From contig CAWBHS010000039.1 in assembly GCA_963788655.1 (NCBI GenBank), positions 110,833-174,832 on the forward strand: a stretch of DNA of 64,000 bases. Direction: 5' to 3'. The DNA is from an uncultured Verrucomicrobiae bacterium. Lineage in GTDB: Bacteria; Verrucomicrobiota; Verrucomicrobiia; Limisphaerales; JAFGQR01. The notes beneath the pieces were generated by a model. It had not been told where the DNA came from. It ran no database searches and saw only the letters and a list, made by a program, of their open reading frames with translations. The number at the start of each line of letters is the position of its first letter. Position 1 is the stretch's first letter. The position numbers were made by a program, and so were the translations under genes. Below, one piece after another: positions 1-64,000 of the stretch.

Positions 1-10
1 CACCAATACC

Positions 11-943
11 TTGCCTCCGGCCACAGTGCGCGCGCAAACGGTGGAAAACAAAAAGCGCGTGGCGACCGAAGAAGCAGTCGGCACCGTGCGCGCCAAATTG
101 CAGGCCACCATTCAAGCCAAGATCAGCGGGCGGATTATTGATTTGCCGGTGGTGGCGGGCCAGGCCGTGAAGTCCGGCGACTTGCTGGCCCAGTTGGACG
201 CCGGCGAAATCCAGGCCCGTCTCGAACAAGCCAAGGCGATTCGGGATCAGGCCCAGAGTGATCGGAAGCGTTATGAAAATCTGCTGAAGCAAAATGCCGT
301 CACCCAACAGGAGTACGATGCGGTGGAATCGCGCTATCGGGTGGCCGCTGCGTCGGTTACGGAAGCCGAAACCATGCTGAATTACGCCCGGGTGGAGGCG
401 CCGTTCGACGGCGTCATCAGCCGCAAATTCATGGATGTGGGCGATCTCGCGTCACCAGGGCGGCCTTTGCTGCTGCTGGAAGCGCCGAAGGCCTTGCGGT
501 TTGAGACCGACATTTCCGAGGGGCTCATTGGTCAAGTTCGCGTCGGCCAGAAAATGAATATTCGCGTCAGCCCTTCGGCCAACCCCATTGAAGGAACCGT
601 CAGCGAAGTCGCACCAACCTCCGACCCGAACAGTCGGACCTTCCGCGTGAAGTTGGATGTGCCCACGGCGCCCGGATTGCGCATCGGCCAGTTTGGCCGG
701 GCGGAGGTGCCGGTGGGCGAATCCGTCTCTGCCCGCGTGCCGGTTTCGGCGGTGGTGCGACGCGGGCAAATGGAAATGGTCTTTGTGATCAAAGATCAGG
801 CGGCGCAGTTGCGATTGGTGAAGACGGGCCGGCAGCTCGGTGACGAGATTGAAATCCTCTCCGGCCTGAATCCCGGCGAGCAAGTGGCGATTACGGGTGC
901 CGAGACGCTGATTGATGGCCAGCCGGTAAGGGTGGAGAAGTGA
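11..943 (+). CDS. RND efflux periplasmic adaptor (membrane fusion protein); true 5' end probably upstream of the window
   Basis: Lipoyl-like halves (AKISGRI...GQAVKSGDLLAQLD; APFDGVI...GDLASPG), alpha-hairpin, C-terminal EILSGLNPGEQV; lies upstream of an RND permease. Confidence 0.9.
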   Translation: MPPATVRAQTVENKKRVATEEAVGTVRAKLQATIQAKISGRIIDLPVVAGQAVKSGDLLAQLDAGEIQARLEQAKAIRDQAQSDRKRYENLLKQNAVTQQEYDAVESRYRVAAASVTEAETMLNYARVEAPFDGVISRKFMDVGDLASPGRPLLLLEAPKALRFETDISEGLIGQVRVGQKMNIRVSPSANPIEGTVSEVAPTSDPNSRTFRVKLDVPTAPGLRIGQFGRAEVPVGESVSARVPVSAVVRRGQMEMVFVIKDQAAQLRLVKTGRQLGDEIEILSGLNPGEQVAITGAETLIDGQPVRVEK

Positions 944-1033
944 TGACAGGCTTGCTTAAGAAACCGCACGAGGCTCGACGTTCTCCAGTAGTGCAGATTT
1001 TGAATGAGCGGCTAGCGCTGGCGCGGCAGCGTT

Positions 1034-1108
1034 TTGGAGTGCGGCCGTCCTCTGCCGCTTTCGAACGCACGGAACCTTCGAAAGCGGCAGAGGACGGCCG
1101 CACTCCAA
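1034..1108. repeat. REP-like palindrome, family A copy 1
   Basis: Perfect 32-bp inverted repeat TTGGAGTGCGGCCGTCCTCTGCCGCTTTCGAA (1034-1065 / 1077-1108), 11-nt loop; related copies at 42117 and 44076. Confidence 0.9.
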
Positions 1109-1261
1109 GACCTGGCGGCTATTCGCAGGGCGTCTTGAGCAAACAACCCGATGGGGCTTCTCCGCGCAGCCTGTTGAGCTTCTTGAAAGATCCAATCCCC
1201 AGCGCCGACCTGCCTCGGCAGGCTGCCCACGTCTGCCAATACTTCGGTTCTCCTGATTAGA

Positions 1262-4200
1262 ATGAAATCTTCCCCCGACGATCAATCCACCGCCCATCTT
1301 GGCCTCGCCGGCCGGGTGGCCCAGGCGTTCATCGATTCCAAGCTCACGCCCCTCGTGGTGTTCACGTCGATCCTGCTGGGCGTGGGCGCCACCATTCTGC
1401 TGCCCCGCGAGGAAGAACCGCAGATCAAGGTGCCCATGATCGATGTGATGGTCGCCGCGCCCGGCTCCAGCTCGAAGGAAGTCGAGGAGCGGGTGACTCG
1501 GCCCATGGAGAAGCTGCTGTGGGAAATCAAAGGCGTGGAATACATTTATTCCACGTCCCGGCCCGGACAGAGCCTGGTGATTGTGCGGTTCAAGGTGGGC
1601 GAAGACATCGAGAAGAGCCTCGTCAAACTCAACCAGAAATTGCAGTCGAACTTCGACCGGATACCACACGGCGTCTCGATGCCGCTGGTCAAGCCCAAGT
1701 CGATTGATGACGTACCCATTCTGACGCTCACCCTGCACAGCACCAACCAGGATCACCTGACGCTGCGGCGGTTGGCCGCCCAATTGGATGATGCCGTGAA
1801 GCAAGTGCCGCAGGTCGCCGAGACGATGATCATCGGCGGCGAACGGCGGCAAGTGCGGGTGCTGCTGGACCCGGTGCGCCTGGCGTCGCGCAACCTGACG
1901 GTTGTGGGGATTGTGCCGATGCTGATGCAGGCCAACCGCCAGACTTATTCCGGCGGCCTTACCACCGACAACCAAGAAGTCGTGGTCGAAACCGGCGGCT
2001 TTCTCGAAAACGCCCGCGAAGTGGGCAATGTCGTCGTGGGTGTCTATGCCGGCAAGCCCGTTTACCTGCGAGAAGTGGCGAACATCATCGATGGCGGGGA
2101 AGAGCCGTCGCAGTATGTCTTCTACGGTTCCGGCGCTGCCGAGTCGAACCTCGCCAATGAACAACCGGCCGTAACGCTGACGATCGCCAAACGCCCTGGT
2201 GCCAATGCCATCACTGTCGTGGACAAAGTGCTCAGCAAGGTCAACGAGGTCCGCGAGCATTTTATTCCGGCGGACGTGGACATCACCGTCACGCGCAACT
2301 ACGGCGAAACCTCTTTGGAGAAATCCAACGAACTGCTCTATCACATGGGCATCGCCGTGCTGAGCGTGTCGTTCCTGATTCTCCTGACGTTGGGCTGGCG
2401 GGAATCCTGCATCGTTGCCATCGCCATTCCTACCACGCTGGCGCTGACGCTGCTGGTGTTTTATCTCTATGGCTACACGTTGAACCGTATCACGCTCTTC
2501 GCCTTGATCTTCTCCATCGGCATTCTGGTGGATGACGCCATTGTGGTGGTCGAAAACATCGTGCGCCATTTCCACCTGCCCGGCAGCAAAGGACGCAATT
2601 GGTCCACGATCGCTGTCGAGGCGGTGAGCGAGGTGGGCAACCCGACGATCCTGGCAACGTTCGCCGTCATTGCGGCGGTGCTGCCGATGGCGTTCGTGGG
2701 CGGCTTGATGGGCCCGTACATGCGGCCCATTCCGATTGGTTCCAGCGCGGCGATGCTGTTCTCGCTGGCCATTTCCTTCATGGTGACACCGTGGGCGGCC
2801 ATCCGCGTTTTGAAATGGGGCAAAAAGCAAAAGGTCAGCGAATCAGGTGCCGAAGCCGAAGCCGCAGCGCATGGTCACGAGGCGACTGAGGAAAGTTTTT
2901 TTGCCCGGTCCTATCGCAAGCTGATGACGCCCTTGATCGAACATCGCGGTTGGCGCTGGGCTTTCTTGGTAGTTCTGGCCGTATTGCTCATGGCCGCGAT
3001 GTCCACCGTGGCGCTTGGTTGGGTGAAGGTGAAGATGTTGCCGTTCGACAACAAGAGCGAGTTTCAGATCATCCTCAACCTGCCCGAAGGCAGTTCGCTG
3101 GAGAAGACCGCCGAGGCCGCGCGGGCGATTGCTGCGACGGTGCGAACGGCGCCGGAAGTGGTCGATTACCAGGTCTATGTGGGTACGGCGGCGCCATTTA
3201 ATTTCAACGGACTGGTGCGGCATTATTTCCTGCGGTCGGGTGCCAATATCGCCGACCTGCAAATCAACCTGGTCGGCAAACATGCGCGTTCCGCGCAGAG
3301 CCACGAAATCGTCAAACGTCTGCGGCCACTCGTGGATGACGTGCTCAAGCAATATCCCGGCGCGCGCGCCGCGCTGGCGGAAGTGCCGCCCGGTCCGCCG
3401 GTGTTGCAGACGCTGGTTGCGGAAGTCTATGGGCCCAACGAACAAGACCGGCTTAAACTGGCGGGGAAGATCGTGGACATCCTCAAGGAGACGGATGGAG
3501 TAGTGGACGTGGATTATTACATCGAAGCGGACCAGCCCAAGGCGCGGTTCGTGGTGGACAAAGCCAAGGCGGCGTTGAACGGCATCAGCACCGAAACGAT
3601 TGACCAAACGCTGAGCATTGCCGTCGGCGGCCGCTCCATCGATCTCGTCCACAAGCCGCGGGAGAAGGAGGACGTTGATTTGTTTTTGAAGGTTCCCCGC
3701 ACGTCGCGCACCACGCCGGAAGACTTGCTCGCGTTGCGGGTGCGCAGCGGTGATGCCAATGCCCTGCCCGAACCCGGCGCCGCGGGCGGGGCGCCGCCCT
3801 TGGTGCCGTTGCGTGAATTGGTCACCATCGAAAACACCCTGGCGGACAAAAGCATTTACCACAAGAACCTGATGCCGGTGCGTTACGTCCTCGGCGACGT
3901 GGCCGGAGTGATTGAAAGTCCGGGGTATGCCATCTTTAAGATGAACCACGACCTCGACCAATTGGACGCCCGCGACTACGGCGGCACGCAGGCGAAGCTC
4001 AAGATCCTCAATTATGCGCAGCCGTTCACCGACTTCCAACCCACGGTGAAATGGGATGGCGAATGGCACATTACCATCGAAGTGTTCCGCGATCTCGGAC
4101 TGGCTTTTGCGGCGGTGCTGATCTTGATCTACGTGCTGATGGTGGGTTGGTTCAAGTCGTTCTTCACGCCGTTGATTGTGATGGTCGTCATTCCGTTTTC

Positions 4201-4588
4201 GTTGATCGGCATCCTGCCGGCGCACGGATTGTTGAATGCCTTCTTCACGGCCACGTCGATGATCGGCTTCATGGCGGGCGCGGGCATCGTGGTGCGGAAT
4301 TCGATCATCCTGGTGGACTTCATCGAACTGCGGCTGGCCGAAGGCTTGTCGCTGCACGACGCGGTGATCGAAGCCGGCATGATCCGGTTCCGCCCGATCA
4401 TGCTCACGGCGATGGCCGTGGTGGTGGGTGCGGCGGTGATTCTGTTCGATCCGATTTTCCAGGGCCTGGCCCTTTCGCTCATGGCGGGCGGCGTGGTGTC
4501 GATGCTGATCAGCCCGGTTGTGGTGCCGGTGCTGTACTACATGAGTCATTCACGGAAGGCAGTGAAGGGGGGAAGGGGGGAAGGGTGA
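1262..4588 (+). CDS. RND efflux permease (AcrB/CusA superfamily)
   Basis: 1108 aa, two sets of TM helices, [30 protein letters not shown] motifs. Confidence 0.95.
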
Positions 4589-4899
4589 AGGCGTGAAGCG
4601 TGATGGGATGAAGCGTGAAAGTGGTGGCAGGCATGTGCGGATTGCAGAGGCAGTCTGAGTTTCGATGCGCAGCTTTCAGTGGCCATTTTGGAACGGGGCG
4701 CCGTTAATCGCGCAAGTTTCTAGCACTACAGCGACACTTTCACAAATAGGCACGCGGCCTTTAGGCCGCTTCAAGCACCCAAGGCCAACCAGCGGTTTGC
4801 GGGATAGGACCGTGAAGCGGCGTAACCGCCGCGCTCCTGCCGCGTTCGCCCGAACTTTCGCCGCAGTTTTAGAGTGCGTCCGGCTTGGCGGCGTTACCC

Positions 4900-4938
4900 A
4901 AAATAAAAGCAAAGGCCCCGACGGATCGGGGCCTTTGC
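4900..4938 (-). terminator. Rho-independent terminator of the FG-GAP gene
   Basis: 13-bp stem GCAAAGGCCCCGA/TCGGGGCCTTTGC (4909-4938), 4-nt loop, followed on the minus strand by TTTTATTTT; 30 bp past the stop at 4969. Confidence 0.8.
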
Positions 4939-4968
4939 AATTCTTGGATGGCTGATGAGCGAGCCGGC

Positions 4969-6246
4969 TTATTTGGCTTCCTGGAGAAAGACGAACACGC
5001 CCTTCTTGTTGCCGACGATCACGTCCGGTCGTTTGTCGCCGTTCAGGTCGGCGGCGGCGACTTGCGTGCCTACGCCGGAGTCGTTGTCGATCAGGTGCGG
5101 GATGAATTTCGCGGTCTTGTCCGCACTACGAACTGTCTGAAACCAATAGAGCACGGCCGGGGCGTTGGGTTCTTCATCGCCTTCCGGTCCATGGGCCCAA
5201 AACCGTTTGCCGACGACGAAGTCTTTCACGCCGTCGCCGTTCATGTCCACCAGATCAATAGCGTGTGGTTGCGAGAATTTCACTCCGTAGGCATTATCCT
5301 CGGGTTTCTTGCCCATGATGAGATGTTGCTTGAAGCTGATCTTGCCGTCGGCTTTGATTTGCTCATACCAAGCCAAGCCATAACCGTGGGGGGCCAGCGC
5401 CGTCAGCACGTCGTTCAAGCCGTCGCCATTGAAATCGTAGGCATACATTTGGGAACTGCCGGTGCCGGGAGCAAACGGAAACGGATGATTCGCCCAAACG
5501 GGATCTCCAGCTAGTGAAGCCGGTTGCTCCCACCAGCCATTGGCTTCAATGATGTCCGCGCGCCCGTCGCCGTTCACGTCGCCAAAGCCCAGCCCGTGCG
5601 TGTACCGCTGCCAGGGGCCTTTCGGCGTGATCGCATGCCAGGTCCAGGGCTGATCGGGATGACTCCAATCCGGCGAGGCATAACCGAAATAGCCACCGGA
5701 GTTGCAAATAATTTCCGGTTTCTCGTCCCCGGTCAGATCGCCAAAGGCCGGCGACTCATTGTCCAGCACGTCGATGGCTTTGTGCGGCGCCCAATGCTCG
5801 TTGCCGTCGTCGTTCTTTTTGCCCTGTGGATTCTCATACCAAAAGACCGCTGTGCCGGGAAATCCATACACGATGATGTCATCCCAACCGTCTTGGTTGA
5901 AATCATAGACAAAGGTCAAAAAGTCGTCCGAGTAATCATTTTCATGTCCCAGTGCGCCCTTGTAACCGGGGATCGTGATCTCGGTGCCGTCGGACTTTTT
6001 GATCTTCGATGTTTTGGTGGCGGGACGGAACTCGTGCCGTTGTTTGAAATCCGGCCCAGCCCACCAGAACGGACCGCCGCACACGTCCTGGACGCCGTCG
6101 TGATTGAAATCGCCATAATAGGCGCCTTCGCACCAGAACTGATCGGTAATTTGGATCATACGAAATGTGTCAGCGCCTTGGTCGGCCGCCTGCGCCAATG
6201 CGCCCGCCAGAACAATGCCCGCGATAGCCAGTGAGAATTTCATCAT
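4969..6246 (-). CDS. Secreted FG-GAP/VCBS-repeat (beta-propeller) protein
   Basis: Signal peptide MKFSLAIAG...AQA; repeated DxNxDGxxD motifs (DFNHDGVQD, DVNGDGRAD, DFNGDGLND, DMNGDGVKD, DLNGDKRPD). Confidence 0.88.
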   Translation of the reverse strand: MMKFSLAIAGIVLAGALAQAADQGADTFRMIQITDQFWCEGAYYGDFNHDGVQDVCGGPFWWAGPDFKQRHEFRPATKTSKIKKSDGTEITIPGYKGALGHENDYSDDFLTFVYDFNQDGWDDIIVYGFPGTAVFWYENPQGKKNDDGNEHWAPHKAIDVLDNESPAFGDLTGDEKPEIICNSGGYFGYASPDWSHPDQPWTWHAITPKGPWQRYTHGLGFGDVNGDGRADIIEANGWWEQPASLAGDPVWANHPFPFAPGTGSSQMYAYDFNGDGLNDVLTALAPHGYGLAWYEQIKADGKISFKQHLIMGKKPEDNAYGVKFSQPHAIDLVDMNGDGVKDFVVGKRFWAHGPEGDEEPNAPAVLYWFQTVRSADKTAKFIPHLIDNDSGVGTQVAAADLNGDKRPDVIVGNKKGVFVFLQEAK

Positions 6247-6410
6247 GGGAAATGGATGCCAGGTTTAAGCGTGTGGGTCAAGCGGGATGGAAGGCGGAAG
6301 AAAAAGTTGATGAGTTGAACCGTTGAAGAGTTATGAGGTCGTGCAGCGACTCGTGGCCGTAGCAAGTTAGTGATCGAACCCGGTGCTGCTTGCGGCCCTC
6401 GGCATTCGGT

Positions 6411-9000
6411 CAGATCTCGGTAAAAGTGCATGTTTGGCTGCTGAAGAGCCGCAGGTTCAATTCCGGGAAAACGGATGGTGGTAAGCTGGGTGGAGGGTAA
6501 TCTCTGGGCGAGCGCGCAGGTGCTGAAGCGCGCACTCGATCATGAGCGCGACCTACACTGGGCAACTGATTCTTGGGACTGACAAGCGTAATCCGCTGTT
6601 CACGGTTTACGCCCAAGAGGACGGGGAGGAGGCGCAACTGCACGTTTACTACGGGCTGGAGTTGCTGGAGGTGGTGTCAGCCGACCGCCACGAGCCCAGT
6701 TTCAAAATGCTGGTGGGGCGACTGTACAACGCGGGGGTAAGCGTGGGCGTACTCCAGCAAACCTTCCACGCCGATGGCAAAACGATTCAGCGCTGGGGGC
6801 GAGCGTTGCGCAGTCGCAATGCCCAGGAGTTGATCCGCGTGCTGGAAGGTCGGCGGCGCAGCCGCAAACTCAGTCCCGAGATCCAAGCCTACGTGCGGGT
6901 GCGCTGGCCGGACTTGGTGAGCCAGGGCCTTTACGGGATCGGCAAACGGCTGCGCCAAGAGATCCAGTCGGTGTTCGGGGTGACACTTTCCCAGGAGACG
7001 CTGCGCCCCCTGATGGGCGAGTTGAAGCGGCAAGCCGCTGCCAGCACCTCGCCGGTGCAACCGCAAGCCACAACCGCAGAGGGTCTCCCGCAGGACCGCC
7101 CAAAGGCTACTGAAGATCAAGCGCTTGACGTGGAGGGGCGGGAGAAGCCTTGCGGTTGTGCCGAGGAGGCGGGGGGAGCGGCGGCGCCCGTCTTGGAGGG
7201 GGTGCCAGCCGCGCCCCAGACCCTGTGGTGTGATCACCTTGGGGTGCTGATTTTCGCGCCGGTGTTGGTCGCCGTAGCGCAAGTCACCGAAACGGTCCAA
7301 GGCCTGTTCAAGCAGTGGCTGGCCAGTCTGCTGGTGGGGGCCTTGAACATCGAGCAAACCAAGTTCCTCAGTTGGCCCGACCTCTCCCGGCTCTTGGGAT
7401 CGGTGGTCCGCTTTCCTTATCCGCAACGCCAGGAACTGGAACGGGTCGCCAACAGGGCGAACATAGAAGCGTTGGCGCGCTTCAATGCCCAGCAGCTCGG
7501 CGCCGACGCGCACTGCCAGTTCTACTTCGACCCGCACACCAAGCATTACACCGGACAACAGAACGTGCTGGAAGGTTGGTGTGCGGCCATCCGCTGGGCG
7601 GACAAAGCGGTGCACAGCGATTTCATCCACACGGTGGCGGGCGAGCCGCTTTACTTCGAAACCACGGATAATTTCGCCGATCTGCGGCAGCGCTTTTTCG
7701 CCGTGGTGCAGCGTTGCCGCCAGGTGCTGAAGTGGCCCGCCGACCGGGTGCTCACTTTCGTGCTCGACCGCGCCATTTTCGGGAAGGAGGTCTTCGAGAA
7801 GGTGTTGGCCGATCCGAAGCTGCACCTGATTACCTGGGAAAAAGGCTACGTGCGGCAAGACTGGCCGCCTCCCGGCGGGAGGAGCGGGGCGCTGGTGATC
7901 GAACGGGCGCGCAACCGGGCCGAGGATATTCGGGCCTATCATCTGGAATACTGGGACCGCCCCTGGCCGAAGGACCCGCGCTTGCGCCAACTGGTCGTGC
8001 AGGCGACTAATCCCCGCGGTCGCGTCATTCAAGTCGCGATCTTGACGGACGACCTGAGCAGCGCCGCCAGCGGGATTATCCGGCTGATGTTCAACCGCTG
8101 GGTACAAGAGAACGACTTCAAGTATCTGGACAAGCATTTTGGCATCAATCAGATCACCAGCTACGGCGTGACGGAGTACGCGGAGTTGCGCCAAGCGGTG
8201 CAGGATCGGCAGGTGCGCAGCGCCGAGCTCAAAGCGCTCCAGGAGCAGCGGCGCCAACTCCGGGCGCGGCAGAGCCGATTATTACTGCTGCAAAGCCAAG
8301 GCGAGCACGCGGACCAACAACGTGAGCAACGGATCCAAGCGCTGGAAAAGCAACCCGAGGCCGAGCCCGTCCAGAAGGAATTGGCCCGTTTGCGTCAGCG
8401 GCAGAGTCGGTGGCACAGCACGCGTTTGGTGCGTCAAGAACAGATCCGGAAGCTCAGCAAGGAGCTAGCGGAGCTGGAAATCAAGGCCCAGGCGGCGCAA
8501 CAGACCGAGTCGCGCTTGGAGCGGCTGATTGCCGACAAGATGGTCCGCCTGGATCCGGAGAAAAAACGGTTGATGGATAGCCTGCGGATCATCGCGCGCA
8601 ACATCTTCTACCGGGCGTTGCAGCCTTTCAAAAAGGCCTACAACAACTATCGGGATGACCACGATCAGTTCCGGCAACTGACCCAAGCCAGCGGCGTTTT
8701 AGAGCTGGGGGCCAAGCAGGTGGTGGTTCACCTGATGCCGCAGGTGGGTTATCCCCCGCAAGTACGGCGCATCATCGGCACGGTACTCGACGACCTCAAC
8801 GCCCAGAAACCGGTGTTACCGGACGGTAGCGGTCGCCCCTTGAAGCTGCGCCTGGCCCAACGCAGTGAGATGAAACTCTCGATTCACCCCACCAGTTGAC
8901 GTGGGCGGCTTGGTGGCGGGCCGCCCGCCGGCTGACGCCGGACGCCGGAAATGAACCTGCGGCTCTTTTCGCAGTACCGAGGCGCCTTTACTGAGGTCTG
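6411..9000 (+). mobile_element. Complete insertion sequence, 2590 bp
   Basis: Imperfect ~56-bp TIRs (left CAGATCTCGGTAAAAG...AAGAGCCGCAGGTTCAATTCCGG; right reverse complement CAGACCTCAGTAAAGG...AAGAGCCGCAGGTTCATTTCCGG); flanking 5-bp direct repeat TCGGT at 6406-6410 and 9001-9005; single long ORF inside. Confidence 0.9.
6542..8899 (+). CDS. Putative DDE-type transposase, 785 aa
   Basis: N-terminal HTH-like region, candidate catalytic motifs FYFDPH, VLDR and RWVQENDFKY, long Q/E/R-rich coiled coil; bounded by TIRs and TSD. Confidence 0.8.
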   Translation: MSATYTGQLILGTDKRNPLFTVYAQEDGEEAQLHVYYGLELLEVVSADRHEPSFKMLVGRLYNAGVSVGVLQQTFHADGKTIQRWGRALRSRNAQELIRVLEGRRRSRKLSPEIQAYVRVRWPDLVSQGLYGIGKRLRQEIQSVFGVTLSQETLRPLMGELKRQAAASTSPVQPQATTAEGLPQDRPKATEDQALDVEGREKPCGCAEEAGGAAAPVLEGVPAAPQTLWCDHLGVLIFAPVLVAVAQVTETVQGLFKQWLASLLVGALNIEQTKFLSWPDLSRLLGSVVRFPYPQRQELERVANRANIEALARFNAQQLGADAHCQFYFDPHTKHYTGQQNVLEGWCAAIRWADKAVHSDFIHTVAGEPLYFETTDNFADLRQRFFAVVQRCRQVLKWPADRVLTFVLDRAIFGKEVFEKVLADPKLHLITWEKGYVRQDWPPPGGRSGALVIERARNRAEDIRAYHLEYWDRPWPKDPRLRQLVVQATNPRGRVIQVAILTDDLSSAASGIIRLMFNRWVQENDFKYLDKHFGINQITSYGVTEYAELRQAVQDRQVRSAELKALQEQRRQLRARQSRLLLLQSQGEHADQQREQRIQALEKQPEAEPVQKELARLRQRQSRWHSTRLVRQEQIRKLSKELAELEIKAQAAQQTESRLERLIADKMVRLDPEKKRLMDSLRIIARNIFYRALQPFKKAYNNYRDDHDQFRQLTQASGVLELGAKQVVVHLMPQVGYPPQVRRIIGTVLDDLNAQKPVLPDGSGRPLKLRLAQRSEMKLSIHPTS

Positions 9001-9059
9001 TCGGTTTTCGGCCTTTGTTGCGTTCCCGCTTGCTCCGCGACGGTCTTTCCGTTTCCAAT

Positions 9060-9716
9060 ATGTCCATGCAATCACGCGCGCAAATCTGCTCCGCCCTGAC
9101 CGATCCTGGGATCATCGCCATCATCCGGGCCGATGATCCGGCCAAAGCGCTGCCCGCCTGCGAGGCGCTGTTGGCCGGGGGCGTTAAGGCCATTGAATTG
9201 ACCCTGACCATTCCCAATGCCATCGCCGTGATTGGCGCCGTGGCGAAAGACTTGGGTGATCGCGCTTTGCTTGGTGCCGGCACGGTGCTCAATGCCGAAA
9301 CCTGTCGGGCCGCCATTGATGCCGGAGCCCAATACATCGTTAGTCCCATCACGCGGCTCGAATTAATTGAGGCCGCACACGCGGCGGACAAGCCGGTGAT
9401 GATCGGCGCCTACACGCCCACCGAAGCGCAGTCAGCCCACGAAGCGGGCGCGGATTTCATCAAAATCTTCCCCGCCGACAAACTCGGGCCTTCCTATATC
9501 AAGGCCCTTCGCGCCCCGTTGCCGCACTTGCGTCTCGTGCCCACCGGCGGCGTGGATTTGCAGACCGCCGCCGACTTCCTGAAAGCCGGCAGCGCTGCTT
9601 TGGGGGTGGGATCGTCGCTGGTTTCCGCCAACATTCTTCGGGAATCCAATTGGTCCGAATTGACCCGTCTGGCGAAGGCATTTGTGGTGGCGGTGAATTC
9701 CGCGCGGGCAACATAG
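9060..9716 (+). CDS. eda: KDPG/KHG aldolase
   Basis: IAIIR, ELTLT, GAGTVL, YTPTE, KIFPA, PTGGV motifs; start at ATG 9060 (or 9066). Confidence 0.92.
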   Translation: MSMQSRAQICSALTDPGIIAIIRADDPAKALPACEALLAGGVKAIELTLTIPNAIAVIGAVAKDLGDRALLGAGTVLNAETCRAAIDAGAQYIVSPITRLELIEAAHAADKPVMIGAYTPTEAQSAHEAGADFIKIFPADKLGPSYIKALRAPLPHLRLVPTGGVDLQTAADFLKAGSAALGVGSSLVSANILRESNWSELTRLAKAFVVAVNSARAT

Positions 9717-9722
9717 CGACGA

Positions 9723-10278
9723 TTACGGCAGAGCTAATTTGGCTTTCGAACCGCGCACAATGGTTTGCACGACTTGCGGTTCGCCGGGATGATCGTAGCG
9801 GGCGACGATCTTTTGATAGAACTTTCGGGCTTCGGCGTGACCGTCCCGCGTCCCACAATAGATCCGCGGCAGATTTCAAAGCCATGATGATGTCCCAGCT
9901 TTGCTGCGGGTATTTTCGCTCGACGGCGGCGTAGAATCTAACGGCCGCGTTCAGGTTCGTCTGCGCGGCGCGAATATTCGCCAGGCTGCGCAGCGCTTGC
10001 GCTGCCCAGTAGGCTTGGTCGGGATACTTCTTGAGCAACAATTCGTAATCCGCGGCGGCTTGGTCCAGCAGTTTATGCCTGGCTTCACCTTTGGCTTCGG
10101 CGTAAGGAGCATGGTGAAGCTTGGTGGCTTGCTCGAACAGCGCCTGCGCGGCGGCAGCGCGTTGTTCCGGGGATTGTTGGTGCGAGGCGCAACCCGGCAG
10201 GGCCAAAGCCAGGAGCAGCCCAACAAGTGCAATGACGGATTGGCAATCAGCCGAGCTATCGGGTGACGTTGGTTCCAT
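9723..10278 (-). CDS. TPR-like lipoprotein; apparent frameshift near 9840
   Basis: Lipobox-like LPGC after a hydrophobic stretch; helical repeats (YELLLKKYPD, YAAVERKYPQ); the alternative frame continues HAEARKFYQKIVARYD...KLALP* and ends at 9723. Confidence 0.6.
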
Positions 10279-11710
10279 AGCGGGTAATCAGGCGGTAGGT
10301 AAAGTCTTCTTTGGCGTGAGGTTTGAGCGGCCGGAGGAACTTCACCGTGTCGGCATCGACTTTTTCGTATTTGGTATCGGTCGCTAAATCCCAATCACCG
10401 GCCAAATTCCGTCGGATGTCCAGCACGACGGGAATGTCCTTTGAGTTCTGCACCTCGATCTTCCAGGTTTCCGTCGTCGTCCAGCCTTTGACGTTGCCGT
10501 GGTCGTCGAAAGCCATGTCGGTCTTCATCCAATCCATCAACGTGGGTTTAACCAGCACTTCTTGATCATAGCCGAGTTCCAATTCCACGAACTCGTCGAT
10601 CGGAATGTATTTCACGCTGGTGCTGCCCACAAACGAGTAGAGCTGATCGTCGGTTACGAATCGAAACGCTTTCACGGCCCCATCGGGCAACGGTTCCTTG
10701 CCGAGCTTGCTGGCGACCGAATTGGTGAAGCGATAATAACGCATGACCTGGTCTCCCCAGCGCTCCTTCTCGAACTTGTAGTAACTCGTGGTCGGCACTT
10801 CCGCGGCCTTGAAGGAAGGCAACCGCTTGGCCCAACCGGTGGGGATGGTGTCGCGTCCTTCCACGGTGTAGAGGAAGTATTCGGACAGGCTTTCTTTGAC
10901 GATTTCTTTTGGGCGCCCCGCCATACCGCCGAGTGCTCCGCCAAAACGTCCGCGCAGTTCGACACCCAACTGCGCTTTATCGCTGAGCACGCTGGACATG
11001 GGCATTTGCTTGGCTTCGTCCACCGGCAGGCCTTTTCGCGCCAGTTGCGCGATCTCTTCCACGAGGCGGATGACTCCCACCACCAGGCGAACCTGCGTGT
11101 TCTCGTAATCCTCGCCACTGTGATTGGTTACGCGTACCTGCCCGGCAAGCGCCATTGTTTTTTCATTTTGAGCGGCTTCCGCCACGTAGTCAGCAGCCCA
11201 ACTGATGCCGCTGGTGAAGTAACGGATCTCCACGACCGCTTCTCCGGCAAACTCGCTGTGAATGCGCCATTCCAAAGTATTGGCCACTCGAGGCGGAAAA
11301 CTCACGTCCAACACGTCCACTTGGTCGGCGTGCGTTAATGCTTGGAACTCCACCGAAGTGGGATCAATCAGCGTGTTGGCCCAGGAGAATTCAAGATGAT
11401 TAAGCCCGCGGCGGAACGTCAAGGTTCGCGTCTCCTTGACCATGGTCAAATCGACCGAGTTGTAAATGGTGAGTTGCACCGAATCGCGACCGGGCAGCGT
11501 GACCACGTTGATACGCGCCGTCGCCGAAGGTGTCAGGAAAAACGTCAGCACCAAGCCAAGCGCGGCCGTCGCCAGCGAGTGCAAAGTGGACGGTTTCGTA
11601 AGGAAACCGGGAGCAGTTACTGCACGACGCTCTGCCCCGGCTGAATCGGCTGCCGGGCGAGCGCTGGCACCAGGTCGTAAGACTTGAATCGATAATGGCC
11701 GCGTTTGCAT
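10256..11710 (-). CDS. DUF4139-family secreted protein
   Basis: Hydrophobic signal ending ATA, then SVQLTIYN, LIDPTSV, ISWAADY, VTNHSGEDY motifs; start uncertain. Confidence 0.7.
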   Translation of the reverse strand: MQTRPLSIQVLRPGASARPAADSAGAERRAVTAPGFLTKPSTLHSLATAALGLVLTFFLTPSATARINVVTLPGRDSVQLTIYNSVDLTMVKETRTLTFRRGLNHLEFSWANTLIDPTSVEFQALTHADQVDVLDVSFPPRVANTLEWRIHSEFAGEAVVEIRYFTSGISWAADYVAEAAQNEKTMALAGQVRVTNHSGEDYENTQVRLVVGVIRLVEEIAQLARKGLPVDEAKQMPMSSVLSDKAQLGVELRGRFGGALGGMAGRPKEIVKESLSEYFLYTVEGRDTIPTGWAKRLPSFKAAEVPTTSYYKFEKERWGDQVMRYYRFTNSVASKLGKEPLPDGAVKAFRFVTDDQLYSFVGSTSVKYIPIDEFVELELGYDQEVLVKPTLMDWMKTDMAFDDHGNVKGWTTTETWKIEVQNSKDIPVVLDIRRNLAGDWDLATDTKYEKVDADTVKFLRPLKPHAKEDFTYRLITRYGTNVTR

Positions 11711-11811
11711 CACGTCGAGATTAGACGAAACCCACGGGGATATACTCCCTCCCCCCCGCCGCCCGCCAGTTCGCCCTTGCACTTTTTTCCGGGAACCGTG
11801 AGTTTCTGGCC

Positions 11812-12624
11812 ATGCAATTCGCCATCTGCAACGAGATTTTTAAGGACTGGAAACTGGAAGACGCCATGGTCTTTGCCCGAAAGGCCGGCTATGATGCCCT
11901 CGAGATCGCGCCGTTTACGATTGCCAAATACGTCACCGATATTCCCCCGTCGGAGCGCCAGCGTATTCGCGAAGCGGCGAAACATGCGGACCTGGCTATC
12001 AGCGGCATTCACTGGGTCTTGGTGCAGGCCGACGGCATGTATTTGAATTCCCCCGAACCGGACGTCCGGAAACGTTCGGCCCAATATTTTTGCGAACTTG
12101 TCAATTTCTGCGCCGACTTGGGCGGGCGCGTTATCGTGGTCGGATCACCCAAGCAACGCAACGTTACTGAAGGCACCACGCCCGCGCAGGCGTGGGATTG
12201 GGCGAAGGAAACGTTTGAACCATCCATTCGCCTGGCCCAGGAACGCGGCGTGACGATCTGTCTGGAACCGCTGGCCCCGGCGGAAACCAATTTTATCAAC
12301 ACCGCGGCCGAGGCTGTTCGTTTCATGCAACAATTCCAGACGCCCAGTTTCAAGATTATTCTCAACGTCAAGGCAATGTGTTCGGAGGGCAAACCGATCC
12401 CGCAAATCATCAAGGAATCGTGGCCGCACTTCGCCTATTTCCACGCCAACGACGCCAATCTCAAGGGACCCGGATTTGGCGACGTGGACTTCAAGCCCAT
12501 TGCCGCCGCGCTGCGGGAGGTGGGTTACGACGACACGGTGTCGGTGGAAGTGTTTAATTTTGAAGAGGGCGCCGAAGTCATCGCCCGCCAAAGCATCGCC
12601 TATTTGAAACAGGCTTTCGCTTGA
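11812..12624 (+). CDS. Sugar phosphate isomerase/epimerase (xylose-isomerase-like TIM barrel)
   Basis: GYDALEIAP, VGSPKQR, CLEPL, FHAND, VSVEVF motifs. Confidence 0.88.
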   Translation: MQFAICNEIFKDWKLEDAMVFARKAGYDALEIAPFTIAKYVTDIPPSERQRIREAAKHADLAISGIHWVLVQADGMYLNSPEPDVRKRSAQYFCELVNFCADLGGRVIVVGSPKQRNVTEGTTPAQAWDWAKETFEPSIRLAQERGVTICLEPLAPAETNFINTAAEAVRFMQQFQTPSFKIILNVKAMCSEGKPIPQIIKESWPHFAYFHANDANLKGPGFGDVDFKPIAAALREVGYDDTVSVEVFNFEEGAEVIARQSIAYLKQAFA

Positions 12625-12733
12625 GGTCGAGTGTTGATCTGGACGTGGCGCTAACGCGCCTTCAATCCGCGCCAATCAGATCCGGGCGCTGGCAGCGAAT
12701 CTGGACGGCTCCCAAGTCGAACAGTCCACGCCC

Positions 12734-12923
12734 GCCGTATCCCTTCAGTAGCTGGAGTCGCGATGACGCGATTCGTCGCGGTAGGACAGGCGTCTCGCCT
12801 GTCTCGAATAGCCAAGCACATCCTCACCTTTTGGTGACCTGGAATGACTTCTGCGCAGCGGTGCAACTCAATGGTCTGCAGTCGTTCGAGACCGGCGGGA
12901 CGCCTGTCCTACTGAATAGTCAC
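12734..12923. repeat. ~190-bp MITE/REP-like element, family B copy 1
   Basis: Direct repeat of 19006-19196; ends GCCGTATCC(C/A)TTCAGTAG...CTACTGAATAGTCAC; internal inverted repeat GTAGGACAGGCGTCTCGCC...GGCGGGACGCCTGTCCTAC. Confidence 0.85.
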
Positions 12924-13632
12924 GGCTTAACCGCGGACGAGGAAGACGTTCGCAATGCCTCTCCACCATGTTCCGCGTCCTCACGTCGTCTACGGCTTCT
13001 CGGTCCTTTAATCGGGTGGCAACGATCCGGGCTGAACGCTGAAGAACAAAGCCCGAGATTCGAGGCACATTGACCGGAGGCGGATCGAAACGGGCGCTTT
13101 TATTCTGGAATCGGGCTTCAAATTTCTTTTGGATTTCCAATTTCGGCTTTCGGGCTATTCATCTCTGCCCTGGTGGCGAATAAGTTTCCGGATTTTCATC
13201 TTGCATTTTTCCGGACATGTTCAAGAATCCAAATGATGATTGTCAGCAAACATTATTAATGCGCTTGCGACCGTCCAACTCAAATGCGTATCAGATTTGT
13301 AGAAATCCGCGCGAAGGTGACCACGAGGGGATCGCTGTTGGGAAATTGATTTTTGCAGCACGAAGTTGTCCCGTTTCGTATCCACAGCCCTAGCACCTCG
13401 GGCTTGCGCGATGACGGCAACTCGTGCTGCTTCCTGTGAAATGGACCTGTCGGCCTCAGGGGGCGGGCAGGTTCATTCCGTTTCCGGCGCAAGTTGGGGT
13501 GGCATGAAACACGTCAGCACCATTCGAGCGAAAAACAGGGCGGTGTCTGGAAGCGGATTGGACGGAATGAGCTGTTGCCAGTTCCTGGCTGAACGGTTTA
13601 GGCTGACAACTTAACGAGTCCTTGCGCAGAAA

Positions 13633-14769
13633 ATGCAGCATGAGAAAACCATTGTTTTCCGATCGAGACGGAAGCGACGCTTCTGGTGGGGAGGGCTCAC
13701 TCTGGCGGTCTTGACGGTTGCCGGCGGATGGCTGGCGGTTGCGGTCGAAGTGCCGGCAAACACTTTAGTTGGGCTTCCATCCAAGCCCGCGCCGCTGACC
13801 GGACATGATAGGGCGGGCGCCTTGACGAATTGTCCGACGGCCCTGGTCCTCCACCAAGCAGTCCTGGAAGGGTATTGCCGGGACGATGTGGATTTGGACG
13901 ACGTGGATGCTTACTTCTGGCACGTATTCTCGAAATTGCCCGCCGAGGTCCGAGTGTATCCTTCGGAGAATTACTATTATTTTACCGACCACATCGCGGG
14001 CCGGGAAGTGCGGGGGAATATCCGTCTGGCGGCGGGACAACGGGAGCAGGGCAGCTTGTCGTTTTGGTATGCGGAGACGGGCGAGCCCGCCTCTGCGGGG
14101 GGGCGCCGGTTGGTCGGATCCAAGGATTTTTCCCGAACCGACGGCGTGCAATTGCAAGCGCGCAACCATTTCACCTGGGTGGTGACGTGGCGCAACCGGT
14201 CGGTCACGTTTCATTTGCACCGGTTACCCCAAGCGCCGCCGCGGCTTTTCCGGTTGCGGCCCCGTGAAGTGTTTGTGATGCGGACATTCGATGAATCGGG
14301 ACTCCAGTTCTTTCTCTTGTTCAACACCAACGCGAACTACTTCTTCTGGGTGCTCAATGAGGAAGCCCCCGTTCCGGAGCATTTTGACCAACTGGCGCCG
14401 GATCTCCTGGTGGGGCGGCGGACTGGTTTTGCGTTCTGGGTGGATGGGAACGACTCACCTCGCAAAGTGCTTGCCGCCGTTCGCCGGGACCGCGTCGCCC
14501 GCAACGAGGAGGATGACGGTCCCTTTGACCAACTGGCCGACAATTACGCCCACCAAACGCACGTTGCCCAATGGATGGAGCGTGCGCAACCGTCGCTTAA
14601 AGGGCGCATCGACCAATACGGTTATTACACGGACACGCATCCGCCCACCCGGGTGGCCTTGGCTAATTACGGGACCTACACCACTCCGGCAACACTGATC
14701 CAATTCATGGAACGAGCCAAGACTTCGGCAGATCCCTGCCAATTCATCTCGCGCGGGGGCGGGCTGTAA
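13633..14769 (+). CDS. Hypothetical membrane-anchored/exported protein
   Basis: 378 aa; basic N-terminus plus one TM segment; aromatic/acidic motifs VYPSENYYYF, RTFDESG, DGPFDQLADN. Confidence 0.7.
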   Translation: MQHEKTIVFRSRRKRRFWWGGLTLAVLTVAGGWLAVAVEVPANTLVGLPSKPAPLTGHDRAGALTNCPTALVLHQAVLEGYCRDDVDLDDVDAYFWHVFSKLPAEVRVYPSENYYYFTDHIAGREVRGNIRLAAGQREQGSLSFWYAETGEPASAGGRRLVGSKDFSRTDGVQLQARNHFTWVVTWRNRSVTFHLHRLPQAPPRLFRLRPREVFVMRTFDESGLQFFLLFNTNANYFFWVLNEEAPVPEHFDQLAPDLLVGRRTGFAFWVDGNDSPRKVLAAVRRDRVARNEEDDGPFDQLADNYAHQTHVAQWMERAQPSLKGRIDQYGYYTDTHPPTRVALANYGTYTTPATLIQFMERAKTSADPCQFISRGGGL

Positions 14770-14777
14770 GTTCGAAT

Positions 14778-16709
14778 TCACCATCCACCGTCCGATGTGT
14801 GTGCCGGTAAGGCGCCATCGAATTCGCCATGTTGGTCGAGACACCCCGCGGTGGCTTTGAGTTTTGTCGCATCTACAACCTGCGCTTTGGGTGTGGACTT
14901 GGTCCAAATCCATCCGGAAAAAATCATGTTAGCCGCGCCCTTTGGCGGCGTCGGATAATGCTGCTCAATGGCCGCCTTCGCCCCGGACGTTCCTTTGAGA
15001 ATAAACGCGCCCGGCCCTTGAGGCAGCGTGAACCGCTCCCCCGCCTTTAGGGCCAGGTTGGATACGATCACGCCGGTTAACGGATGGAACACTTTGAACC
15101 GCAGTGAGCGCCGCGCTTCGAGCATCACACCATCGGGAAGAATCCCCATGGGAAAGCACACGAACTCATTGCCCGTGGTGCTGCCGATGTTGCGGTGGCA
15201 ACCGTTCGTCGCGCCGTTTACGTCGGGCCAGTAGCGGTTGGGCTGGCCGTTGCAATATACGGTGAACGGGGCGCCAGGTTCCAATCCATCGTTGCGGGTC
15301 CAACTGGCTACGTCGGGCGGCAGGATTTGGCGAATGTGTTGATACGCATTGATCCCGGCGGTGTCTTCGAAACGAACCTCCTCACCCGTGGGCGGACAAC
15401 ATCGGCTGTATCCAGTCACACCGGCGCGCGAGTGGTACACATAGGCCGGCAGATTCGCCAGGTAAGCAAAAACGGCCGCGGCGCACAGCTTGATCGGATC
15501 ATCCTCCGAACTGACCGACGAGCCCGCCCCGATCGGCTCGTTGCTGCTCACGGGCGGCACGCCCGGCAAGTGGCCGGCCCGATACGCATCACGTACCGGC
15601 AGCCAGCCGCCTTCCGCGGTCCGCGTGTCCCGGCTGAAGTGAACGGTGGCCAGGTCTGCCGCGCTGCCGTGGTACAAGCCGATGATGCCTTCGTTGCTCG
15701 TGTCGGCGTACGAAGTGATGGCCACCAAAACGCGCGTGCGGTCGGCCAGGTATTGCGTGAACGCGCGCAAGTCCGCGATCCCCGATGCCCCAGGAAAGCC
15801 GTTTTGCCAGGCCTCGTTCGCTACTTCCAAGTGGATGAGGCACGACTCCCGTCCGGTGAGGTTTGCCAGGATCCCGTGGAGATGCGATTGCCGGTTGGCG
15901 CGCGACGGCATTACGTATTGTGCGTCGGCGAAAATGGTCACCTCGGCGCGCAGGCCGTGTTGCGCCACCAGGTCGAGCAGGTCACGGAACTGTTGCCAGT
16001 AATCCGGCCAGGCCGGGATCACGCGTCCGCCCCGGTTGGTAAAGGTGACCGGCGCAATTTCGAGTCCGTCCCAACTCACCATGCTGAGAACGCGCACGTA
16101 GTTGAAACCTTTCGCCGCCAGCAACGTCAAGTTGTGGTTCAATCGTGCGCGGTCGTATTTGGCATGGCGCAAGGCTTGGAAGTATGAAACGCCCAGTCCG
16201 AGGAACGGTCCGGTTTCGTCGTAGAGTGAATTGCCATTCAGTCGAACCAGATTGGTGCTGCTCGCCGGATTCCAGACCTTGACGTTGCTGAATACAGCGC
16301 CAATCGGCGCACCGGCTGAAGGATCGCGTCGCGGACTTGCGGCGATGCGCACGCTATGGCCTGCGCGTTGCTCGTTGGGAGCCAGGCCACGCACATCAAA
16401 CTCGGCGGCACCCTTGCTGAGGGCCGGGATGTGCCGGTAGATGGTGTCGTTATTCCCCGTGACCTGCCAGCCGTCAGCGACCGATGCAGCCCCCGAACGT
16501 GTGCTGGTGGTGGGATCCTGCAAGGGATCGTTCAGCACCACTGCTCCGTGTCCCGCTTGCAGCCAAGCCAGCGCGCAAAGACACGCGCCATACCGGGTCA
16601 CGAACGGCCGGTGAAACTGACCGGTCCACGCCCGTGCGCCGGCCATCGCCCTGAGCCAAAGGCAGGGGGTGAGACTCGATTTCTTCGGAACAACGATTGT
16701 GGTATTCAT
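14778..16709 (-). CDS. Putative secreted glycoside hydrolase (clan GH-A-like TIM barrel)
   Basis: GFNYVRV, acid/base-like HLEVANE, TVHFSR, nucleophile-like VSSNEP; start at MNTTIV (16709) uncertain. Confidence 0.6.
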   Translation of the reverse strand: MNTTIVVPKKSSLTPCLWLRAMAGARAWTGQFHRPFVTRYGACLCALAWLQAGHGAVVLNDPLQDPTTSTRSGAASVADGWQVTGNNDTIYRHIPALSKGAAEFDVRGLAPNEQRAGHSVRIAASPRRDPSAGAPIGAVFSNVKVWNPASSTNLVRLNGNSLYDETGPFLGLGVSYFQALRHAKYDRARLNHNLTLLAAKGFNYVRVLSMVSWDGLEIAPVTFTNRGGRVIPAWPDYWQQFRDLLDLVAQHGLRAEVTIFADAQYVMPSRANRQSHLHGILANLTGRESCLIHLEVANEAWQNGFPGASGIADLRAFTQYLADRTRVLVAITSYADTSNEGIIGLYHGSAADLATVHFSRDTRTAEGGWLPVRDAYRAGHLPGVPPVSSNEPIGAGSSVSSEDDPIKLCAAAVFAYLANLPAYVYHSRAGVTGYSRCCPPTGEEVRFEDTAGINAYQHIRQILPPDVASWTRNDGLEPGAPFTVYCNGQPNRYWPDVNGATNGCHRNIGSTTGNEFVCFPMGILPDGVMLEARRSLRFKVFHPLTGVIVSNLALKAGERFTLPQGPGAFILKGTSGAKAAIEQHYPTPPKGAANMIFSGWIWTKSTPKAQVVDATKLKATAGCLDQHGEFDGALPAHTSDGGW

Positions 16710-17123
16710 CTGTTTTTCGGTTCTGCTCGCCCGCCGGGACGTACGGAAAAGCTGCCGCAACTCCTCCACTTGGCGTCCGATTCCGCTTCGACCAACCGCG
16801 AAATTCACCCGTCGGCTGGAAGGGAAACAGCATAAAGTCGAACGTTCCCCAAGTGAACATAAAACTCTCGCGACCTCCACCGGCCGGAAATGATGTGAGG
16901 ATTGATCAGGCGCAACAAACAGTCGCCGAATGCCCGCAAGGCATGGTGGCAACCGAGTCAAGCGCGCGGCGCCTTTTGGAAGCGGCAGGGGAACCGGTAG
17001 CGATTCCCTGTTCGGGCAAGCCGGGGTGGCGCAAGCTTTCGTGGAACGTGCCGGCAAATTGTCCGGCCTCAGCCACCGGGCCGGCTTGTGTTCCGTTCGT
17101 CTTCGGTGTATCCAACCAACCGT

Positions 17124-17306
17124 ATGAATGGCGAAATGTTTGTAGCACTGATTGAGGAAATGGTTGACTTAAAGCTCCAACAACAAGCGGAGGCAAACCT
17201 CAAGCCGAGCCCCGACGTTGTCCGGTTGTTGCAGGAGAAACGGGCCACGGACCAGCGACGGTTGGTGCAAATCAGGACGGAGTTGGTGCGAATGCTCAAT
17301 GGATGA
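17124..17306 (+). CDS. Small helical hypothetical protein (60 aa)
   Basis: MNGEMFVALIEEMVDLK...; protein-like amphipathic composition, ATG start. Confidence 0.6.
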   Translation: MNGEMFVALIEEMVDLKLQQQAEANLKPSPDVVRLLQEKRATDQRRLVQIRTELVRMLNG

Positions 17307-17601
17307 CGAGCACAGTTCTTCCCGATGCGTCCAGCCAGATTGGGCATCAGGAATTGGTGTTGACAACATTTTAGGAACTGTTTAGCAGGTAAGCGACATA
17401 ACGGACGATGTTGTTAGAATGTGATGACGACCGAACATGGACGGCAAAGGAGCGGGAAGGTGCCGGTTTCAGACTGGAGGCGCGGGTTGAGCTTCTCGCG
17501 CTCGGTGGAAGGACCGTGGTGACGTCGGCGCGGTGCTTTGCGCAAGGATTTGAGGGTTCTACATGACTTCATAACTGATCAGGAAACCGTCCCAAGGCGC
17601 T

Positions 17602-19023
17602 ATGAAAACCACCAAGATCCTCTGCTTTGAACACGGTTCCGTGCCTGAATGGACAGCCACCCTCAAGGCACACCTGGTTTCAGAAGTGGGTGACAGATTG
17701 TTGTTCCGCCATGAACGGCAATTGCCCCTGCCGGGCACGGATGCCCCGGTGGAACTGCGGTCCGAGCTGCAGACCTTTGCGCCGGATCTGCTCTTCTTGC
17801 TTTTGTCGCCAGCCGGGCGTGGCGATAGTGAGCGGCTGCTTCGTGAAGTGCAGTTAAATGCCCCCAAGCTGCCCGTGGTTGTCGTGACGGACACGGATGA
17901 GCCGCGCTTTGTCCAGAAGTTGTTTGAACTGGGCGCCAGTGATTTTCTTGTGCCGCCGTTGCGGGCTGTTGAGGTTTGCCCCCGGCTAAGTCGGTTGCTT
18001 CAATTCCGCGAACAGCAGAACACGCAACTGGCGCAACTGCGGAGCCAAATTGGCTTGGAGCAATTGATTGGGGATAGCCCGCTGTTGCTGGAGGAAATCC
18101 GGAAAATTCCCTTGCTCGCCCAGTGCAATGCCAGCGTCCTAATTACGGGTGAAACCGGTACCGGCAAAGAACTGTTCGCCCGCGCGGTGCATTATCTAAG
18201 CCCGCGTGCGCACCAGCCGTTCGTGGCCTTGAACAGCGGCGCCATCCCGGTTGATCTGGTGGAAAACGAACTATTCGGCCACGAAACGGGCGCATACACC
18301 AATGCCCACACGGCTCAACCCGGAGTCATTCGCGAAGCCGAAGGGGGCACGTTGTTTCTGGACGAAATCGATTCCCTGCCGCCCGCGGCCCAAGTCAAGC
18401 TGCTCCGTTTTCTTCAGGACAAGGAATTTCGTCCACTCGGCGCCCGCAAAACCTGCCGAGCCGATGTTCGTGTTATTTCCGCTTGTAACGCGAAACTGGA
18501 TGAGGCCCTGGCCGCCCGCCGGTTGCGGGAAGATCTTTACTACCGCTTGAACGTCCTCCGTCTGCACTTGCCGCCCCTGCGCGATCGCCGGGACAATATC
18601 CCGCTGCTGGCTCGGCATTTTTTGGGGCAATATGCGACGGCGTTCGGACGGTCGGCATGTGATTTGACGCCTGCCGCGTTGCGCAGGCTGACGCTTTACG
18701 ATTGGCCTGGCAACGTTCGCGAACTGGAGAATGTGATCGAGCGCGCCGTCGCCCTGTCGTCCGGTGCCGCGATTCAGGCCGGCGACATTGACGTGCCGGT
18801 GACCGACGGCAACGTGGTTTCGCCAGAATCCTTCAGTCAACTCAAAGCACGGGTGATGGCCGAGTTTGAACGGGGGTACGTGATGCAAATGCTCGAGCGT
18901 CACCAAGGGAATATTGCGCACGCCGCTCGAGCCGCGCAGAAGAACCGGCGGGCGTTTTTTCAACTCATGCGCAAACACCACATTCGCGTCCAGCAACACC
19001 CCTTGGCCGTATCCATTCAGTAG
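17602..19023 (+). CDS. Sigma54-dependent transcriptional activator (NtrC/Fis family) with degenerate receiver domain
   Basis: Walker A GETGTGKE, ELFGHETGAYTNA, Walker B LFLDEI, LYYRL, WPGNVRELEN, C-terminal Fis-type HTH. Confidence 0.93.
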   Translation: MKTTKILCFEHGSVPEWTATLKAHLVSEVGDRLLFRHERQLPLPGTDAPVELRSELQTFAPDLLFLLLSPAGRGDSERLLREVQLNAPKLPVVVVTDTDEPRFVQKLFELGASDFLVPPLRAVEVCPRLSRLLQFREQQNTQLAQLRSQIGLEQLIGDSPLLLEEIRKIPLLAQCNASVLITGETGTGKELFARAVHYLSPRAHQPFVALNSGAIPVDLVENELFGHETGAYTNAHTAQPGVIREAEGGTLFLDEIDSLPPAAQVKLLRFLQDKEFRPLGARKTCRADVRVISACNAKLDEALAARRLREDLYYRLNVLRLHLPPLRDRRDNIPLLARHFLGQYATAFGRSACDLTPAALRRLTLYDWPGNVRELENVIERAVALSSGAAIQAGDIDVPVTDGNVVSPESFSQLKARVMAEFERGYVMQMLERHQGNIAHAARAAQKNRRAFFQLMRKHHIRVQQHPLAVSIQ

Positions 19024-19196
19024 CTGGAGCAGCGATGACGCGCTTCGGCGCGGTAGGACAGGCGTCTCGCCTGTCTCGAATAGCCAAGCACATCCTCCCT
19101 TGTTGGTGACCTGGAGAGACTTCCTACGCCGCGGTGCCAATCGATGGTTGGCAGTCGTTCGAAACAGGCGGGACGCCTGTCCTACTGAATAGTCAC
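19006..19196. repeat. MITE/REP-like element, family B copy 2; supplies the activator stop codon
   Basis: Direct repeat of 12734-12923; TAG at 19021-19023 lies inside it. Confidence 0.85.
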
Positions 19197-19238
19197 CCCT
19201 TAGCGACAATTTCTGGGGTGGTCAAAATAGTGATCGAG

Positions 19239-19471
19239 GTGGACCGAAATGTCCACCCGGCTCTGTAGGCTCAGAATTCAGCCGAGCTTGGGTTCGGTTC
19301 AAACGGAACCGCGGTAGTGGGCTATCGCAGTCCATGCCGCTATACGACTACTCAAGGAGTTGGAAAATCCACCAGCCTGGAGGGGGGCACTCCTCTACCA
19401 CGCTTGCGAAGCCTCCTTGATCCTCATTCTACGCCGCATTGCGAAACCTCGACGTGGACAACTTGATCCAC
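19239..19471 (+). promoter_or_regulatory. Candidate enhancer (UAS) sites GTGGA-N8-TCCAC x2
   Basis: GTGGAccgaaatgTCCAC at 19239-19256 and GTGGAcaacttgaTCCAC at 19454-19471, upstream of the -24/-12 box. Confidence 0.5.
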
Positions 19472-19512
19472 CTTCAGCGTAGCGCACACCTGGAAACACC
19501 CTGTTTATTGAG

Positions 19513-19528
19513 TGGCATCAGCATTGCT
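19513..19528 (+). promoter_or_regulatory. Sigma54 (-24/-12) promoter of the eCIS operon
   Basis: TGGCATCAGCATTGCT: GG-N10-GC spacing with TT before GC; 30 bp upstream of ATG 19559. Confidence 0.8.
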
Positions 19529-19558
19529 TTAGGAAAACATCAATGCAGCAAATGCCGA

Positions 19559-19867
19559 ATGAAGGCACGATCACAATCCATCGGGTCTCCGCTCGCTGCG
19601 GAAATCCTGGAGTACCTGAAGCGTCATCCGAACGCTAAAGACACCTTGGAAGGCATCACCCACTGGTGGTTGTTGGAACAGCGCATTCAGCACACCATCC
19701 CGGAAGTCGAAGGCGCCCTGACCGAGTTGGTCGAGCAAGGCTTGGTGCAGCAACACCAGCAGCGGGATGGTCGCATTTGTTATCGCCGCAGCCGGCAGCC
19801 AGATGACGAAAGCGGCTGCAATTCGGAAACCCAACCGGCGAAACAGCGGGTTCCCAAGCGTAAGTGA
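19559..19867 (+). CDS. Small winged-helix-like protein, first gene of the eCIS operon
   Basis: EILEYLKRHPNAKDTLEGITHWWL...VEGALTELVEQGLV...GRICYR fits a wHTH pattern. Confidence 0.7.
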   Translation: MKARSQSIGSPLAAEILEYLKRHPNAKDTLEGITHWWLLEQRIQHTIPEVEGALTELVEQGLVQQHQQRDGRICYRRSRQPDDESGCNSETQPAKQRVPKRK

Positions 19868-19914
19868 AATCTAAGAAATAGTGGAGTGAACAACGTGAGC
19901 AGGAGACAGCACAC

Positions 19915-20133
19915 ATGAGCGTACACATCATTAACCGGTCCGGCCGGTTGACTTATATTCCCTTGAACAGCGGTGAGTCGATTCACCTTGCGCCAGGCGA
20001 ACGGTCCGGACCCATTGAAGAATTGGACCTCGAGGAGAACCCCAAAGTCCAAAAACTGCTGAAAGCCCATCTCATTGCTGAGACTGAAGCCGCCAAAAAA
20101 GGCGGCCCCAGTAAGCACGGCAAGAAGAAATAA
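19915..20133 (+). CDS. Small hypothetical protein upstream of the sheath gene
   Basis: 72 aa, AGGAG RBS, position within the operon. Confidence 0.7.
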   Translation: MSVHIINRSGRLTYIPLNSGESIHLAPGERSGPIEELDLEENPKVQKLLKAHLIAETEAAKKGGPSKHGKKK

Positions 20134-20166
20134 GACCCCGAATCCCCCAGCACAGGAGACCCACCT

Positions 20167-22041
20167 ATGGAGCTATTACATCCCGGCGTATTTATTCAGG
20201 AAGTGTCCAGCGGCCTGCGGCCCATTGAAGGCGTCAGTACGTCCACCACGGCCTTCCTCGGCAAAGCGGAGAAAGGCCCATTGGACCGGGCCCTCATGGT
20301 CACGAGTTTTACCGAATTCGAGCGAACCTTTGGCGGATATTTGAATGACAGTTACCTGGCGCACGCCGCCCTGCAGTATTACAACAATGGCGGCAAACGC
20401 TTGTATGTCGTCCGCGTGGCCAAGGATGCGGAAACGGCTGACGTGAGCGTGCAGGATCGGAAAGGCGCCCCAGCCAAAACGATTACCATTGCCGCCACGA
20501 GCGCCGGAGCCTGGGGCAATGGCCTGGATGTGGTCATTGCCGATGGGTCGCAGGATCCGGGGGATGAATTCAAACTCACGTTGCAACAAGCCGGTAATGT
20601 GCTCGAAGTCCATGACAATTTGAGTATGAACCCGGACGCGCTCAACTTCGCCGAGAACGTCGTCAACGCGAAGTCGCAATTCATCCGGGTCGCGGTTGAA
20701 CCGGGCAACGATTCCAATGCCGACGGCACCAGCGTCAGCGGCGCCAGTCCGGCCACCAGCTTGCCGGCGGATCGACGCAAACTGCGTATCAATGTCGATG
20801 GCGACGGTTTTCAAACGATCACGTTGGCCAATCCCTGCACGACCGGCGCCGAAATTGCCACGGCCATTCAAACCGCGGTGCGAGCGTTGTCCCCACTGCG
20901 CGGCAGCACCGATGCCACCGCGTTGAGCGCGTTCACCGCGGGCTTTGCCGCCGGCGTTTACACGCTGACTTCCGGCGCCTCCGGCAAGAAATCCTCCGTG
21001 CAAGTGGCCAACGACCCGGTCGGCAACGCCGCTACGCTTTTGCGCCTAGGAACCACCAATGGCGGCTCGGAAACCACCGGTGCCGCCGTGCTCCGTCCGG
21101 CCAACGGCACTTACAACGTGGGTGACGCACCCGTCGCCGGCAATGTTGTGGGGGCGACGCTGGGCAGCGATGGCACCACGCCGCAGGACATCGATTTCAT
21201 GAACGCGTTCGCGCTGCTGGACATTGTGCGCGACGTGAACATTGTCGCCGTGCCGGGCATTGGCACCAAGGCAGTCGTCGAGCATGGGAGCAATTATTGC
21301 GGTCTGCGCATGGATTGCTTTTTTGTAGCCGACATGGCGCCCACCGATGACACCAAGGAAGAAGCGCAAACCTTCGTCAACAATCTGGCGGTCAAAAGTT
21401 CGTATGCAGCCGCGTATTTTCCCTGGTTAAATCCATCGATCCCACTGGCGCTTCACCCGATCCCATCCTCCTGCCGCCCTCGGGTTATGTCACCGGCATG
21501 TATGCGCGCATCGATGGTCGGCGTGGCGTTTGGAAAGCACCCGCGGGCACCGAAGCCAACCTGGGCGGTGCCGTTGGATTGGCCAAAGAAATCACCGATG
21601 CCGAACAGGACACGTTGAATCCGATTGGCGTCAATGTAATCCGCGCGTTCCCGTCTTCGGGCATTGTGATTTGGGGATCACGTCACGCTGGCCACGCGTT
21701 CCGACCCCGAATATCGCTACGTGCCCGTGCGACGGCTGGCGATCTTTCTCGAGCAAAGCATTTACAATGGCATTCAATGGGCCGTATTTGAGCCGAATGA
21801 TGAAGATCTCTGGGCCAGTTTGCGCCTGAACATCGGCGCGTTCATGATGAACATGTTCCGTGCCGGCGCGTTCCAGGGCCAAACACCCTCCGCCGCGTTT
21901 TTCGTCAAGTGTGACGGACAGACCAATCCGCAGGACCAAATCGATGCCGGCATTGTGACGATTCTGGTGGGCTTCGCTCCGGTGAAGCCGGCCGAATTTG
22001 TCGTGTTGAAGATCAGCCAAAAGGCCGGCCAGTCCGCTTGA
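20167..22041 (+). CDS. Contractile tail sheath protein; frameshifts near 21430 and 21684
   Basis: HPGVFIQE, TTAFLG, YYNNGG, then AAAYFPW, GVWKAPAG, LNPIGVNVIR, WGSR, VRRL, VFEPNDE, VGFAPVKPAEF across three frames. Confidence 0.95.
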
Positions 22042-22078
22042 ACCGCATTGTGACCTAGCGCTCCAAAGGAAGAATCTT

Positions 22079-22579
22079 ATGGCAAAGTTTACCGTCAATA
22101 CTCACCGCTTCGATCCGTATCGCAACTTCAAGTTTCGCGTCAAGGTCGATGGCCAATACGTCGCGGGATTGAACAAATGCAGCGCGTTGAAGCGCACCAC
22201 GGAAGTCACGCCCTGGCGCGAAGGCGGCGATCCCAGCACCAGCCGCCAGTTGCCGGGGAAAACCAAATACGAAGCCGTCACGCTCGAAGCCGGCCTGACC
22301 CACGATACCACCTTCGAGTCGTGGGCCAACCTGGTCCACAACTTCCAAGGCGACGCCGCGTCGTCTTTGAAGAACTTCCGCAAAGACATCATCGTGGACG
22401 TCTATAACGAGGCCGGGCAGAAGGTGCATTCGTATAAACTGTTTCGCTGCTGGGTTTCCGAATACCAGGCCCTTCCCGATCTCGATGCCAGTGCCAACGC
22501 CATTGCGATCCAGCACATCAAGCTCGAAAACGAAGGCTGGGAACGCGACACTTCGGTCACTGAACCGACGGAGACGTGA
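22079..22579 (+). CDS. Tail tube protein (T4 gp19-like)
   Basis: DPYRNFKFRV, REGG, PGKTKYEAVTLEAG, LDASANAIAIQHIKLENEG. Confidence 0.95.
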   Translation: MAKFTVNTHRFDPYRNFKFRVKVDGQYVAGLNKCSALKRTTEVTPWREGGDPSTSRQLPGKTKYEAVTLEAGLTHDTTFESWANLVHNFQGDAASSLKNFRKDIIVDVYNEAGQKVHSYKLFRCWVSEYQALPDLDASANAIAIQHIKLENEGWERDTSVTEPTET

Positions 22580-22650
22580 GGCCCGTTTACCGACCTACCG
22601 GAAATTGCGCATGAGGCAACTCAAACGGAATGGAGGCGTTGAACCGCTAA

Positions 22651-22884
22651 GTCCCGGAGGGACGCCCGACAATAGCCCACGGTTTCAACCGTGGGTATCG
22701 GGTTTGACAAAGAAGCCAAAGCCCCGAAGGGGCGAAAGAAACGTTGCGCTCGATTCCATGCCTCCTAGAATTGGGACGCGGTGGGAAACTCTGTCATTCT
22801 GTCGTCCCCTACGGGACTTATTCATATTCGCCGCTGTTACCCACCGATAAATCGGTGGGCTATTCTCGACCGTCCCTCCGGGAC
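22651..22884. repeat. Composite REP-like palindrome, family C
   Basis: Terminal 14-bp inverted repeat GTCCCGGAGGGACG/CGTCCCTCCGGGAC, inner AATAGCCCAC/GTGGGCTATT, sub-hairpins CCCACGGTTTCAACCGTGGG and CCCACCGATAAATCGGTGGG. Confidence 0.85.
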
Positions 22885-22933
22885 GATGTTGCCTCACCTA
22901 TTGGTTGCCCAGCGTTCAACTCCGCCATCGTCC

Positions 22934-23835
22934 ATGAACATTGCAACCTACTCAGACATTGTAATCTCACGCTGCCCGGAGGCGTTCTTAAGCCCGATGG
23001 CCCGGCGACCCGCACCGTCCGATTGCGCCCCATCACCGGCGAGGATGAAGAGTGGTTGTTTTCACTGGATGCGCCATTGCCTCAAGCCATGCTCGTGACC
23101 GAATTGTTGGCACGCTGCGTTAAGGACATTGGTTCCAAACGCGCCGACCGCGAAACCATCCGCCACCTCCTGGTGGCCGACCGCGAATTTCTGTTGCTCA
23201 AGCTGCACGCGCTCAGTTTTGGCGCGCGCGTTGAATTGGTCCGCCATTGTTCCCAGGCAAGTTGCGGCGCGAAAATGGACCTGGACTTTGATCTGACCGC
23301 GGTGCCCATCGAAGAACAGCCCGTGAAATCCGAGTATGAATTCGTATCTGGCGACGGCCCGCCCCACCGCTTTCGTTTCCGGTTGCCCGACGGCGCCGAT
23401 CAGGAAGCGGCCTGCGCCTGGGCCGATATGCCCGCCGAAGATATGGCCGCCCGGCTGCTCGCCCGTTGCCTGATGGACATCGACGGTAAATCGCCCGTGG
23501 AACCCGCCGACGTGCTGGCGTTGCCCGGCCCCGACCGCACCGCGTTGGAGAGCAAGATGGAGCGTTGCTCGCCCAGGGTGCATTTTGAGATGGAGGCCAC
23601 CTGCCCCCACTGCGGGCGCAGTTTCGACGCGCGCATCGATCCCGCGTCGTTTGCGCTGACAGAACTGCTGAATGCCCGAAGCGATTTCGAGCGCGAAGTC
23701 CACTTGCTGGCCTTTCACTATCATTGGTCCTTGCAGGAAATTCTCGGACTGCCCCGGCTGCGCCGCCGGCGTTACGTTTGGTTGCTTGCCCGGCAATTGG
23801 ATCAATCCACGAACTACGCCTACGCCGCTGCATGA
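22934..23835 (+). CDS. eCIS baseplate/assembly chaperone-like protein with two Cys pairs and a DUF6760-like C-terminus; probable frameshift near 22967
   Basis: TLPGG, LRPITGEDE, LLVADREFLL, CSQASC, FRLPDGADQ, CPHCG, EVHLLAFHYHWS; ATG 22934 is one base out of frame. Confidence 0.75.
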
Positions 23836-24808
23836 GCACGTTCTTGGAACACATCATCGCCTCCGGCGTGCAGGTGGTTGAACCCGCCGCCAAACGCCAC
23901 GGACCCAATGTGGCTTCTCCTCGGCTGGTGCCTGGGCTCGAAGCAGCGGATCTTGAGATCGAACGCGGCGTCGAAAACGCAACACAACCGTTCCCGCCAT
24001 CGAGTCCCACGCCGGCATCGCCAGGTGCGATACAGGCTGCCGCTGTGCGGTCGCGCCCCGGCGTGAGTAATCAGTTCGCTGACGGCAACGTACAACGCGA
24101 AGGTTCCCGATCTCCAACTCTCACGAGTGGCGCCGCCGAACCCTCATCGGCGTCTTCCGCACCGCAGGCGTCGGATTCTGAAGTGGCACCTTCTTCGGCG
24201 CTATTTCCTTCGCGCCCAGTTCCTGAACAACCCAGTCCAAAACCGTCCTTGCGAACTGTGGAGATTCGATCGGTCGATACGCTGCCGCCACTGGAAACGT
24301 CCCGCATGTCAGGCCGTCAACGGCCGGCGTCCCAGCCATCGTTGGCCGGTGCCCAAGTGCATCCCATCGCACCGGCATCCTCGAGTTCGACACCCATTTC
24401 ACGGAACATGCCGACTGCCGAGCCTCGGACGGCGTCCGTGCCGAAAGCACGTGTCCGCAGAGACACGATCCGAACGAATTCGATAAGCTGCCGAAGACGC
24501 CGGAGCCCGCTCGGTCACAATCTAATCGCAGCACCGCCAGCCCCGCGCAGCGATCCAGCCACGGCAACGACTTCTCCCGATCCCAGTCATTGTCCGCACC
24601 TCAACCTTGGGCGCCGGCGGCCCTGCCCAGCGTTTCCTCGCCGGCGCGCGGTTTGGTCATCAAGCATCTCGAAGTCCGCGTAATCCAGCCGCCGCCGCCG
24701 CAACCACCCGTGCCGGCGCCGGCATCCGAACCCGAACCCCATCGCCCGCCGCGTCCACCGTCCGGCGCCTGGACCAATGCCGCCCGCTACTACCTCCGCG
24801 GAATTTGA
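23832..24808 (+). CDS. Pro/Ser/Ala-rich low-complexity eCIS protein (frameshifted)
   Basis: ATG overlaps the upstream stop (ATGA); C-terminal LVIKHLEVRVIQPPP...RYYLRGI is in another frame and ends 6 bp before Pvc16. Confidence 0.6.
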
Positions 24809-24814
24809 ACCGGC

Positions 24815-25633
24815 ATGAGTGCGAGCATTGGAAAAGTGACGGAGTCATTGAAGAGCCTGCTCGAAGCGCAGATGACTCCGGCCACCGATGTCACGTTGTT
24901 GTCGCCGGCGGAGAAAAGTTCGCACAACACCCGCATCAATCTCTTTCTCTATCGCGTGACACCCAACGCGCATTTGAACAACCAGGATTGGCGTCCGAAG
25001 CCCGGCACCACGAACCAGCTTGTGGCACCCCCGTTGACATTGAACCTGTATTACTTGCTCACCGCCTACGCCCCGGTCGATCCGAACAGCGGTTTGGTCG
25101 ATGCGCATGGGCTGTTGGGCGAAGCCATGCGGGTGCTGCACGAAAACGCCATCCTGCCGCAAGCCGTGCTGGAAAGCGGCCTCAAGCCCGGCAGTGTCAA
25201 GGTGACGCCAACATCGCTGGACATGGAGGAAATAAGCAAAATCTGGCTGGCGTTGCAGCAGGACTTTCAATTGTCCGCCGGCTACGAAGTGTCCTACGTC
25301 GAAGTGCCGGCCAAGACCGAACGCCCCTTGCCGACGCGCGTGAATCAAACCGAACTCGAAGTGCGCGCCACGATGCGTTCGCCCAAGGTGCTGGACATGA
25401 CGCCCAGTTCCGGACCAGTCGGCACCGACCTGAATTTCACCGGTGAAAACCTAAACAACTGGAAAGCCACCGTGTTTGTCGGTGGCCAGGTCGCCGCCAA
25501 AGATGCTCTCCTGTTCGACGATCACACCTTCACCGCCAAAGTGCCGCCCGGCTTGGCGATTGGGCTCTACGCCGTCGAAGTCAACGTCGGCAACCTGGCC
25601 AAATTCCAGGCAACGTTCGAGGTCACCGCATGA
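24815..25633 (+). CDS. Pvc16/Afp16 (DUF4255) tail terminator-like protein with C-terminal IPT/TIG-like domain
   Basis: INLFLYRVTPN, PPLTLNLYYLLTAY, ISKIW, SAGYEVS; then PKVLDMTPSSGPVGTDLNFTGENL. Confidence 0.88.
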   Translation: MSASIGKVTESLKSLLEAQMTPATDVTLLSPAEKSSHNTRINLFLYRVTPNAHLNNQDWRPKPGTTNQLVAPPLTLNLYYLLTAYAPVDPNSGLVDAHGLLGEAMRVLHENAILPQAVLESGLKPGSVKVTPTSLDMEEISKIWLALQQDFQLSAGYEVSYVEVPAKTERPLPTRVNQTELEVRATMRSPKVLDMTPSSGPVGTDLNFTGENLNNWKATVFVGGQVAAKDALLFDDHTFTAKVPPGLAIGLYAVEVNVGNLAKFQATFEVTA

Positions 25634-27829
25634 AAACCAAAGCCGCCATTCCGTTTGCCTCCGGACGCGAACATCTGGTCGCCGAATTGGCGTGGCTGGA
25701 TCGGTGCCTGGCGCTGCAAGTGCGGTTGTTTCATCGCGAGCTGGGAAACGAAAGCGGCCACGGCTGGTTCTTGTCGCGTCGCGAAATCGAATCGTTGGTT
25801 GAAACCGCGCCAGCAACTGAGCCGGAAGAATCAGTCCAAGCGCGCGTGGAAATACTCCAGTCCCGTCGCGAATTGGATGCACGCAAGCAAGCCGGCGTCA
25901 AAAAGGGCGCCTTCCTTCCGCTGGCCTTCATCGCCGGTGTATTTCGATTGTCACGCCATCGAAGAACTGGCGCTGCTCGTGACCTTGGCCGGCGAACTCG
26001 ACAGCAAATACAGCAAGCTGTACGCGTATCTACAGGACGACGTCACCCGCAAGTTGCCCAGCCTCGACCTGGTCTTTCAATTCGCCCGGACTGCCGGCCT
26101 GAGCGAGCCGGCCCAAGTTGGCATGTTCAACCCGGCAGCGCCTTTGTTCTCCTGGCAACTTGTCCACGTGACCGGCGATCCGGCGCTGCCGACACACCGG
26201 TTGTTGCAGCACCTCGTCGTTGACCAACGGGTATTGAGCTTGGTCTTTGGGACTGCGCCAAAGTGATGACCAACTCCGCCCCATTCTGCGCCGCTTGCCG
26301 ACCCGTCAAGGCTCTGAGACAACGGCCCAGCCGTATCGCGATTTGATCGAGCCAATGCGGCGAATGCTCAAATTGACTGGCAAACGATTGGTCGCTTGCT
26401 TTCACGGACCCGCCGCCTCTGAGGGCCTGCAAATCGCCCAAGAAATTTGCCGCGAACAACGGCTGGGTCTGGTGCATGCCGACCTCAGTGCGCTGGTGGC
26501 GACCGCCGCCGCCGGTGGTTTGTCGTGCGTCGATGGCTTGCGCCGGATTTATCGCGAAGCATTGCTCCAAACCGCCGCCGTCTATTTGTCCGGCTTCGAC
26601 GCCCTGCTGGAAGATCCCGCGCCAACCTGGCGTTGCCGGTCCTGGAGGAAATTCTGCGCGATGCCTCATGGATCACCTTCATCGAAGCACGCCAGCCCTG
26701 GATCATGCGGACATTGGCGGACGATCTGGTGGTTTTGCCGTTTGCATTGGCGGTGCCGGATTATGCGTCGCGCCTTGGCCAATGGAAGCAGCAGCGCAAC
26801 GGTGACGACAAATCATTGCCCGACCGCGAGCTTGAATCGGTGGCGGCGCGCTACTGTTTTAACACCGCTGAAATTGACGACACGATGCGCCTGGCTCGGG
26901 GCCGAACGCAGATGCGCGCGCAGAAGGATCGGGCCGTCCGCATCGACAACGTCCTGTGGGCCTGCCGCATGCGATCGGCGGCGAACTTCGGTTCGCTGGC
27001 GCGGGTGACGGTGCCTCGCGCGACCTGGGACGATCTGGTTTTGCCTGACGACGTGCTGGCCGCATTGCGCGAACTCTGCGCCCAGGTGCGCCAACGTGCG
27101 CGGGTGTTGCACGAATGGGGCTTCGACCGCCGGCTCTCGATGGGGAAGGGATTGCACGCGTTGTTCGTCGGACCCAGCGGCACCGGCAAAACGTTGGCGG
27201 CGGAAGTCATTGCGTCCGCACTCGGCCTGGGCTTGGTGAAAGTGGATTTGGCCGGTGTAGTGAGCAAATACATCGGGGAAACCGAGAAGAATCTCCAACG
27301 CATCTTCGAAAGCGCCGAACGCAGCGATGCCATTTTGTTCTTCGACGAGGCGGACGCGCTGTTCGGCAAGCGTTCCGAAGTCAAGGACGCTCACGACCGC
27401 TACGCCAACATCGAAATCAATTTCCTGCTCCAGCGTCTCGAGGAATACGAAGGCGTGGTCGTGCTCGCCAGCAACCTGGCCCAAAACATCGACGAGTCGT
27501 TCGCGCGCCGGCTCCACTTTACCGTCGAGTTTCCGTTTCCCAACGAGGCGTGTCGGGAAGCGATCTGGCGCCATCATTTTCCGCCCGAGACGCCGGTGGA
27601 CCCGGACGTTGATCTGCCCTGGCTCGCGAAGCAAATCAAAGTTCCCGGCGGCAGCATCCGCAACATCGTGTTGAACGCGGCGTACTTGGCTGCCGACCGC
27701 AATCGCCCCGTGCAGATGGACCATTTACTCCAGGCTGCGCGCCGCGAGTTTGACAAGATGGGCAAGCCGTACCTGAGCGAAGAATTCACCGGACCCGCTG
27801 CGGTGGCGGTGAACGGAGGCAAGTCATGA
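25630..27829 (+). CDS. Afp15/Pvc15-like AAA+ ATPase; frameshifts near 25955, 26260 and 26630
   Basis: YAYLQDDVTRKLP, WDDLVLP, Walker A GPSGTGKT, SKYIGETEKNL, ILFFDEADALFGKRSEVKDAHDRYAN. Confidence 0.93.
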
Positions 27830-28170
27830 TCGAGATTGATCGAATGCAGATCACGTTGGAGAACGCGGCATTGGACGAACGCCAGGCAAATGCGGTCGTT
27901 ACTCGCGCGTTGGAGTTGTTGGAAAACCACTGTAACGAATCCAACCAATGGAACGGTCGCGTGGACGACATGGTTCTGCCGCCAATGGAACTCAATTCCG
28001 AAAGCTTGAGCAACGATCAGTTGTCAGAGCAAATGGCCGCGGAAATGTATGCGACAGTAGCTGCGTTCGTGAGAACGCGGCTGACTTCAAATGAAAACGC
28101 CGCACCCACTCCAGTCAGCCGTGTTCTCACGAACGCAGCTACGCCAACTGAACGTTCCGAGAACCAATAA
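27826..28170 (+). CDS. Small hypothetical eCIS protein with a palindrome in its 3' end
   Basis: ATGA overlap with the ATPase stop; IEIDRMQITL start; ends 2 bp before the next gene. Confidence 0.65.
   Translation: MIEIDRMQITLENAALDERQANAVVTRALELLENHCNESNQWNGRVDDMVLPPMELNSESLSNDQLSEQMAAEMYATVAAFVRTRLTSNENAAPTPVSRVLTNAATPTERSENQ
28057..28142. repeat. REP-like palindrome, family D (intragenic)
   Basis: 30-bp arms GTAGCTGCGTTCGTGAGAACGCGGCTGACT / AGTCAGCCGTGTTCTCACGAACGCAGCTAC, 29/30 match. Confidence 0.88.
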
Positions 28171-28172
28171 CC

Positions 28173-28835
28173 ATGCCCAACGGATTCTCCAATCAACCCA
28201 AGTTGCTCAAAGGCGCGTTCGTGGATTCGAACCTCCTCGCGTTCCCGCCGCTGATTGTGCCGTTCCAATTTAATCCGGAACGCATGACGCGGCGCAAATC
28301 CACCAATATCCGCACACCGCGATCCCGTCGCGGCCAGGAGGAACAGACACCTTCGAGCGAGGCACTCGGCCAAGCGCAAACCGTCCGAACGTCGCCGGAA
28401 ACCATCAGCTTTGACCTGCGGCTTGATGCGACTGATGCGTTGGATGGCGGCGATCCGATTGCCGGCGAATTCGGCGTGCTGCCGGCTTTGTCTGCCTTGG
28501 AGATGATGATTACGCCGCGCTCCGAATCGTTCTTTGGCGGCCTGCTGGGATTGTCGGCGGACTTTGGTTTCGGGGATCGCCGCAGCACGCCGGTGTTGAT
28601 TTTCGTTTGGGGCCGGCAACGCATTTATCCCATCCGCCTGACCGATCTCAACATCCAGGAAATTGAGTATAATCCGAATCTCAATCCCACGCGCGTAACC
28701 GCCGCGGTCAGCATCCAGGTCATCGCGGGAGACAATCCGTTTTATTTATTTACCCAAGCACAGCGTGAACTCCTGGCCGCGCTCAACCTGGCCAACGCAC
28801 CGGATCTGGCGCGGTCGATTGTCAATATTGGGTGA
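28173..28835 (+). CDS. CIS tube initiator (Afp7-like)
   Basis: LLKGAFV, VPFQFNPERMTR, PETISFDLRLDATD, GVLPALSALE, LIFVWG, NLNPTRVT. Confidence 0.8.
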   Translation: MPNGFSNQPKLLKGAFVDSNLLAFPPLIVPFQFNPERMTRRKSTNIRTPRSRRGQEEQTPSSEALGQAQTVRTSPETISFDLRLDATDALDGGDPIAGEFGVLPALSALEMMITPRSESFFGGLLGLSADFGFGDRRSTPVLIFVWGRQRIYPIRLTDLNIQEIEYNPNLNPTRVTAAVSIQVIAGDNPFYLFTQAQRELLAALNLANAPDLARSIVNIG

Positions 28836-28910
28836 AGAGGGAACCACGAATGGACACGAATGAACACAAATGCGGCAGCAAGCTGCGACAAAGCCGGAGG
28901 CTTATAGGGG

Positions 28911-29203
28911 TGAACGGCTCAAAGCTGAAGCTGGTTTGTCTGCCGGCTTGCGAATCACAGGGTGATATTACTGCGAACGTGCCCTTCCCCCTCACTCCAA
29001 CCCTCTCCCTCAGGGAGAGGGAGCACGTTCGGCGCCCGCGCGGAACAACGACCGTGCTCCCAGCCCTCGTTGCCCAGGCATGTATCCCAAAGCCGGCGGG
29101 GAGGACTGCGACGCCACCAAAGATCCCGACGGGCTCGATAGCTCTTCCCTCTCCCTGGGGAGAGGGTCAGGGTGAGGGGAACCGCCAGCGCCAATTGTTC
29201 AAC
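28911..29203. repeat. ~290-bp element, family E copy 1
   Basis: Diverged direct repeat of 32615-32909; core TTCCCCCTCAC(T/C)CCAACCCTCTCCC...GGGAGAGGG(T/C)CAGGGTGAGGGGAA inverted repeat. Confidence 0.82.
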
Positions 29204-29300
29204 GGCAGCCGATCTTCCCGAAGCAGTCAACCTCTGACAGTCCTTCGGCAAAGCTCGATGTTTTCCCTCCGAATAAGAACTTCACCGTTAAGGACTCAAC

Positions 29301-29588
29301 ATGGTCTATAAAGGCTCTCGTTACAGCAAATCGAACGTGATCGCGCCCGTGAACAGCGCCGGGCAATCACCGCGCGTGCTGGCGGCGCGAGAGATTCCCC
29401 AAACGCGCGGCGTGGTGGAACACGTCGTGGTCGCCGGGGAGCGGCTCGACCACATCGCGCAACGCTATTACAGCGATCCAAAGAAGTCCTGGCTGATTCT
29501 CGACGCCAATCCCGATGTATTGAATCCGCTCGACCTCCTTCAGCCGGGCCGGCGTTTGAACATTCCGCAGAACCGCATCGTAAGCTGA
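29301..29588 (+). CDS. LysM/tail-X-like baseplate protein
   Basis: SRY, HVVVAGERLDHIAQRYYSDPKKSWLILDANP, PGRRLNIP. Confidence 0.85.
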   Translation: MVYKGSRYSKSNVIAPVNSAGQSPRVLAAREIPQTRGVVEHVVVAGERLDHIAQRYYSDPKKSWLILDANPDVLNPLDLLQPGRRLNIPQNRIVS

Positions 29589-30783
29589 TGATCACCGAAG
29601 TTGCCAATCTCTCGATCAACGGCCGCCCGCAGGACGACCTGGTGCCCGACATTGTCGAGATCGAAGTGCAGGAAGACGTGTCCGCCGCGGACGTGTTCCG
29701 CGTGCGCCTGGCCATGACGCCCGGCAGCGATGGCGCCTGGTCGCTGGTGGATGACGATCGCTTCGCATTGTGGAACCGCGTGGCGCTCGAAGCGGGTTAT
29801 CCCGAAGACACTGAAATGCTCATCGACGGCTACATGACGCACATCGAGGTTTGTTTTTCGAACGAAGACGGCGGGGTGTATTTGGAAATTTCCGGCATGG
29901 ACGCCACCGCGCGGTTGGATCTCGAGGAAAAGCAACGCGCCTGGGTCAACAAAAAGGACAGCGAGATTGCCCAGGAAATCTTTCTCGCCACGGCCTGAGT
30001 TACGAAGTCGAAGACACCGTGGCGCGATTGGCGGAGGATGATGCCACCGTATTGCAGACCGAGACTGACATGCGATTTCTGCGGCGGTTCGCGGCGCGCA
30101 ACGGCTTCGAATGTTACGTCAAAGCCGGCAAGGGATTCTTCCGCAGTCCGTCGATGGAAGAACCGCCGCAACCCATGCTGGCCGTCGATTTTGGCGAGGA
30201 AACCAATTTGATTCAGCTCCGGGTCAAAGCCGACGGCACGCCGGCCACCCAAGTTGAAATCCGGCGCATCGATCCGCTGGAAAAACAGGAGGAGTCTGAG
30301 AAGCTGGATCAAACGCCGCGCCGCGAATTGGGCGCGCAGGCACTCTCCGCACTGCGGTCCGGTCAGCCCGATGGCCGCGTTCTCGTCCGCCAACAACCGT
30401 CCGCGTCATCGCAGGAAATGCGCGGCCGCCTCCGCAACGCTTACCAGCCGGCCACCGAATTTGTCCGGGTCGAAGGCGAAGTCGATTCGCGTCCTTATGG
30501 GCACGTGCTGCGGGCTAAGAAATTGGTCACGATCAAGGGCGCTGGGGAGCGGTTCAGCGGATTGTATTACGTGACCCGCGTCCGCCACACGTTTACGGTC
30601 GAAGGGTATGCGCAACATTTCGAGGCCTACCGCAACGGGCTGGGTCTGACGGGCGATGAGGAATTCGGCGCATCCTTGTTGCCGCTGGCCGTGCCCGGCG
30701 GCCTGGGCAATTCCAGCGTCAGCGCCGGCAACCGCGTCTTGCCCGCCCAACAACAAACCGCCACCGTCCCTGCAGGAGTTTAA
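29588..30783 (+). CDS. Baseplate hub (phage late control D / gp27-like); frameshift near 29990
   Basis: EIEVQED, LIDGY, KDSEIA, QTETDMRFLRRFAARNGF, GAGERFSGLYYVTRVRH. Confidence 0.85.
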
Positions 30784-30785
30784 TC

Positions 30786-32581
30786 ATGTCTGTTCCGCCT
30801 CCTCAAATCACCACGCTGCGACGGCAACCGATCATCGATTACGTCACCAAGGACTACGAGGGCTACCGCCAGGCGATGCTCAATCAGATTCCGCTGCTGT
30901 TGCCGAATTGGACTGACCGCAGCGAAAGCGATTTCGGCGTCGCGCTGATCGAGTTGTTCGCGTATGTCGCCGACATCCTCAGCTATTACCAGGACCGCGT
31001 GGCCAACGAATCTTACCTAGCCACGGCCACCCAGCGCCGTTCCGTGACCGAACTGCTGCGGCTTATCGATTACCAGATCGATCCCGGTTTGTCCGCGACC
31101 GCTTATCTGCACGGCGAGGTATCGGCGGATGTCACCGTCAACGGCGCCAACCTGCCATATCGGTTGAAAACGGCTGGCGTGCCTGGCGAACCGGATCAGA
31201 ACTTTGAGGTCACCAAAGAATTTTCATTCAAGAAGCTGAACCAGGCCATCGATCTGACCGCACTTTCCGATCTCGCGGCCGGCACCTCGGCCATTGAACT
31301 CGACCAAGCCCAGCACGCGCTGGCCGAAGGCGACGCCGTGTATTTTGAAGAGCAAACTCAATTGCCCGATGGCTCGATCCAAACCCGCCGTTCGCCGATC
31401 CTGAAGGTCGTGCAAATTCAGGCCGCCAGTGCCAACAAGGATGCGATTAGTTGGCTGCCGCCACTGCCCGAGCCCTTCGATCCGGCGCGAACGACGCTGC
31501 AAGGTAACAACGTGATTGCCTCGCACGGCGAAAACGTGTTCGACGAACCGATCTTCGTTGGCGACGGCACGCCCGGTCAGCGGATGACGCTTGTCACGCC
31601 AACCAGTGTCGCATCTGATCAAGCAGGGGCCATTTCAACGGCGCCGATCGCGGCCGGAACTGGACGTTCACGTGGATGGTATTTTGTGGGAGGAAGCGGA
31701 CAACTTCTTTGCGAGCAAGCCATCCGACACGCATTACACGACCACGGTCGATGAGAACAATTATCTCACGATCCATTTCGGCACCGGCGAACGCGGCGCA
31801 GTGCCGCCGGCGGGGGCGCAGGTCAAGGCCACCTATCGCATTGGGCTTGGCAGCCAGGGCAACGTGGGCGCGGACACGCTGACGGTTTTTCTCACCGCGG
31901 TGCCCGAAATTAAGAGCATCACCAATCCCTACAACGCCTCCGGCGGCGCTGACCGGGAAACCACTGAGGAAGCCAAAATCTCCGGGCCGGGCTCGGTGAT
32001 TGCGCAGGACCGTGCGGTGACGTTGCAGGATTACGACTTGCTGGCGAAGGCCTTTCCCGGTGTGGGTAAGGCCCACGCGCGCGTCGGATTGCGCGGTGGT
32101 TACAAAGTGGTGCAGGTTTTCATCGCTACGGAGAATCCCCAGGTGATCCCGCCGCCGGCACCGCCCGCCGAATTGAAAGATGCACTCAAGCAACATCTCG
32201 AAGCGCGCCAACCGGTCAACCGCATGGCCGGCGTGGACGTGCTCGATCCGGTCTGGGTGCCGATTGACGTGACGGTCGATGTGACGGTGAAAGCCGACGC
32301 TAGTCCGCACGAAGTCGAGCAGAACGTGCGCGACGCATTGCGCGAAGTATCTCGGATTCGCCCGGCAGGAATTTGGTCAGGCCGTGCGCGTGGGCGAAAT
32401 CTTCTCGTTGTTATACCAGGTGGAAGGCGCGGCCTATGCGCTCTTGAAACGGCTGGCCCGCAGCGTGCAACCGGCGCAGTCGCACCAGCATGTTTGCGAG
32501 TTTACCGACGTTGCATTGGCGGAGAACGAATTCGCGTATCCGGGTAAATTGGTGGTGAATTTATTTGGCGGCATCCAATGA
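30786..32581 (+). CDS. Baseplate J-like wedge protein (Afp11-like); frameshifts near 31590 and 32350
   Basis: IDYVTKDY, WTDRSESDFG, LSYYQDRVANESYL, GDGTPGQ, YRIGLGSQGNVGA, SGGADRE, DRAVTLQDY. Confidence 0.9.
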
Positions 32582-32614
32582 GCAACTTTCGGCAACGGCA
32601 GAAACTTGAATCGA

Positions 32615-32909
32615 TGAACGGCTCAAAGTTGGAACTGGTTTGGCGTCATATGTTGGCGAATCGCAGCGCTATCCGGCTGCGGTCGTCGACTTCCCCCTCA
32701 CCCCAACCCTCTCCCCCAGAGAGAGGGCGCACGTTCGTCGCCCAGTAGGAGAAGCGAATGCGCTCAAACGCTTCGTGGCCCAAGTGTCGAATCCGAAAGC
32801 AGGCGGTGACGGTTGCAAAGCAATCAACAATCCAAGCCGATTCGACAGCTGTTCCCTCTCCCTGGGGAGAGGGCCAGGGTGAGGGGAAATCCCGGCGCCA
32901 ATCGTTCAA
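32615..32909. repeat. ~290-bp element, family E copy 2
   Basis: Direct repeat of 28911-29203, same start TGAACGGCTCAAAG and same CCCTCTCCC/GGGAGAGGG palindromes. Confidence 0.82.
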
Positions 32910-32985
32910 TAGCTGTCCATTTTTGCAGACCGTTCAAACTCGAAGAGCCCTCCGGCAAAACCCGAGGCTTCCTAAACAGAGCTAA

Positions 32986-34882
32986 ATGAGCAGCCGTTTC
33001 CAGAGCTTCTCTATCGTTACCTGCCTGGTTTGTATCGGGACAAGGACGAAGCCGGTGAATTGCGCCGTTTCCTCGAGATCATGGCGCTGCCGCTGGAGGA
33101 ATTGCAGGCGAGCATCGCACAACTCAATGACGATCTGTTCCTGGAAACATCGAGGGATGCCTTCATCGCCTTCATCGGCGGCGTGATCGGCGTGCAACCG
33201 GATGCCGTCGGCCGTGCCGCGGGTCCAGCGGACGGAAGTGCGCGAAGCGTTTGCTTTTTATCGCAGCAAGGGACTTCAGCCGCCGCTGCAGAGTTACATC
33301 GAACAACTAACCGGCTGGCGGGTTGCGTTGGTGGATTTCTCCCAGCAAGTCGCGCGCGCGCCATTTGTCGAGGCGATGAATCCAGTTTTGGCACGGCGCG
33401 GTCAGTCCGTAGCGGAAGATCCGCCGGGCAGCGGCAATTTCTATTTTCACGAAGACCAATCACCCCAACCGTTGTTCGATGCGGTGTTGGGCCGTCCAAT
33501 TACGCGGGCGGCAATGCTCGGACACGAGAGCGAATTTGCCGGTGTCGAAGGCCGGTTCTCCATTCAGGAACGCGGCAAGGATTTGTTCACTGCGGACAAC
33601 CCGCCAGCGCTTACCGCGGTGACTGCCGATCTGAATGATTTTGCCAATCCCAAGACGCCCGCTGGCGCAGCGCTGGCGCTCCAGCCGAATCAGATCGCCG
33701 TGGACCCCGAACTGGCGCGTTTCCAATTCGGCGGGCCGCCGCCGTTGGCGGGCAATCTCACGGTGGATTTTCAAACGCTCGTGCCAGCTTCGGTGTCGGT
33801 GCAGACGTTCGACATCCGCGATTCATCTCGCATGGAGCAATTGGGCCGCAGTGACGATCCCGCGCCGTACAGTCTCGACTTTCGCACGCCGCGCCAGCCG
33901 ACGGAAAAGATCGGGCGCATGCACTTCGACAATCACGGCCTGTTCCTGACGCTGGGCCAACCGGTGGCCAATCAGAAACCCAACGTCCTGCCGCTCGGTT
34001 CGCAAAGCGGGCATTTCACGTTCGATAACCGGCCTGTCAGCGTCGTCGATACTGAGGGCGTGCCGCTGCAATTAATGGACGACATTGACGGTTCGCCGAT
34101 CACACGTCGCAAGTTCGGCGGACACGAAGCACTTTTCTGCGGAACACCGCGTGGATTTTCCATCCGCATTCGTGGCTCTCGAAATCACTGATGCTGCCTT
34201 TCAGCCTGCGCTCACGGTGCGGGCTGCTGACCTAACGGATTTCACGCAGCCCAAAGATGTCAACGGCGGCGCATTGGCGTTGACGCCAACGGACGTTGCC
34301 GTGGACCCACAGCTTGGACGTTTCGTGCTGGACCTCGCCGCGTTGAATGTCCAGGCCGAAGACGTGCGTGTCGATTACTTGATCGGTCCCAGCCACAATA
34401 TGACAGACGGCAAACCGTCTGCGCTCTCGACCACCGTGCCCGAGGTCTTTGCCTTTTTGGCGGACGGCCGAGTGCTGGGATTGCGCGACGCATTTGACGG
34501 CACACTGGTCACGACGAAGCTGCGATTCGGCTTGGCGTTGACAGATTTTCACGGGGCCGATCGAGGTTGGCGGATTTACCGCAACGGGGTTGAAGCCAGC
34601 GCCACGTTGCCGGCGGAAGCCAAGGCACTCGATGATGTCACCACGCCCGTGTCGCCCGGACACATCGCCATCGATGTCGAGCGTGGGCGTTTCAAATTTC
34701 CCGCCGGCTTTCTGGCGCCCGAGGACGAAGTCACGGTGGATTTCAGCGCCGAAGAAACATTGGGCGAGGAACAAATTCTAAACAGCTTGATCCAGCGGTT
34801 GCCGCGCAGTTTGCCGGCGGGCGTGGTGCCGGTGGTCATCGATACTCGGCGAATGCCGGTGAATCCAGCGAACCTGAGGTGA
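32986..34882 (+). CDS. Baseplate wedge / tail protein I-like protein with internal repeats; frameshifts near 33000, 33200 and 34180
   Basis: LYRYLPGLYRDKD, LRRFL, DDLFLET, YRSKG, LTGW; three IAVDP/VAVDP/IAIDV...RF units; C-terminal LPAGV. Confidence 0.75.
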
Positions 34883-34892
34883 GGAACAAATT

Positions 34893-37715
34893 ATGTCGCG
34901 AGCCATTTCACGCGAGAGTTTCCAGGAACTGAAAAACTATCTCGGCGTCTATTTGCAGCAAGGTCGGGTGATCCTCGACTCGGACTGGAACGAGAGCCAG
35001 GACATCACGTTGTCGGCCTTGCGCCGGTTGAATCGCGAGGCGTTGGGCGAAGGCAGTCCGAATCGCGGCTTCGCCATTGATCCGGCATTCCCGCCGCCGC
35101 CGTCGCTGTTGCTCGGAACCGTGGACACGTCCGGCATGGACCTCAACCAGGCCATCGGCGCGATTGCCGGCGCGTGTTTTGCCGATCTTCTCAGCCTGCT
35201 GTTGTACCTGATTTTTGGTCCGTTGCTGTTCTTCCTCAATTTCCCCGGGCAGAAGCTCGATGACTTCGAGTCACTGGACGGCTTCGCCTTGTCGTCGCCG
35301 CAAGGCAAACTGCGCATCGGCCGGGATCGGCCGTATTCGGGACGCGGGTTTTTGCGGCTGTCGGGCCATGCCGGCACCGTGACGGTGACCAAGACACTGG
35401 CGAACCTAACGGACTTATCGGCGTTCGAACTGGCGACTTTCCGCTACCGGTTGAATCAACAAACGCCCGGGACGATGAAGTTCTTCCTGGAAGACAATAA
35501 CAACAATCGGTCCGTCTGGCTGGTCAGCAATTCGGCGTTTGGCAAAGAAATCTGGTTGTCGGGTTTCGCCTCGCCGCTGGACCTGCACTTTCGGATTCTG
35601 ACACCGGAATTGGCCGGAGCCGTCCAGGGCAAATCCTACAGCCGTGATCTGGCGACCTTCAGCGGCACCACCCCCATGACGTGGGCCCTGGCCAGCGGAG
35701 TATTGCCGCCGGGTATGACGGTGGCGGCGTCCGGCTCGGGCGCCGATTCGAACAAGGGCAAACTCAGCGGCACGCCCAGCGCCTCGGGCACGTTCAATTT
35801 CCGCGTGCGCGTTACCGATGCCACGAATCTCCAGGCGACGCATGATTACACTCTGGTGGTCAAACCTTCGGGTGACGTGCCGCTGGCCGTACCGCATCCG
35901 GCGGAGATCCTGGGCATGATCACCAAATTCGAAACGCCGACGGGCACGCCGGCTGACTTGACGCGGATTCGCCGTTACGGTTTCGAGTTGTATCAGGATC
36001 CGGCGAATCCATTGGTTTGGGACTTGGATGATTTGCGTCTCGGCAGCAGCGCGCTCGAGTCCCAAATGGGCAGCAACAATTTCATCATCCGCGGTTCGGA
36101 GTTTTCGCAGTTCCTCAGCACCATCACGCTGCTGAGTATTTTGCAAAGTTCGAACCTCACTGGAGACGACAGCGGCGGCGGCAGTGGAGATGATTCGAAT
36201 TCGTTTCTGAACATCCTCGACATGCTGAATACGGACTTCCAATTGTCCGAGCCCAGTCTGGACAACGCTGGCCGGCTGTATGTGGCGGGTTACCCGTGTG
36301 CCATTGTCAAAGATACGCTCTACTCCGAGCAAGCCGATCCCAACGACCCGCCACTCTCACCACCGGCTTCGGGCGTCATCCGGAAGGACACCGTGTATCT
36401 CGATGTCTGGAAGGAACCGGTGACGTTTATCGAAGATCCCGAGATCCGCGAAATTGCCTTGGGCGGTCCCGACACGGCCACGCGGTTGCGGGTGCGCTAC
36501 CGCGTGCGCGTCAACCAGGGCGGCCCCGCCCCCACCGGCAATGGCATCGGGCAAGGCACCCTGGCGACCGAGGGTAATTACACTGGTCAGGCCAACCGCT
36601 ATTACCGCGTCGAGATTGATACGCCGGGTGACATCGGCACTGCGACGTTTCGCTGGTCGGAAGACAATGCTTCGACACTGGGCCGCGTGATCGAGGCGAT
36701 TCCGCCGGGCGCAACAAAGGTGGTGTTGGAAGACGCGTCGGCGTTTCACGCGGGCGACTTCATTCTGATTCGAAAGGAATTTGGCGCCGAAGAACATCAA
36801 GTCAGTTCGGTGTTTGGCAACGTGATTACCCTGCAAAGTCCAACCGGCACCCAATTGGCCGCGTTGCCGGCGGCTGCCAAGGTGCCGGACTTTACCACGT
36901 TTTCCATGGACGACCGGCCAATGGTGCAACGCTGGAATGCCTTTCATGTTCCAGTCACAGTCGATCCGGACGACGCGACCATCTCCGCCGCGATTGATTT
37001 GAATGACGGCGTGCAAGTGCGCTTTGGCGGGCGGGCGACGCGGACCGGCGACTTTTGGAACTTTAAGACGCGTTTCCTCGCCGGCGATGAAGCGTCGGGA
37101 CTGAATCCCGAGACGCGCATCGAGGATTTGAGTTTTCAACGCGCCCGCGGCGTGGTGCATCATTACGTGCCGCTGGCTTTGCTCACGCGCGACGGGGATG
37201 CGTTGGACCCGGATCAAATTATCCAAATTGCCGACCGCCGCCAGCGCATTGGCAATGCCAGCACCGCCGCCAAGGCCTTGAAGAAGATCACCGGCCTGAC
37301 CGGCACCGCCACGACGTTTGTGGATGGCCTGGCGCTGCCGCCCATTGCGCCGGACAGCAAGTTGATGGTGTTTCTGGCCGGCGATCTGTTTGTGTCCACT
37401 GGCGCTTTGCCATCGGACAGCCAGCTCACCATCCGTGTTTCCTTTTACAATGACGACATGACCAATCCCGCCACCGAGCCGGACAAGGGCAAGATTCAGG
37501 ACCGTGAAATTAGCATCCCGGTCAATCGCAAGCCGCAAGGGCAGGAAGTGCCGCTCAATCTCCTCTTCGGCAAGAGCGACACGCCGTTCCTTTTCCTGCC
37601 CATCACGATGGTGCCCACGTCGGTGCAGGTCTTTTTCACCTTGAGCAAAACCGGGTTCACGGTTGAAATGGTGAACATGCAGCTTACTGTTTTGGAACTG
37701 AAGAAAAGCTATTAA
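34893..37715 (+). CDS. DUF6519-domain tail fibre-like protein with a large inserted module
   Basis: GVYLQQGRVILDSDWNE; GRLYVAG; VYLDVW...EIALGGPDTATR; YTGQANRYYRVEI; GDFWNF; GVVHHYVPLA. Confidence 0.82.
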   Translation: MSRAISRESFQELKNYLGVYLQQGRVILDSDWNESQDITLSALRRLNREALGEGSPNRGFAIDPAFPPPPSLLLGTVDTSGMDLNQAIGAIAGACFADLLSLLLYLIFGPLLFFLNFPGQKLDDFESLDGFALSSPQGKLRIGRDRPYSGRGFLRLSGHAGTVTVTKTLANLTDLSAFELATFRYRLNQQTPGTMKFFLEDNNNNRSVWLVSNSAFGKEIWLSGFASPLDLHFRILTPELAGAVQGKSYSRDLATFSGTTPMTWALASGVLPPGMTVAASGSGADSNKGKLSGTPSASGTFNFRVRVTDATNLQATHDYTLVVKPSGDVPLAVPHPAEILGMITKFETPTGTPADLTRIRRYGFELYQDPANPLVWDLDDLRLGSSALESQMGSNNFIIRGSEFSQFLSTITLLSILQSSNLTGDDSGGGSGDDSNSFLNILDMLNTDFQLSEPSLDNAGRLYVAGYPCAIVKDTLYSEQADPNDPPLSPPASGVIRKDTVYLDVWKEPVTFIEDPEIREIALGGPDTATRLRVRYRVRVNQGGPAPTGNGIGQGTLATEGNYTGQANRYYRVEIDTPGDIGTATFRWSEDNASTLGRVIEAIPPGATKVVLEDASAFHAGDFILIRKEFGAEEHQVSSVFGNVITLQSPTGTQLAALPAAAKVPDFTTFSMDDRPMVQRWNAFHVPVTVDPDDATISAAIDLNDGVQVRFGGRATRTGDFWNFKTRFLAGDEASGLNPETRIEDLSFQRARGVVHHYVPLALLTRDGDALDPDQIIQIADRRQRIGNASTAAKALKKITGLTGTATTFVDGLALPPIAPDSKLMVFLAGDLFVSTGALPSDSQLTIRVSFYNDDMTNPATEPDKGKIQDREISIPVNRKPQGQEVPLNLLFGKSDTPFLFLPITMVPTSVQVFFTLSKTGFTVEMVNMQLTVLELKKSY

Positions 37716-37719
37716 GTTT

Positions 37720-38301
37720 ATGGGACGATACATTTTTTCCCGACGGGATCTCCATCCGTTGCGCGGCTTGATCGACTCGCCGCTGGGCAGAGCGACCCTG
37801 GGCGCCACGGTGCCGATCAAACAAACCACCACCGCCCCGACGCACCAGGAGACCTCCGAAGTATCCCTGCCGGTGCCCGTGCAAAGCCAGGAGCAACCGG
37901 AAGGGGTGCCGCTGCACGAGATCCTCAGCGCCGTGCAAACCAAGGTGCCTTCGATCAAAGCGCTGGCCGTCCGCGCCGGCAAGCTCGAGATCAGTTACGA
38001 GAAATCGCCCACGGACGAAGAACGTGAACAGGTGGAGCGGGCGTTGACCACCCCGCAAACGTTCGAGCGCGTGCGCATCGCCCGGCCGGCCCTGCTCGCA
38101 GCGCAGCCCTCGGCGGACTTGCTGGATATTCTCACCAATCCAGCCACGTCGGATACGGACTGGTTGAAAGCCTTTCGCCAGTACGCGGTGGCGAATCTTT
38201 TTCCCGCTCGCAGCGGAACGGCCGGCGCACCGTCGGCCCCGTCGGTCACCGCGGCAACCACCAAGGCCAAGGCAAAAACGACTCGCAGCGGCAACACTTG
38301 A
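37720..38301 (+). CDS. Hypothetical eCIS-associated protein
   Basis: 193 aa, tightly packed between the DUF6519 and gp25 genes. Confidence 0.6.
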   Translation: MGRYIFSRRDLHPLRGLIDSPLGRATLGATVPIKQTTTAPTHQETSEVSLPVPVQSQEQPEGVPLHEILSAVQTKVPSIKALAVRAGKLEISYEKSPTDEEREQVERALTTPQTFERVRIARPALLAAQPSADLLDILTNPATSDTDWLKAFRQYAVANLFPARSGTAGAPSAPSVTAATTKAKAKTTRSGNT

Positions 38302-38318
38302 ATCACCCCGCTTGACTC

Positions 38319-39233
38319 ATGCCCCCCGTTCCGCGCTATCTCGGCAACCAGAAGACGAACGAGTTTCACGACCGTTCGCGCGAGAAGCCGCAGTGTCAAT
38401 TGTCCGAGATTACTGCCCATCATCACGAAACATTCTTCACGCCGGACACCTGGGAACAAGCGGTGCGCGAAGGTTTCGAACCGTGTTTCTTTTGCATCGG
38501 CACGTTCGCTGATCTGGCGGGAGGGGCCGGCGGCATCCTGGCTTCGCCGACCGATTTGCGCGGCCAGGATTTGGGCGGTGGACAGGTTTCGCTCGAATGG
38601 ACGCACCCGGACAACATCGTGGCGCAAGGCATCCGGTTCGATGTCTATTCCAGCCCGGACCCGCTGAATCCATTTCGCACATTGCGCGCCGGCAGTGTGA
38701 CGGATACTTCGGTGGTGTTGCCGGGTTTTGCGAGCGGCGGGGATTTGTATTTTACGGTGGTGGCCCGGCGCGGAGGACAATTGAGTTTGCCGTCGGCCAC
38801 GGCGCTGGTCTCCGTGCAACCGATCCGGGATGATGTTGCGGTGACACCCGCGGGCCGCACCGCCAGCGCGCCTTCCGGACTGGGCTTTCCGTTCAAAATC
38901 GACGGCACCGGCAGTGTCTTTGCCCAGGGCGGCGATCCGTTGTTGCGCGGCAAGATTCTGCAATTGCTCCTCACTGCTCCGGGTGAACGCGTGAACTTGC
39001 CGGACTACGGCACGCGGTTGCGCGATCTGGTGTTTGATCCGAACAACGACGTGCTGGCGGCGACCACCGAGTTCATGATCAATCGCGCGCTCCAGAAATT
39101 TCTCGGCGATGAAATCCGCGTGGACAAGGTCCAGGTGAGCAACCAGGAGAACGAACTGGATGTCGATATTGTTTATTTGCGCAAGGCCGATCTGCGCTTG
39201 GAACGAGTGCGTGTGGGCGTGCCGGTGCCGTAA
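38319..39233 (+). CDS. GPW/gp25 (Afp9-like) protein with N-terminal Cys/His and FN3-like domains
   Basis: C-terminal GLGFPF, ILQLLLTAPGERVNLPDYG; N-terminal YLGN...FH...C...GFEPCFFC; SPTDL...VSLEW...YFTVVA. Confidence 0.88.
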   Translation: MPPVPRYLGNQKTNEFHDRSREKPQCQLSEITAHHHETFFTPDTWEQAVREGFEPCFFCIGTFADLAGGAGGILASPTDLRGQDLGGGQVSLEWTHPDNIVAQGIRFDVYSSPDPLNPFRTLRAGSVTDTSVVLPGFASGGDLYFTVVARRGGQLSLPSATALVSVQPIRDDVAVTPAGRTASAPSGLGFPFKIDGTGSVFAQGGDPLLRGKILQLLLTAPGERVNLPDYGTRLRDLVFDPNNDVLAATTEFMINRALQKFLGDEIRVDKVQVSNQENELDVDIVYLRKADLRLERVRVGVPVP

Positions 39234-39245
39234 GGATGTTGTGCC

Positions 39246-39902
39246 ATGGACGAACTCACCGCCCGCTTTATCGAACAGACCTGGAACAAGTATTGGGGCA
39301 AGTACCGCGGCCTTGTCTCCGACAACAACGATCCGCTGCAAGTCGGCCGTTTGAAAGTGCGGGTTCCCAGTCTGCTGGCGGACACCGACACCGGCTGGGC
39401 CTGGCCGGTGGTGCCATACGCGGGAGCGGACATTGGATTATTTTTCATGCCGCAAGTGGGCGACCAGGTTTGGGTCGAGTTCGAAGAAGGCGATTTAAAT
39501 CATCCGCTCTGGACCGGTTGCAGTTGGGCCAAGCCCGGCGGGCAGAGTGAAATTCCCGCCGAGGCCCAACAATCATATCCCAAGAAGCAGGTGCTCAAAA
39601 CGCCCGCCGGCAATCTCATCGTGATCGATGACAGTTCCGGTCAGGAGTCGATCACCATCCGCGCCAAGAACGACGACCTGTGTCAGATCATTTTTGATGC
39701 GGCTTCGAAAAAAGTCACCGTGCAGGCCAGCGAAGTCGTCATTCAAGGTAACCAGATATTTCCGCCGGAAGGATTGGCCACGAAATCATTTGTCGAACAA
39801 GTGTTCAACAATCACACGCACCCGAGCGGCGTGGGGCCGACCGGCCCGCCCATTCCGGTCCCCATTCCGCACGCAGTGACGACGGTGCTGAAAGCGGAGT
39901 AA
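39246..39902 (+). CDS. Baseplate spike (gpV / gp5 OB-fold) with HxH tip motif
   Basis: GKYRGLVSDNNDPLQVGRLKVRVP, MPQVGDQVWVEFEEGD, C-terminal FNNHTHP. Confidence 0.9.
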   Translation: MDELTARFIEQTWNKYWGKYRGLVSDNNDPLQVGRLKVRVPSLLADTDTGWAWPVVPYAGADIGLFFMPQVGDQVWVEFEEGDLNHPLWTGCSWAKPGGQSEIPAEAQQSYPKKQVLKTPAGNLIVIDDSSGQESITIRAKNDDLCQIIFDAASKKVTVQASEVVIQGNQIFPPEGLATKSFVEQVFNNHTHPSGVGPTGPPIPVPIPHAVTTVLKAE

Positions 39903-39904
39903 CC

Positions 39905-40456
39905 ATGCCACTGAATCGCAATTCACTGGGCCAGAGCTTGCAGAACCTGTTTGACGGCGAACCGGAATTCCCTGCGGACGAAGCCGCCGCCGGCAAGCGT
40001 TGGGCCAGTGCCTATCGCGAATACACCACCAATGCGTTGGCAGGCGCAACACGTCCAGTGTCTGCCTCGCTCATCGCGGCGGAAAACCTGTTGGGTAACG
40101 CGTTGGGCAGCGCGTTCACCGCGGCCAAACAAGCCAAGCTGACCGGACTCGCGGTGCTAGCGCCGTTGGTGGACGCTGCGTTTGTGGCCTTCTGGTTCGC
40201 GCCACCGATCGCCTTTGCCAATCCCCCACCGCCAGCGCCGCCGACGATGGCGGGCGTGGTGTCGCTCGCGCCACCGGGAGTATTGGGCGGACTGCTGACC
40301 ACCGCATTCACGGCAGGCGGCGCGCCGGGAATTACCACCGGTCAACAAGCGGACGCCATTGCCACCGCGTTGGATACCTGGACCAAAACCGTGATGGTCA
40401 TCAACACGCCGGTAACGCCACCCGGCCCGCCCACGCCCCCGGTGCCATTGGCGTGA
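39905..40456 (+). CDS. Hypothetical Ala/Pro-rich protein downstream of the spike
   Basis: 183 aa, starts 2 bp after the spike stop, hydrophobic helices. Confidence 0.65.
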   Translation: MPLNRNSLGQSLQNLFDGEPEFPADEAAAGKRWASAYREYTTNALAGATRPVSASLIAAENLLGNALGSAFTAAKQAKLTGLAVLAPLVDAAFVAFWFAPPIAFANPPPPAPPTMAGVVSLAPPGVLGGLLTTAFTAGGAPGITTGQQADAIATALDTWTKTVMVINTPVTPPGPPTPPVPLA

Positions 40457-40466
40457 ACTTAAGATC

Positions 40467-41879
40467 ATGCAAACCACCACGACATTGGCAAAGAAAACGA
40501 ATCCTCCATCATCAACGGTGATGGCTGGATCCCGTCGCGCAACCAGTCAGCTTCCGCCGCGACAACGGCTGCAACGAACGCTGGGCAATCAGGCATTGGG
40601 ACAACTGCTGCAAAGCGGCGCATTGCAAGCCAAACTGCGCGTCAATCAGCCGCATGATGCATACGAAGCGCAGGCCGATGAAGTCGCGCGGCAAGTGATG
40701 AGCATGGCACCGGCACAATTGCGGTCCCCGGATGCTGTTTCAAACGCGGGCTCAGAAATAGCTCCCGGGCAGACCAACTCCATTTCGGTTTTGGCGCCCC
40801 AAACTGCTCCGACGGCTGGCGAACATTCCCCCACCGAGGCGGGCATCGGCGTGGAAAGCCAACTCCACACCAGCGTCGGCCACGGCCAGCCGTTGGCTCC
40901 GGAAATCCGCGCTTTCATGGAGCCGCGTTTCGGCGTGGATTTCCGCCACGTTCGCGTGCATACGGACGGCCGTGCCGAACGCATGAATCGAGCGCTGAAC
41001 GCCGAAGCATTCACGCATCGCCAGGACATTTACTTCCGGGCAGGCAAACGTCCCGGCAAGGACGCGTTGACGGCGCACGAATTGACGCACGTGGTGCAGC
41101 AAACCGGCAGGGAGCCCGGCACCCGCGCGGAGCTGCCAGGCCTTCAACGGGTCGTGGAAGTGCGGCGGCCAGGCCGGGGCGAAGCGTCGGCGTTTGATCG
41201 GGTGGACGAACTCATCGACCGGCTCAACGGCCTTTCGCCGGCCATCCAATATCATTTCGAAGGTAAGGATGGCCGCGGCGCGATTGAGTACGACGTGGTT
41301 GATGAAGCCGCACTCACCGCGTTCGACCGCCAGATGCGCGCGTTCATTGATCGAGCCGAAATTGTGCCCATGCGGCTCATCACCAGCGCCGGTCGCGTGG
41401 ATGGCCAGGCGTTGCTCGTCGATAGCTACAACCTCGCGTATGTGGATTTGGATGACATGCTCGCGTCCGACAACGTGAGTTTTCAAATGAACCTGGTCCA
41501 CCTGCTGACCGAACGGTTCCGTGTCCGCAATTACGCCCGGCGCATCGGCACGCGCGGCATGCCCGGGTTTGGACCGGAATTCAATCGTGCTCATCAGGCG
41601 GGTATTGACGCTGAAACTGATCTCTTGCGCGACGTCCTGAACGATCCGACCATCCGTTTCACGTCCGAGTTTCGGCGGCCGGGCAATACGCTGGTTTTCA
41701 TGTTCCGCAGTCGTGAGGGCTATGTGGTCTTTCACATATTCGGGGGAACCCAACGCTCGGAAGTCGGCGGCTACTTGTCGGTTTTGACCGCCGATGGCCG
41801 GCGCATTTCGCTGGAAGATTTCCTGGCCGAACGCGCAGCGGCAGCCAATGTCGCTGCCCCGGCTGCTGCTGGACCTTGA
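40467..41879 (+). CDS. DUF4157 protein 1 (candidate eCIS cargo), unknown C-terminal domain
   Basis: LQRTLGNQA, MEPRFGVDFRHVRVH, AEAFT, AHELTHVVQQ. Confidence 0.88.
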   Translation: MQTTTTLAKKTNPPSSTVMAGSRRATSQLPPRQRLQRTLGNQALGQLLQSGALQAKLRVNQPHDAYEAQADEVARQVMSMAPAQLRSPDAVSNAGSEIAPGQTNSISVLAPQTAPTAGEHSPTEAGIGVESQLHTSVGHGQPLAPEIRAFMEPRFGVDFRHVRVHTDGRAERMNRALNAEAFTHRQDIYFRAGKRPGKDALTAHELTHVVQQTGREPGTRAELPGLQRVVEVRRPGRGEASAFDRVDELIDRLNGLSPAIQYHFEGKDGRGAIEYDVVDEAALTAFDRQMRAFIDRAEIVPMRLITSAGRVDGQALLVDSYNLAYVDLDDMLASDNVSFQMNLVHLLTERFRVRNYARRIGTRGMPGFGPEFNRAHQAGIDAETDLLRDVLNDPTIRFTSEFRRPGNTLVFMFRSREGYVVFHIFGGTQRSEVGGYLSVLTADGRRISLEDFLAERAAAANVAAPAAAGP

Positions 41880-42116
41880 ACGAGTATTGATATATGCCAT
41901 GCGATGCGAAGCCGATTCACGTTGAAAAGGCAGGCCAAGACGTTCGAACATTCAGAGACTTCCCACGGTTCCGTCTGTGGGGATTCAGACCCAGGGTAGC
42001 TCTTGCCTCGCAACCCTGGGCCTGGGGCCCGAATCCCGTTGGGATTCATCAAAACGGCGCGGCCATCAATCGAGGTGCGGCCACTGGGCAGCGGAGCGTT
42101 CACCAACGCGCCAGCA

Positions 42117-42197
42117 TCTTGGAGTGCGGCAGTCCTCTGCCGCTTTCGAACGCCCTTGTGGGTCCCAAAAGCGGCAGAGGACTGCCGCACTCCAAGA
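42117..42197. repeat. REP-like palindrome, family A copy 2
   Basis: Perfect 30-bp arms TCTTGGAGTGCGGCAGTCCTCTGCCGCTTT / AAAGCGGCAGAGGACTGCCGCACTCCAAGA. Confidence 0.9.
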
Positions 42198-42248
42198 CCT
42201 GGCGGAAACACGGACGCACTTTTGCTACTCTTATGAACCTTTTGTGAT

Positions 42249-43985
42249 ATGCAGCCCACAACACCCACCCACGCCGGCAAGGATTCGCGCCGAATGGTTG
42301 CACCGATTCAACGTGCAGCAAAGGCGCCAAGCAACGCCGCATTGCCGCCCCATCACCAACTGAATCGCATCCTGGGCAATCGCGCAGCATCGGCAGTGCT
42401 CCAGGCCAAACTGAACGTCAGCCATCCGGAAGACGCCGCGGAGCGCGAAGCCAATCAGATCGCGGATCAAATTACGGCGGCGCCATCTTCTCCTACTCTC
42501 CAGCGCGCCTGCCCGGAATGCCGTAATGGAGTCAAGTGCCCGAAGTGCCGGGAAAAGGAAAAGCAGGCGTTGCACCGCCGAGCTGAATCAAACGCGCCGG
42601 AATCGGCCCACACGGTGCCGGGAGATTTCGTCACCCGGTTGGGCCCAGGCGCGCCACTCGCGACCGCCGAACGCGATTTCTTCGAGCCCCGGTTGGGTTG
42701 CGATCTAAGCCAGGTGCGAATTCACTCTGGACGTGCCGCAGCGGATTCTGCCCGCTCGGTTGATGCAATGGCTTACACGGTAGGCCGCGACATTGTGTTT
42801 GGCGCCGGACAGTATGCGCCGCAATCGAGTGCGGGCCGGTCGCTGATGGCCCACGAACTGGTTCATACCATTCAGCAAGGCGGCACCGGATCACGCCAGT
42901 TGCAGCGCCGGGCGATGCCGTTCAATCCGGAGTCCATTGCCCAACAACTCCGTGAGGCCATGGAAGGTTTGGGCACGGATGAGGACTCGATTTACGCCGC
43001 GTTGGCGGGCCGCACGCCGGACCAGGTCAATCAAATCGCCCAAGCGTATCAACGGCTCACACACCGCAATCTCCAAGCGGACCTGCAAGATGAATTGACC
43101 TCCGGCGAACTGCTCAAACTGGCGCAATATTCCGCCGCGGCTGCCGACACGCCAGAACATCGCGCCGAGGCTGTGGCCATTCGTCTCCGCGAGGCGATGG
43201 AAGGTTTGGGTACGGACGAAGACGCCATTTACGCGGCGCTGAACGGTCGCAGTCCCGACGAGCTGAATGCCATCAAGGAAGCCTACCGGCGCCTCACGAA
43301 TCGAGAACTGATCAATGACTTGAACGATGAACTGAGCGGCGACGAATTGCAGCGCGCGCTCGGCGAACTGGGCATTGCCCCGGAAGTATTTGAGTCCAAT
43401 ACCGAGCTGGGCATGCTCTCGATGGGCAATTTCGATTTCCACTTCCGCAATTGCTCGGTCCTCATTTGGGTGTGGTTGAAATTCCAGTTTACCAACGATA
43501 TCAGCGCCACTGAGCAAACTGATTTCAAGCGCCGCTTCATCGCCGCGGTGCATGGCACCTGGGCGCATTCGGGGTATCATCTGACGGGCAGCCCGAGTTG
43601 CCCCTGCGGCGACGTGCCGATCGAAGTCCACGTGCAGGAAAATCCCGGCACTTATTATCATAAGCTGGTCGATGTCGAGCGCGCCACCGACCAGGAACGG
43701 CGCCCCAAAGTAATCAGCGACATCAATGTGAACCTGTTCACCAGCAACGATACCCTGGCGCACGAGTTCGGTCACGTGCTCGGGCTCTACGACGAATACG
43801 ACGGCGGCTTTTTCGAGAACATCATGTTCTGGCACAAAAACGTGGCCAACGATCCGGATGCGTTGATGGTCACCGGCACGGAGCTTCGTCCACGCTACTT
43901 CGAGCATTACCGGCGACGCGTCCAAACCACGGCGCCGCCGGGATGCGAATACCGGATTTCCTCGCCGGTGCCGCCGGTTCACTGA
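42249..43985 (+). CDS. DUF4157 protein 2 with two annexin repeats and a C-terminal zincin metalloprotease
   Basis: AHELVHTIQQ; 2x LREAMEGLGTDED...DE; TLAHEFGHVLGLYDEY...ALM. Confidence 0.9.
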   Translation: MQPTTPTHAGKDSRRMVAPIQRAAKAPSNAALPPHHQLNRILGNRAASAVLQAKLNVSHPEDAAEREANQIADQITAAPSSPTLQRACPECRNGVKCPKCREKEKQALHRRAESNAPESAHTVPGDFVTRLGPGAPLATAERDFFEPRLGCDLSQVRIHSGRAAADSARSVDAMAYTVGRDIVFGAGQYAPQSSAGRSLMAHELVHTIQQGGTGSRQLQRRAMPFNPESIAQQLREAMEGLGTDEDSIYAALAGRTPDQVNQIAQAYQRLTHRNLQADLQDELTSGELLKLAQYSAAAADTPEHRAEAVAIRLREAMEGLGTDEDAIYAALNGRSPDELNAIKEAYRRLTNRELINDLNDELSGDELQRALGELGIAPEVFESNTELGMLSMGNFDFHFRNCSVLIWVWLKFQFTNDISATEQTDFKRRFIAAVHGTWAHSGYHLTGSPSCPCGDVPIEVHVQENPGTYYHKLVDVERATDQERRPKVISDINVNLFTSNDTLAHEFGHVLGLYDEYDGGFFENIMFWHKNVANDPDALMVTGTELRPRYFEHYRRRVQTTAPPGCEYRISSPVPPVH

Positions 43986-44075
43986 CCGCCTATTGAATAC
44001 TCGTAGCCGCGGACGTGAGTCTGCGCTGACTGAATAAGTGAAATATGAACATCGCCCTACCATTCCACGCTTGCG

Positions 44076-44154
44076 TCTTGGAGTGCGGTAGTCCTCTGCC
44101 GCTTTTGGGACACACAAGGACATTCGAAAGCGGCAGAGAGCTGCCGCACTCCAA
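44076..44154. repeat. REP-like palindrome, family A copy 3
   Basis: TTGGAGTGCGGTAGTCCTCTGCCGCTTT...AAAGCGGCAGAGAGCTGCCGCACTCCAA followed by ACCTGGCGG as in the other copies. Confidence 0.85.
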
Positions 44155-44204
44155 AACCTGGCGGAGAATTGGATGAGGCTAGGGATGCAACTCGGAGCTG
44201 TCGG

Positions 44205-46245
44205 ATGAATTACAGCGGACAGACAAAAAGCGCTGACAGGCTGCGCAGCGGTGCAGCCAAATCCAAGGTGGCGCCGCGTCCGGTTTCGGCTTCGGCGCAT
44301 CCCGGGATGCAACTCCAGCGCACGCTGGGCAACCAGGGTGCCCAACGTTTGCTGCGAGCGGGTGTGATTCAGCTCAAACTGAAAATCAGCCGGTCATCAG
44401 ATCGTTTCGAACAAGAGGCCGAGCGAGTGGCCGATCAAGTCGATGCGCGGCGGCGAAACGAAGATACCAACGCGCTCGCGGGTTGGCCCAGCGACTGGAA
44501 CCCCAGTGAATCGCAAGCCGTTTAAGTCCGCAGGACTGGTTGGCGAGGCGCCAACCACAGCGCCCGAGGCGGGCGCGCTCCCCTTTGCAAATGAATCGTT
44601 GTGCTTTGGGTCGAGTTCATCCGGCGAACCCATGCCGCGCGACCTCCGGCAGGAAATGGAAAGTCGGATGGGCGCCGATTTCCGGCAGGTGCGGATTCAC
44701 CGGGATGCGGCATCCGACCAAGCCGCGCGCGCACTGGATGCTCGGGCATTTACGCTGGGCCATCACGTGGCGTTTGCTCGAGACGAATTTGCGCCGGGCT
44801 CGAATGCCGGGCGTCACCTGCTGGCGCATGAATTGGCGCATGTGGTTCAACAATCCGGACCGTCGCCATCGGTTGGCCCAATGATTCAACGCCAGCCATC
44901 CGCGCAGCACGAACCGGAAGAGCCTTCGTTGCCGCCGTTTCAACTTCCGGGCACCGGCTTGACGGTTTTCCCCGGATTGTTCCGGTTGACGAACCTGGGC
45001 GGACTTCAACTCCCGTTGCCCGCCAGCTTGCGATTAACCAATGCGTTGAGCGTGGGCGCCGGGCCGACTTGGATTTTGGACCTGTCGCCGGACGCTTTAG
45101 TGGGCACCATTTTGGGCAATGTGGATTTGTCAGTTTCGAGCGTGCCTGGAACTCCGCCGGATCATGATCCGAGTCCGGCGAACACGGCCCGCATCAGCCT
45201 GGTGCGGCCCATCATCCGGCTCGATCCGCGCACCGGCAAATTGCACGGTTGGGCCACGCTGCAAGTGCCGACTGGCTATCCGCTGACGATCAGCACGCCG
45301 ACCGAGATTTCCGTGGAGATCGAGTCGAGTGAACTGGGTCAGTTCAGCGGTCGCCTGGGCTACGGTCCATTGCACGCGGATTTTCAATTGCGATTTCATT
45401 ATGACACCGGCCGATTCGAGTCCGCGCTGCGACCGGCACTGGCACCGCAAGGCGGAATGGTCGGCTTATGGTCGCGCTTCCAACAGGTGCTGACGGACAC
45501 GGTGCCGGGCATTCAGTTGACCAGCGTTTCGGATGGCCTGCAAAGTGCGCTGCGAGCCTTGACCTCGGGCCAGATTCGCAGCGCGCAATTCGTCACGCGA
45601 ACCGTGGACCTGATCCGCAGCAGCGTTCCCGCCAACGTGAGTTGGGATTCGGTGCGCACGGCCTTGCGGCAATTTGCCGAAGAGTTGACGCATCCGGGCT
45701 TCGCGCTGTCGGGCGGGCTCGGCCTCTTCGGACTGCCGCTTTCAACCTTCCACGCCGAGGCGCCCACGACCGTGCCGCTGGCCCGACCGTTGCTCGGAGC
45801 GCCGACGCCATTCCCGCTGACCTATTCGGCAGGCGGCGTGATCCTAGCGCCGCCGGGCAGCATTACCGACATCTCCGTGCCGGCGTTTGGTTACGCGCGA
45901 TCCGCCTTCGGCGCGACGAGCGGCAGCGCGCTGACGATTGCGGCGTTGCCGACGTTGTCACCGGAGTCGATCAGTGCCGGCAGACCGGTGGTGAATCAAT
46001 TTCCGGTGTATGCCTACGCGGAGTTTTCCTACGTGCGCCGCGTGTCGGAGAGCGTCGATCTCGGCGTGCGCCTGACCGCGCAGGTTTCCACGCCGCAATT
46101 GTTCGGCACGCCCGAGCAACCGTCCGCCGATCCCGCCGAACGCTTTGGGCAACTCCGCGACCAATACCTCGAAGCCACTCAGCAAACTTCGACCCCGGCG
46201 CCCATGCTGCCGAACTTTGGACTGACGCTGTATGGGAATTTCTAA
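44205..46245 (+). CDS. DUF4157 protein 3; frameshift near 44440; beta-rich C-terminus ending in Phe
   Basis: LQRTLGNQG leader in one frame; MESRMGADFRQVRIH, ARAFT, AHELAHVVQQ in the next; ends NFGLTLYGNF. Confidence 0.82.
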
Positions 46246-46481
46246 GCGGTATCGATTGGACCGGCGGAGTCGTGGGTCTGAGGCGGCGCTAATGTCATCG
46301 AAAAGAATGGCAGCGTTCACCCTGCATTCTTTGCCAAATGGTAATCGCGGACGCTCCTGCCGCTGTATTTCGACCACCCGGCGCGCGAACGATTTATCGC
46401 TGCTGAAGTTGGACGGGCATCCACGGTGCTAAATTGACGGGTGACGGCTATCCGCTGTTTTGCCACACTGCGAAATCATTT

Positions 46482-48606
46482 ATGAAGCACTGGCTCCTCA
46501 TCTTGATATTGTCTGGGGCGTTCGAACCCATTGCCTCCTTGGCGGCCAACGAGTCCATCAACCACACGGTTGCGGTCGGCTCAACCAACGAGTCCCATCC
46601 TCGCTTTACCGATGATGGTTGGTTGGACTTGCGCGCTCTGCTGGTCCCCAGCGATGGCAGCCGCAGCTTGGGCAATCATCGCGCCCGGTTCAACGATTCA
46701 CGGGATCACGGCAGCAAGATTGTCTTCTTCGATCCCATTCACGGCGATAATGCGACCGCTGAAGTGTATTGGTGGAACGGAGAGCGGCTCGTGGACTCGG
46801 CCGGGCAGGTTGCCAGTTCCATTAACGGCAAGGCCTATGGCACCAACCCGCTCGAACCGAACGAAGACGCCATCCGGCCCTTCCGGCAGGGGATTGGGAT
46901 GGTGCGCAATGCCGCGGGGGATCCGCGCCTGCGCACGCAAGACCGTGACGGCGATGCGGTGGCCGGAGGGTATCCGGACTGGTTTCTTTACCGGCGGGGG
47001 CGCACCCACGATACGTTCGACAGCGCCCTGGCCGGCGGGCGCAGTGAACGCGAGCCGATGGTCATGGCCGCCTATGGCCCGCAGGTGGATGGTCGAGCCA
47101 TCATTGCACCCGCACTGGGCAAGCGCGTCCGTTACCGGGACAGCGAGCGAGCCGTGTGCAATCCGATGTCCACCGGGACCAAGGGAGCGCGCGAAGTCTG
47201 GCTGCACCTGGTCCTCTCCGGCCTCGATTTCCGAGTGCCGTGGTCCGCGCTCGGCGCTCACGTGGCCGACTCGCGTTCGGGTGGACCGGTCACCGCCTAC
47301 GCGGAGGATTGTCGCTGGGCTTACGGTGAAGGAGGACGACTCACCTACCTGCCGCATCGGACGACCATTCGCCGCAGCGTCATCGCCTTCTCCTGGAATG
47401 CCAAGGCGCACAACCAGGGCTACTTCACCAGCGGATTCAGCAATGCGACGACGTTCGACGAAGTCATTTTCTACCGCAACGGTTTCAAGACCGATCCCAA
47501 GGTGGACCCGGACCCACGACGGGACATTTTCAGTCGCAACATTTACGAAGGTGGCGGGGCGATGATGGGGCACCGCTACCTGGGTATCATTTCCGCAGAC
47601 GGCGCCTCCGGTGGCCCGCAAATGCGGCTGGGCGGGCTCATCGAAGGCAGCCTCATCATCGAGGGTTACTGGTTTAGTTCCGTCAGCAGCAACCGCCGGC
47701 TCAACCCGTGGCTCGTTGACAGCGGCCAATCCGGTCAATCGGCCGTAGTGCGCAACAACGTGCAGCTTGCGTACGCTTATCCCACCCCGCGGGATCCCGA
47801 CCCGGGGCGCCGGTCCTCGACTGCCGCGCAACCGGGCTGGGGCTACCAGCTTCATCCGGCCTCGTTTGGCGCGCTCGTCGAAGGGAACATTATCAGTCAG
47901 GCGATGCTGATTGATGAACTGGGCGTCGCCGAGGGCCAGCAGGGCTACGGAATGGCGCTGAACAGCCGGCCGGAAACCTATCAGGATGGCAAGGACTACA
48001 CCCAACAGAACAATACGATTCGCGGGAATATTTGTTATCGGACTGCCGCCGGCCTCCAACTGGAAGGCGATTGGACGGGAGCCAAGGGAAATGTTGTCGA
48101 GGGCAATGTGTTCGTCGCCAGAGATGGCGTGCGCTATGCGAATACGGCAAAAGCCGTTGCGGAAGGACTTCGTCTGCGCGGTAACCGGTTCTACTCCGAC
48201 GCCGGTCTGCCGGAAGGTGTCGAAGCCGGCAATACGGTTGCTCCTTATGCCAGTGCCACCGCCTCCGAGCACTGGCCCGATCCCAAACCGAACCCTGAAG
48301 CGTTACGTGCAAGAGGTGCTGGGGCTTACCTTGCTCGACTGGCGTGATGACCCGTTCCTGGATCCGGCCGCCCGGGACGCGCGGGCCAACGCCGGCGAAA
48401 GCTACGATCCCGTGGGTCTTAAGACGTTCATGGCGGTGGCGACCAACATGCGGCGGGGCGGAGTGCAATCCGTTCCCACGACCGGCAAGCCTTCGTGGAC
48501 TGGCGACTATACCTGGGACGCACGGTTCACCGGTCGGGCGGTGGTGAACTGGATTCGCGCGGGCTTCGGTTTGCCGCCGACAATTTCACCGTCAACAACC
48601 AAGTGA
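46482..48606 (+). CDS. Secreted parallel beta-helix protein; frameshift near 48285
   Basis: Signal MKHWLLILIL...; repeats VVRNNV, LVEGNII, TIRGNI, VVEGNVF, LRGNRF; downstream frame PNRTLKRY...NWIRAGF. Confidence 0.65.
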
Positions 48607-48847
48607 ACGTTCGTTGGCAGCACAGGCTACGGAAACAGGGCAACGGATTGAGCGGCAGGCTGAAGAATTTCCGCACGTCACTTTGTCTTCATCCGAATCA
48701 AACTGCGGCCAAGGGCGGGGGCTTCATTTTTCAGTCGGACCATTCGGTGAGCAGTAGTGTGTCCGGTCCCACCTACGATTACATCGTGAAACTGGTGCGG
48801 GAGCACGGCCAGTATCCGATCCAACTGGGTGAGCTTGATGAACAACG

Positions 48848-49684
48848 CTAACGCCGGGAGCCACCGCGGTAACCGCCGGAGCGGACCGGAGCGGAGCGTG
48901 CGCCGCCAATCCGTGTGCCGCTGCTGAAATGGGTCCCGCCACCTCGCCCGCCGCCAAAGTGAGTTGCCCCGATACTTGGCCTGGCAATTGGAGCGTGGTT
49001 GAAGTGGGAAACACCAATATGGACGCCTCCATTACCTCCGTAGCGATTGCCGCCCACTCGCACGCCGAACGAAACGGAGGGATATCCGTGCCGGTAATAG
49101 CTCGGATAGTACGCGGAGTATGGGTGCCAGCCGGAATAATACGGGTAATACCAACTGCTGTAGCTGTACCAAGGATCGTATCTCCAAGTCGGGTAAGCGG
49201 GATAGATCACAGGCGGCGATGCGGCCGGATAAACATTCGGATTGTACACGGGAGCGGGTATCGCCGAAGCTTGGGTCGTAACGGAGGGAGCAGGAGCGGC
49301 GGTCTGTGCTTGCCGTTGCCGTTCATTGGCCTGGACACGGAGTTCCGCTCCGCGACGGACCAAAGCAGTGATAACTGAATCCGAAACGCCGGCATCGCGC
49401 AACCGAATGATTTCCTCCGCAGTGGGATGATAAGCCACCTGAGAATTCTGGATGAAGGCCAGAATCACGGATTCATCGACCTTGGCTTTGGCGAGTCGTG
49501 CGATGTCTTTGAGCCCGCTCGAAAACGGAGGTACTGCGGCACTCGGACTGGCCTTGGTGACATCCATCAGTGGGGCCGGGATCGGGGTTTGGGCCGGTTG
49601 CGGAACTTGGGCAAGTAGTGGAAGACCTCCGAAGTCAACCAGCACCCCGCACATCGCCACAAGCGGAAATAGATATGGTTTCAT
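48848..49684 (-). CDS. Secreted low-complexity protein (helical domain plus Pro/Tyr- and Gly/Arg-rich tail)
   Basis: Signal-like N-terminus; LAKAKVDESVILAFI...LRDAGVSDSVITA; Tyr-rich and Gly-rich tail. Confidence 0.65.
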   Translation of the reverse strand: MKPYLFPLVAMCGVLVDFGGLPLLAQVPQPAQTPIPAPLMDVTKASPSAAVPPFSSGLKDIARLAKAKVDESVILAFIQNSQVAYHPTAEEIIRLRDAGVSDSVITALVRRGAELRVQANERQRQAQTAAPAPSVTTQASAIPAPVYNPNVYPAASPPVIYPAYPTWRYDPWYSYSSWYYPYYSGWHPYSAYYPSYYRHGYPSVSFGVRVGGNRYGGNGGVHIGVSHFNHAPIARPSIGATHFGGGRGGGTHFSSGTRIGGARSAPVRSGGYRGGSRR

Positions 49685-49910
49685 AGCATTACTCTGTCGG
49701 ATTCCCTGATCCCTCCACTGGCAGGATTCATCCAACTACCGCAAACTAGCCATGCGGAAAACATTTCACAAGTGCCGAAGTCGAAGCGAACGGAGAATTA
49801 AGGAGTCCCAACTTTGGCCGTGGCAGCCTTGAAATCCTGCGGGCTGGTCCTGACAGTCGCAATTTCCTATGGTGCGTTCATGCGTTTCAATCGCTCGAAA
49901 TTTGGCTAAC

Positions 49911-50303
49911 ATGGTTCTCAAAGCTCTCGTCGTCTGGCTGCTCATCGCGGTGGCCGAGGTCTTGCACGGGATTCTGCGGGTGCGCCTGCTCAATCGCCGG
50001 GTTGGGGACCGACGTGCCCGCCAAATTGGGGTTTTCACCGGCTCACTCGTCATCGTCGCCATGGCGTGGATCTTCATTCCCTGGATCGGTGCCTCGACCC
50101 CGGCAGACCTGTTTGGCATGGGATTGCTTTGGCTGGTTTTGATGCTGGCATTTGATTTGGGCTTTGGGCGGTTGATATTCCGTTTCTCCTGGCAGCGAGT
50201 GGCGGCCGATTTCGATCCGCGCCGAGGTGGACTGTTGGCGCTGGGCATGTTGGTGCTGTTTCTTGCGCCGTATCTTGTGGCCAAGCTGCGTGGGCTGCTC
50301 TGA
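49911..50303 (+). CDS. Small four-TM membrane protein of unknown function
   Basis: Four hydrophobic helices; AEVLHGILR. Confidence 0.7.
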   Translation: MVLKALVVWLLIAVAEVLHGILRVRLLNRRVGDRRARQIGVFTGSLVIVAMAWIFIPWIGASTPADLFGMGLLWLVLMLAFDLGFGRLIFRFSWQRVAADFDPRRGGLLALGMLVLFLAPYLVAKLRGLL

Positions 50304-50528
50304 GACTCGAGGGAGCGATTTACAAATCTCAAGGCGACAATTCAACGGCGAATATCCCGCCACGACAGACTCGCAACCAATAACCTTGAATGGGTGAATG
50401 GGCAAAGCGGCAGAGAATTTGGACGGCTCCATCCACCGCGAAGGCACGAAGGGCTCAGCAAAGAAAGGCTCGACTTCAGACATTACGGGCACCGTGCCGC
50501 CTTAAGGCGGAACTCCCAATCGCAGTTT

Positions 50529-51423
50529 TCAACCCGGTGCTCCGGCAACCCGCCCGGCTTTTGCCGCTTGATGCTGTTCGACCAGGAACGCGCACCATTC
50601 ATCCATTCCTTGACCGGTTCGGGCGGAGAGTTCGATCACGCGAGCGTGATGGCTGATTTTGCTGAGGTTCGCCATGGCTTGCGGGCGGTCAAATTCGGCC
50701 GCTTCGGCCAAGTCGTTCTTGGTCACTATCGCCACGTGCGCGGAATGGAACATAGGCGGGTATTTCAACGGCTTGTCTTCGCCTTCGGTGGCGGACAGGA
50801 GCACGACGCGCAAGTCTTCGCCCAAGTCGTAAACGGAAGGACAGACGAGATTGCCGACGTTTTCGATGACCAGCAAATCCAGTTGATCCAGATCAAGTTG
50901 GCTCATGGCCCGCGCCACCATGTCCGCTTCCAAATGGCAAACTGTACCCGGTGGTAATTTGCACCACTGGCACCGCCGCCTCCCGCAATCGCGCCGCATC
51001 GTTGTCGGTGGCCAGGTCGCCAACAATCACGCCCACCCGCAAGCGATTCTTTCAAGGCTTGGGCGGTTTTTTGAATGAGCGTCGTTTTGCCGGAACCGGG
51101 CGAGGAAACCACATTCAATACCAGTAAACTTTTCGCCTTAAAGTATCCCCGATTCCGCTCCGCCTGCCGGTCGTTCTTGGCCAGAATGGCCTGATTGACA
51201 TCAATCCTCTGGGACCCTTGCGAAGGGGGATGAGTATGGCGGTGCGCCGGATCGTGCGCGTGACCCGCTCCATGAACCGTGGGCATGCTCATGTTCAGGG
51301 CCGTGCGCGTGCTCCGGCGAGTTGACCGGAGCCGGAATTCACCAGGGGCGACGACAATTTGCTGCCGGGTTTGCCGTCAATGTTCACTTCGCCGACGATG
51401 CCACATCCACATTCAAGACACAT
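50529..51423 (-). CDS. hypB: Nickel-incorporation GTPase HypB (frameshifted)
   Basis: MCLECGC N-terminus, His-rich linker, [32 protein letters not shown] across several frames. Confidence 0.9.
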
Positions 51424-51440
51424 AAGCCAACGATTCCTGT

Positions 51441-51782
51441 TTAAGTTACTTCCAACGAAGCCAATTCCAGTTCCAATCCCCGCCGAAGTTCCGAACTGAA
51501 TTGCCCGCACGTCGGGCACACGTAAATCAGGTCTTCCGAGGAAAACTCGACTTCGCATTGCGCGCACCAGCAGGTTGCCGGCACGGTTTCAATCTCGAGC
51601 CGGGCGTCCGCGGCCATCGAACCTTCGCGCACGACTTCAAAGGCAAACTCCAGCGCCTCGCGGACGATGCCTGTCATCCGGCCCACGCGCAGGCGCAGCA
51701 GATGAATTTGCGTAGCCCCGGAGGCTTTGGCGGATTGCTCGGCCAACTCCAGCGTGCTTTGAATGATGCCCACTTCGTGCAT
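51441..51782 (-). CDS. hypA: Nickel metallochaperone HypA
   Basis: MHE start, LRVGRMTG, CAQC and CPTC, GLELEL. Confidence 0.93.
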   Translation of the reverse strand: MHEVGIIQSTLELAEQSAKASGATQIHLLRLRVGRMTGIVREALEFAFEVVREGSMAADARLEIETVPATCWCAQCEVEFSSEDLIYVCPTCGQFSSELRRGLELELASLEVT

Positions 51783-51991
51783 TGTAATCGAGGGACGGGG
51801 CGATGGGAACCTGAGCTCGCCAAGTCCGGTGACCACCACCGGTTACCGAGCAAAAACTAGGGGATTCCCCACCGGAGTCAAGGGTGCGGTGTCCGGCGCA
51901 GGCCTTACTTTTCAATTGCAACCCGCTGCGTCTGAACCAAAACTGGGAGCTTAAGCGAAACGGCGCTTAAGGCGACGAATTAAATGGACCG

Positions 51992-53411
51992 ATGGCAACG
52001 AAAACGAAATCTCCTGAGGGCTTGGTGAATCCGCGGTTGATACGGGCGGTGCGGGGGCTGCTGGCAATCGCGTTTGGCATTTCCGCTTACTTGGCTTGGG
52101 CGGCCCTTGTCCAGAGCGGCGTGGCAGGTTGCGGTCCGGAATCGGGCTGTGACCAAGTGTTGCACAGCCGGTGGTCCTCCTGGCTGGGGGTGCCGGTCAG
52201 CTTCCTGGCTCTGGTGGTGGATGCGGTGGTCTTTGCGGCCACGTTTTTTCTGGGGCGCGACGTTAAAGTGCCCCGGCAACGTTACGCCTGGCGGGTCTTG
52301 TTGCCCGGAGCCGTGGCCATTCTCGGAGCGGTGATATGGTTTGTGGCGCTGCAGGCATTCGTCATCAAAGCCTTTTGTCCGTATTGTATGACAGCGCACG
52401 GCTGCAGCGCGCTGGCGGCTTTGCTGATCCTGCTCAACACCCCGTTCCGAAATCCCGAAGGTAAACCGTGGAAAGTCGAAAAGTTGGTCTTTGTGCGACC
52501 GGCCTTGGGCTTGAAGCTCACCCTGCTGGCGGGAATCGGATTGGCCGTGCTGGTGGCGGGACAAATCCTGCACCAACCCAAAACCTTCGCCGTCAGTTCC
52601 CTTGACCTGGGCACCAATCAGACCGCGCCGACGGCAACCACCCAACCCGTTGAACACCCTCAACCGGTGAAGAACCCCAAGCCCGGCGAAAGAATATTTA
52701 CGAATCTTGTCGGCTCATCGATCCAACAGCCGGCCGCGCGAATCACGCAGACGACAGCCAAGTTGCCGCCACCCCCGGCCAGCCCAACAACGAATTCCGC
52801 GGCAGCCGCCGAGTTTCCGCTTTTTGGCGGCGCCGTTCAACTGAACCTGCGGGAGGTGCCCGTGATCGGACGGCGGGATGCGCCGCACGTGCTGGTGAGT
52901 TTGTACGACTACTCGTGCCACCATTGCCGAATCATGCACGGGCACTTGCAAACGATTCGCCGGTTGTTTGGCAACGACCTGGCCATTGTGAGCCTGCCCA
53001 TGCCGCTGGATCCCCAGTGCAATTATACGGTGCGCCGAGCTCATCCGGATCATGTCAACGCGTGTGCATACGCCAAGGCCGGGTTGGCAGTATGGCGGGC
53101 CAATCCCGCAAAACTGGAGCAATTTGACGATTGGATCTTCAAGCCGGACCGACCGCCGCCACCAGCGGAGGTGAACGCGTATGCTGCCCAGCTTGTCGGC
53201 GCGACCGCCTTCCAGCGGGCGCAGAGTGATCCCTGGATCAATCGACAGTTGCCGCAGGACATCAGCATTTACGCCACCAACTACTTTCAGTATCGCCAAG
53301 GGAGCATGCCGCAATTGATCATTGGCTCGAAAGTGATCTCCGGCACACTTGCGCGGGCCTCAAGATCTGTATCCCATCCTTTCCAACCAGTTTGGCCTGC
53401 ACGTTCCTTGA
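51992..53411 (+). CDS. VKOR-family protein fused to a DsbA/thioredoxin-like domain; probable frameshift near 53355 (ORF track runs to 53575)
   Basis: Loop Cys pair CGPESGC, WSSWLGVPV, CPYC; second domain DYSCHHC and SMP. Confidence 0.85.
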
Positions 53412-53819
53412 CGCTAGGCAACGTGCTGGTGGCGTCCCACCGGCAGAAACGAACGGGGAAGCATGCCGCGAATATCAATCGAGGGCCGAACTCCGCAGCG
53501 ACCGTTCCAAACTGCCGGCAAGATGCCGGCAGCACGCTGGAGCGACGTGCCCGTAACCAACGTTCGCTCGGATGAAGGACTCTGCGCTTCATTCCCTCAA
53601 TAACCAACCAATCTCAACATCCGGCATCCGGTCTTCCCCATCGCCGTCCTGCCCTTAAATTCTTTCCCTTCCATTTTCCGAAGAATTGCTGTATAAATAC
53701 CGCAGTCCCGTTTGCTGCACAGACAGTCATTGGGTTGTCGCTTGAAACAATCGCTCAGTTGTAACCTTGGTTTAACCCGCTTCGTCGGAACGCGGGTTTC
53801 ACAATCTTCTCATACGCTT

Positions 53820-56800
53820 ATGCGCCAGTCACAGTTCTTCTGCGGATGGAAAATCTTGCTGATTTCCATGTTGACCTTCTCGGCTCTCCCCAGTTTGCAA
53901 GCCCAATCCGGAAGCTTGACCGTGCAAGTGGGTGAGGCGCCTTTGCCGCCGGAAACCTTGGTGGCTCACAGCGACGGGTGGCGCTATCGCAAAGGGACCA
54001 GCGAACCAGTCGCCGATTGGAAGACCGTGGCTGAGGCTTCCCTCGATGCGAGTTGGCTCAGTGGTCCCGGCGGCTTTGGCTACGGCGATCCGGGAATTGT
54101 CGGCGAGGCCACGACCTTGAATGACATGCAAAACAATTACACCACGCTTTGCATTCGTCGTTCGTTCATCCTCTCCTCAGCCGTGGATTCGATCCGGCAA
54201 TTGAACCTTACCTTGGATTACGATGACGGCTTTGTCGCGTATTTGGATGGCGTGGAATTGCAACGGGCGAATTTGACGAATGGTCCCGGCAACACCGTGC
54301 TCTACAACGCCACGACGGGCGGCAATAGTCATGAGGCATCCTGTTGCAGTTCACCCAATCCAGCGACGACCTACGACCTGGGCGGAGTGGGCGGCCGGTT
54401 GGGCGCGGGCACGCACGTGCTGGCCATTCAAGGGGTCAATCAAATACCCGGCAGCAGCGACTTCCATCTGATTGGCGATTTGTTTGTCTCGGGCGGCCAA
54501 AGCACGACGGCGGCGGGGCAGTTCTTCGTGTTGGTTCACACCAACTCCGTGGCCTTGGCGGGCAACAATACGGTTGTTGGCTCTGCGCGCGTGGTGGTGA
54601 ACGGCATTGATGCCGACTTCCAATCCGGGCCGGGCACGTGGTCGCTGGAGCAACCCCTGACTCCCGGCATGAATCGCTTCTTTATCGCCGCTCTGGGAGC
54701 CGACGGCAGTGTGCTCTCCTCGACGAACCGGGACGTGATATACGAGGCCACTTCGACTTCCGTCGGTGGCACGTTGGCAGAGGATACCGCCTGGACGAGC
54801 AGCCAGGGAATCATTCACGTCACCAGCGACGTGATGGTGCCCGCGGGTTTGACGTTGACCATCCAAGACGGCGTCATCGTATTGCTGGCTCCCGGAGTTT
54901 CCATTCACGCCAATGCGGGCGGGGCCATTCAGGTGAACGGAACTGAAGCGAATACGGTTTTCTTTCTCCCTGAAAACGGAACCAGTGCCTGGGGCGCCTT
55001 AAGTGCCACTGGCGCCGGCGCGTCCGTGGCTGTTCATTTTGCGGAACTTGCTGCCGGCAGCGTGACTATCAATAACCAGGCGACCGGTCTTATCGAAGAC
55101 TCGTACCTGCATGATCGCCCCTCGATTGTGACGTCGTCGCAGGCCCAGATGGTCACGATGCGCCGCATTCATGTGAATGACTATTCGGAAACGATTTTCA
55201 ATTCCGGCAGCACCATCCTGGCAGAGGATTCGCTGTTTGAAAACCTGACCGCCGCTAACAGCGATGCGTTGGAAATTCAGGGCGGCCCGCCCGGATCAAT
55301 CATCCGCCGCTGCACATTCCGCCATGGTTTGGGCGACAACACTGATTCGCTGGATTTCAACGGTTCCTCCGGGGTGCTGGTGGATAGTTGCCTCGTTCAC
55401 AATTTCACGGACAAAGGGGTTTCGTTGGGTGCCGCGGCGCAGGGTTCGGCCACCGATCATGGCATCATCGTGAGCAACTGCCTCATCCATCACGTCGATA
55501 CGGGAATCGCGATCAAGGACAGCAGCACCGCCGCCCTTTACCACAACACCATCGCCGCCGCCGTCACATGGGGTGCGGCTTTACGAGAAGTTCTCCGGTA
55601 TGGGCGGCGGTCAGGCCACCAACACGCTCAACAATATCCTCTGGGGCAACACCACCGGAATTTCGCTGGAGAACGGTTCAACGATCGTCGCGAATTACAG
55701 CGACATCCAAGGCGGCGTGTGGCCGGGCACCGCGAACATCAGCGCCGACCCGATTTTTGTGAATGCGGCGGCCGGTGATTACCGTCTGGGAACCGGATCG
55801 CCCGCATCCGGAACCGGACTGGGTAACGTCGATATGGGCGTACAGTTCCCGGTGGGCGGCATCCCGCCGGCACCCTTCAATCTTACCGCCAATCCGCCCA
55901 GCACCAACGATGTTCAACTGGCCTGGGAGGAAGACGCCGACAACGAAAGCGGCTTTGAAATTGAGCGGTCCAACGACGGCGCGGTTTGGCAACCCTTGGC
56001 GACGGTCGGCCCGAATGTCACCGGTTATACCGATGCCACCGCGGCCATGGACGAATCCTATCTTTATCGAGTGCGGGCGATCAATAGTTCCGGTCATTCC
56101 CAGTTTTCCAATCGCGCGGGTGCCACGCGCATGTTGCCTACGGTGGTCGTTGGCGGGACGTTGGCCACTGATACCCAATGGTCGCCCACCAACGGAATGG
56201 TTCTCGTCGAATCAGCGGTCACCGTGCCGAGCGGCATCACGCTGACCATTACCGCCGGCACAATGATCAAATTGACCAACGATGCGGGCATCCACGCCAC
56301 CGCCGGCGGGGTTATCGACATTCAAGGAACGGCGGAGGCGCCGGTGTTTTTCCAGGCCGCGAATGACGGCGAAGTGTGGGGTGGCATCACCGCAGCCGGC
56401 CCGGGAGCGTCGTTGACGATTCGCCATGCTGACATTAAAGCGGGGCAAGTGCTGGCCACCGCTGGCGCCGCCATGCTGCTGGAAGACAGTTACATTCACG
56501 AATACAAGAATGGCACCGAACGCATCGCCGGCTGCGACCATGCCACCTCCGTCATCGTGCGGCGCTGCCATTTTAATATCTACCACGAAACGCTCTGGCA
56601 ATATACCCTGATGCTCATCGAGGACTCGTTATTTGAGAACGCGAACAACGTCAACAGCGATGCGTTGGATTTTGACGGTGCGGTGGCTGGTTCAATCATT
56701 CGCCGTTGCACATTCCGGCACGGACCACAATCGAACACCGACGCCATCGACCTGGGGTCGGACACCCAGCCGATGTTGATCGAAGACTGCTTGATGTTTG

Positions 56801-57486
56801 ACTTTCCCGACGACAAGGGCGTTTCCATTGGTGAAACTACCTACGAAATCACGATTCGCAATTGCCTGATGTATGGCCTCGATTCCGGCGTTGCCGTCAA
56901 AGACGGTTGCACCGCCATCATCAATAACTGCACTATCGTCAACAATGACTACGGTTTCCGCAACTACAACAAAGCCAATCCCGGCTCGGCCACCGGCGGA
57001 GGCCATATTACGAATTCCTGGGATAACATTCTCTGGAACAACAATGTCAACGTGTCGCTGCAAAACAGTTCCACCTTGATTGCGGACCACAGCGATTTGC
57101 AGGGCAGCGTGTGGCCGGGTGAAGGCAACCTTGACACCGATCCGCAGTTTTTGGACGCCACGCAGCGGGATTATCGGCTGGCTTCCTCGTCGCCATGCAT
57201 TGGCACCGGACGCGACGGCGGCAACATGGGCTGCCATTTTCCCGTGGGCGCTCCCATGGCGCCCAGCCATCCGACCATTCAATCGCTGGCCGTCGAGGGC
57301 GGCACTGCCACCATTCGTTTCTGGGCAGACTCCGAGAAGTCCTACCTTCTGGAAGCCAGTGACGAAGTATCCGGCTCGGTTTGGAACACGGTAACCAACT
57401 TACCGGCGCCGCCGTTGCCGCAATTAATCAGCGTGCCTGATAGCATGACCAGCGGCCACCGGTTCTACCGGCTTTCTACGCCTTGA
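53820..57486 (+). CDS. Large secreted protein: galactose-binding-like domain, two beta-helix modules and FN3; frameshift near 55570
   Basis: Signal peptide; WRYRKG, DYDDGFVAYLDG; duplicated NSDAL(E/D)...GSIIRRCTFRHG...DKGVS; FN3 PPAPFNL...YRVRAIN; ends RFYRL. Confidence 0.75.
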
Positions 57487-57969
57487 ATCGATAGTCACGC
57501 CAGAACGCGGCCCACACAATCCGCACCAATCTCCCGCCGTGCCACAAGGTCGCCGATCTTGCTGTCGGCGTTCCTTGTTCTCCCAGATGCTTACTGCGGC
57601 TTAAACCCGTCAACCTCTTCCTGAATTATTGTGCCGTGCCACGTTCTCTGTTCTCAAGGTGTTCTCAAAGGGGAGGGGATGAAGAATTACCTGCAATAAC
57701 AGCAGATATTCTAAGTTATCGCAATAGACAGACTGAAGAAAAACTCAAGGAGTTTTGCGTCTCTTGAAATGATTGGATAGCAATCGTTTAGGGAGATGGA
57801 ATGCCGATTAAATGACGTTCCGGTAAAAAACTTATTGCCAAAGTCAGAAAAAAATGTTTTAAATACTACGTTCCAACAGAAAATCGCGGCACAACAATGT
57901 AAAGCACCCGCGCTGTTTGCGGGAGGCTTTGCATCCGGAGTGCAGCGGCAACTCAGAATATGTAGTATT

Positions 57970-60900
57970 ATGCGAATTAAACCCGCACAGATATTCCTTC
58001 TAACCATTATTGTTCTCACTTGGGGGGCATTCAGCTCGCTCGCCCAATTTCCGATCACCACGCAGATTGGCGGGGGGCCCGAAGGGAGCCTCACTGTCAA
58101 TGCGGAGCCTGGGTCGTTCACCGTCGAAGGGGGCGGGGGCGACATCTGGGACGTGAGTGATGAGTTCACGTTTCATTACCGGCCGATCGAAGGGGATTTC
58201 GACGTGGCCATCCGCGTCGAGTCCGTCGAGCCGGTAGCCCGCTGGACCAAGGCGGGCCTGATGGTGCGCGAGAGCACTGCGGGCGACAGCCGGATGGCCT
58301 GGGTGCGGACCACGCCCGAAGCCGTCCCGACGCAGTCGGCTGATACCGGGGTTAACGACGTGCAGTTCGCCTATCGCAAGGGTTTTGACGACGGCAGTGG
58401 GTCGAACGGTGGCCAACACGAAGAGGGCGGTGGCATCCCGTCGTATCCGAACACATGGCTGCGGTTGACCCGCGTGGGCAACGTGTTTACCGGCTACAAC
58501 AGCGCCGACGGCGTCAATTGGACGATGTTGGCCAGCCAGGACACGGCGACGTGGAACTCGCCGCTGCCCTCCAAGTTGTTGTTGGGGCTGGCGGTGTCGC
58601 GGCACGGCAGCGCGCCGGGGACGGAGACGGCGACGGTGGAGTTCCGCGATTATCGGGAGACGATTTATCCGCCGAGCACGATTTTGACGGATGTGACGCA
58701 GCCCGGCGATACGATCGTGGGCAGTTCGGTCAATGTGCCCAGCGCGAACGAGGATGTGGACAAGGTGATCGACAACGATTCGAACACCAAATATCTCAAT
58801 TTCGATGCCGGCGTGGCCAATGGCAATTTACCCACCGGCTTCACGGTAACGCCGAGCGCCGGCCCCCAATTGCTGGTGACCGGCATCAGCTTGACCTCGG
58901 CCAACGACTCGCCACCCCGCGATCCGGCGACGGTGACGATTGAAGGCTCCGATGACGGGGTGACGTTCACGCCAATTATCTCCGATGTGACGGTGCCCGT
59001 GTTTGCCAATCGCTTCGAGAAGAAGATCATTTCCTTTTACAACACGACCCCCTACGCGATCTACCGGGTGACGTTCCCGACGGTGGCGGACCCCGCCACG
59101 GCGAACGCCATGCAGGTGGCCGAAGTGGAGTTGCTGGGGTATGCCTACAATGCCGGGGTGCCGGTGGTCACCACGCAGCCGCAGGATCAGGAAGTGGTCG
59201 CCGGCTTGACGGCGAGTTTCTCGGTGGCGGCCGATGGCACGCCGCCGTACTACTATCAATGGCTGCTCAACGGTTCCCCGATTGCCGGGGCGACGGCGCC
59301 AACCTATACCACGCCAACCCTGTTGCTGACGGACAACGGGAATCAGTATTCGGTGCAAATCACCGGCGCCGAAGGCAGCGTGGTGAGCAGCGCCGCCACC
59401 GTTTCGGTGGTGGACGCGCCGACCGTGGCGCAGGTGGCCAATTTCTACAATCCCAACCTGGTCGTGGTGTTGTATGACCGGTTGATGGACTCGGGCAGCG
59501 CGCTGGATCCCGCCAATTACAGCTTCTCGGACGGACTGACCATCGACGGGCCGCTCTCCTTTGACACGCTGTATGCCACCGCGGTGTTGATCCCGACGAC
59601 GACCCAAGCCCCCTATGTGACGTATCAGGTGACGGTCTCGAATGTCGAGGATGCCAGCGGCGCGCCGATCTCGCCCAATCCCACGACCGCCAGCTTCGTG
59701 AACGCGCCGGGCGGTTTCTTTGCCAACTTTGACAGTGCCCCCAGCGGCGCCACGGTTTATGGCGACGGCGCGATTTCCGGTATCGTTCAGGACGGCGTGT
59801 TGAAGCTGACCTTGAACCAGAACAGCGCCGCGGGCAGTATTGTGGTCAACGAACTGACTCCGGGAGTGGCGGTCGATCAGTTCACCGCGACCTACAAAGT
59901 GCATATCGGCGACGGCTCGGGCAATCCGGCCGACGGGATGAGCTTCAATTTTGCCAATGATCTGCCCGACGCGGCCACGGGCGCCACCGCGGCCGAGGGC
60001 GGCGTGGGCACCGGCTTGTCGGTGGGTTTCCATTTTTACAACGATGACTTCATTGAGGTGAAACTGGGGGGCACGCAGATTCTGCAAGTTACTACCCCGG
60101 TTTATGGGGTGGCCGACTGGGTGGATGTGACGATTCACATGGACCCGGATGGGACCCTGGACATGACCTGGGGTTCGGTGGTGATCGCGGATAATTTCCC
60201 AACCGACTACACCCCGGTGACGGGACGGTTTGGCATCTTCGCGCGCACGGGCGGGGAGAATGCGAACCAATGGATCGATGATTTGGCGATCCAGGTGACT
60301 GAACCGGGACCGCCGATTGTATCGTCGCAGCCCCCGGCCGATATTTCGACCACCGAACTGCTGATGGTTAACCTGGCCGTCGAGGTGACCGGCGGCAGTC
60401 CGGCGCAGATCCAGTGGTTTCGGAACGGCGCGCCGATTGCGGGCGCGACGGGCGCCTCCTACTCCTTCCGCGCGGCCTTGGCGGACGACGGGGCCACGTA
60501 CACGGTGGATGTCTTCAACGGCTTCGGTCGGGTCACGGCCAATACGTTGCTGGCGGTGGCGGCGGACACGACCGCGCCCGAACTGCTGTCGGCCGTCGGC
60601 GATCCGACCCTCGAACACGTGCGGTTGGCCTTCTCGGAGCGGGTGAACCCGCTGGATGCCACCGATCCGTTCAATTATGAACTGGACAACGGGGTGACGG
60701 TGACGGCCGCGACGATGATCGACGATCACACCGTGCTGCTGACCACCCAACCGCAAACCGAAGGCCTGCTCTACACGGTCACGGTGAACGGCCTGCGGGA
60801 CTTGGCGGACACGCCGAATGAAATTGCGGCGAACAGCCCCGCCACGTTCACCGCGTGGGTGTTCACGCCGGGCTTTGTGTATCGGGAGTTTTACTACGAC

Positions 60901-63900
60901 CTGTCCGGGGCGAACACCTTCGCCACCGTGACCGGCAACGCGAAGTATCCCTATTTTCCCGATGCGACGGATTACGCGAAGCAATACGCGGTCAATCCCA
61001 ATTTGGGCGACTCGGGCCGCGATAACTACGGGACGCGGATGCGGGGCTTCCTGATCCCGCCGGAGAGCGGCGATTACCTGTTCCAACTGGCGGCGGACGA
61101 CGCGGGCTCGTTAATCGTCAGTTCGACCGCCAGTGCCGCCGACGGCCAGACCGTGATCTCCGCCGAAGGCGATTGCGGGGCGTGCGGCGGGCCGGTTTCC
61201 ACCGTGGCGGTGCCGCTGGTGGCGGGCGAACGGTATTACACCGAATCGCTCTTCAAGGAAGGCACGGGCGGGGATTACATTGTGATCCGCTGGGCGCTGC
61301 CGAGCAATCCGGGGAACTATGTGGCCATCAGTGGCGCCTACATGGGCGCCATGGCTGATCCGTCCACGGCGGCCAACCTCACCATCACCGAGGAACCGCA
61401 AACGCAGGATGTTTATCTGAACCAGATCATCCGGCTGAAGACGGTGGCCAGCAACGACCAGGGCGCGCCGCAGTCCTACCAATGGCTGGTGGATGGCGTC
61501 GTGGTGCCGGGCAACAACACCGATACCCTGCGCTTGACCTACACCGATATGGCGTTGGACGGCACGGCGGTGACGGTGCAATGCCGGGTGTCGGTGCCGG
61601 GCCGGATCGTCGAAACCACGCCGGCGGTGCTGAACCTTAACATTGACGACGTGCCGCCGGTGGCGGTGGCGGCCAGTGGCGGCTCGAACTTCGATACGTT
61701 CACGATCGAATTTGACGGCTTGATGAACGAGGACACGACGACCGATGCATTCAACTACGACATCAGCGACGGGGTGAACCCGGCGTTGATCGTGACCGGC
61801 GGCGCGTTGAATGCGGACCAGAACATCGTAACCTTGACGCTGGACCCGAGCACGCCGCTGTTGGATTTCACCACCTACACGGTGACGATCCGCGACGTGT
61901 TGGACGCCGGGCTGAACACCATCACGCCCAATCCGGCCACGATCCAGTTCACCTCGCCGGCGCTGTTGGGCAGCATTCCGTTCGTGCTGGAAGAATATCC
62001 GGATGGCGCCTCGACCGACGTGAACTTCCTGCTGGCTTACCCGGGTTTCCCGGACAGTCCGGACGTGGTGACGCCGTTGACTTCGTTTGACACGACGGTG
62101 CCCTTCGGCACGACGGATCACCGGGACAATTACGGTGGGCGGGTGCAAGGCTATTTTGTGCCGCCGACCACCGGCAATTACGACTTCTACATGAATAACG
62201 ACGACGGCGCGTTCCTGTATATCAACCCCAACGGCATTGATCCGGCGGGCAAGGTGAAGATTGCCGAATTGAACCCGGCGTGCTGCCAGGCCTGGCCGGT
62301 GATCAATTCGCTGGGGGTGTATCCCGACGGCATTCCGCTGGAAGCCGGCAAGCCCTACTATCTCGAAGGCCTGTACCAGGAAGCGGGCGGCGGTGACTTG
62401 ATTCAAGTGGCGACCCGGTTGCACGGCGATGCGAGTGTGCTGGCCGCCATTCCGGCGTCGCAGATGGCGCCCAGCCCGGTGCCGCCGGGACAATTCGGGG
62501 TCGTGACCCTCACCGAGCAACCCCAAAGCCAGAGCGTGGTGGCCTACCACCAGGCTTGCTTCAGTGTGGCCGGCACCTCCGAGATCGGTGGCATCGCGGC
62601 CTACCGGTGGCTCAAGAACGGCATGGAAATCCCCGGCGCCACCGGGCCGACCCTGTGCGCCTTCTTCGATCCGGCGGACAATGGCGCCCAGCTTCAAGCC
62701 GAACTGGCCATTCCCGGTTACATCGCCCGCAGCGACGTGGCGACGGTGACGGTCGAGGACGAGACGGTACCGCCAGTGGCGGTGGCGGCTACAGGGAACC
62801 TCACCTTTGACCAAGTGATCATCACGTTCAATGAGCGGATGGATAATGGTACGGCCACCGATCCGTTCGACTACGAGATCAGCGGTGGGGGTGACGTGCT
62901 CTTTGTGGTTGCGGTCGAACTGAGCGCGGACGAGACCACGGTAACCTTGACCCTGGACCCGACGACCTTACAGCGGGAGAACACCGACTACACGGTGTTG
63001 TTCCTGGGGGTGACGGACCTGGCCGGCAATGCGATGCCGGACGGCACGACATCGCCTTCCACTCCTACGTGACCTACAAGTGCGCGGGGGCGCTCCTCGA
63101 AATGTATGCCACCGGCGCGGAAACAACGGTGGATACGCTGACCAACAACGCGAACTTCCCGGACAACCCGGACGAAGTGCGGCTGCTCAACTCCTTTGAC
63201 ACGCGGGCCGAACTGGGGACCGACAACTACCGGGACAACTACGGGGCGCGGCTGAGCGGCCTGTTTGTGCCCTCAGTCACGGGTCCGTATGTGTTCTTCC
63301 TGCACAGCGACGACTCCTCGCAACTGTTCCTGAACCCCAACGGGATTGATCCGGCGGGACGGGTGGAGATTGCCGCAGAAGACGCCTGCTGCAACGACTG
63401 GCCGATCATCAACTCGCGGGCCTTCTTCCCGCAGGGCATTCCACTGCAAGCGGGCCAGGCCTATTACCTTGAGGGCCTGTACAAAGAAGGCGGCGGGGGC
63501 GACTACATCCGCGTGGCGGCGCGCCTGGTGAGCGACGGTGATGCCCAGCCCGCCGATCCGGCCATTCAACTGCTCAACCTGGGCCAGTCAGCGGCGCAAG
63601 GCACCGCGGGCGAAGTGACGATCACCCAGGACCCCGTGGGCCAGATTGTGGAAGAGAACCACGAAGCCTGCTTCTCGGTGGCGGGGGAAAACACCTACGG
63701 GTTGCCGCAGTGCTACCAATGGTACAAGGACGGCGTGGCCATCCCCGGCGCGACCGAGCCGACCTACTGCGCGCTGGTGACCGCGGCGGACAACGGCGCC
63801 ATGTTCAGCGCGGACGTGGGGATTGTGGGTTACAAAGCCCGGACGCCGCCGCGGTGGCGGCGGTGATTCCGGACGTGACGGAACCGTCGGTGGTATCAGT

Positions 63901-64000
63901 CAACCCGACGCGCAACCTCAACCAGATTGTGCTGCACTTTGACGAGCGGATCGATGCCGGGATCGCGACCGACGCGTTCAACTACGACATCACGCCGCCC
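57970..64000 (+). CDS. Giant secreted multidomain protein (Ig-like, PA14, discoidin/lectin-like); frameshifts near 63055 and 63840; truncated by window end
   Basis: Signal peptide; Ig units (TQPQ, YQW..NG.PI.GAT); PA14-like DNYG.R..G...PP..G.Y.F...DD...KEGGGGD x3; DTTAP/Big-like units. Confidence 0.8.

Follow-up and report, generated by a model that had tools for sequence, protein, structure and literature searches.

Which kind of contractile system is encoded by the gene run at positions 17602..46245 of the window (the whole 64-kb stretch of DNA analysed here), what stands at the tip of its spike, and how might it be switched on? We consider it likely that the locus encodes a headless eCIS of lineage II, related to subtype IIc, with a likely HxH iron tip replacing PAAR and a predicted switch provided by the neighbouring sigma54 activator.

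Gene content and identity of the locus

All genes of the run lie on the + strand, and their Pfam families follow the order given for an eCIS in the initial annotation: a sigma54 activator, the sheath (in three pieces), a gp19 tube, T4_baseplate with DUF6760, Pvc16_N with TIG, and WHD with AAA; then CIS_tube, LysM/tail X, Phage_GPD, Baseplate_J, and DUF6519 with He_PIG; and at the end gp25, Phage_base_V and three eCIS_core (DUF4157) proteins. The left arm comprises the following genes.

19559..19867, + strand: small winged-helix protein, the conserved first gene
19915..20133, + strand: conserved 72-aa protein, no family
20167..22041, + strand: sheath, 2 frame breaks (relatives 625-626 aa)
22079..22579, + strand: gp19 tube, 89-90% identical to relatives and 59% to IIc JS623
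22855..23835, + strand: gp26-like (T4_baseplate) protein with DUF6760, likely an assembly chaperone; start uncertain
23832..24808, + strand: low-complexity protein rich in Pro, ends conserved, 1 break; IIc loci have it too
24815..25633, + strand: Pvc16/Afp16 terminator cap with TIG domain (Pfam)
25630..27829, + strand: Afp15-type WHD-AAA ATPase, 3 breaks (relatives 740 aa)
27826..28170, + strand: small protein, position conserved
28173..28835, + strand: tube initiator (CIS_tube, Afp7-like)
29301..29588, + strand: LysM / tail X wedge subunit
29588..30783, + strand: gp27-like hub, 1 break

By its position, the Pro-rich protein is a weak candidate for the tape measure. The Phage_GPD match of the hub is weak in the window and amounts to 38.6 bits in an intact homologue. 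Behind the hub stand the wedge and fibre genes.

30786..32581, + strand: single baseplate J / Afp11, 2 breaks (relatives 598-602 aa)
32976..34882, + strand: second wedge, likely a gp7/Tail_P2_I-like fibre adaptor, 2 breaks; start uncertain
34893..37715, + strand: DUF6519 (eBAP5) fibre with an inserted He_PIG Ig domain
37720..38301, + strand: conserved 193-aa protein, no known family
38319..39233, + strand: gp25 with N-terminal Cys/His and fn3-like domains

The N-terminal Cys/His domain of gp25 is presumably Ada-like. Two wedges had been proposed: one is the baseplate J, whereas the second found no Pfam or PHROG match, its sole likeness (over about 130 N-terminal residues) being to the gene before DUF6519 in IIc loci. 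Hub and spike are indeed separate genes, with 8.46 kb between the hub end at 30783 and the spike start at 39246.

The locus combines afp11 with a non-phage afp1/5 in one cluster, the eCIS criterion of Chen 2019, and all eight core subunits of that study are present (Afp1/5, 2/3/4, 7, 8, 9, 11, 15, 16). Pfam detected no phage head or packaging genes among the 60 window proteins, and neither Terminase_6N nor TerL_ATPase matched in the host genome (G000, 86% complete); with eCIS markers present and no terminase, the claim of an eCIS rather than a prophage holds. By its gene set, the locus reads as a complete lineage-II eCIS. The proposed Verrucomicrobiota host is likewise borne out, as its NusG is 90% identical to that of a same-genus genome named "Verrucomicrobia bacterium", and a gene flanking the locus in the window has a 76% identical counterpart in that same genome.

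The spike tip and the PAAR slot

Two genes occupy the region in which a spike and its PAAR protein would be sought.

39246..39902, + strand: spike with OB fold, short beta-helix and C-terminal HxH apex motif (H190, H192)
39905..40456, + strand: helical, Ala-rich protein of 183 aa that occupies the PAAR slot; its unnamed family is found in phages too

A C-terminal HxH marks an Fe apex, and spikes without HxH bear PAAR (bioRxiv 2023.02.25.529910; PMC12407873). HxH is present in 120/120 top spike homologues, with both His invariant in the 81 aligned, and the spike has the sequence hallmark of a P2 gpV-type fused tip. The earlier statement that PAAR is missing agrees with a profile search, in which PAAR_motif had no match in the host genome or 4 related genomes (controls matched in 3/14). 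A DUF4280 search found no match anywhere, controls included, and thus carries no information; a first genome scan with the single spike as query found no relative. Instead of relying on a separate PAAR protein, the spike likely has an iron-binding HxH tip of its own.

Among 118 tabulated spikes, HxH was followed by the helical gene in 37 and no-HxH by a PAAR-like gene in 21, with none for HxH plus PAAR or for no-HxH plus helical gene, a tally biased by a metagenome scan that used the HxH pattern and by 5 of the 21 PAAR cases having contributed to the PAAR profile. After removal of near-duplicates, the two linked classes number 29/21 at 90% identity and 18/17 at 70%. Behind the HxH spike of 35 further entries stands another gene, or none was detected; since these entries lack the helical gene, as do L046, L053 and L054 of the rearranged family to which the window locus belongs, it is not required. 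Within this rearranged family, L056 pairs a no-HxH spike with a PAAR-like gene, and in 3/5 viral loci the helical gene is preceded by a spike-like gene with a single His or none. The family of the helical, putative tip protein comprises 451 clusters, with no Pfam entry and no solved fold. Neither Foldseek nor VIA (best Z 5.8) found a PDB match for this protein, a negative that does not establish a new fold.

The spike monomer model scores TM 0.28-0.35 to spikes in general, with VgrG-type eCIS spikes on top by E-value and the R2 pyocin spike best by TM score. P2-like tails and R pyocins typically have HxH spikes. A prophage tail or R-type tailocin would account for the HxH spike, the pyocin likeness of the model and the phage homologues of the helical protein, but it is contradicted by the eCIS markers (Pvc16, Afp15-type ATPase, CIS_tube, DUF6519, DUF4157), by the lack of a terminase match in the host genome and by the lack of a long tape-measure gene at the locus. 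It is already largely refuted, and we give it hardly any credence.

Integrity, relatives and subtype

About 12 frame changes lie across 7 genes of the locus, a number that counts against assuming that it is intact in this strain. These breaks could mark a decaying pseudo-operon, as could six intergenic stretches that match genome-wide repeats (14-102 matches each) and the missing spike of a same-genus genome. However, rpoB (2 frame changes) and rpoC (at least 2) of the same assembly are broken at a similar rate of about 0.5 per kb, the sequence to either side of the breaks keeps a high identity to intact relatives, and two related genomes are broken at other places. Of 9 break regions inspected, only 1 has homopolymer runs nearby. 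Because rpoB is broken too, the twelve breaks are probably assembly errors, and decay of the locus appears improbable.

The variant gene design is not unique to this genome and occurs in unrelated bacteria. Three genomes of Manganitrophaceae and one Acidobacteriota MAG have the same gene order, with intact genes in some (the G043 locus is split over two contigs), and so do the metagenome loci L034, L036, L041, L049, L051 and L053. Spikes of the family occur in Ca. Manganitrophus noduliformans, Myxococcus stipitatus, Streptosporangium and Nonomuraea, so structure and function could be studied in named organisms.

The locus had been called an atypical subtype. Most of the reasons given are ordinary, since a split hub and spike, no Afp14, one sheath and tube, and DUF4157/annexin cargo are known in lineage II; that it is a distinct variant stands on other grounds. 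Judged by sequence, the distinctness rests on the HxH spike with its helical gene, the single J, the relocated module of Ada/fn3-gp25 and spike behind the DUF6519 fibre, and conserved sigma54 control.

According to PMC6899500, IIa, IIb and IIc are marked by a split afp8, and lineage II generally lacks afp14; in that description IIc has afp10 and two copies of afp11, and IIb has one afp11, a split afp8 and no afp10. The locus shares all three of these IIb gene-content traits. Its Afp11 clade and organisation do not match IIb as represented by a single proxy locus, C. azotoformans pORIO4, which carries two sheaths and two tubes, orders its genes differently, has a spike without HxH and reaches 28% tube identity, and whose J groups with IIa/IId and not with this locus family. 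IIb by gene content was dropped on the pORIO4 layout, the J tree and the tube tree.

Closer likeness is seen to dbeCIS IIc (Mycobacterium sp. JS623 pMYCSM01; Streptomyces davawensis CIS, PMC11126660): one sheath, one 166-aa-type tube, a shared order (gp26-like, Pro-rich, Pvc16, ATPase, small gene, initiator, LysM, hub), split hub/spike (split afp8), no Afp14 and DUF4157 cargo. The locus differs in having one Baseplate_J where IIc has two afp11, an HxH spike and helical gene in place of a short spike and PAAR-like gene (afp10), gp25 fused to extra domains and placed with the spike behind the fibre, cargo at the 3' end where IIc has a Tme-like gene upstream of the baseplate, and a sigma54 activator. 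In trees with one verified IIc reference, the tube falls in a 100-supported clade with JS623. The J of this family, in quick trees without bootstrap, makes up a separate clade with a support of 100, which lies outside the IIc J1+J2 group or sister to it.

An ordinary dbeCIS IIc member, or a listed basal IIc branch, with reshuffled order would need no new subtype. Such a placement fits a left arm ordered as in JS623, a tube sister to JS623 inside the IIc clade and the Myxococcus stipitatus spike, and the IIc list, from which the trees had that one verified reference, includes myxobacteria, Nitrospira and Acidobacteria; the single J outside J1/J2, the lack of PAAR and the DUF6519 fibre of this family speak against it, and we hold it as a tentative option. 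Equally tentative is an undescribed eCIS subtype, a sister of IIc spread sideways, with a pre-duplication J, a phage-type iron apex, a new tip-protein cap and the first dedicated sigma54 control. Such a subtype would span Verrucomicrobiota, Nitrospirota, Acidobacteriota, Myxococcota and Actinomycetota. The reading that we prefer, a IIc-related lineage II eCIS, is the one followed below.

Control, cargo and proposed working

Upstream of the left arm lie a regulator and a candidate promoter.

17602..19023, + strand: sigma54 enhancer-binding protein, likely a dedicated activator, with degenerate receiver, AAA+ and Fis HTH
19513..19528, + strand: predicted sigma54 -24/-12 promoter, 31 nt 5' of the first gene

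In 5/5 loci no other site with at most 3 mismatches stands in the 0.8-1 kb leading up to the first gene; as background, 64 kb contain 12 comparable sites. A whole-window scan at 2 mismatches was at chance level (76 observed, 89 expected), so only the position and conservation of the site carry weight. The sheath upstream regions of 7 other loci showed no sigma54 site near the start (short flanks in 4). rpoN is present in 5/5 genomes, an activator orthologue is linked to the locus in 5/5 related genomes, and for both orthologues tested the window activator is the best of 19 matches in the host genome. The earlier suggestion that the locus has its own activator is much strengthened by the shared site and linkage, and the operon is predicted to be under its control. 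The AAA+ domain reads GAYTNA where GAFTGA is canonical, which counts against sigma54 control. A literature search found no description of sigma54 control of an eCIS.

Three candidate cargo genes close the locus.

40467..41879, + strand: candidate cargo 1, N-terminal segment, DUF4157 and a C-terminal domain without assignment
42249..43985, + strand: candidate cargo 2, DUF4157, two annexin repeats and a HExxH zinc-peptidase-like end
44205..46245, + strand: candidate cargo 3, DUF4157 and a 440-aa domain without assignment; one break, in the N-terminal part

Pfam found DUF4157 in all three, and they have an N-terminal motif in common, in support of the cargo reading; AlgoCIS depends on a region of this kind for loading (bioRxiv 2026.05.27.728243). 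Published work (PMC8213781) describes Verrucomicrobia eCIS that have DUF4157 genes, and eCIS loci that contain annexin. The C-terminal domain of cargo 1 matched an unnamed atlas cluster (0.94); its assignment as a zinc peptidase was rejected, the corresponding clusters (0.77-0.81) being at chance level. The end of cargo 2 matched a zinc protease at an E of only about 0.1, and the cargo 3 domain had no usable atlas match and one weak, stop-interrupted match in 300 genomes. Manganitrophaceae genomes carry eight to ten DUF4157 genes each, which suggests a large cargo set in these relatives of manganese oxidisers.

In the proposed working, the enhancer-binding protein, its receiver likely non-phosphorylated, would open the promoter at 19513-19528. 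By homology, hub, LysM, gp25, the single J, the second wedge and the spike would form the baseplate, the tube would grow on the initiator, the sheath would wrap the tube and Pvc16 would cap it. By analogy with AlgoCIS, the Afp15 ATPase may load the three DUF4157 proteins into the tube via their common N-terminal segment. The DUF6519 fibre would bind the target and the sheath then contract. In the spike trimer, the three HxH motifs may together cage one Fe ion with six His at a pointed apex, as P2 gpV does, and the helical protein might be an optional cap or folding helper of this apex, the least sure step.

Alternatively, the machine may act inside its producer (cell death, development), like Streptomyces CIS, or be cell-anchored and not released. 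According to PMC11126660, the S. davawensis CIS, the closest studied system, affects its own producer, and related lineage-II systems act within theirs; a scan of 60 proteins recognised no genes for lysis or immunity. The DUF6519 fibre with its Ig insert and the annexin-bearing cargo point instead to an outside target, and no membrane anchor gene was recognised, and we judge this alternative rather unlikely. For the preferred machine, the spike tip appears to be a module that can be swapped between PAAR and a built-in HxH apex, which offers a testable reason for the absence of PAAR in some eCIS, a point that Chen 2019 left open, and ties a large unnamed protein family to the HxH apex in eCIS and phages alike. 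The predicted promoter and activator would give a handle to switch particles on, which most silent eCIS lack.

Among known systems, the predicted control resembles that reported for the P. aeruginosa H2-T6SS by RpoN/Sfa2, with a cluster-linked enhancer-binding protein and a sigma54 promoter, although that system is a membrane-anchored T6SS and not an eCIS. The AlgoCIS cargoes Cgo1/Cgo2 (bioRxiv 2026.05.27.728243) share the N-terminal segment, DUF4157 and variable C-terminal domain, but their C-terminal domains differ from those in the window, and AlgoCIS, of another eCIS branch, has its hub and spike fused in one long protein (581 aa). The P2 gpV and R-pyocin PA0616 spikes share the OB fold, short beta-helix, C-terminal HxH and lack of PAAR; here, unlike there, such a spike stands in a cargo-bearing eCIS, with a conserved helical protein of no known family encoded behind it.

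The locus and its host

The injection system (17602-46245, plus strand) is confirmed and belongs to a known type: its parts list and gene order, as given in the initial annotation, were recovered by Pfam searches of 60 proteins, and all three eCIS_core matches in the host genome fall inside the locus. The proposed host phylum, Verrucomicrobiota, was likewise borne out. A prophage tail would be expected to be linked to packaging genes; terminases of two families were searched for in the host genome (8.96 Mb, 86% complete) and none was found, in keeping with the original reading as an eCIS. The noted lack of PAAR also holds, as no PAAR_motif match was found in the host genome or in four related genomes.

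The window forms the end of its contig, which we assign to the host because a gene flanking the locus is 76% identical to its counterpart in a same-genus genome and the tetranucleotide distance of the locus lies at the 81st percentile among 178 genome chunks. REP-like repeats with 14-102 copies in the genome match six segments between genes of the operon, which suggests that the locus may have long resided in its host:

19020-19330
22579-22860
28835-29300
32581-32990
41879-42249
43985-44205

Comparison with intact relatives revealed about 12 frame changes across seven genes of the locus.

Frame changes per gene
Sheath, 2
Pro-rich, 1
ATPase, 3
Hub, 1
J (Baseplate_J/Afp11), 2
Second wedge, 2
Third cargo, 1

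These are likely assembly errors, because rpoB (split twice) and rpoC (at least two times) are broken at a similar rate in the same assembly; six shorter neighbouring genes are all whole. Of contigs C45 and C104 of the host assembly, C104 carries a second partial rpoC copy, about 90% identical to that of genome G001 and consistent with the 5.6% contamination of this assembly. Frame breaks also occur in several genes of two regions beyond the locus:

50529-51839, minus strand: genes that look HypA/HypB-like
53712-63866, plus strand: large surface proteins with PA14/Ig/beta-helix

Spike apex, helical protein and cargo

The spike of the window ends in HTHPSGVGPTGPP. According to two sources, an HxH motif near the spike end marks an Fe-binding apex, and spikes without HxH carry PAAR (bioRxiv 2023.02.25.529910; PMC12407873). 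HxH is present in 120/120 spike homologues among the matches listed (120 of 1536), and an alignment of 81 homologues shows no substitution at either H190 or H192. The spike monomer model (pLDDT 80.6) matches eCIS, T6SS, P1, R2-pyocin and P2 spikes at TM 0.28-0.35, with the apex outside what it shows. We compared 118 spike rows drawn from all fetched loci; as HxH was enriched by design, the counts are not frequencies.

Genes directly behind the spike (118 rows in total, 2 of them cut)
HxH: helical gene, 37 (one a duplicate of the window); gp25, 31; nothing detected, 4; contig edge, 8
No HxH: PAAR-like gene, 21; gp25, 5; nothing, 10

PAAR behind an HxH spike and the helical gene behind a no-HxH spike each occurred in 0/118 rows, and clustering at 90% leaves 29 HxH-helical and 21 no-HxH-PAAR-like pairs. 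Some loci with IIc order (e.g. Paracoccus pPAN2 and L058) have HxH spikes too, and the tip swap therefore extends beyond the window's rearranged family, in which gp25 and the spike have moved behind the DUF6519 fibre. The tip module appears to swap even inside this family, as comparison locus L056 (2844-3207) has the rearranged order together with a spike lacking HxH and a PAAR-like gene.

The Ala-rich helical protein (183 aa) occupying the usual PAAR slot matched no Pfam or PHROG family and yielded 451 clusters at E<=0.001. Four viral proteins, all uncharacterised, match its model (pLDDT 92.8) at TM 0.56-0.74; in 5/5 viral loci, the gene immediately preceding the helical gene is a spike or has a similar GP(S/T)-PP end, with HxH kept in 2/5. 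It is a putative cap or chaperone, a role we infer only, since the gene is missing behind many HxH spikes, and in four translated loci another 100-130-aa gene fills the slot.

In every family member seen, gp25 carries a conserved N-terminal His/Cys domain (C..C; 38319-38500), presumably Ada-like, plus an fn3-like domain. An N-terminal motif is common to the three DUF4157 proteins and those of relatives, while their C-termini vary between genomes; in AlgoCIS, loading needs the N-terminal region, not DUF4157. In three Manganitrophaceae genomes (G041, G042, G043), 8-10 DUF4157 matches per genome lie mostly far from the single eCIS locus. PMC8213781 already describes 3′-terminal DUF4157, eCIS loci with annexin and a toxin of this kind in Ca. 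Udaeobacter. The annexin in the cargo might hint at eukaryotic membranes as a target. DUF6519 is the eBAP5 fibre anchor and is paired with Tail_P2_I-type adaptors (PMC12923769), a use that suggests such an adaptor role for the second wedge.

Predicted sigma54 control

The proposal that the locus has its own activator is upheld at the sequence level by a linked enhancer-binding protein gene, a conserved predicted sigma54 site and rpoN in 5/5 genomes. In the window and three Manganitrophaceae loci, a GG-N10-GC site with a TTGCT core precedes the first gene by 26-31 nt; in the Acidobacteriota locus (L010 of G044), where the start codon is uncertain, such a site sits just ahead of that gene. Each is the sole such site in its 0.8-1 kb upstream region, against a background of 12 sites in 64 kb; the five loci count as three independent lineages. 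The enhancer-binding gene precedes the operon in the window and G044, whereas in four Nitrospirota loci (46-51% identity) it is found downstream and on the opposite strand; with the proteins of two relatives, the window gene was the best of 19 matches in the host genome. The window's activator has a receiver domain that scores under the Pfam cut-off and, judged by eye against the consensus, presumably lacks the phospho-Asp; in place of the GAFTGA loop stands GAYTNA, GAFTDA or GAYTDA. Two further elements lie nearby:

17130-17308: a short ORF that precedes the activator gene
19238-19257: a possible activator binding site, the inverted repeat GGTGGAC...GTCCACC, some 260 nt ahead of the predicted promoter

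GGTGG-containing motifs also occur upstream of loci in relatives, and a sigma54-type and two-component cluster adjoins the G044 locus (L010 14825-20522).

Relatives and subtype placement

A helical-gene profile search of GTDB genomes returned five loci (three Manganitrophaceae, one Nitrospirae, one Acidobacteriota). The synteny comparison proposed in the initial annotation shows the window's order recurring, from the winged-helix gene through the helical gene and mostly at 40-90% identity, in four loci examined in full, with Pro-rich and small genes paired by position and ends and the G043 locus split over two contigs. Metagenome loci L034, L036, L041, L049, L051 and L053 share the rearranged right arm, and family spikes occur in Ca. 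Manganitrophus noduliformans, Myxococcus stipitatus, Kofleriaceae, Solirubrobacteraceae, Streptosporangium and Nonomuraea. Spike homologues are present in 38/400 other genomes of the host's order and none in these 400 matches the family profile at full length, from which we infer that the locus was probably gained horizontally. In two other genomes of this order (L114, L115), an HxH spike is followed directly by gp25.

A text-level search of literature mostly outside subscription journals found no description of an eCIS with an HxH spike, of one under sigma54 control or of any in Manganitrophus. PAAR, sigma and the locus-carrying phyla go unmentioned in passages of PMC12210884.

Most oddities first considered atypical are ordinary lineage-II traits: according to PMC6899500, IIa, IIb and IIc have a split afp8, afp14 is generally missing from lineage II, two afp11 occur in IIa and IIc, and afp10 is missing in IIb alone. 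The trees against known subtypes contained a single verified IIc reference. The window tube and that of Mycobacterium JS623 pMYCSM01 share a clade (support 100, 23 rows), and the family's single J forms its own clade (support 100) outside the IIc J1+J2 group and the IIa/IIb/IId-like rows. The J trees were a quick tree of 25 rows and a FastTree of 32 rows (several earlier rows dropped, metagenome rows added), in which intact relatives stood in for the window's broken J. A second single-J clade comprises L081, L096, L099, L101 and L111; in single-J loci L076, L081, L096 and L099, a different unnamed protein of 100-130 aa follows the HxH spike.

The swapped tip, the lone J, the relocated gp25-spike module and the predicted sigma54 control together make a coherent, conserved variant. 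Because only one IIc reference is verified, we call the locus a probable variant related to IIc and do not claim a new subtype as proven. This reference, JS623 pMYCSM01, is listed in IIc (Chen 2019, PMC6899500, figure labels S3-S5 of the supplement); its left arm is ordered as in the window and has a single sheath and a single tube, a pairing that is thus no oddity. A IIb proxy locus has two sheaths and two tubes.

Follow-up and report, generated by a model that had tools for sequence, protein, structure and literature searches.

Proteins that combine a PVC-metallopeptidase (DUF4157) domain, annexin, and a toxin, in some cases a second metallopeptidase, have been described from Haliangium ochraceum and Microscilla marina (PMC3482391, 2012; PMC3894181, 2014), and annexin was later listed as an eCIS-associated domain (PMC8213781, 2021). 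In this group, the protein gi 262194969 carries a C-terminal anthrax-lethal-factor-like/Peptidase_M90 metallopeptidase (PMC3482391, PMC3894181). A related layout is found in AlgoCIS, where the cargo proteins Cgo1 and Cgo2 consist of an N-terminal domain (NTD) that is disordered, DUF4157, plus a C-terminal domain (CTD), and where the CTD of Cgo1 has a second HExxH motif (PMC8894135). The NTD is required for the loading of AlgoCIS cargo, and loading still works without DUF4157, which is dispensable (bioRxiv 10.64898/2026.05.27.728243). What DUF4157 does is still debated, and proposals include chaperone, release, and immunity functions (PMC8213781, PMC11297309).

Here, we analyze a gene that encodes a 578-amino-acid (aa) protein of this kind within a 64,000-nucleotide stretch of DNA (the window). 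A reading made from the sequence alone had singled out the gene as a candidate injected effector, and the novelty that it implied was too high, because the architecture has been in print since 2012 (PMC3482391, PMC3894181, PMC8213781). The protein resembles those of Haliangium and Microscilla in the order of DUF4157, annexin repeat(s), and C-terminal toxin, possibly a second HExxH metallopeptidase, and also in the proposed roles (releasing peptidase, membrane accessory, toxin) and the PVC/eCIS linkage (PMC3482391, PMC3894181). It differs from them in its toxin, which appears to belong to another, unnamed family with a snapalysin-type HExxHxxGxxD-x-Y motif and gave no Pfam match to Peptidase_M90 or to any Tox-MPTase model. 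Of Tox-MPTase1-5 (PMC3482391), Tox-MPTase1 is described too scantly for a comparison with this family; the words "snapalysin" and "metzincin" have 0 occurrences in the text of that paper. The protein analyzed here also has two annexin repeats with both Ca2+ sites intact, whereas PMC3482391, where it describes these proteins, speaks of a single annexin domain.

Like Cgo1 (ALPR1_12695, Algoriphagus machipongonensis), the protein has a central DUF4157 domain and a second, C-terminal HExxH, and its gene closes a CIS cluster together with another DUF4157 gene next to it; its N-terminal region, modeled at low confidence, may correspond to the disordered one of Cgo1 (PMC8894135). The published account of Cgo1 reports no annexin repeats, and the two C-terminal domains are compared here by description only. 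Cgo1 and Cgo2 have been located experimentally in the tube lumen (PMC8894135).

Results

The gene lies directly behind a contractile injection system cluster

The following features surround the gene in the window.

20167..39902, + strand: contractile injection system (CIS) cluster (Pfam, NCBIfam, sheath match to 8bky)
40467..41879, + strand: paralogue 1, a 470-aa DUF4157 protein with no Pfam family in its C-terminal half (Pfam)
42117..42197, no strand: intergenic REP-like palindrome 5′ of the gene, with 30-nt arms that are 100% complementary and a 21-nt loop
44080..44152, no strand: second copy of the REP-like palindrome, 3′ of the gene, with 1 and 2 mismatches in a 26-nt core
44169..46245, + strand: paralogue 3, a DUF4157 gene that occupies two frames with an overlap (ORF list, Pfam, alignment)

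The eCIS context claimed by the sequence-only reading was borne out by Pfam and NCBIfam matches and by the sheath ORF, which matches 8bky at E=7.5e-26. Besides the sheath, the cluster encodes a gp19-type tube protein, T4_baseplate, a Pvc16_N terminator, an AAA ATPase, CIS_tube, a GPD-like protein, Baseplate_J (two ORFs), a DUF6519/He_PIG fiber-like protein, gp25, and a Phage_base_V/VgrG-related spike. Directly 3′ of the spike gene, at the 3′ end of the cluster, stand three tandem DUF4157 genes, of which the 578-aa gene is the middle one; its DUF4157 domain precedes the putative C-terminal toxin part. Across the whole 8.96-Mb assembly, matches to PF13699 (formerly DUF4157) were confined to these three genes and annexin matches to the 578-aa gene.

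Two apparent frame breaks were found at the locus. Baseplate_J/TIGR02243 is split over overlapping ORFs (30786-31754 and 31591-32547), and the third DUF4157 gene consists of a leader ORF (44169-44525) and a DUF4157 frame (44443-46245). When contigs of three soil-metagenome runs from one study were compared with positions 30500-46500, the matching pieces were short (151-283 nt), and among the matches listed no piece fell on 44383-44525 or on the Baseplate_J overlap at 31591-31754, where depth was close to zero. The bins containing the palindromic repeats coincided with peaks of depth (41714-42247 and 43850-44383). The CIS and effector were not found in the one same-genus genome searched (93% complete), and none of 40 relatives yielded the annexin or C-terminal parts; these absences fit an accessory island.

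N-terminal region and DUF4157 domain

42249..43985, + strand: whole gene, 578 aa, composed of an N-terminal region followed by DUF4157, a pair of annexin repeats, and a C-terminal domain that is metzincin-like (ORF list, Pfam, model)
42249..42653, + strand: N-terminal region, aa 1-135, putative loading sequence (low model confidence; paralogue alignment)
42654..42887, + strand: eCIS_core/DUF4157 (PVC-metallopeptidase) domain, aa 136-213 (Pfam PF13699)

The open reading frame is present as first reported, and its full-length model reached a pLDDT of 80.1 and a pTM of 0.64. At the N terminus, aa 1-5 and 7-43 were modeled with a pLDDT below 50, a value that serves as a proxy for disorder only. 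The N-terminal region is hydrophilic and basic, with a pI of 12 (aa 1-50), a maximum KD19 of 0.86, and no hydrophobic segment. Alignment revealed a motif in this region that is common to all three DUF4157 paralogues (QLxRxLGNxA...LQxKL...ExEAxxxAxQ), and a CxxC-x5-CxxC pattern is located at aa 88-100. By analogy with AlgoCIS Cgo1/Cgo2, the region is a putative loading sequence.

The DUF4157 domain, likewise part of the initial claim, matched PF13699 at E=1.6e-30 (105.5 bits versus a cut-off of 22) over profile positions 1-78 of 79. It was modeled well (pLDDT of about 90 or more, aa 131-210) and contains an intact HELVH at aa 202-206 (nt 42852-42866), the first of the two HExxH motifs of the protein. 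Short hydrophobic-Gln-Arg/Lys motifs flank the domain (LQRA at aa 84 and LQRR at aa 218), and a set of 121 DUF4157 proteins showed strong enrichment of such motifs at precisely these two flanking positions.

Two annexin repeats with intact Ca2+ sites

42927..43127, + strand: annexin repeat 1, aa 227-293, five helices, with type II Ca2+ site G240-L-G-T243 and cap E282 (Pfam, motif, phmmer, model)
43152..43367, + strand: annexin repeat 2, aa 302-373, five helices, with type II Ca2+ site G319-L-G-T322 and cap E361 (Pfam, motif, phmmer, model)

Two canonical annexin repeats had been proposed at about 42925-43370, each with MEGLGT, then exactly 38 residues, and then Glu. This description proved exact. 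The peptide AMEGLGT occurs twice, placing G-x-G-T at aa 240 (nt 42966) and aa 319 (nt 43203), and in both cases exactly 38 residues separate the motif from Glu (E282 and E361). The proposed span fits the modeled five-helix units (aa 227-293 and 302-373), which have pLDDT values above 90 in the full model. The Pfam Annexin profile (PF00191) matched in two stretches at E=1.8e-28, with 98.8 bits against a cut-off of 25, and phmmer against the PDB matched annexin VI at E=6.7e-45. Strict GxGT-38-[DE] sites numbered two, compared to 0.01 per sequence in 200 protein shuffles. At the DNA level, the repeats contain a 113-nt direct repeat (42948-43060 and 43185-43297) that is 73% identical and spaced 237 nt (79 codons) apart. 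Within the 23 closest relatives (P0002-P0024), 18 have two strict Ca2+ sites, 3 have one, and 2 have none.

The annexin fold was also predicted for the monomer. Foldseek against the PDB returned 102 matches at E<=0.001, with ranks 1 to 50 occupied entirely by annexins or annexin fusion constructs, and VIA aligned 151 residues of annexin A2 (7zvn; Z 14.2, rmsd 3.1 Å; model 222-376 versus chain 64-337). The likeness to eukaryotic annexins (A2, A5, A6, and others) amounts to 30-34% identity over about 150-160 columns, five helices per repeat, and the canonical GxGT-38-D/E site. Typical eukaryotic annexins have a core of four repeats, whereas Pfam, the assembly scan, and the model all gave two repeats only, set here between peptidase and toxin domains. 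In sequence, the pair aligns to consecutive repeats such as I-II or V-VI, whereas the packing of the pair in the model seems to resemble a single I/IV-type half of the annexin core. Bacterial annexins with other repeat numbers have been described (PMC3894181).

A metzincin-like C-terminal domain

43380..43982, + strand: C-terminal effector module, aa 378-578, predicted alpha/beta zincin domain of an unnamed family, metzincin-like (domain model, VIA, profile)
43761..43799, + strand: active-site motif HEFGHVLGLYDEY, aa 505-517 (conservation; snapalysin alignment)
43860..43868, + strand: A538-L-M540, candidate Met-turn (conservation)

The second HExxH begins at aa 505 (nt 43761), exactly where the sequence-only reading had put it, and the downstream ALM motif that it had compared to a Met-turn lies at aa 538-540. 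The extended metzincin motif HExxHxxGxx(H/D) is present (H505-E-F-G-H509-V-L-G512-L-Y-D515). Residues H505, E506, G508, H509, G512, D515, and Y517 do not vary across 25 diverse members of the family, nor do G543, Y550, and F551. M540 shows no variation among 34 close relatives, and its conservation in the diverse set is at least 90%. In snapalysin, Asp is the third zinc ligand and a Tyr lies nearby. By analogy, we propose H505, H509, and D515 as zinc ligands and E506 as the catalytic base, together with Y517. H529 was considered as the third zinc ligand and set aside; it is invariant only in close relatives, unlike D515.

The model of the domain alone (aa 378-578) reached a pLDDT of 81.4 and a pTM of 0.79, with low confidence in the stretch of the candidate Met-turn (blocks 141-170 of the domain model, pLDDT 49-57); in the full model, aa 515-519, which include D515, have a pLDDT under 50. 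In the wide VIA search, 24 of the 25 top rows were metzincins by title (ADAM/ADAMTS, MMP, astacin/BMP1, snapalysin, ulilysin, myroilysin, and mirolysin), at Z scores of 5.4-7.1, all under 8, the level below which the tool warns of a possibly common structural arrangement. The full-length model matched ADAMTS-5 at Z 7.4 in VIA. Foldseek of the domain model against the PDB gave no match at E<=0.001 (best E=0.023). The expected zincin character was supported by the metzincin motif and the conserved Met, with fold matches at moderate scores. No Pfam or NCBIfam peptidase model scored above cut-off on the domain, the best Pfam zincin being Reprolysin_3 (E=0.0095, 16.9 bits versus 22.4).

Among known enzymes, the closest match was snapalysin (Streptomyces caespitosus small neutral protease, MEROPS M7; 1c7k, 1kuh, 4hx3). 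A family profile searched against the PDB matched snapalysin 1c7k/4hx3 best, at E=3.4e-4 over only about 36 active-site residues, with likeness across AHExGHVLGLxDxY; HEFGHVLGLYDEY aligns with AHETGHVLGLPDHY of 1c7k. Snapalysin was also the highest-identity fold match (Z 6.0, rmsd 3.1, 103 residues aligned, 20% identity). The domain differs from snapalysin in its length of about 200 aa with extra N-terminal strands, in an insert of roughly 25 residues between the Asp and the conserved Met, and in its setting, snapalysin being a secreted stand-alone enzyme and the domain here a fused module of a putative intracellular cargo. Peptidase_M7 (PF02031) scored 12.7 bits against 25 (E=0.14). Because this is below the cut-off and the PDB match covers only about 36 residues, we did not file the domain under M7, and its sequence points to a separate, unnamed zincin family with an M7-like active site. 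Three further candidates, M64 IgA protease (E=0.0069), M6 (NCBIfam TIGR03296; 21.7 bits versus 110.8), and Reprolysin_3, were rejected, since their alignments are limited to about 20-35 residues around HExxH. Among ESM Atlas look-alikes of the C-terminal part, which serve as leads only, 27 of 30 were unnamed clusters; in two clusters 19% of the members carried Peptidase_M6, and a Matrixin cluster appeared at 0.92.

Distribution of the C-terminal module and of the annexin pair

The C-terminal module family is small, with 99 representatives among 1.84 billion proteins. A Pfam scan of 68 of these 99 representatives detected eCIS_core in 21, Annexin in 6, both in 3, WXG100 in 1, and four PG_binding_1 repeats in 1 (P0153), and 40 had no Pfam family at all. 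The WXG100 fusion (P0154) comes from an actinomycete and is labeled at NCBI as a type VII secretion target, and in P0148 the module stands after a T6SS_Tse3_N match. Among 10 family members checked by name, P0154 was the one that carried an organism name, and none was from Algoriphagus. The C-terminal family is, to judge from these domain combinations, common to eCIS and type VII secretion substrates. DUF4157 and Annexin occurred together in 80 of the best 120 homologue-search matches, with at least three toxin types behind them: the module described here, Aspzincin_M35, and Gln_deamidase_2. In P0109, five annexin repeats are followed by a RelA_SpoT module.

In species-representative genomes, 11 loci were confirmed, of which only 2 held clear relatives of the C-terminal module, and metagenome contigs yielded 11 loci, mostly too short for context. 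Relatives with DUF4157 have CIS genes upstream (DUF6519 at L015 and CIS_TMP at L016); no DUF4157 or CIS genes were found near L001, L002, L019, and L020.

Discussion

On the basis of the domain identities, motif conservation, predicted folds, and genomic linkage, we infer that the gene encodes a cargo (effector) of the adjacent eCIS that is loaded, docks on membranes in a Ca2+-dependent manner by binding lipid, and acts as a metalloprotease on its target, a reading to which we assign a probability of about 70%. The protein would be made in the cytoplasm without a Sec signal, and its basic, putatively disordered N-terminal region would serve as the loading sequence by which the cluster's AAA+ ATPase threads it into the tube lumen. 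Contraction would expel it into or onto the target cell, where it may be trimmed by the DUF4157 metallopeptidase domain, whose HELVH is intact. The annexin repeats, folded into a compact half-disc of I/IV-like form that presents both type II Ca2+ sites on the same face, would attach the protein to membranes of anionic phospholipid at high Ca2+, and the C-terminal snapalysin-like metzincin domain (H505, H509, D515; E506; Y517; Met540) would cut membrane-proximal target proteins. Annexins need Ca2+ far above the normal cytosolic level, so docking would need a rise in Ca2+. The motifs alone are no proof of proteolysis, given that the toxicity of Cgo1 in E. coli depended on neither HExxH motif (PMC8894135) and that DUF4157 is dispensable for loading.

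Which cells would such a cargo act on? We slightly favor a eukaryotic microbe over a bacterium. We consider it rather unlikely that the same cargo is directed at competing bacteria, its annexin repeats binding PG, cardiolipin, or envelope Ca2+ and its protease attacking envelope or cytoplasmic proteins. Bacterial targets nevertheless deserve consideration because the module also occurs on a WXG100 protein (P0154) and annexin repeats stand ahead of RelA_SpoT (P0109); the T6SS_Tse3_N (P0148) and PG_binding_1 (P0153) proteins can be read in the same way. Matrixin pro-domains have the PG_binding_1 fold as well, so its presence does not necessarily point to the cell wall. Several DUF4157 effectors are toxic to E. 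coli (PMC8213781), but the same source counts annexin, a mainly eukaryotic lipid-binding fold, among the eukaryote-like eCIS domains. Moreover, no immunity-like small ORF lies between 43985 and 44169, a gap that contains the second palindrome, and PVC-type toxins often lack immunity genes, for which distantly related targets have been suggested (PMC3482391).

The split Baseplate_J/TIGR02243, the leader of the third DUF4157 gene in another frame, and the absences from relatives would all suit a decaying island in which the gene is intact, the injection machine is broken, and the protein goes undelivered. The two frame breaks may mean that the machine is defective, or they may be indel errors in the assembly, which is a draft genome of 115 contigs. 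Because the 578-aa frame is open and all catalytic and Ca2+-site residues are intact, we regard an inactive island as very unlikely. Finally, the C-terminal domain could be a self-processing or maturation protease or a non-catalytic binder, with the annexin repeats helping particles to assemble or to be released at the membrane of the producing cell itself. The unsettled role of DUF4157 (PMC8213781, PMC11297309) and the HExxH-independent toxicity of Cgo1 (PMC8894135) agree with such a non-toxin role, but the module sits at the extreme C terminus behind DUF4157, annexin-only, and WXG100 delivery modules, a position and behavior of polymorphic-toxin domains (PMC3482391), and its active-site residues are invariant in 25 diverse members; we judge this explanation extremely unlikely.

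A speculative and quite improbable elaboration of the metalloprotease cargo is a self-releasing, wound-homing protease. DUF4157 would cut its own chain at LQRA (aa 84) or LQRR (aa 218), freeing the annexin-metzincin unit after injection, and the half-disc would bind the inner leaflet only at the Ca2+-flooded puncture made by the injection system itself. The protease would thereby be placed where the annexin-based membrane repair of the host assembles.

Annexin-bearing injection-system effectors have been catalogued since 2012, and our literature search turned up none that had been tested at the bench. Intact Ca2+ sites in both repeats, a compact length of 578 aa, and easily mutated catalytic residues make the eCIS cargo proposed here a clean candidate for such a test. 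What is new at this locus is a probable unnamed zincin family, with a snapalysin-like active site, as the toxin module in a known layout. The frequent co-occurrence of DUF4157 and Annexin ahead of at least three toxin types suggests that the annexin pair is a general adaptor of eCIS effectors, and if its Ca2+-dependent membrane docking were demonstrated, engineered eCIS cargo would gain a simple, portable tag for membrane targeting.

A DUF4157 protein with two annexin repeats and a second HExxH motif

The gene encodes a protein in which DUF4157 is followed by a pair of annexin repeats and a C-terminal domain, with these features:

42249..43985, + strand: annexin gene, open frame, 578 aa
aa 1-135, +: N-terminal region; pLDDT < 50 for aa 1-5 and 7-43 in the full-length model
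42498-42509 (aa 84-87), +: LQRA, motif before DUF4157
aa 136-213, +: eCIS_core (PF13699, formerly DUF4157), Pfam E = 1.6e-30
aa 202, +: HELVH, first HExxH, intact, inside DUF4157
42900-42911 (aa 218-221), +: LQRR, motif after DUF4157
aa 227-293 and 302-373, +: annexin repeats, five helices each, model pLDDT > 90
42966 (aa 240), +: AMEGLGT (G-x-G-T), copy 1; 38 residues, then E282
43203 (aa 319), +: AMEGLGT (G-x-G-T), copy 2; 38 residues, then E361
43761 (aa 505), +: HEFGHVLGLYDEY, second HExxH, in the C-terminal domain (aa 378-578)

The sequence-only reading had named DUF4157 and two canonical annexin repeats, and both assignments held. The Pfam check proposed for the repeats returned Annexin (PF00191) at E = 1.8e-28 over two stretches of the protein. 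When all PDB sequences were searched with phmmer, annexin VI matched at E = 6.7e-45, and the best 60 matches were all annexins, all on aa ~195-376. Strict GxGT-38-[DE] sites occurred 0.01 times on average in shuffled copies of the protein versus 2 here; at the DNA level, direct copies of 113 nt (42948-43060 and 43185-43297), 237 nt apart, are 73% identical. The annexin-site duplication is genuine and well above chance expectation.

An annexin fold, which had been posed as a test, is also predicted in the monomer (AlphaFold2, built with 34 sequences; full-length pLDDT 80.1, pTM 0.64). Foldseek matched the annexin part to 102 PDB chains at E ≤ 0.001, and the best 50 of these 102 were all annexins or annexin fusion constructs (30-34% identity over ~150-160 columns). 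VIA-align superposed 151 residues on annexin A2 (7zvn) with a Z of 14.2 and an rmsd of 3.1 Å, pairing model residues 222-376 with chain residues 64-337; for annexin V, the ranges were 216-376 and 36-315. Because the ~150 aligned residues span nearly the whole four-repeat core, the range ends suggest that the two repeats may pack together like a I/IV module, forming half an annexin disc. By sequence (phmmer against PDB), the pair aligns to consecutive repeats.

The C-terminal domain moderately resembles metzincins

The HExxH at aa 505 had been read as a second protease site; the motif stood, whereas the zincin models proposed as a check stayed below threshold. No Pfam or NCBIfam peptidase model matched the C-terminal domain at its cut-off: Reprolysin_3 scored 16.9 bits (cut-off 22.4), Peptidase_M6 15.4 (22), Peptidase_M7 12.7 (25), and TIGR03296 21.7 (110.8). 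With aa 378-578 as the query, phmmer matched 99 of 1.84 billion cluster representatives at E ≤ 0.001, of which 70 reached E ≤ 1e-10 and 38 reached E ≤ 1e-30; judged by these matches, the homologues form a real but small family.

In an alignment of 25 diverse, mostly domain-only members, W438, H505, E506, G508, H509, G512, D515, Y517, G543, Y550, and F551 are invariant, and E516, E523, W528, D535, M540, R547, and R549 are conserved in at least 90%. This conservation therefore defines the motif HExxHxxGxxD-x-Y and, 25 residues on, a conserved Met. H529, also considered, varies among these members and was set aside. The downstream Met-turn-like residue of the sequence-only reading is thus upheld in its conservation, whereas the D515-M540 stretch is poorly modelled in both the domain and the full-length models.

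Searching PDB with a profile of the 25 members placed snapalysin (1c7k/1kuh, 4hx3) on top, at E = 3.4e-4 over AHExGHVLGLxDxY, followed by IgA protease (E = 0.0069) and then myroilysin. The model of the domain (pLDDT 81.4, pTM 0.79) had no Foldseek match in PDB at E ≤ 0.001, the best being MMP-13 (E = 0.023) and snapalysin (0.033). In a VIA search, which is independent of Foldseek, 24 of the 25 best rows were metzincins by title (ADAM/ADAMTS, MMP, astacin/BMP1, snapalysin, ulilysin, myroilysin, and mirolysin), at Z values of 5.4-7.1 that, being below 8, possibly reflect a common arrangement; the title of the 25th was uninformative. With moderate confidence, the models point to a metzincin-like domain with a snapalysin-type active site, outside M7. 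We use "metzincin-like" rather than M7 member because Z is below 8 and D515-M540 is poorly modelled.

Motifs flanking DUF4157

The N-terminal region lacks any hydrophobic stretch (the highest Kyte-Doolittle mean over 19 residues is 0.86), and aa 1-50 have a pI of 12; a Sec signal is therefore unlikely. All three DUF4157 paralogues have the N-terminal motif QLxRxLGNxA...LQxKL...ExEAxxxAxQ. At aa 88-100 (window 42510-42548) lies a zinc-knuckle-like double CxxC, CPEC-x5-CPKC, and most relatives keep one CxxC (QRKCxxCE) at this site.

Many relatives (numbered proteins P0001-P0215) have a short hydrophobic-Gln-Arg/Lys motif on both sides of DUF4157. It occurs 8-32 residues after HExxH in 50 of 121 proteins (2.7 expected from shuffles) and 95-130 residues before it in 65 of 102 (4.0 expected), counts in which independence is overstated since the proteins are kin. 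Control windows 32-56 and 56-80 residues after HExxH had no enrichment (2/121 and 7/120, respectively; 3.0 expected in each). The fixed LQR-type positions suggest processing sites of the "releasing peptidase" proposed in 2012, and such motifs may mark self-processing.

The gene follows a contractile injection system cluster

The contractile injection system (CIS) cluster lies upstream on the same strand. Besides the sheath, it comprises a gp19-type tube protein, T4_baseplate, a Pvc16_N terminator, an AAA ATPase, CIS_tube, a GPD-like protein, Baseplate_J, a DUF6519/He_PIG protein, gp25, and a Phage_base_V/VgrG-related spike; among the cluster ORFs scanned against Pfam and NCBIfam, none matched PAAR or CIS_TMP. 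Neighboring features are as follows:

1036-1106: REP-like palindrome copy, 41 kb upstream of the gene
17602-19023: sigma-54-dependent response-regulator-type activator (Sigma54_activat, AAA_lid_14, HTH_8), before the CIS cluster
20167-21618, + strand: sheath, no Pfam match; matches the solved sheath structure 8bky at E = 7.5e-26
39905-40456: Pro/Ala-rich ORF of 183 aa without a Pfam or NCBIfam family, between the spike gene and the first DUF4157 gene
40467-41879: first DUF4157 paralogue, 470 aa; C-terminal half of ~250 aa without a Pfam family
42117-42197: REP-like palindrome, copy 1, just upstream of the gene; 30-nt arms 100% complementary, 21-nt loop
44080-44152: REP-like palindrome copy, just downstream of the gene

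The activator is a candidate regulator of the CIS. Three tandem eCIS_core genes (40467-41879, 42249-43985, and 44443-46245) follow the spike gene and the 183-aa ORF, and the C-terminal half of the first is probably another unnamed effector module. Two frame breaks, which may be assembly errors, are apparent in the cluster. Baseplate_J (TIGR02243) is split across overlapping ORFs in different frames (30786-31754 and 31591-32547), one covering profile positions 1-115 and the other 393-623. In the third DUF4157 gene, the conserved leader (LQRTLGNQ...EQEAERVADQV) lies in ORF 44169-44525, and the domain and the rest, including a 450-aa C-terminal part without a Pfam family, are in the frame of 44443-46245; the open frames overlap at ~44383-44525, and a frameshift in the gene or an indel in the assembly would account for this. 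The 26-nt palindrome core had 6 matches versus 0 expected by chance, and in soil-metagenome contigs depth was highest in the bins with palindrome copies, as for a dispersed repeat. Downstream of the effectors (46434-48347, 53712-57486, and 57796-63866) are several large proteins with beta-helix, fn3, PA14, Ig-like, and lectin domains, one of them 1758 aa long.

These three genes hold the only PF13699 matches in the assembly (8.96 Mb, 115 contigs, 86% complete), and the two repeats its only PF00191 matches. Neither the annexin nor the C-terminal part was found in any of 40 related genomes (1 of the same genus, 39 of the same order). DUF4157 alone matched in one of the 40, with a Pvc16_N gene on the contig of that match (genome G022); no Pvc16_N gene was found in the same-genus genome (93% complete). 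By these searches, occurrence among relatives appears patchy and sporadic.

Both modules recur in other combinations

We scanned 68 of the 99 C-terminal family representatives against Pfam; the other 31 were mostly short fragments and the weakest matches, plus one oversize protein. eCIS_core was present in 21, one of which (P0148) also matches T6SS_Tse3_N, and Annexin in 6, 3 of them with eCIS_core. One carries WXG100 (P0154, named by NCBI a WXG100 family type VII secretion target, from Rhizocola hellebori), one has four PG_binding_1 repeats, two have unrelated families only (SpaA_4 in one; several minor matches in the other, a 2051-aa protein), and Pfam matched nothing in 40. Flanking sequence could be used at six loci. 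CIS genes lie upstream at both loci where the protein contains DUF4157 (a DUF6519/beta-helix protein and a further DUF4157 gene at L015; CIS_TMP at L016), and none were seen at the four without it (L001, L002, L019, and L020). From these architectures, the C-terminal domain seems to behave as a polymorphic-toxin cassette.

PF00191 and PF13699 occur together in 80 of the best 120 whole-protein matches, and 31 of these 80 also have PF14521 (hand counts from precomputed domains, this gene's own protein included). A Pfam scan of 12 of the 120, picked for varied precomputed domains, confirmed DUF4157 and annexin with Aspzincin_M35 or with Gln_deamidase_2 and, in one relative, five annexin repeats with RelA_SpoT. 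The strict Ca2+-site pattern occurs twice in 44 and four times in 24 of proteins P0001-P0119; the 23 closest relatives have two sites (18 proteins), one (3), or none (2). The co-occurrence with DUF4157, the varied toxin partners, and the widely kept Ca2+ sites argue that the annexin unit, mostly a pair or two pairs, is a recurrent adaptor linking the loading module to varied toxins.

Discussion

Domain identities, conservation of catalytic and Ca2+ sites, predicted folds, and CIS linkage are the observed basis for reading this protein as an injected, Ca2+-dependent, membrane-docking protease cargo, a mechanism to which, as a whole, we give a probability of about 0.7. The AAA ATPase of the cluster would use the N-terminal region as the signal for loading, the cargo would ride in the tube lumen until contraction expelled it, and DUF4157 may trim it. 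At high Ca2+, the annexin half-disc would dock the cargo on anionic membranes, where the metzincin-like domain would cut proteins close by, with H505, H509, and D515 binding zinc and E506 acting as the base.

Three points make eukaryotes somewhat likelier targets than bacteria: the annexin itself, the lack of an immunity-like ORF adjoining the gene, and the Gln_deamidase_2 partners in relatives. Against these three points, the C-terminal module on a WXG100 protein and the annexin repeats joined to RelA_SpoT would fit delivery of the same cargo into bacteria, which we consider unlikely. Many PVC toxins are reported to have no immunity genes (PMC3482391).

The description and interpretation given by the sequence-only reading both stand. 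The gene is a further PVC-metallopeptidase, annexin, and toxin effector of extracellular-type CIS (eCIS) loci, a type already in print. The 2012 paper that named PVC-metallopeptidase saw it mainly as a releasing, autoproteolytic peptidase; it described an annexin domain in several PVC-delivered toxins, in every case ahead of a toxin enzyme (for example, an anthrax-lethal-factor-like metallopeptidase or Ntox3), and suggested a membrane accessory role for the annexin domain (PMC3482391). Haliangium annexins occur with DUF4157 and Ntox_3 or a second metalloprotease, Peptidase_M90 (PMC3894181, 2014). In contrast to these printed effectors, the toxin module here is unnamed and snapalysin-like. DUF4157 has been described as an eCIS core and toxin marker, with Annexin among eukaryote-like eCIS domains (PMC8213781, 2021), and is present in 51.5% of predicted eCIS toxins (PMC11297309, 2024). 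The tube lumen of AlgoCIS is filled by two DUF4157 proteins, Cgo1 and Cgo2, and Cgo1, with a second HExxH in its C-terminal domain, is toxic to E. coli independently of its HExxH motifs (PMC8894135, 2022); by analogy, HExxH here need not explain toxicity. A 2026 preprint reports that loading needs the disordered N-terminal region, not DUF4157 (10.64898/2026.05.27.728243). In the literature searched, no CIS effector with annexin repeats had been studied at the bench; the supplements of PMC8213781 may list genes of this type. The gene is a good, compact candidate for a first experimental test of the role of annexin repeats in injected effectors.
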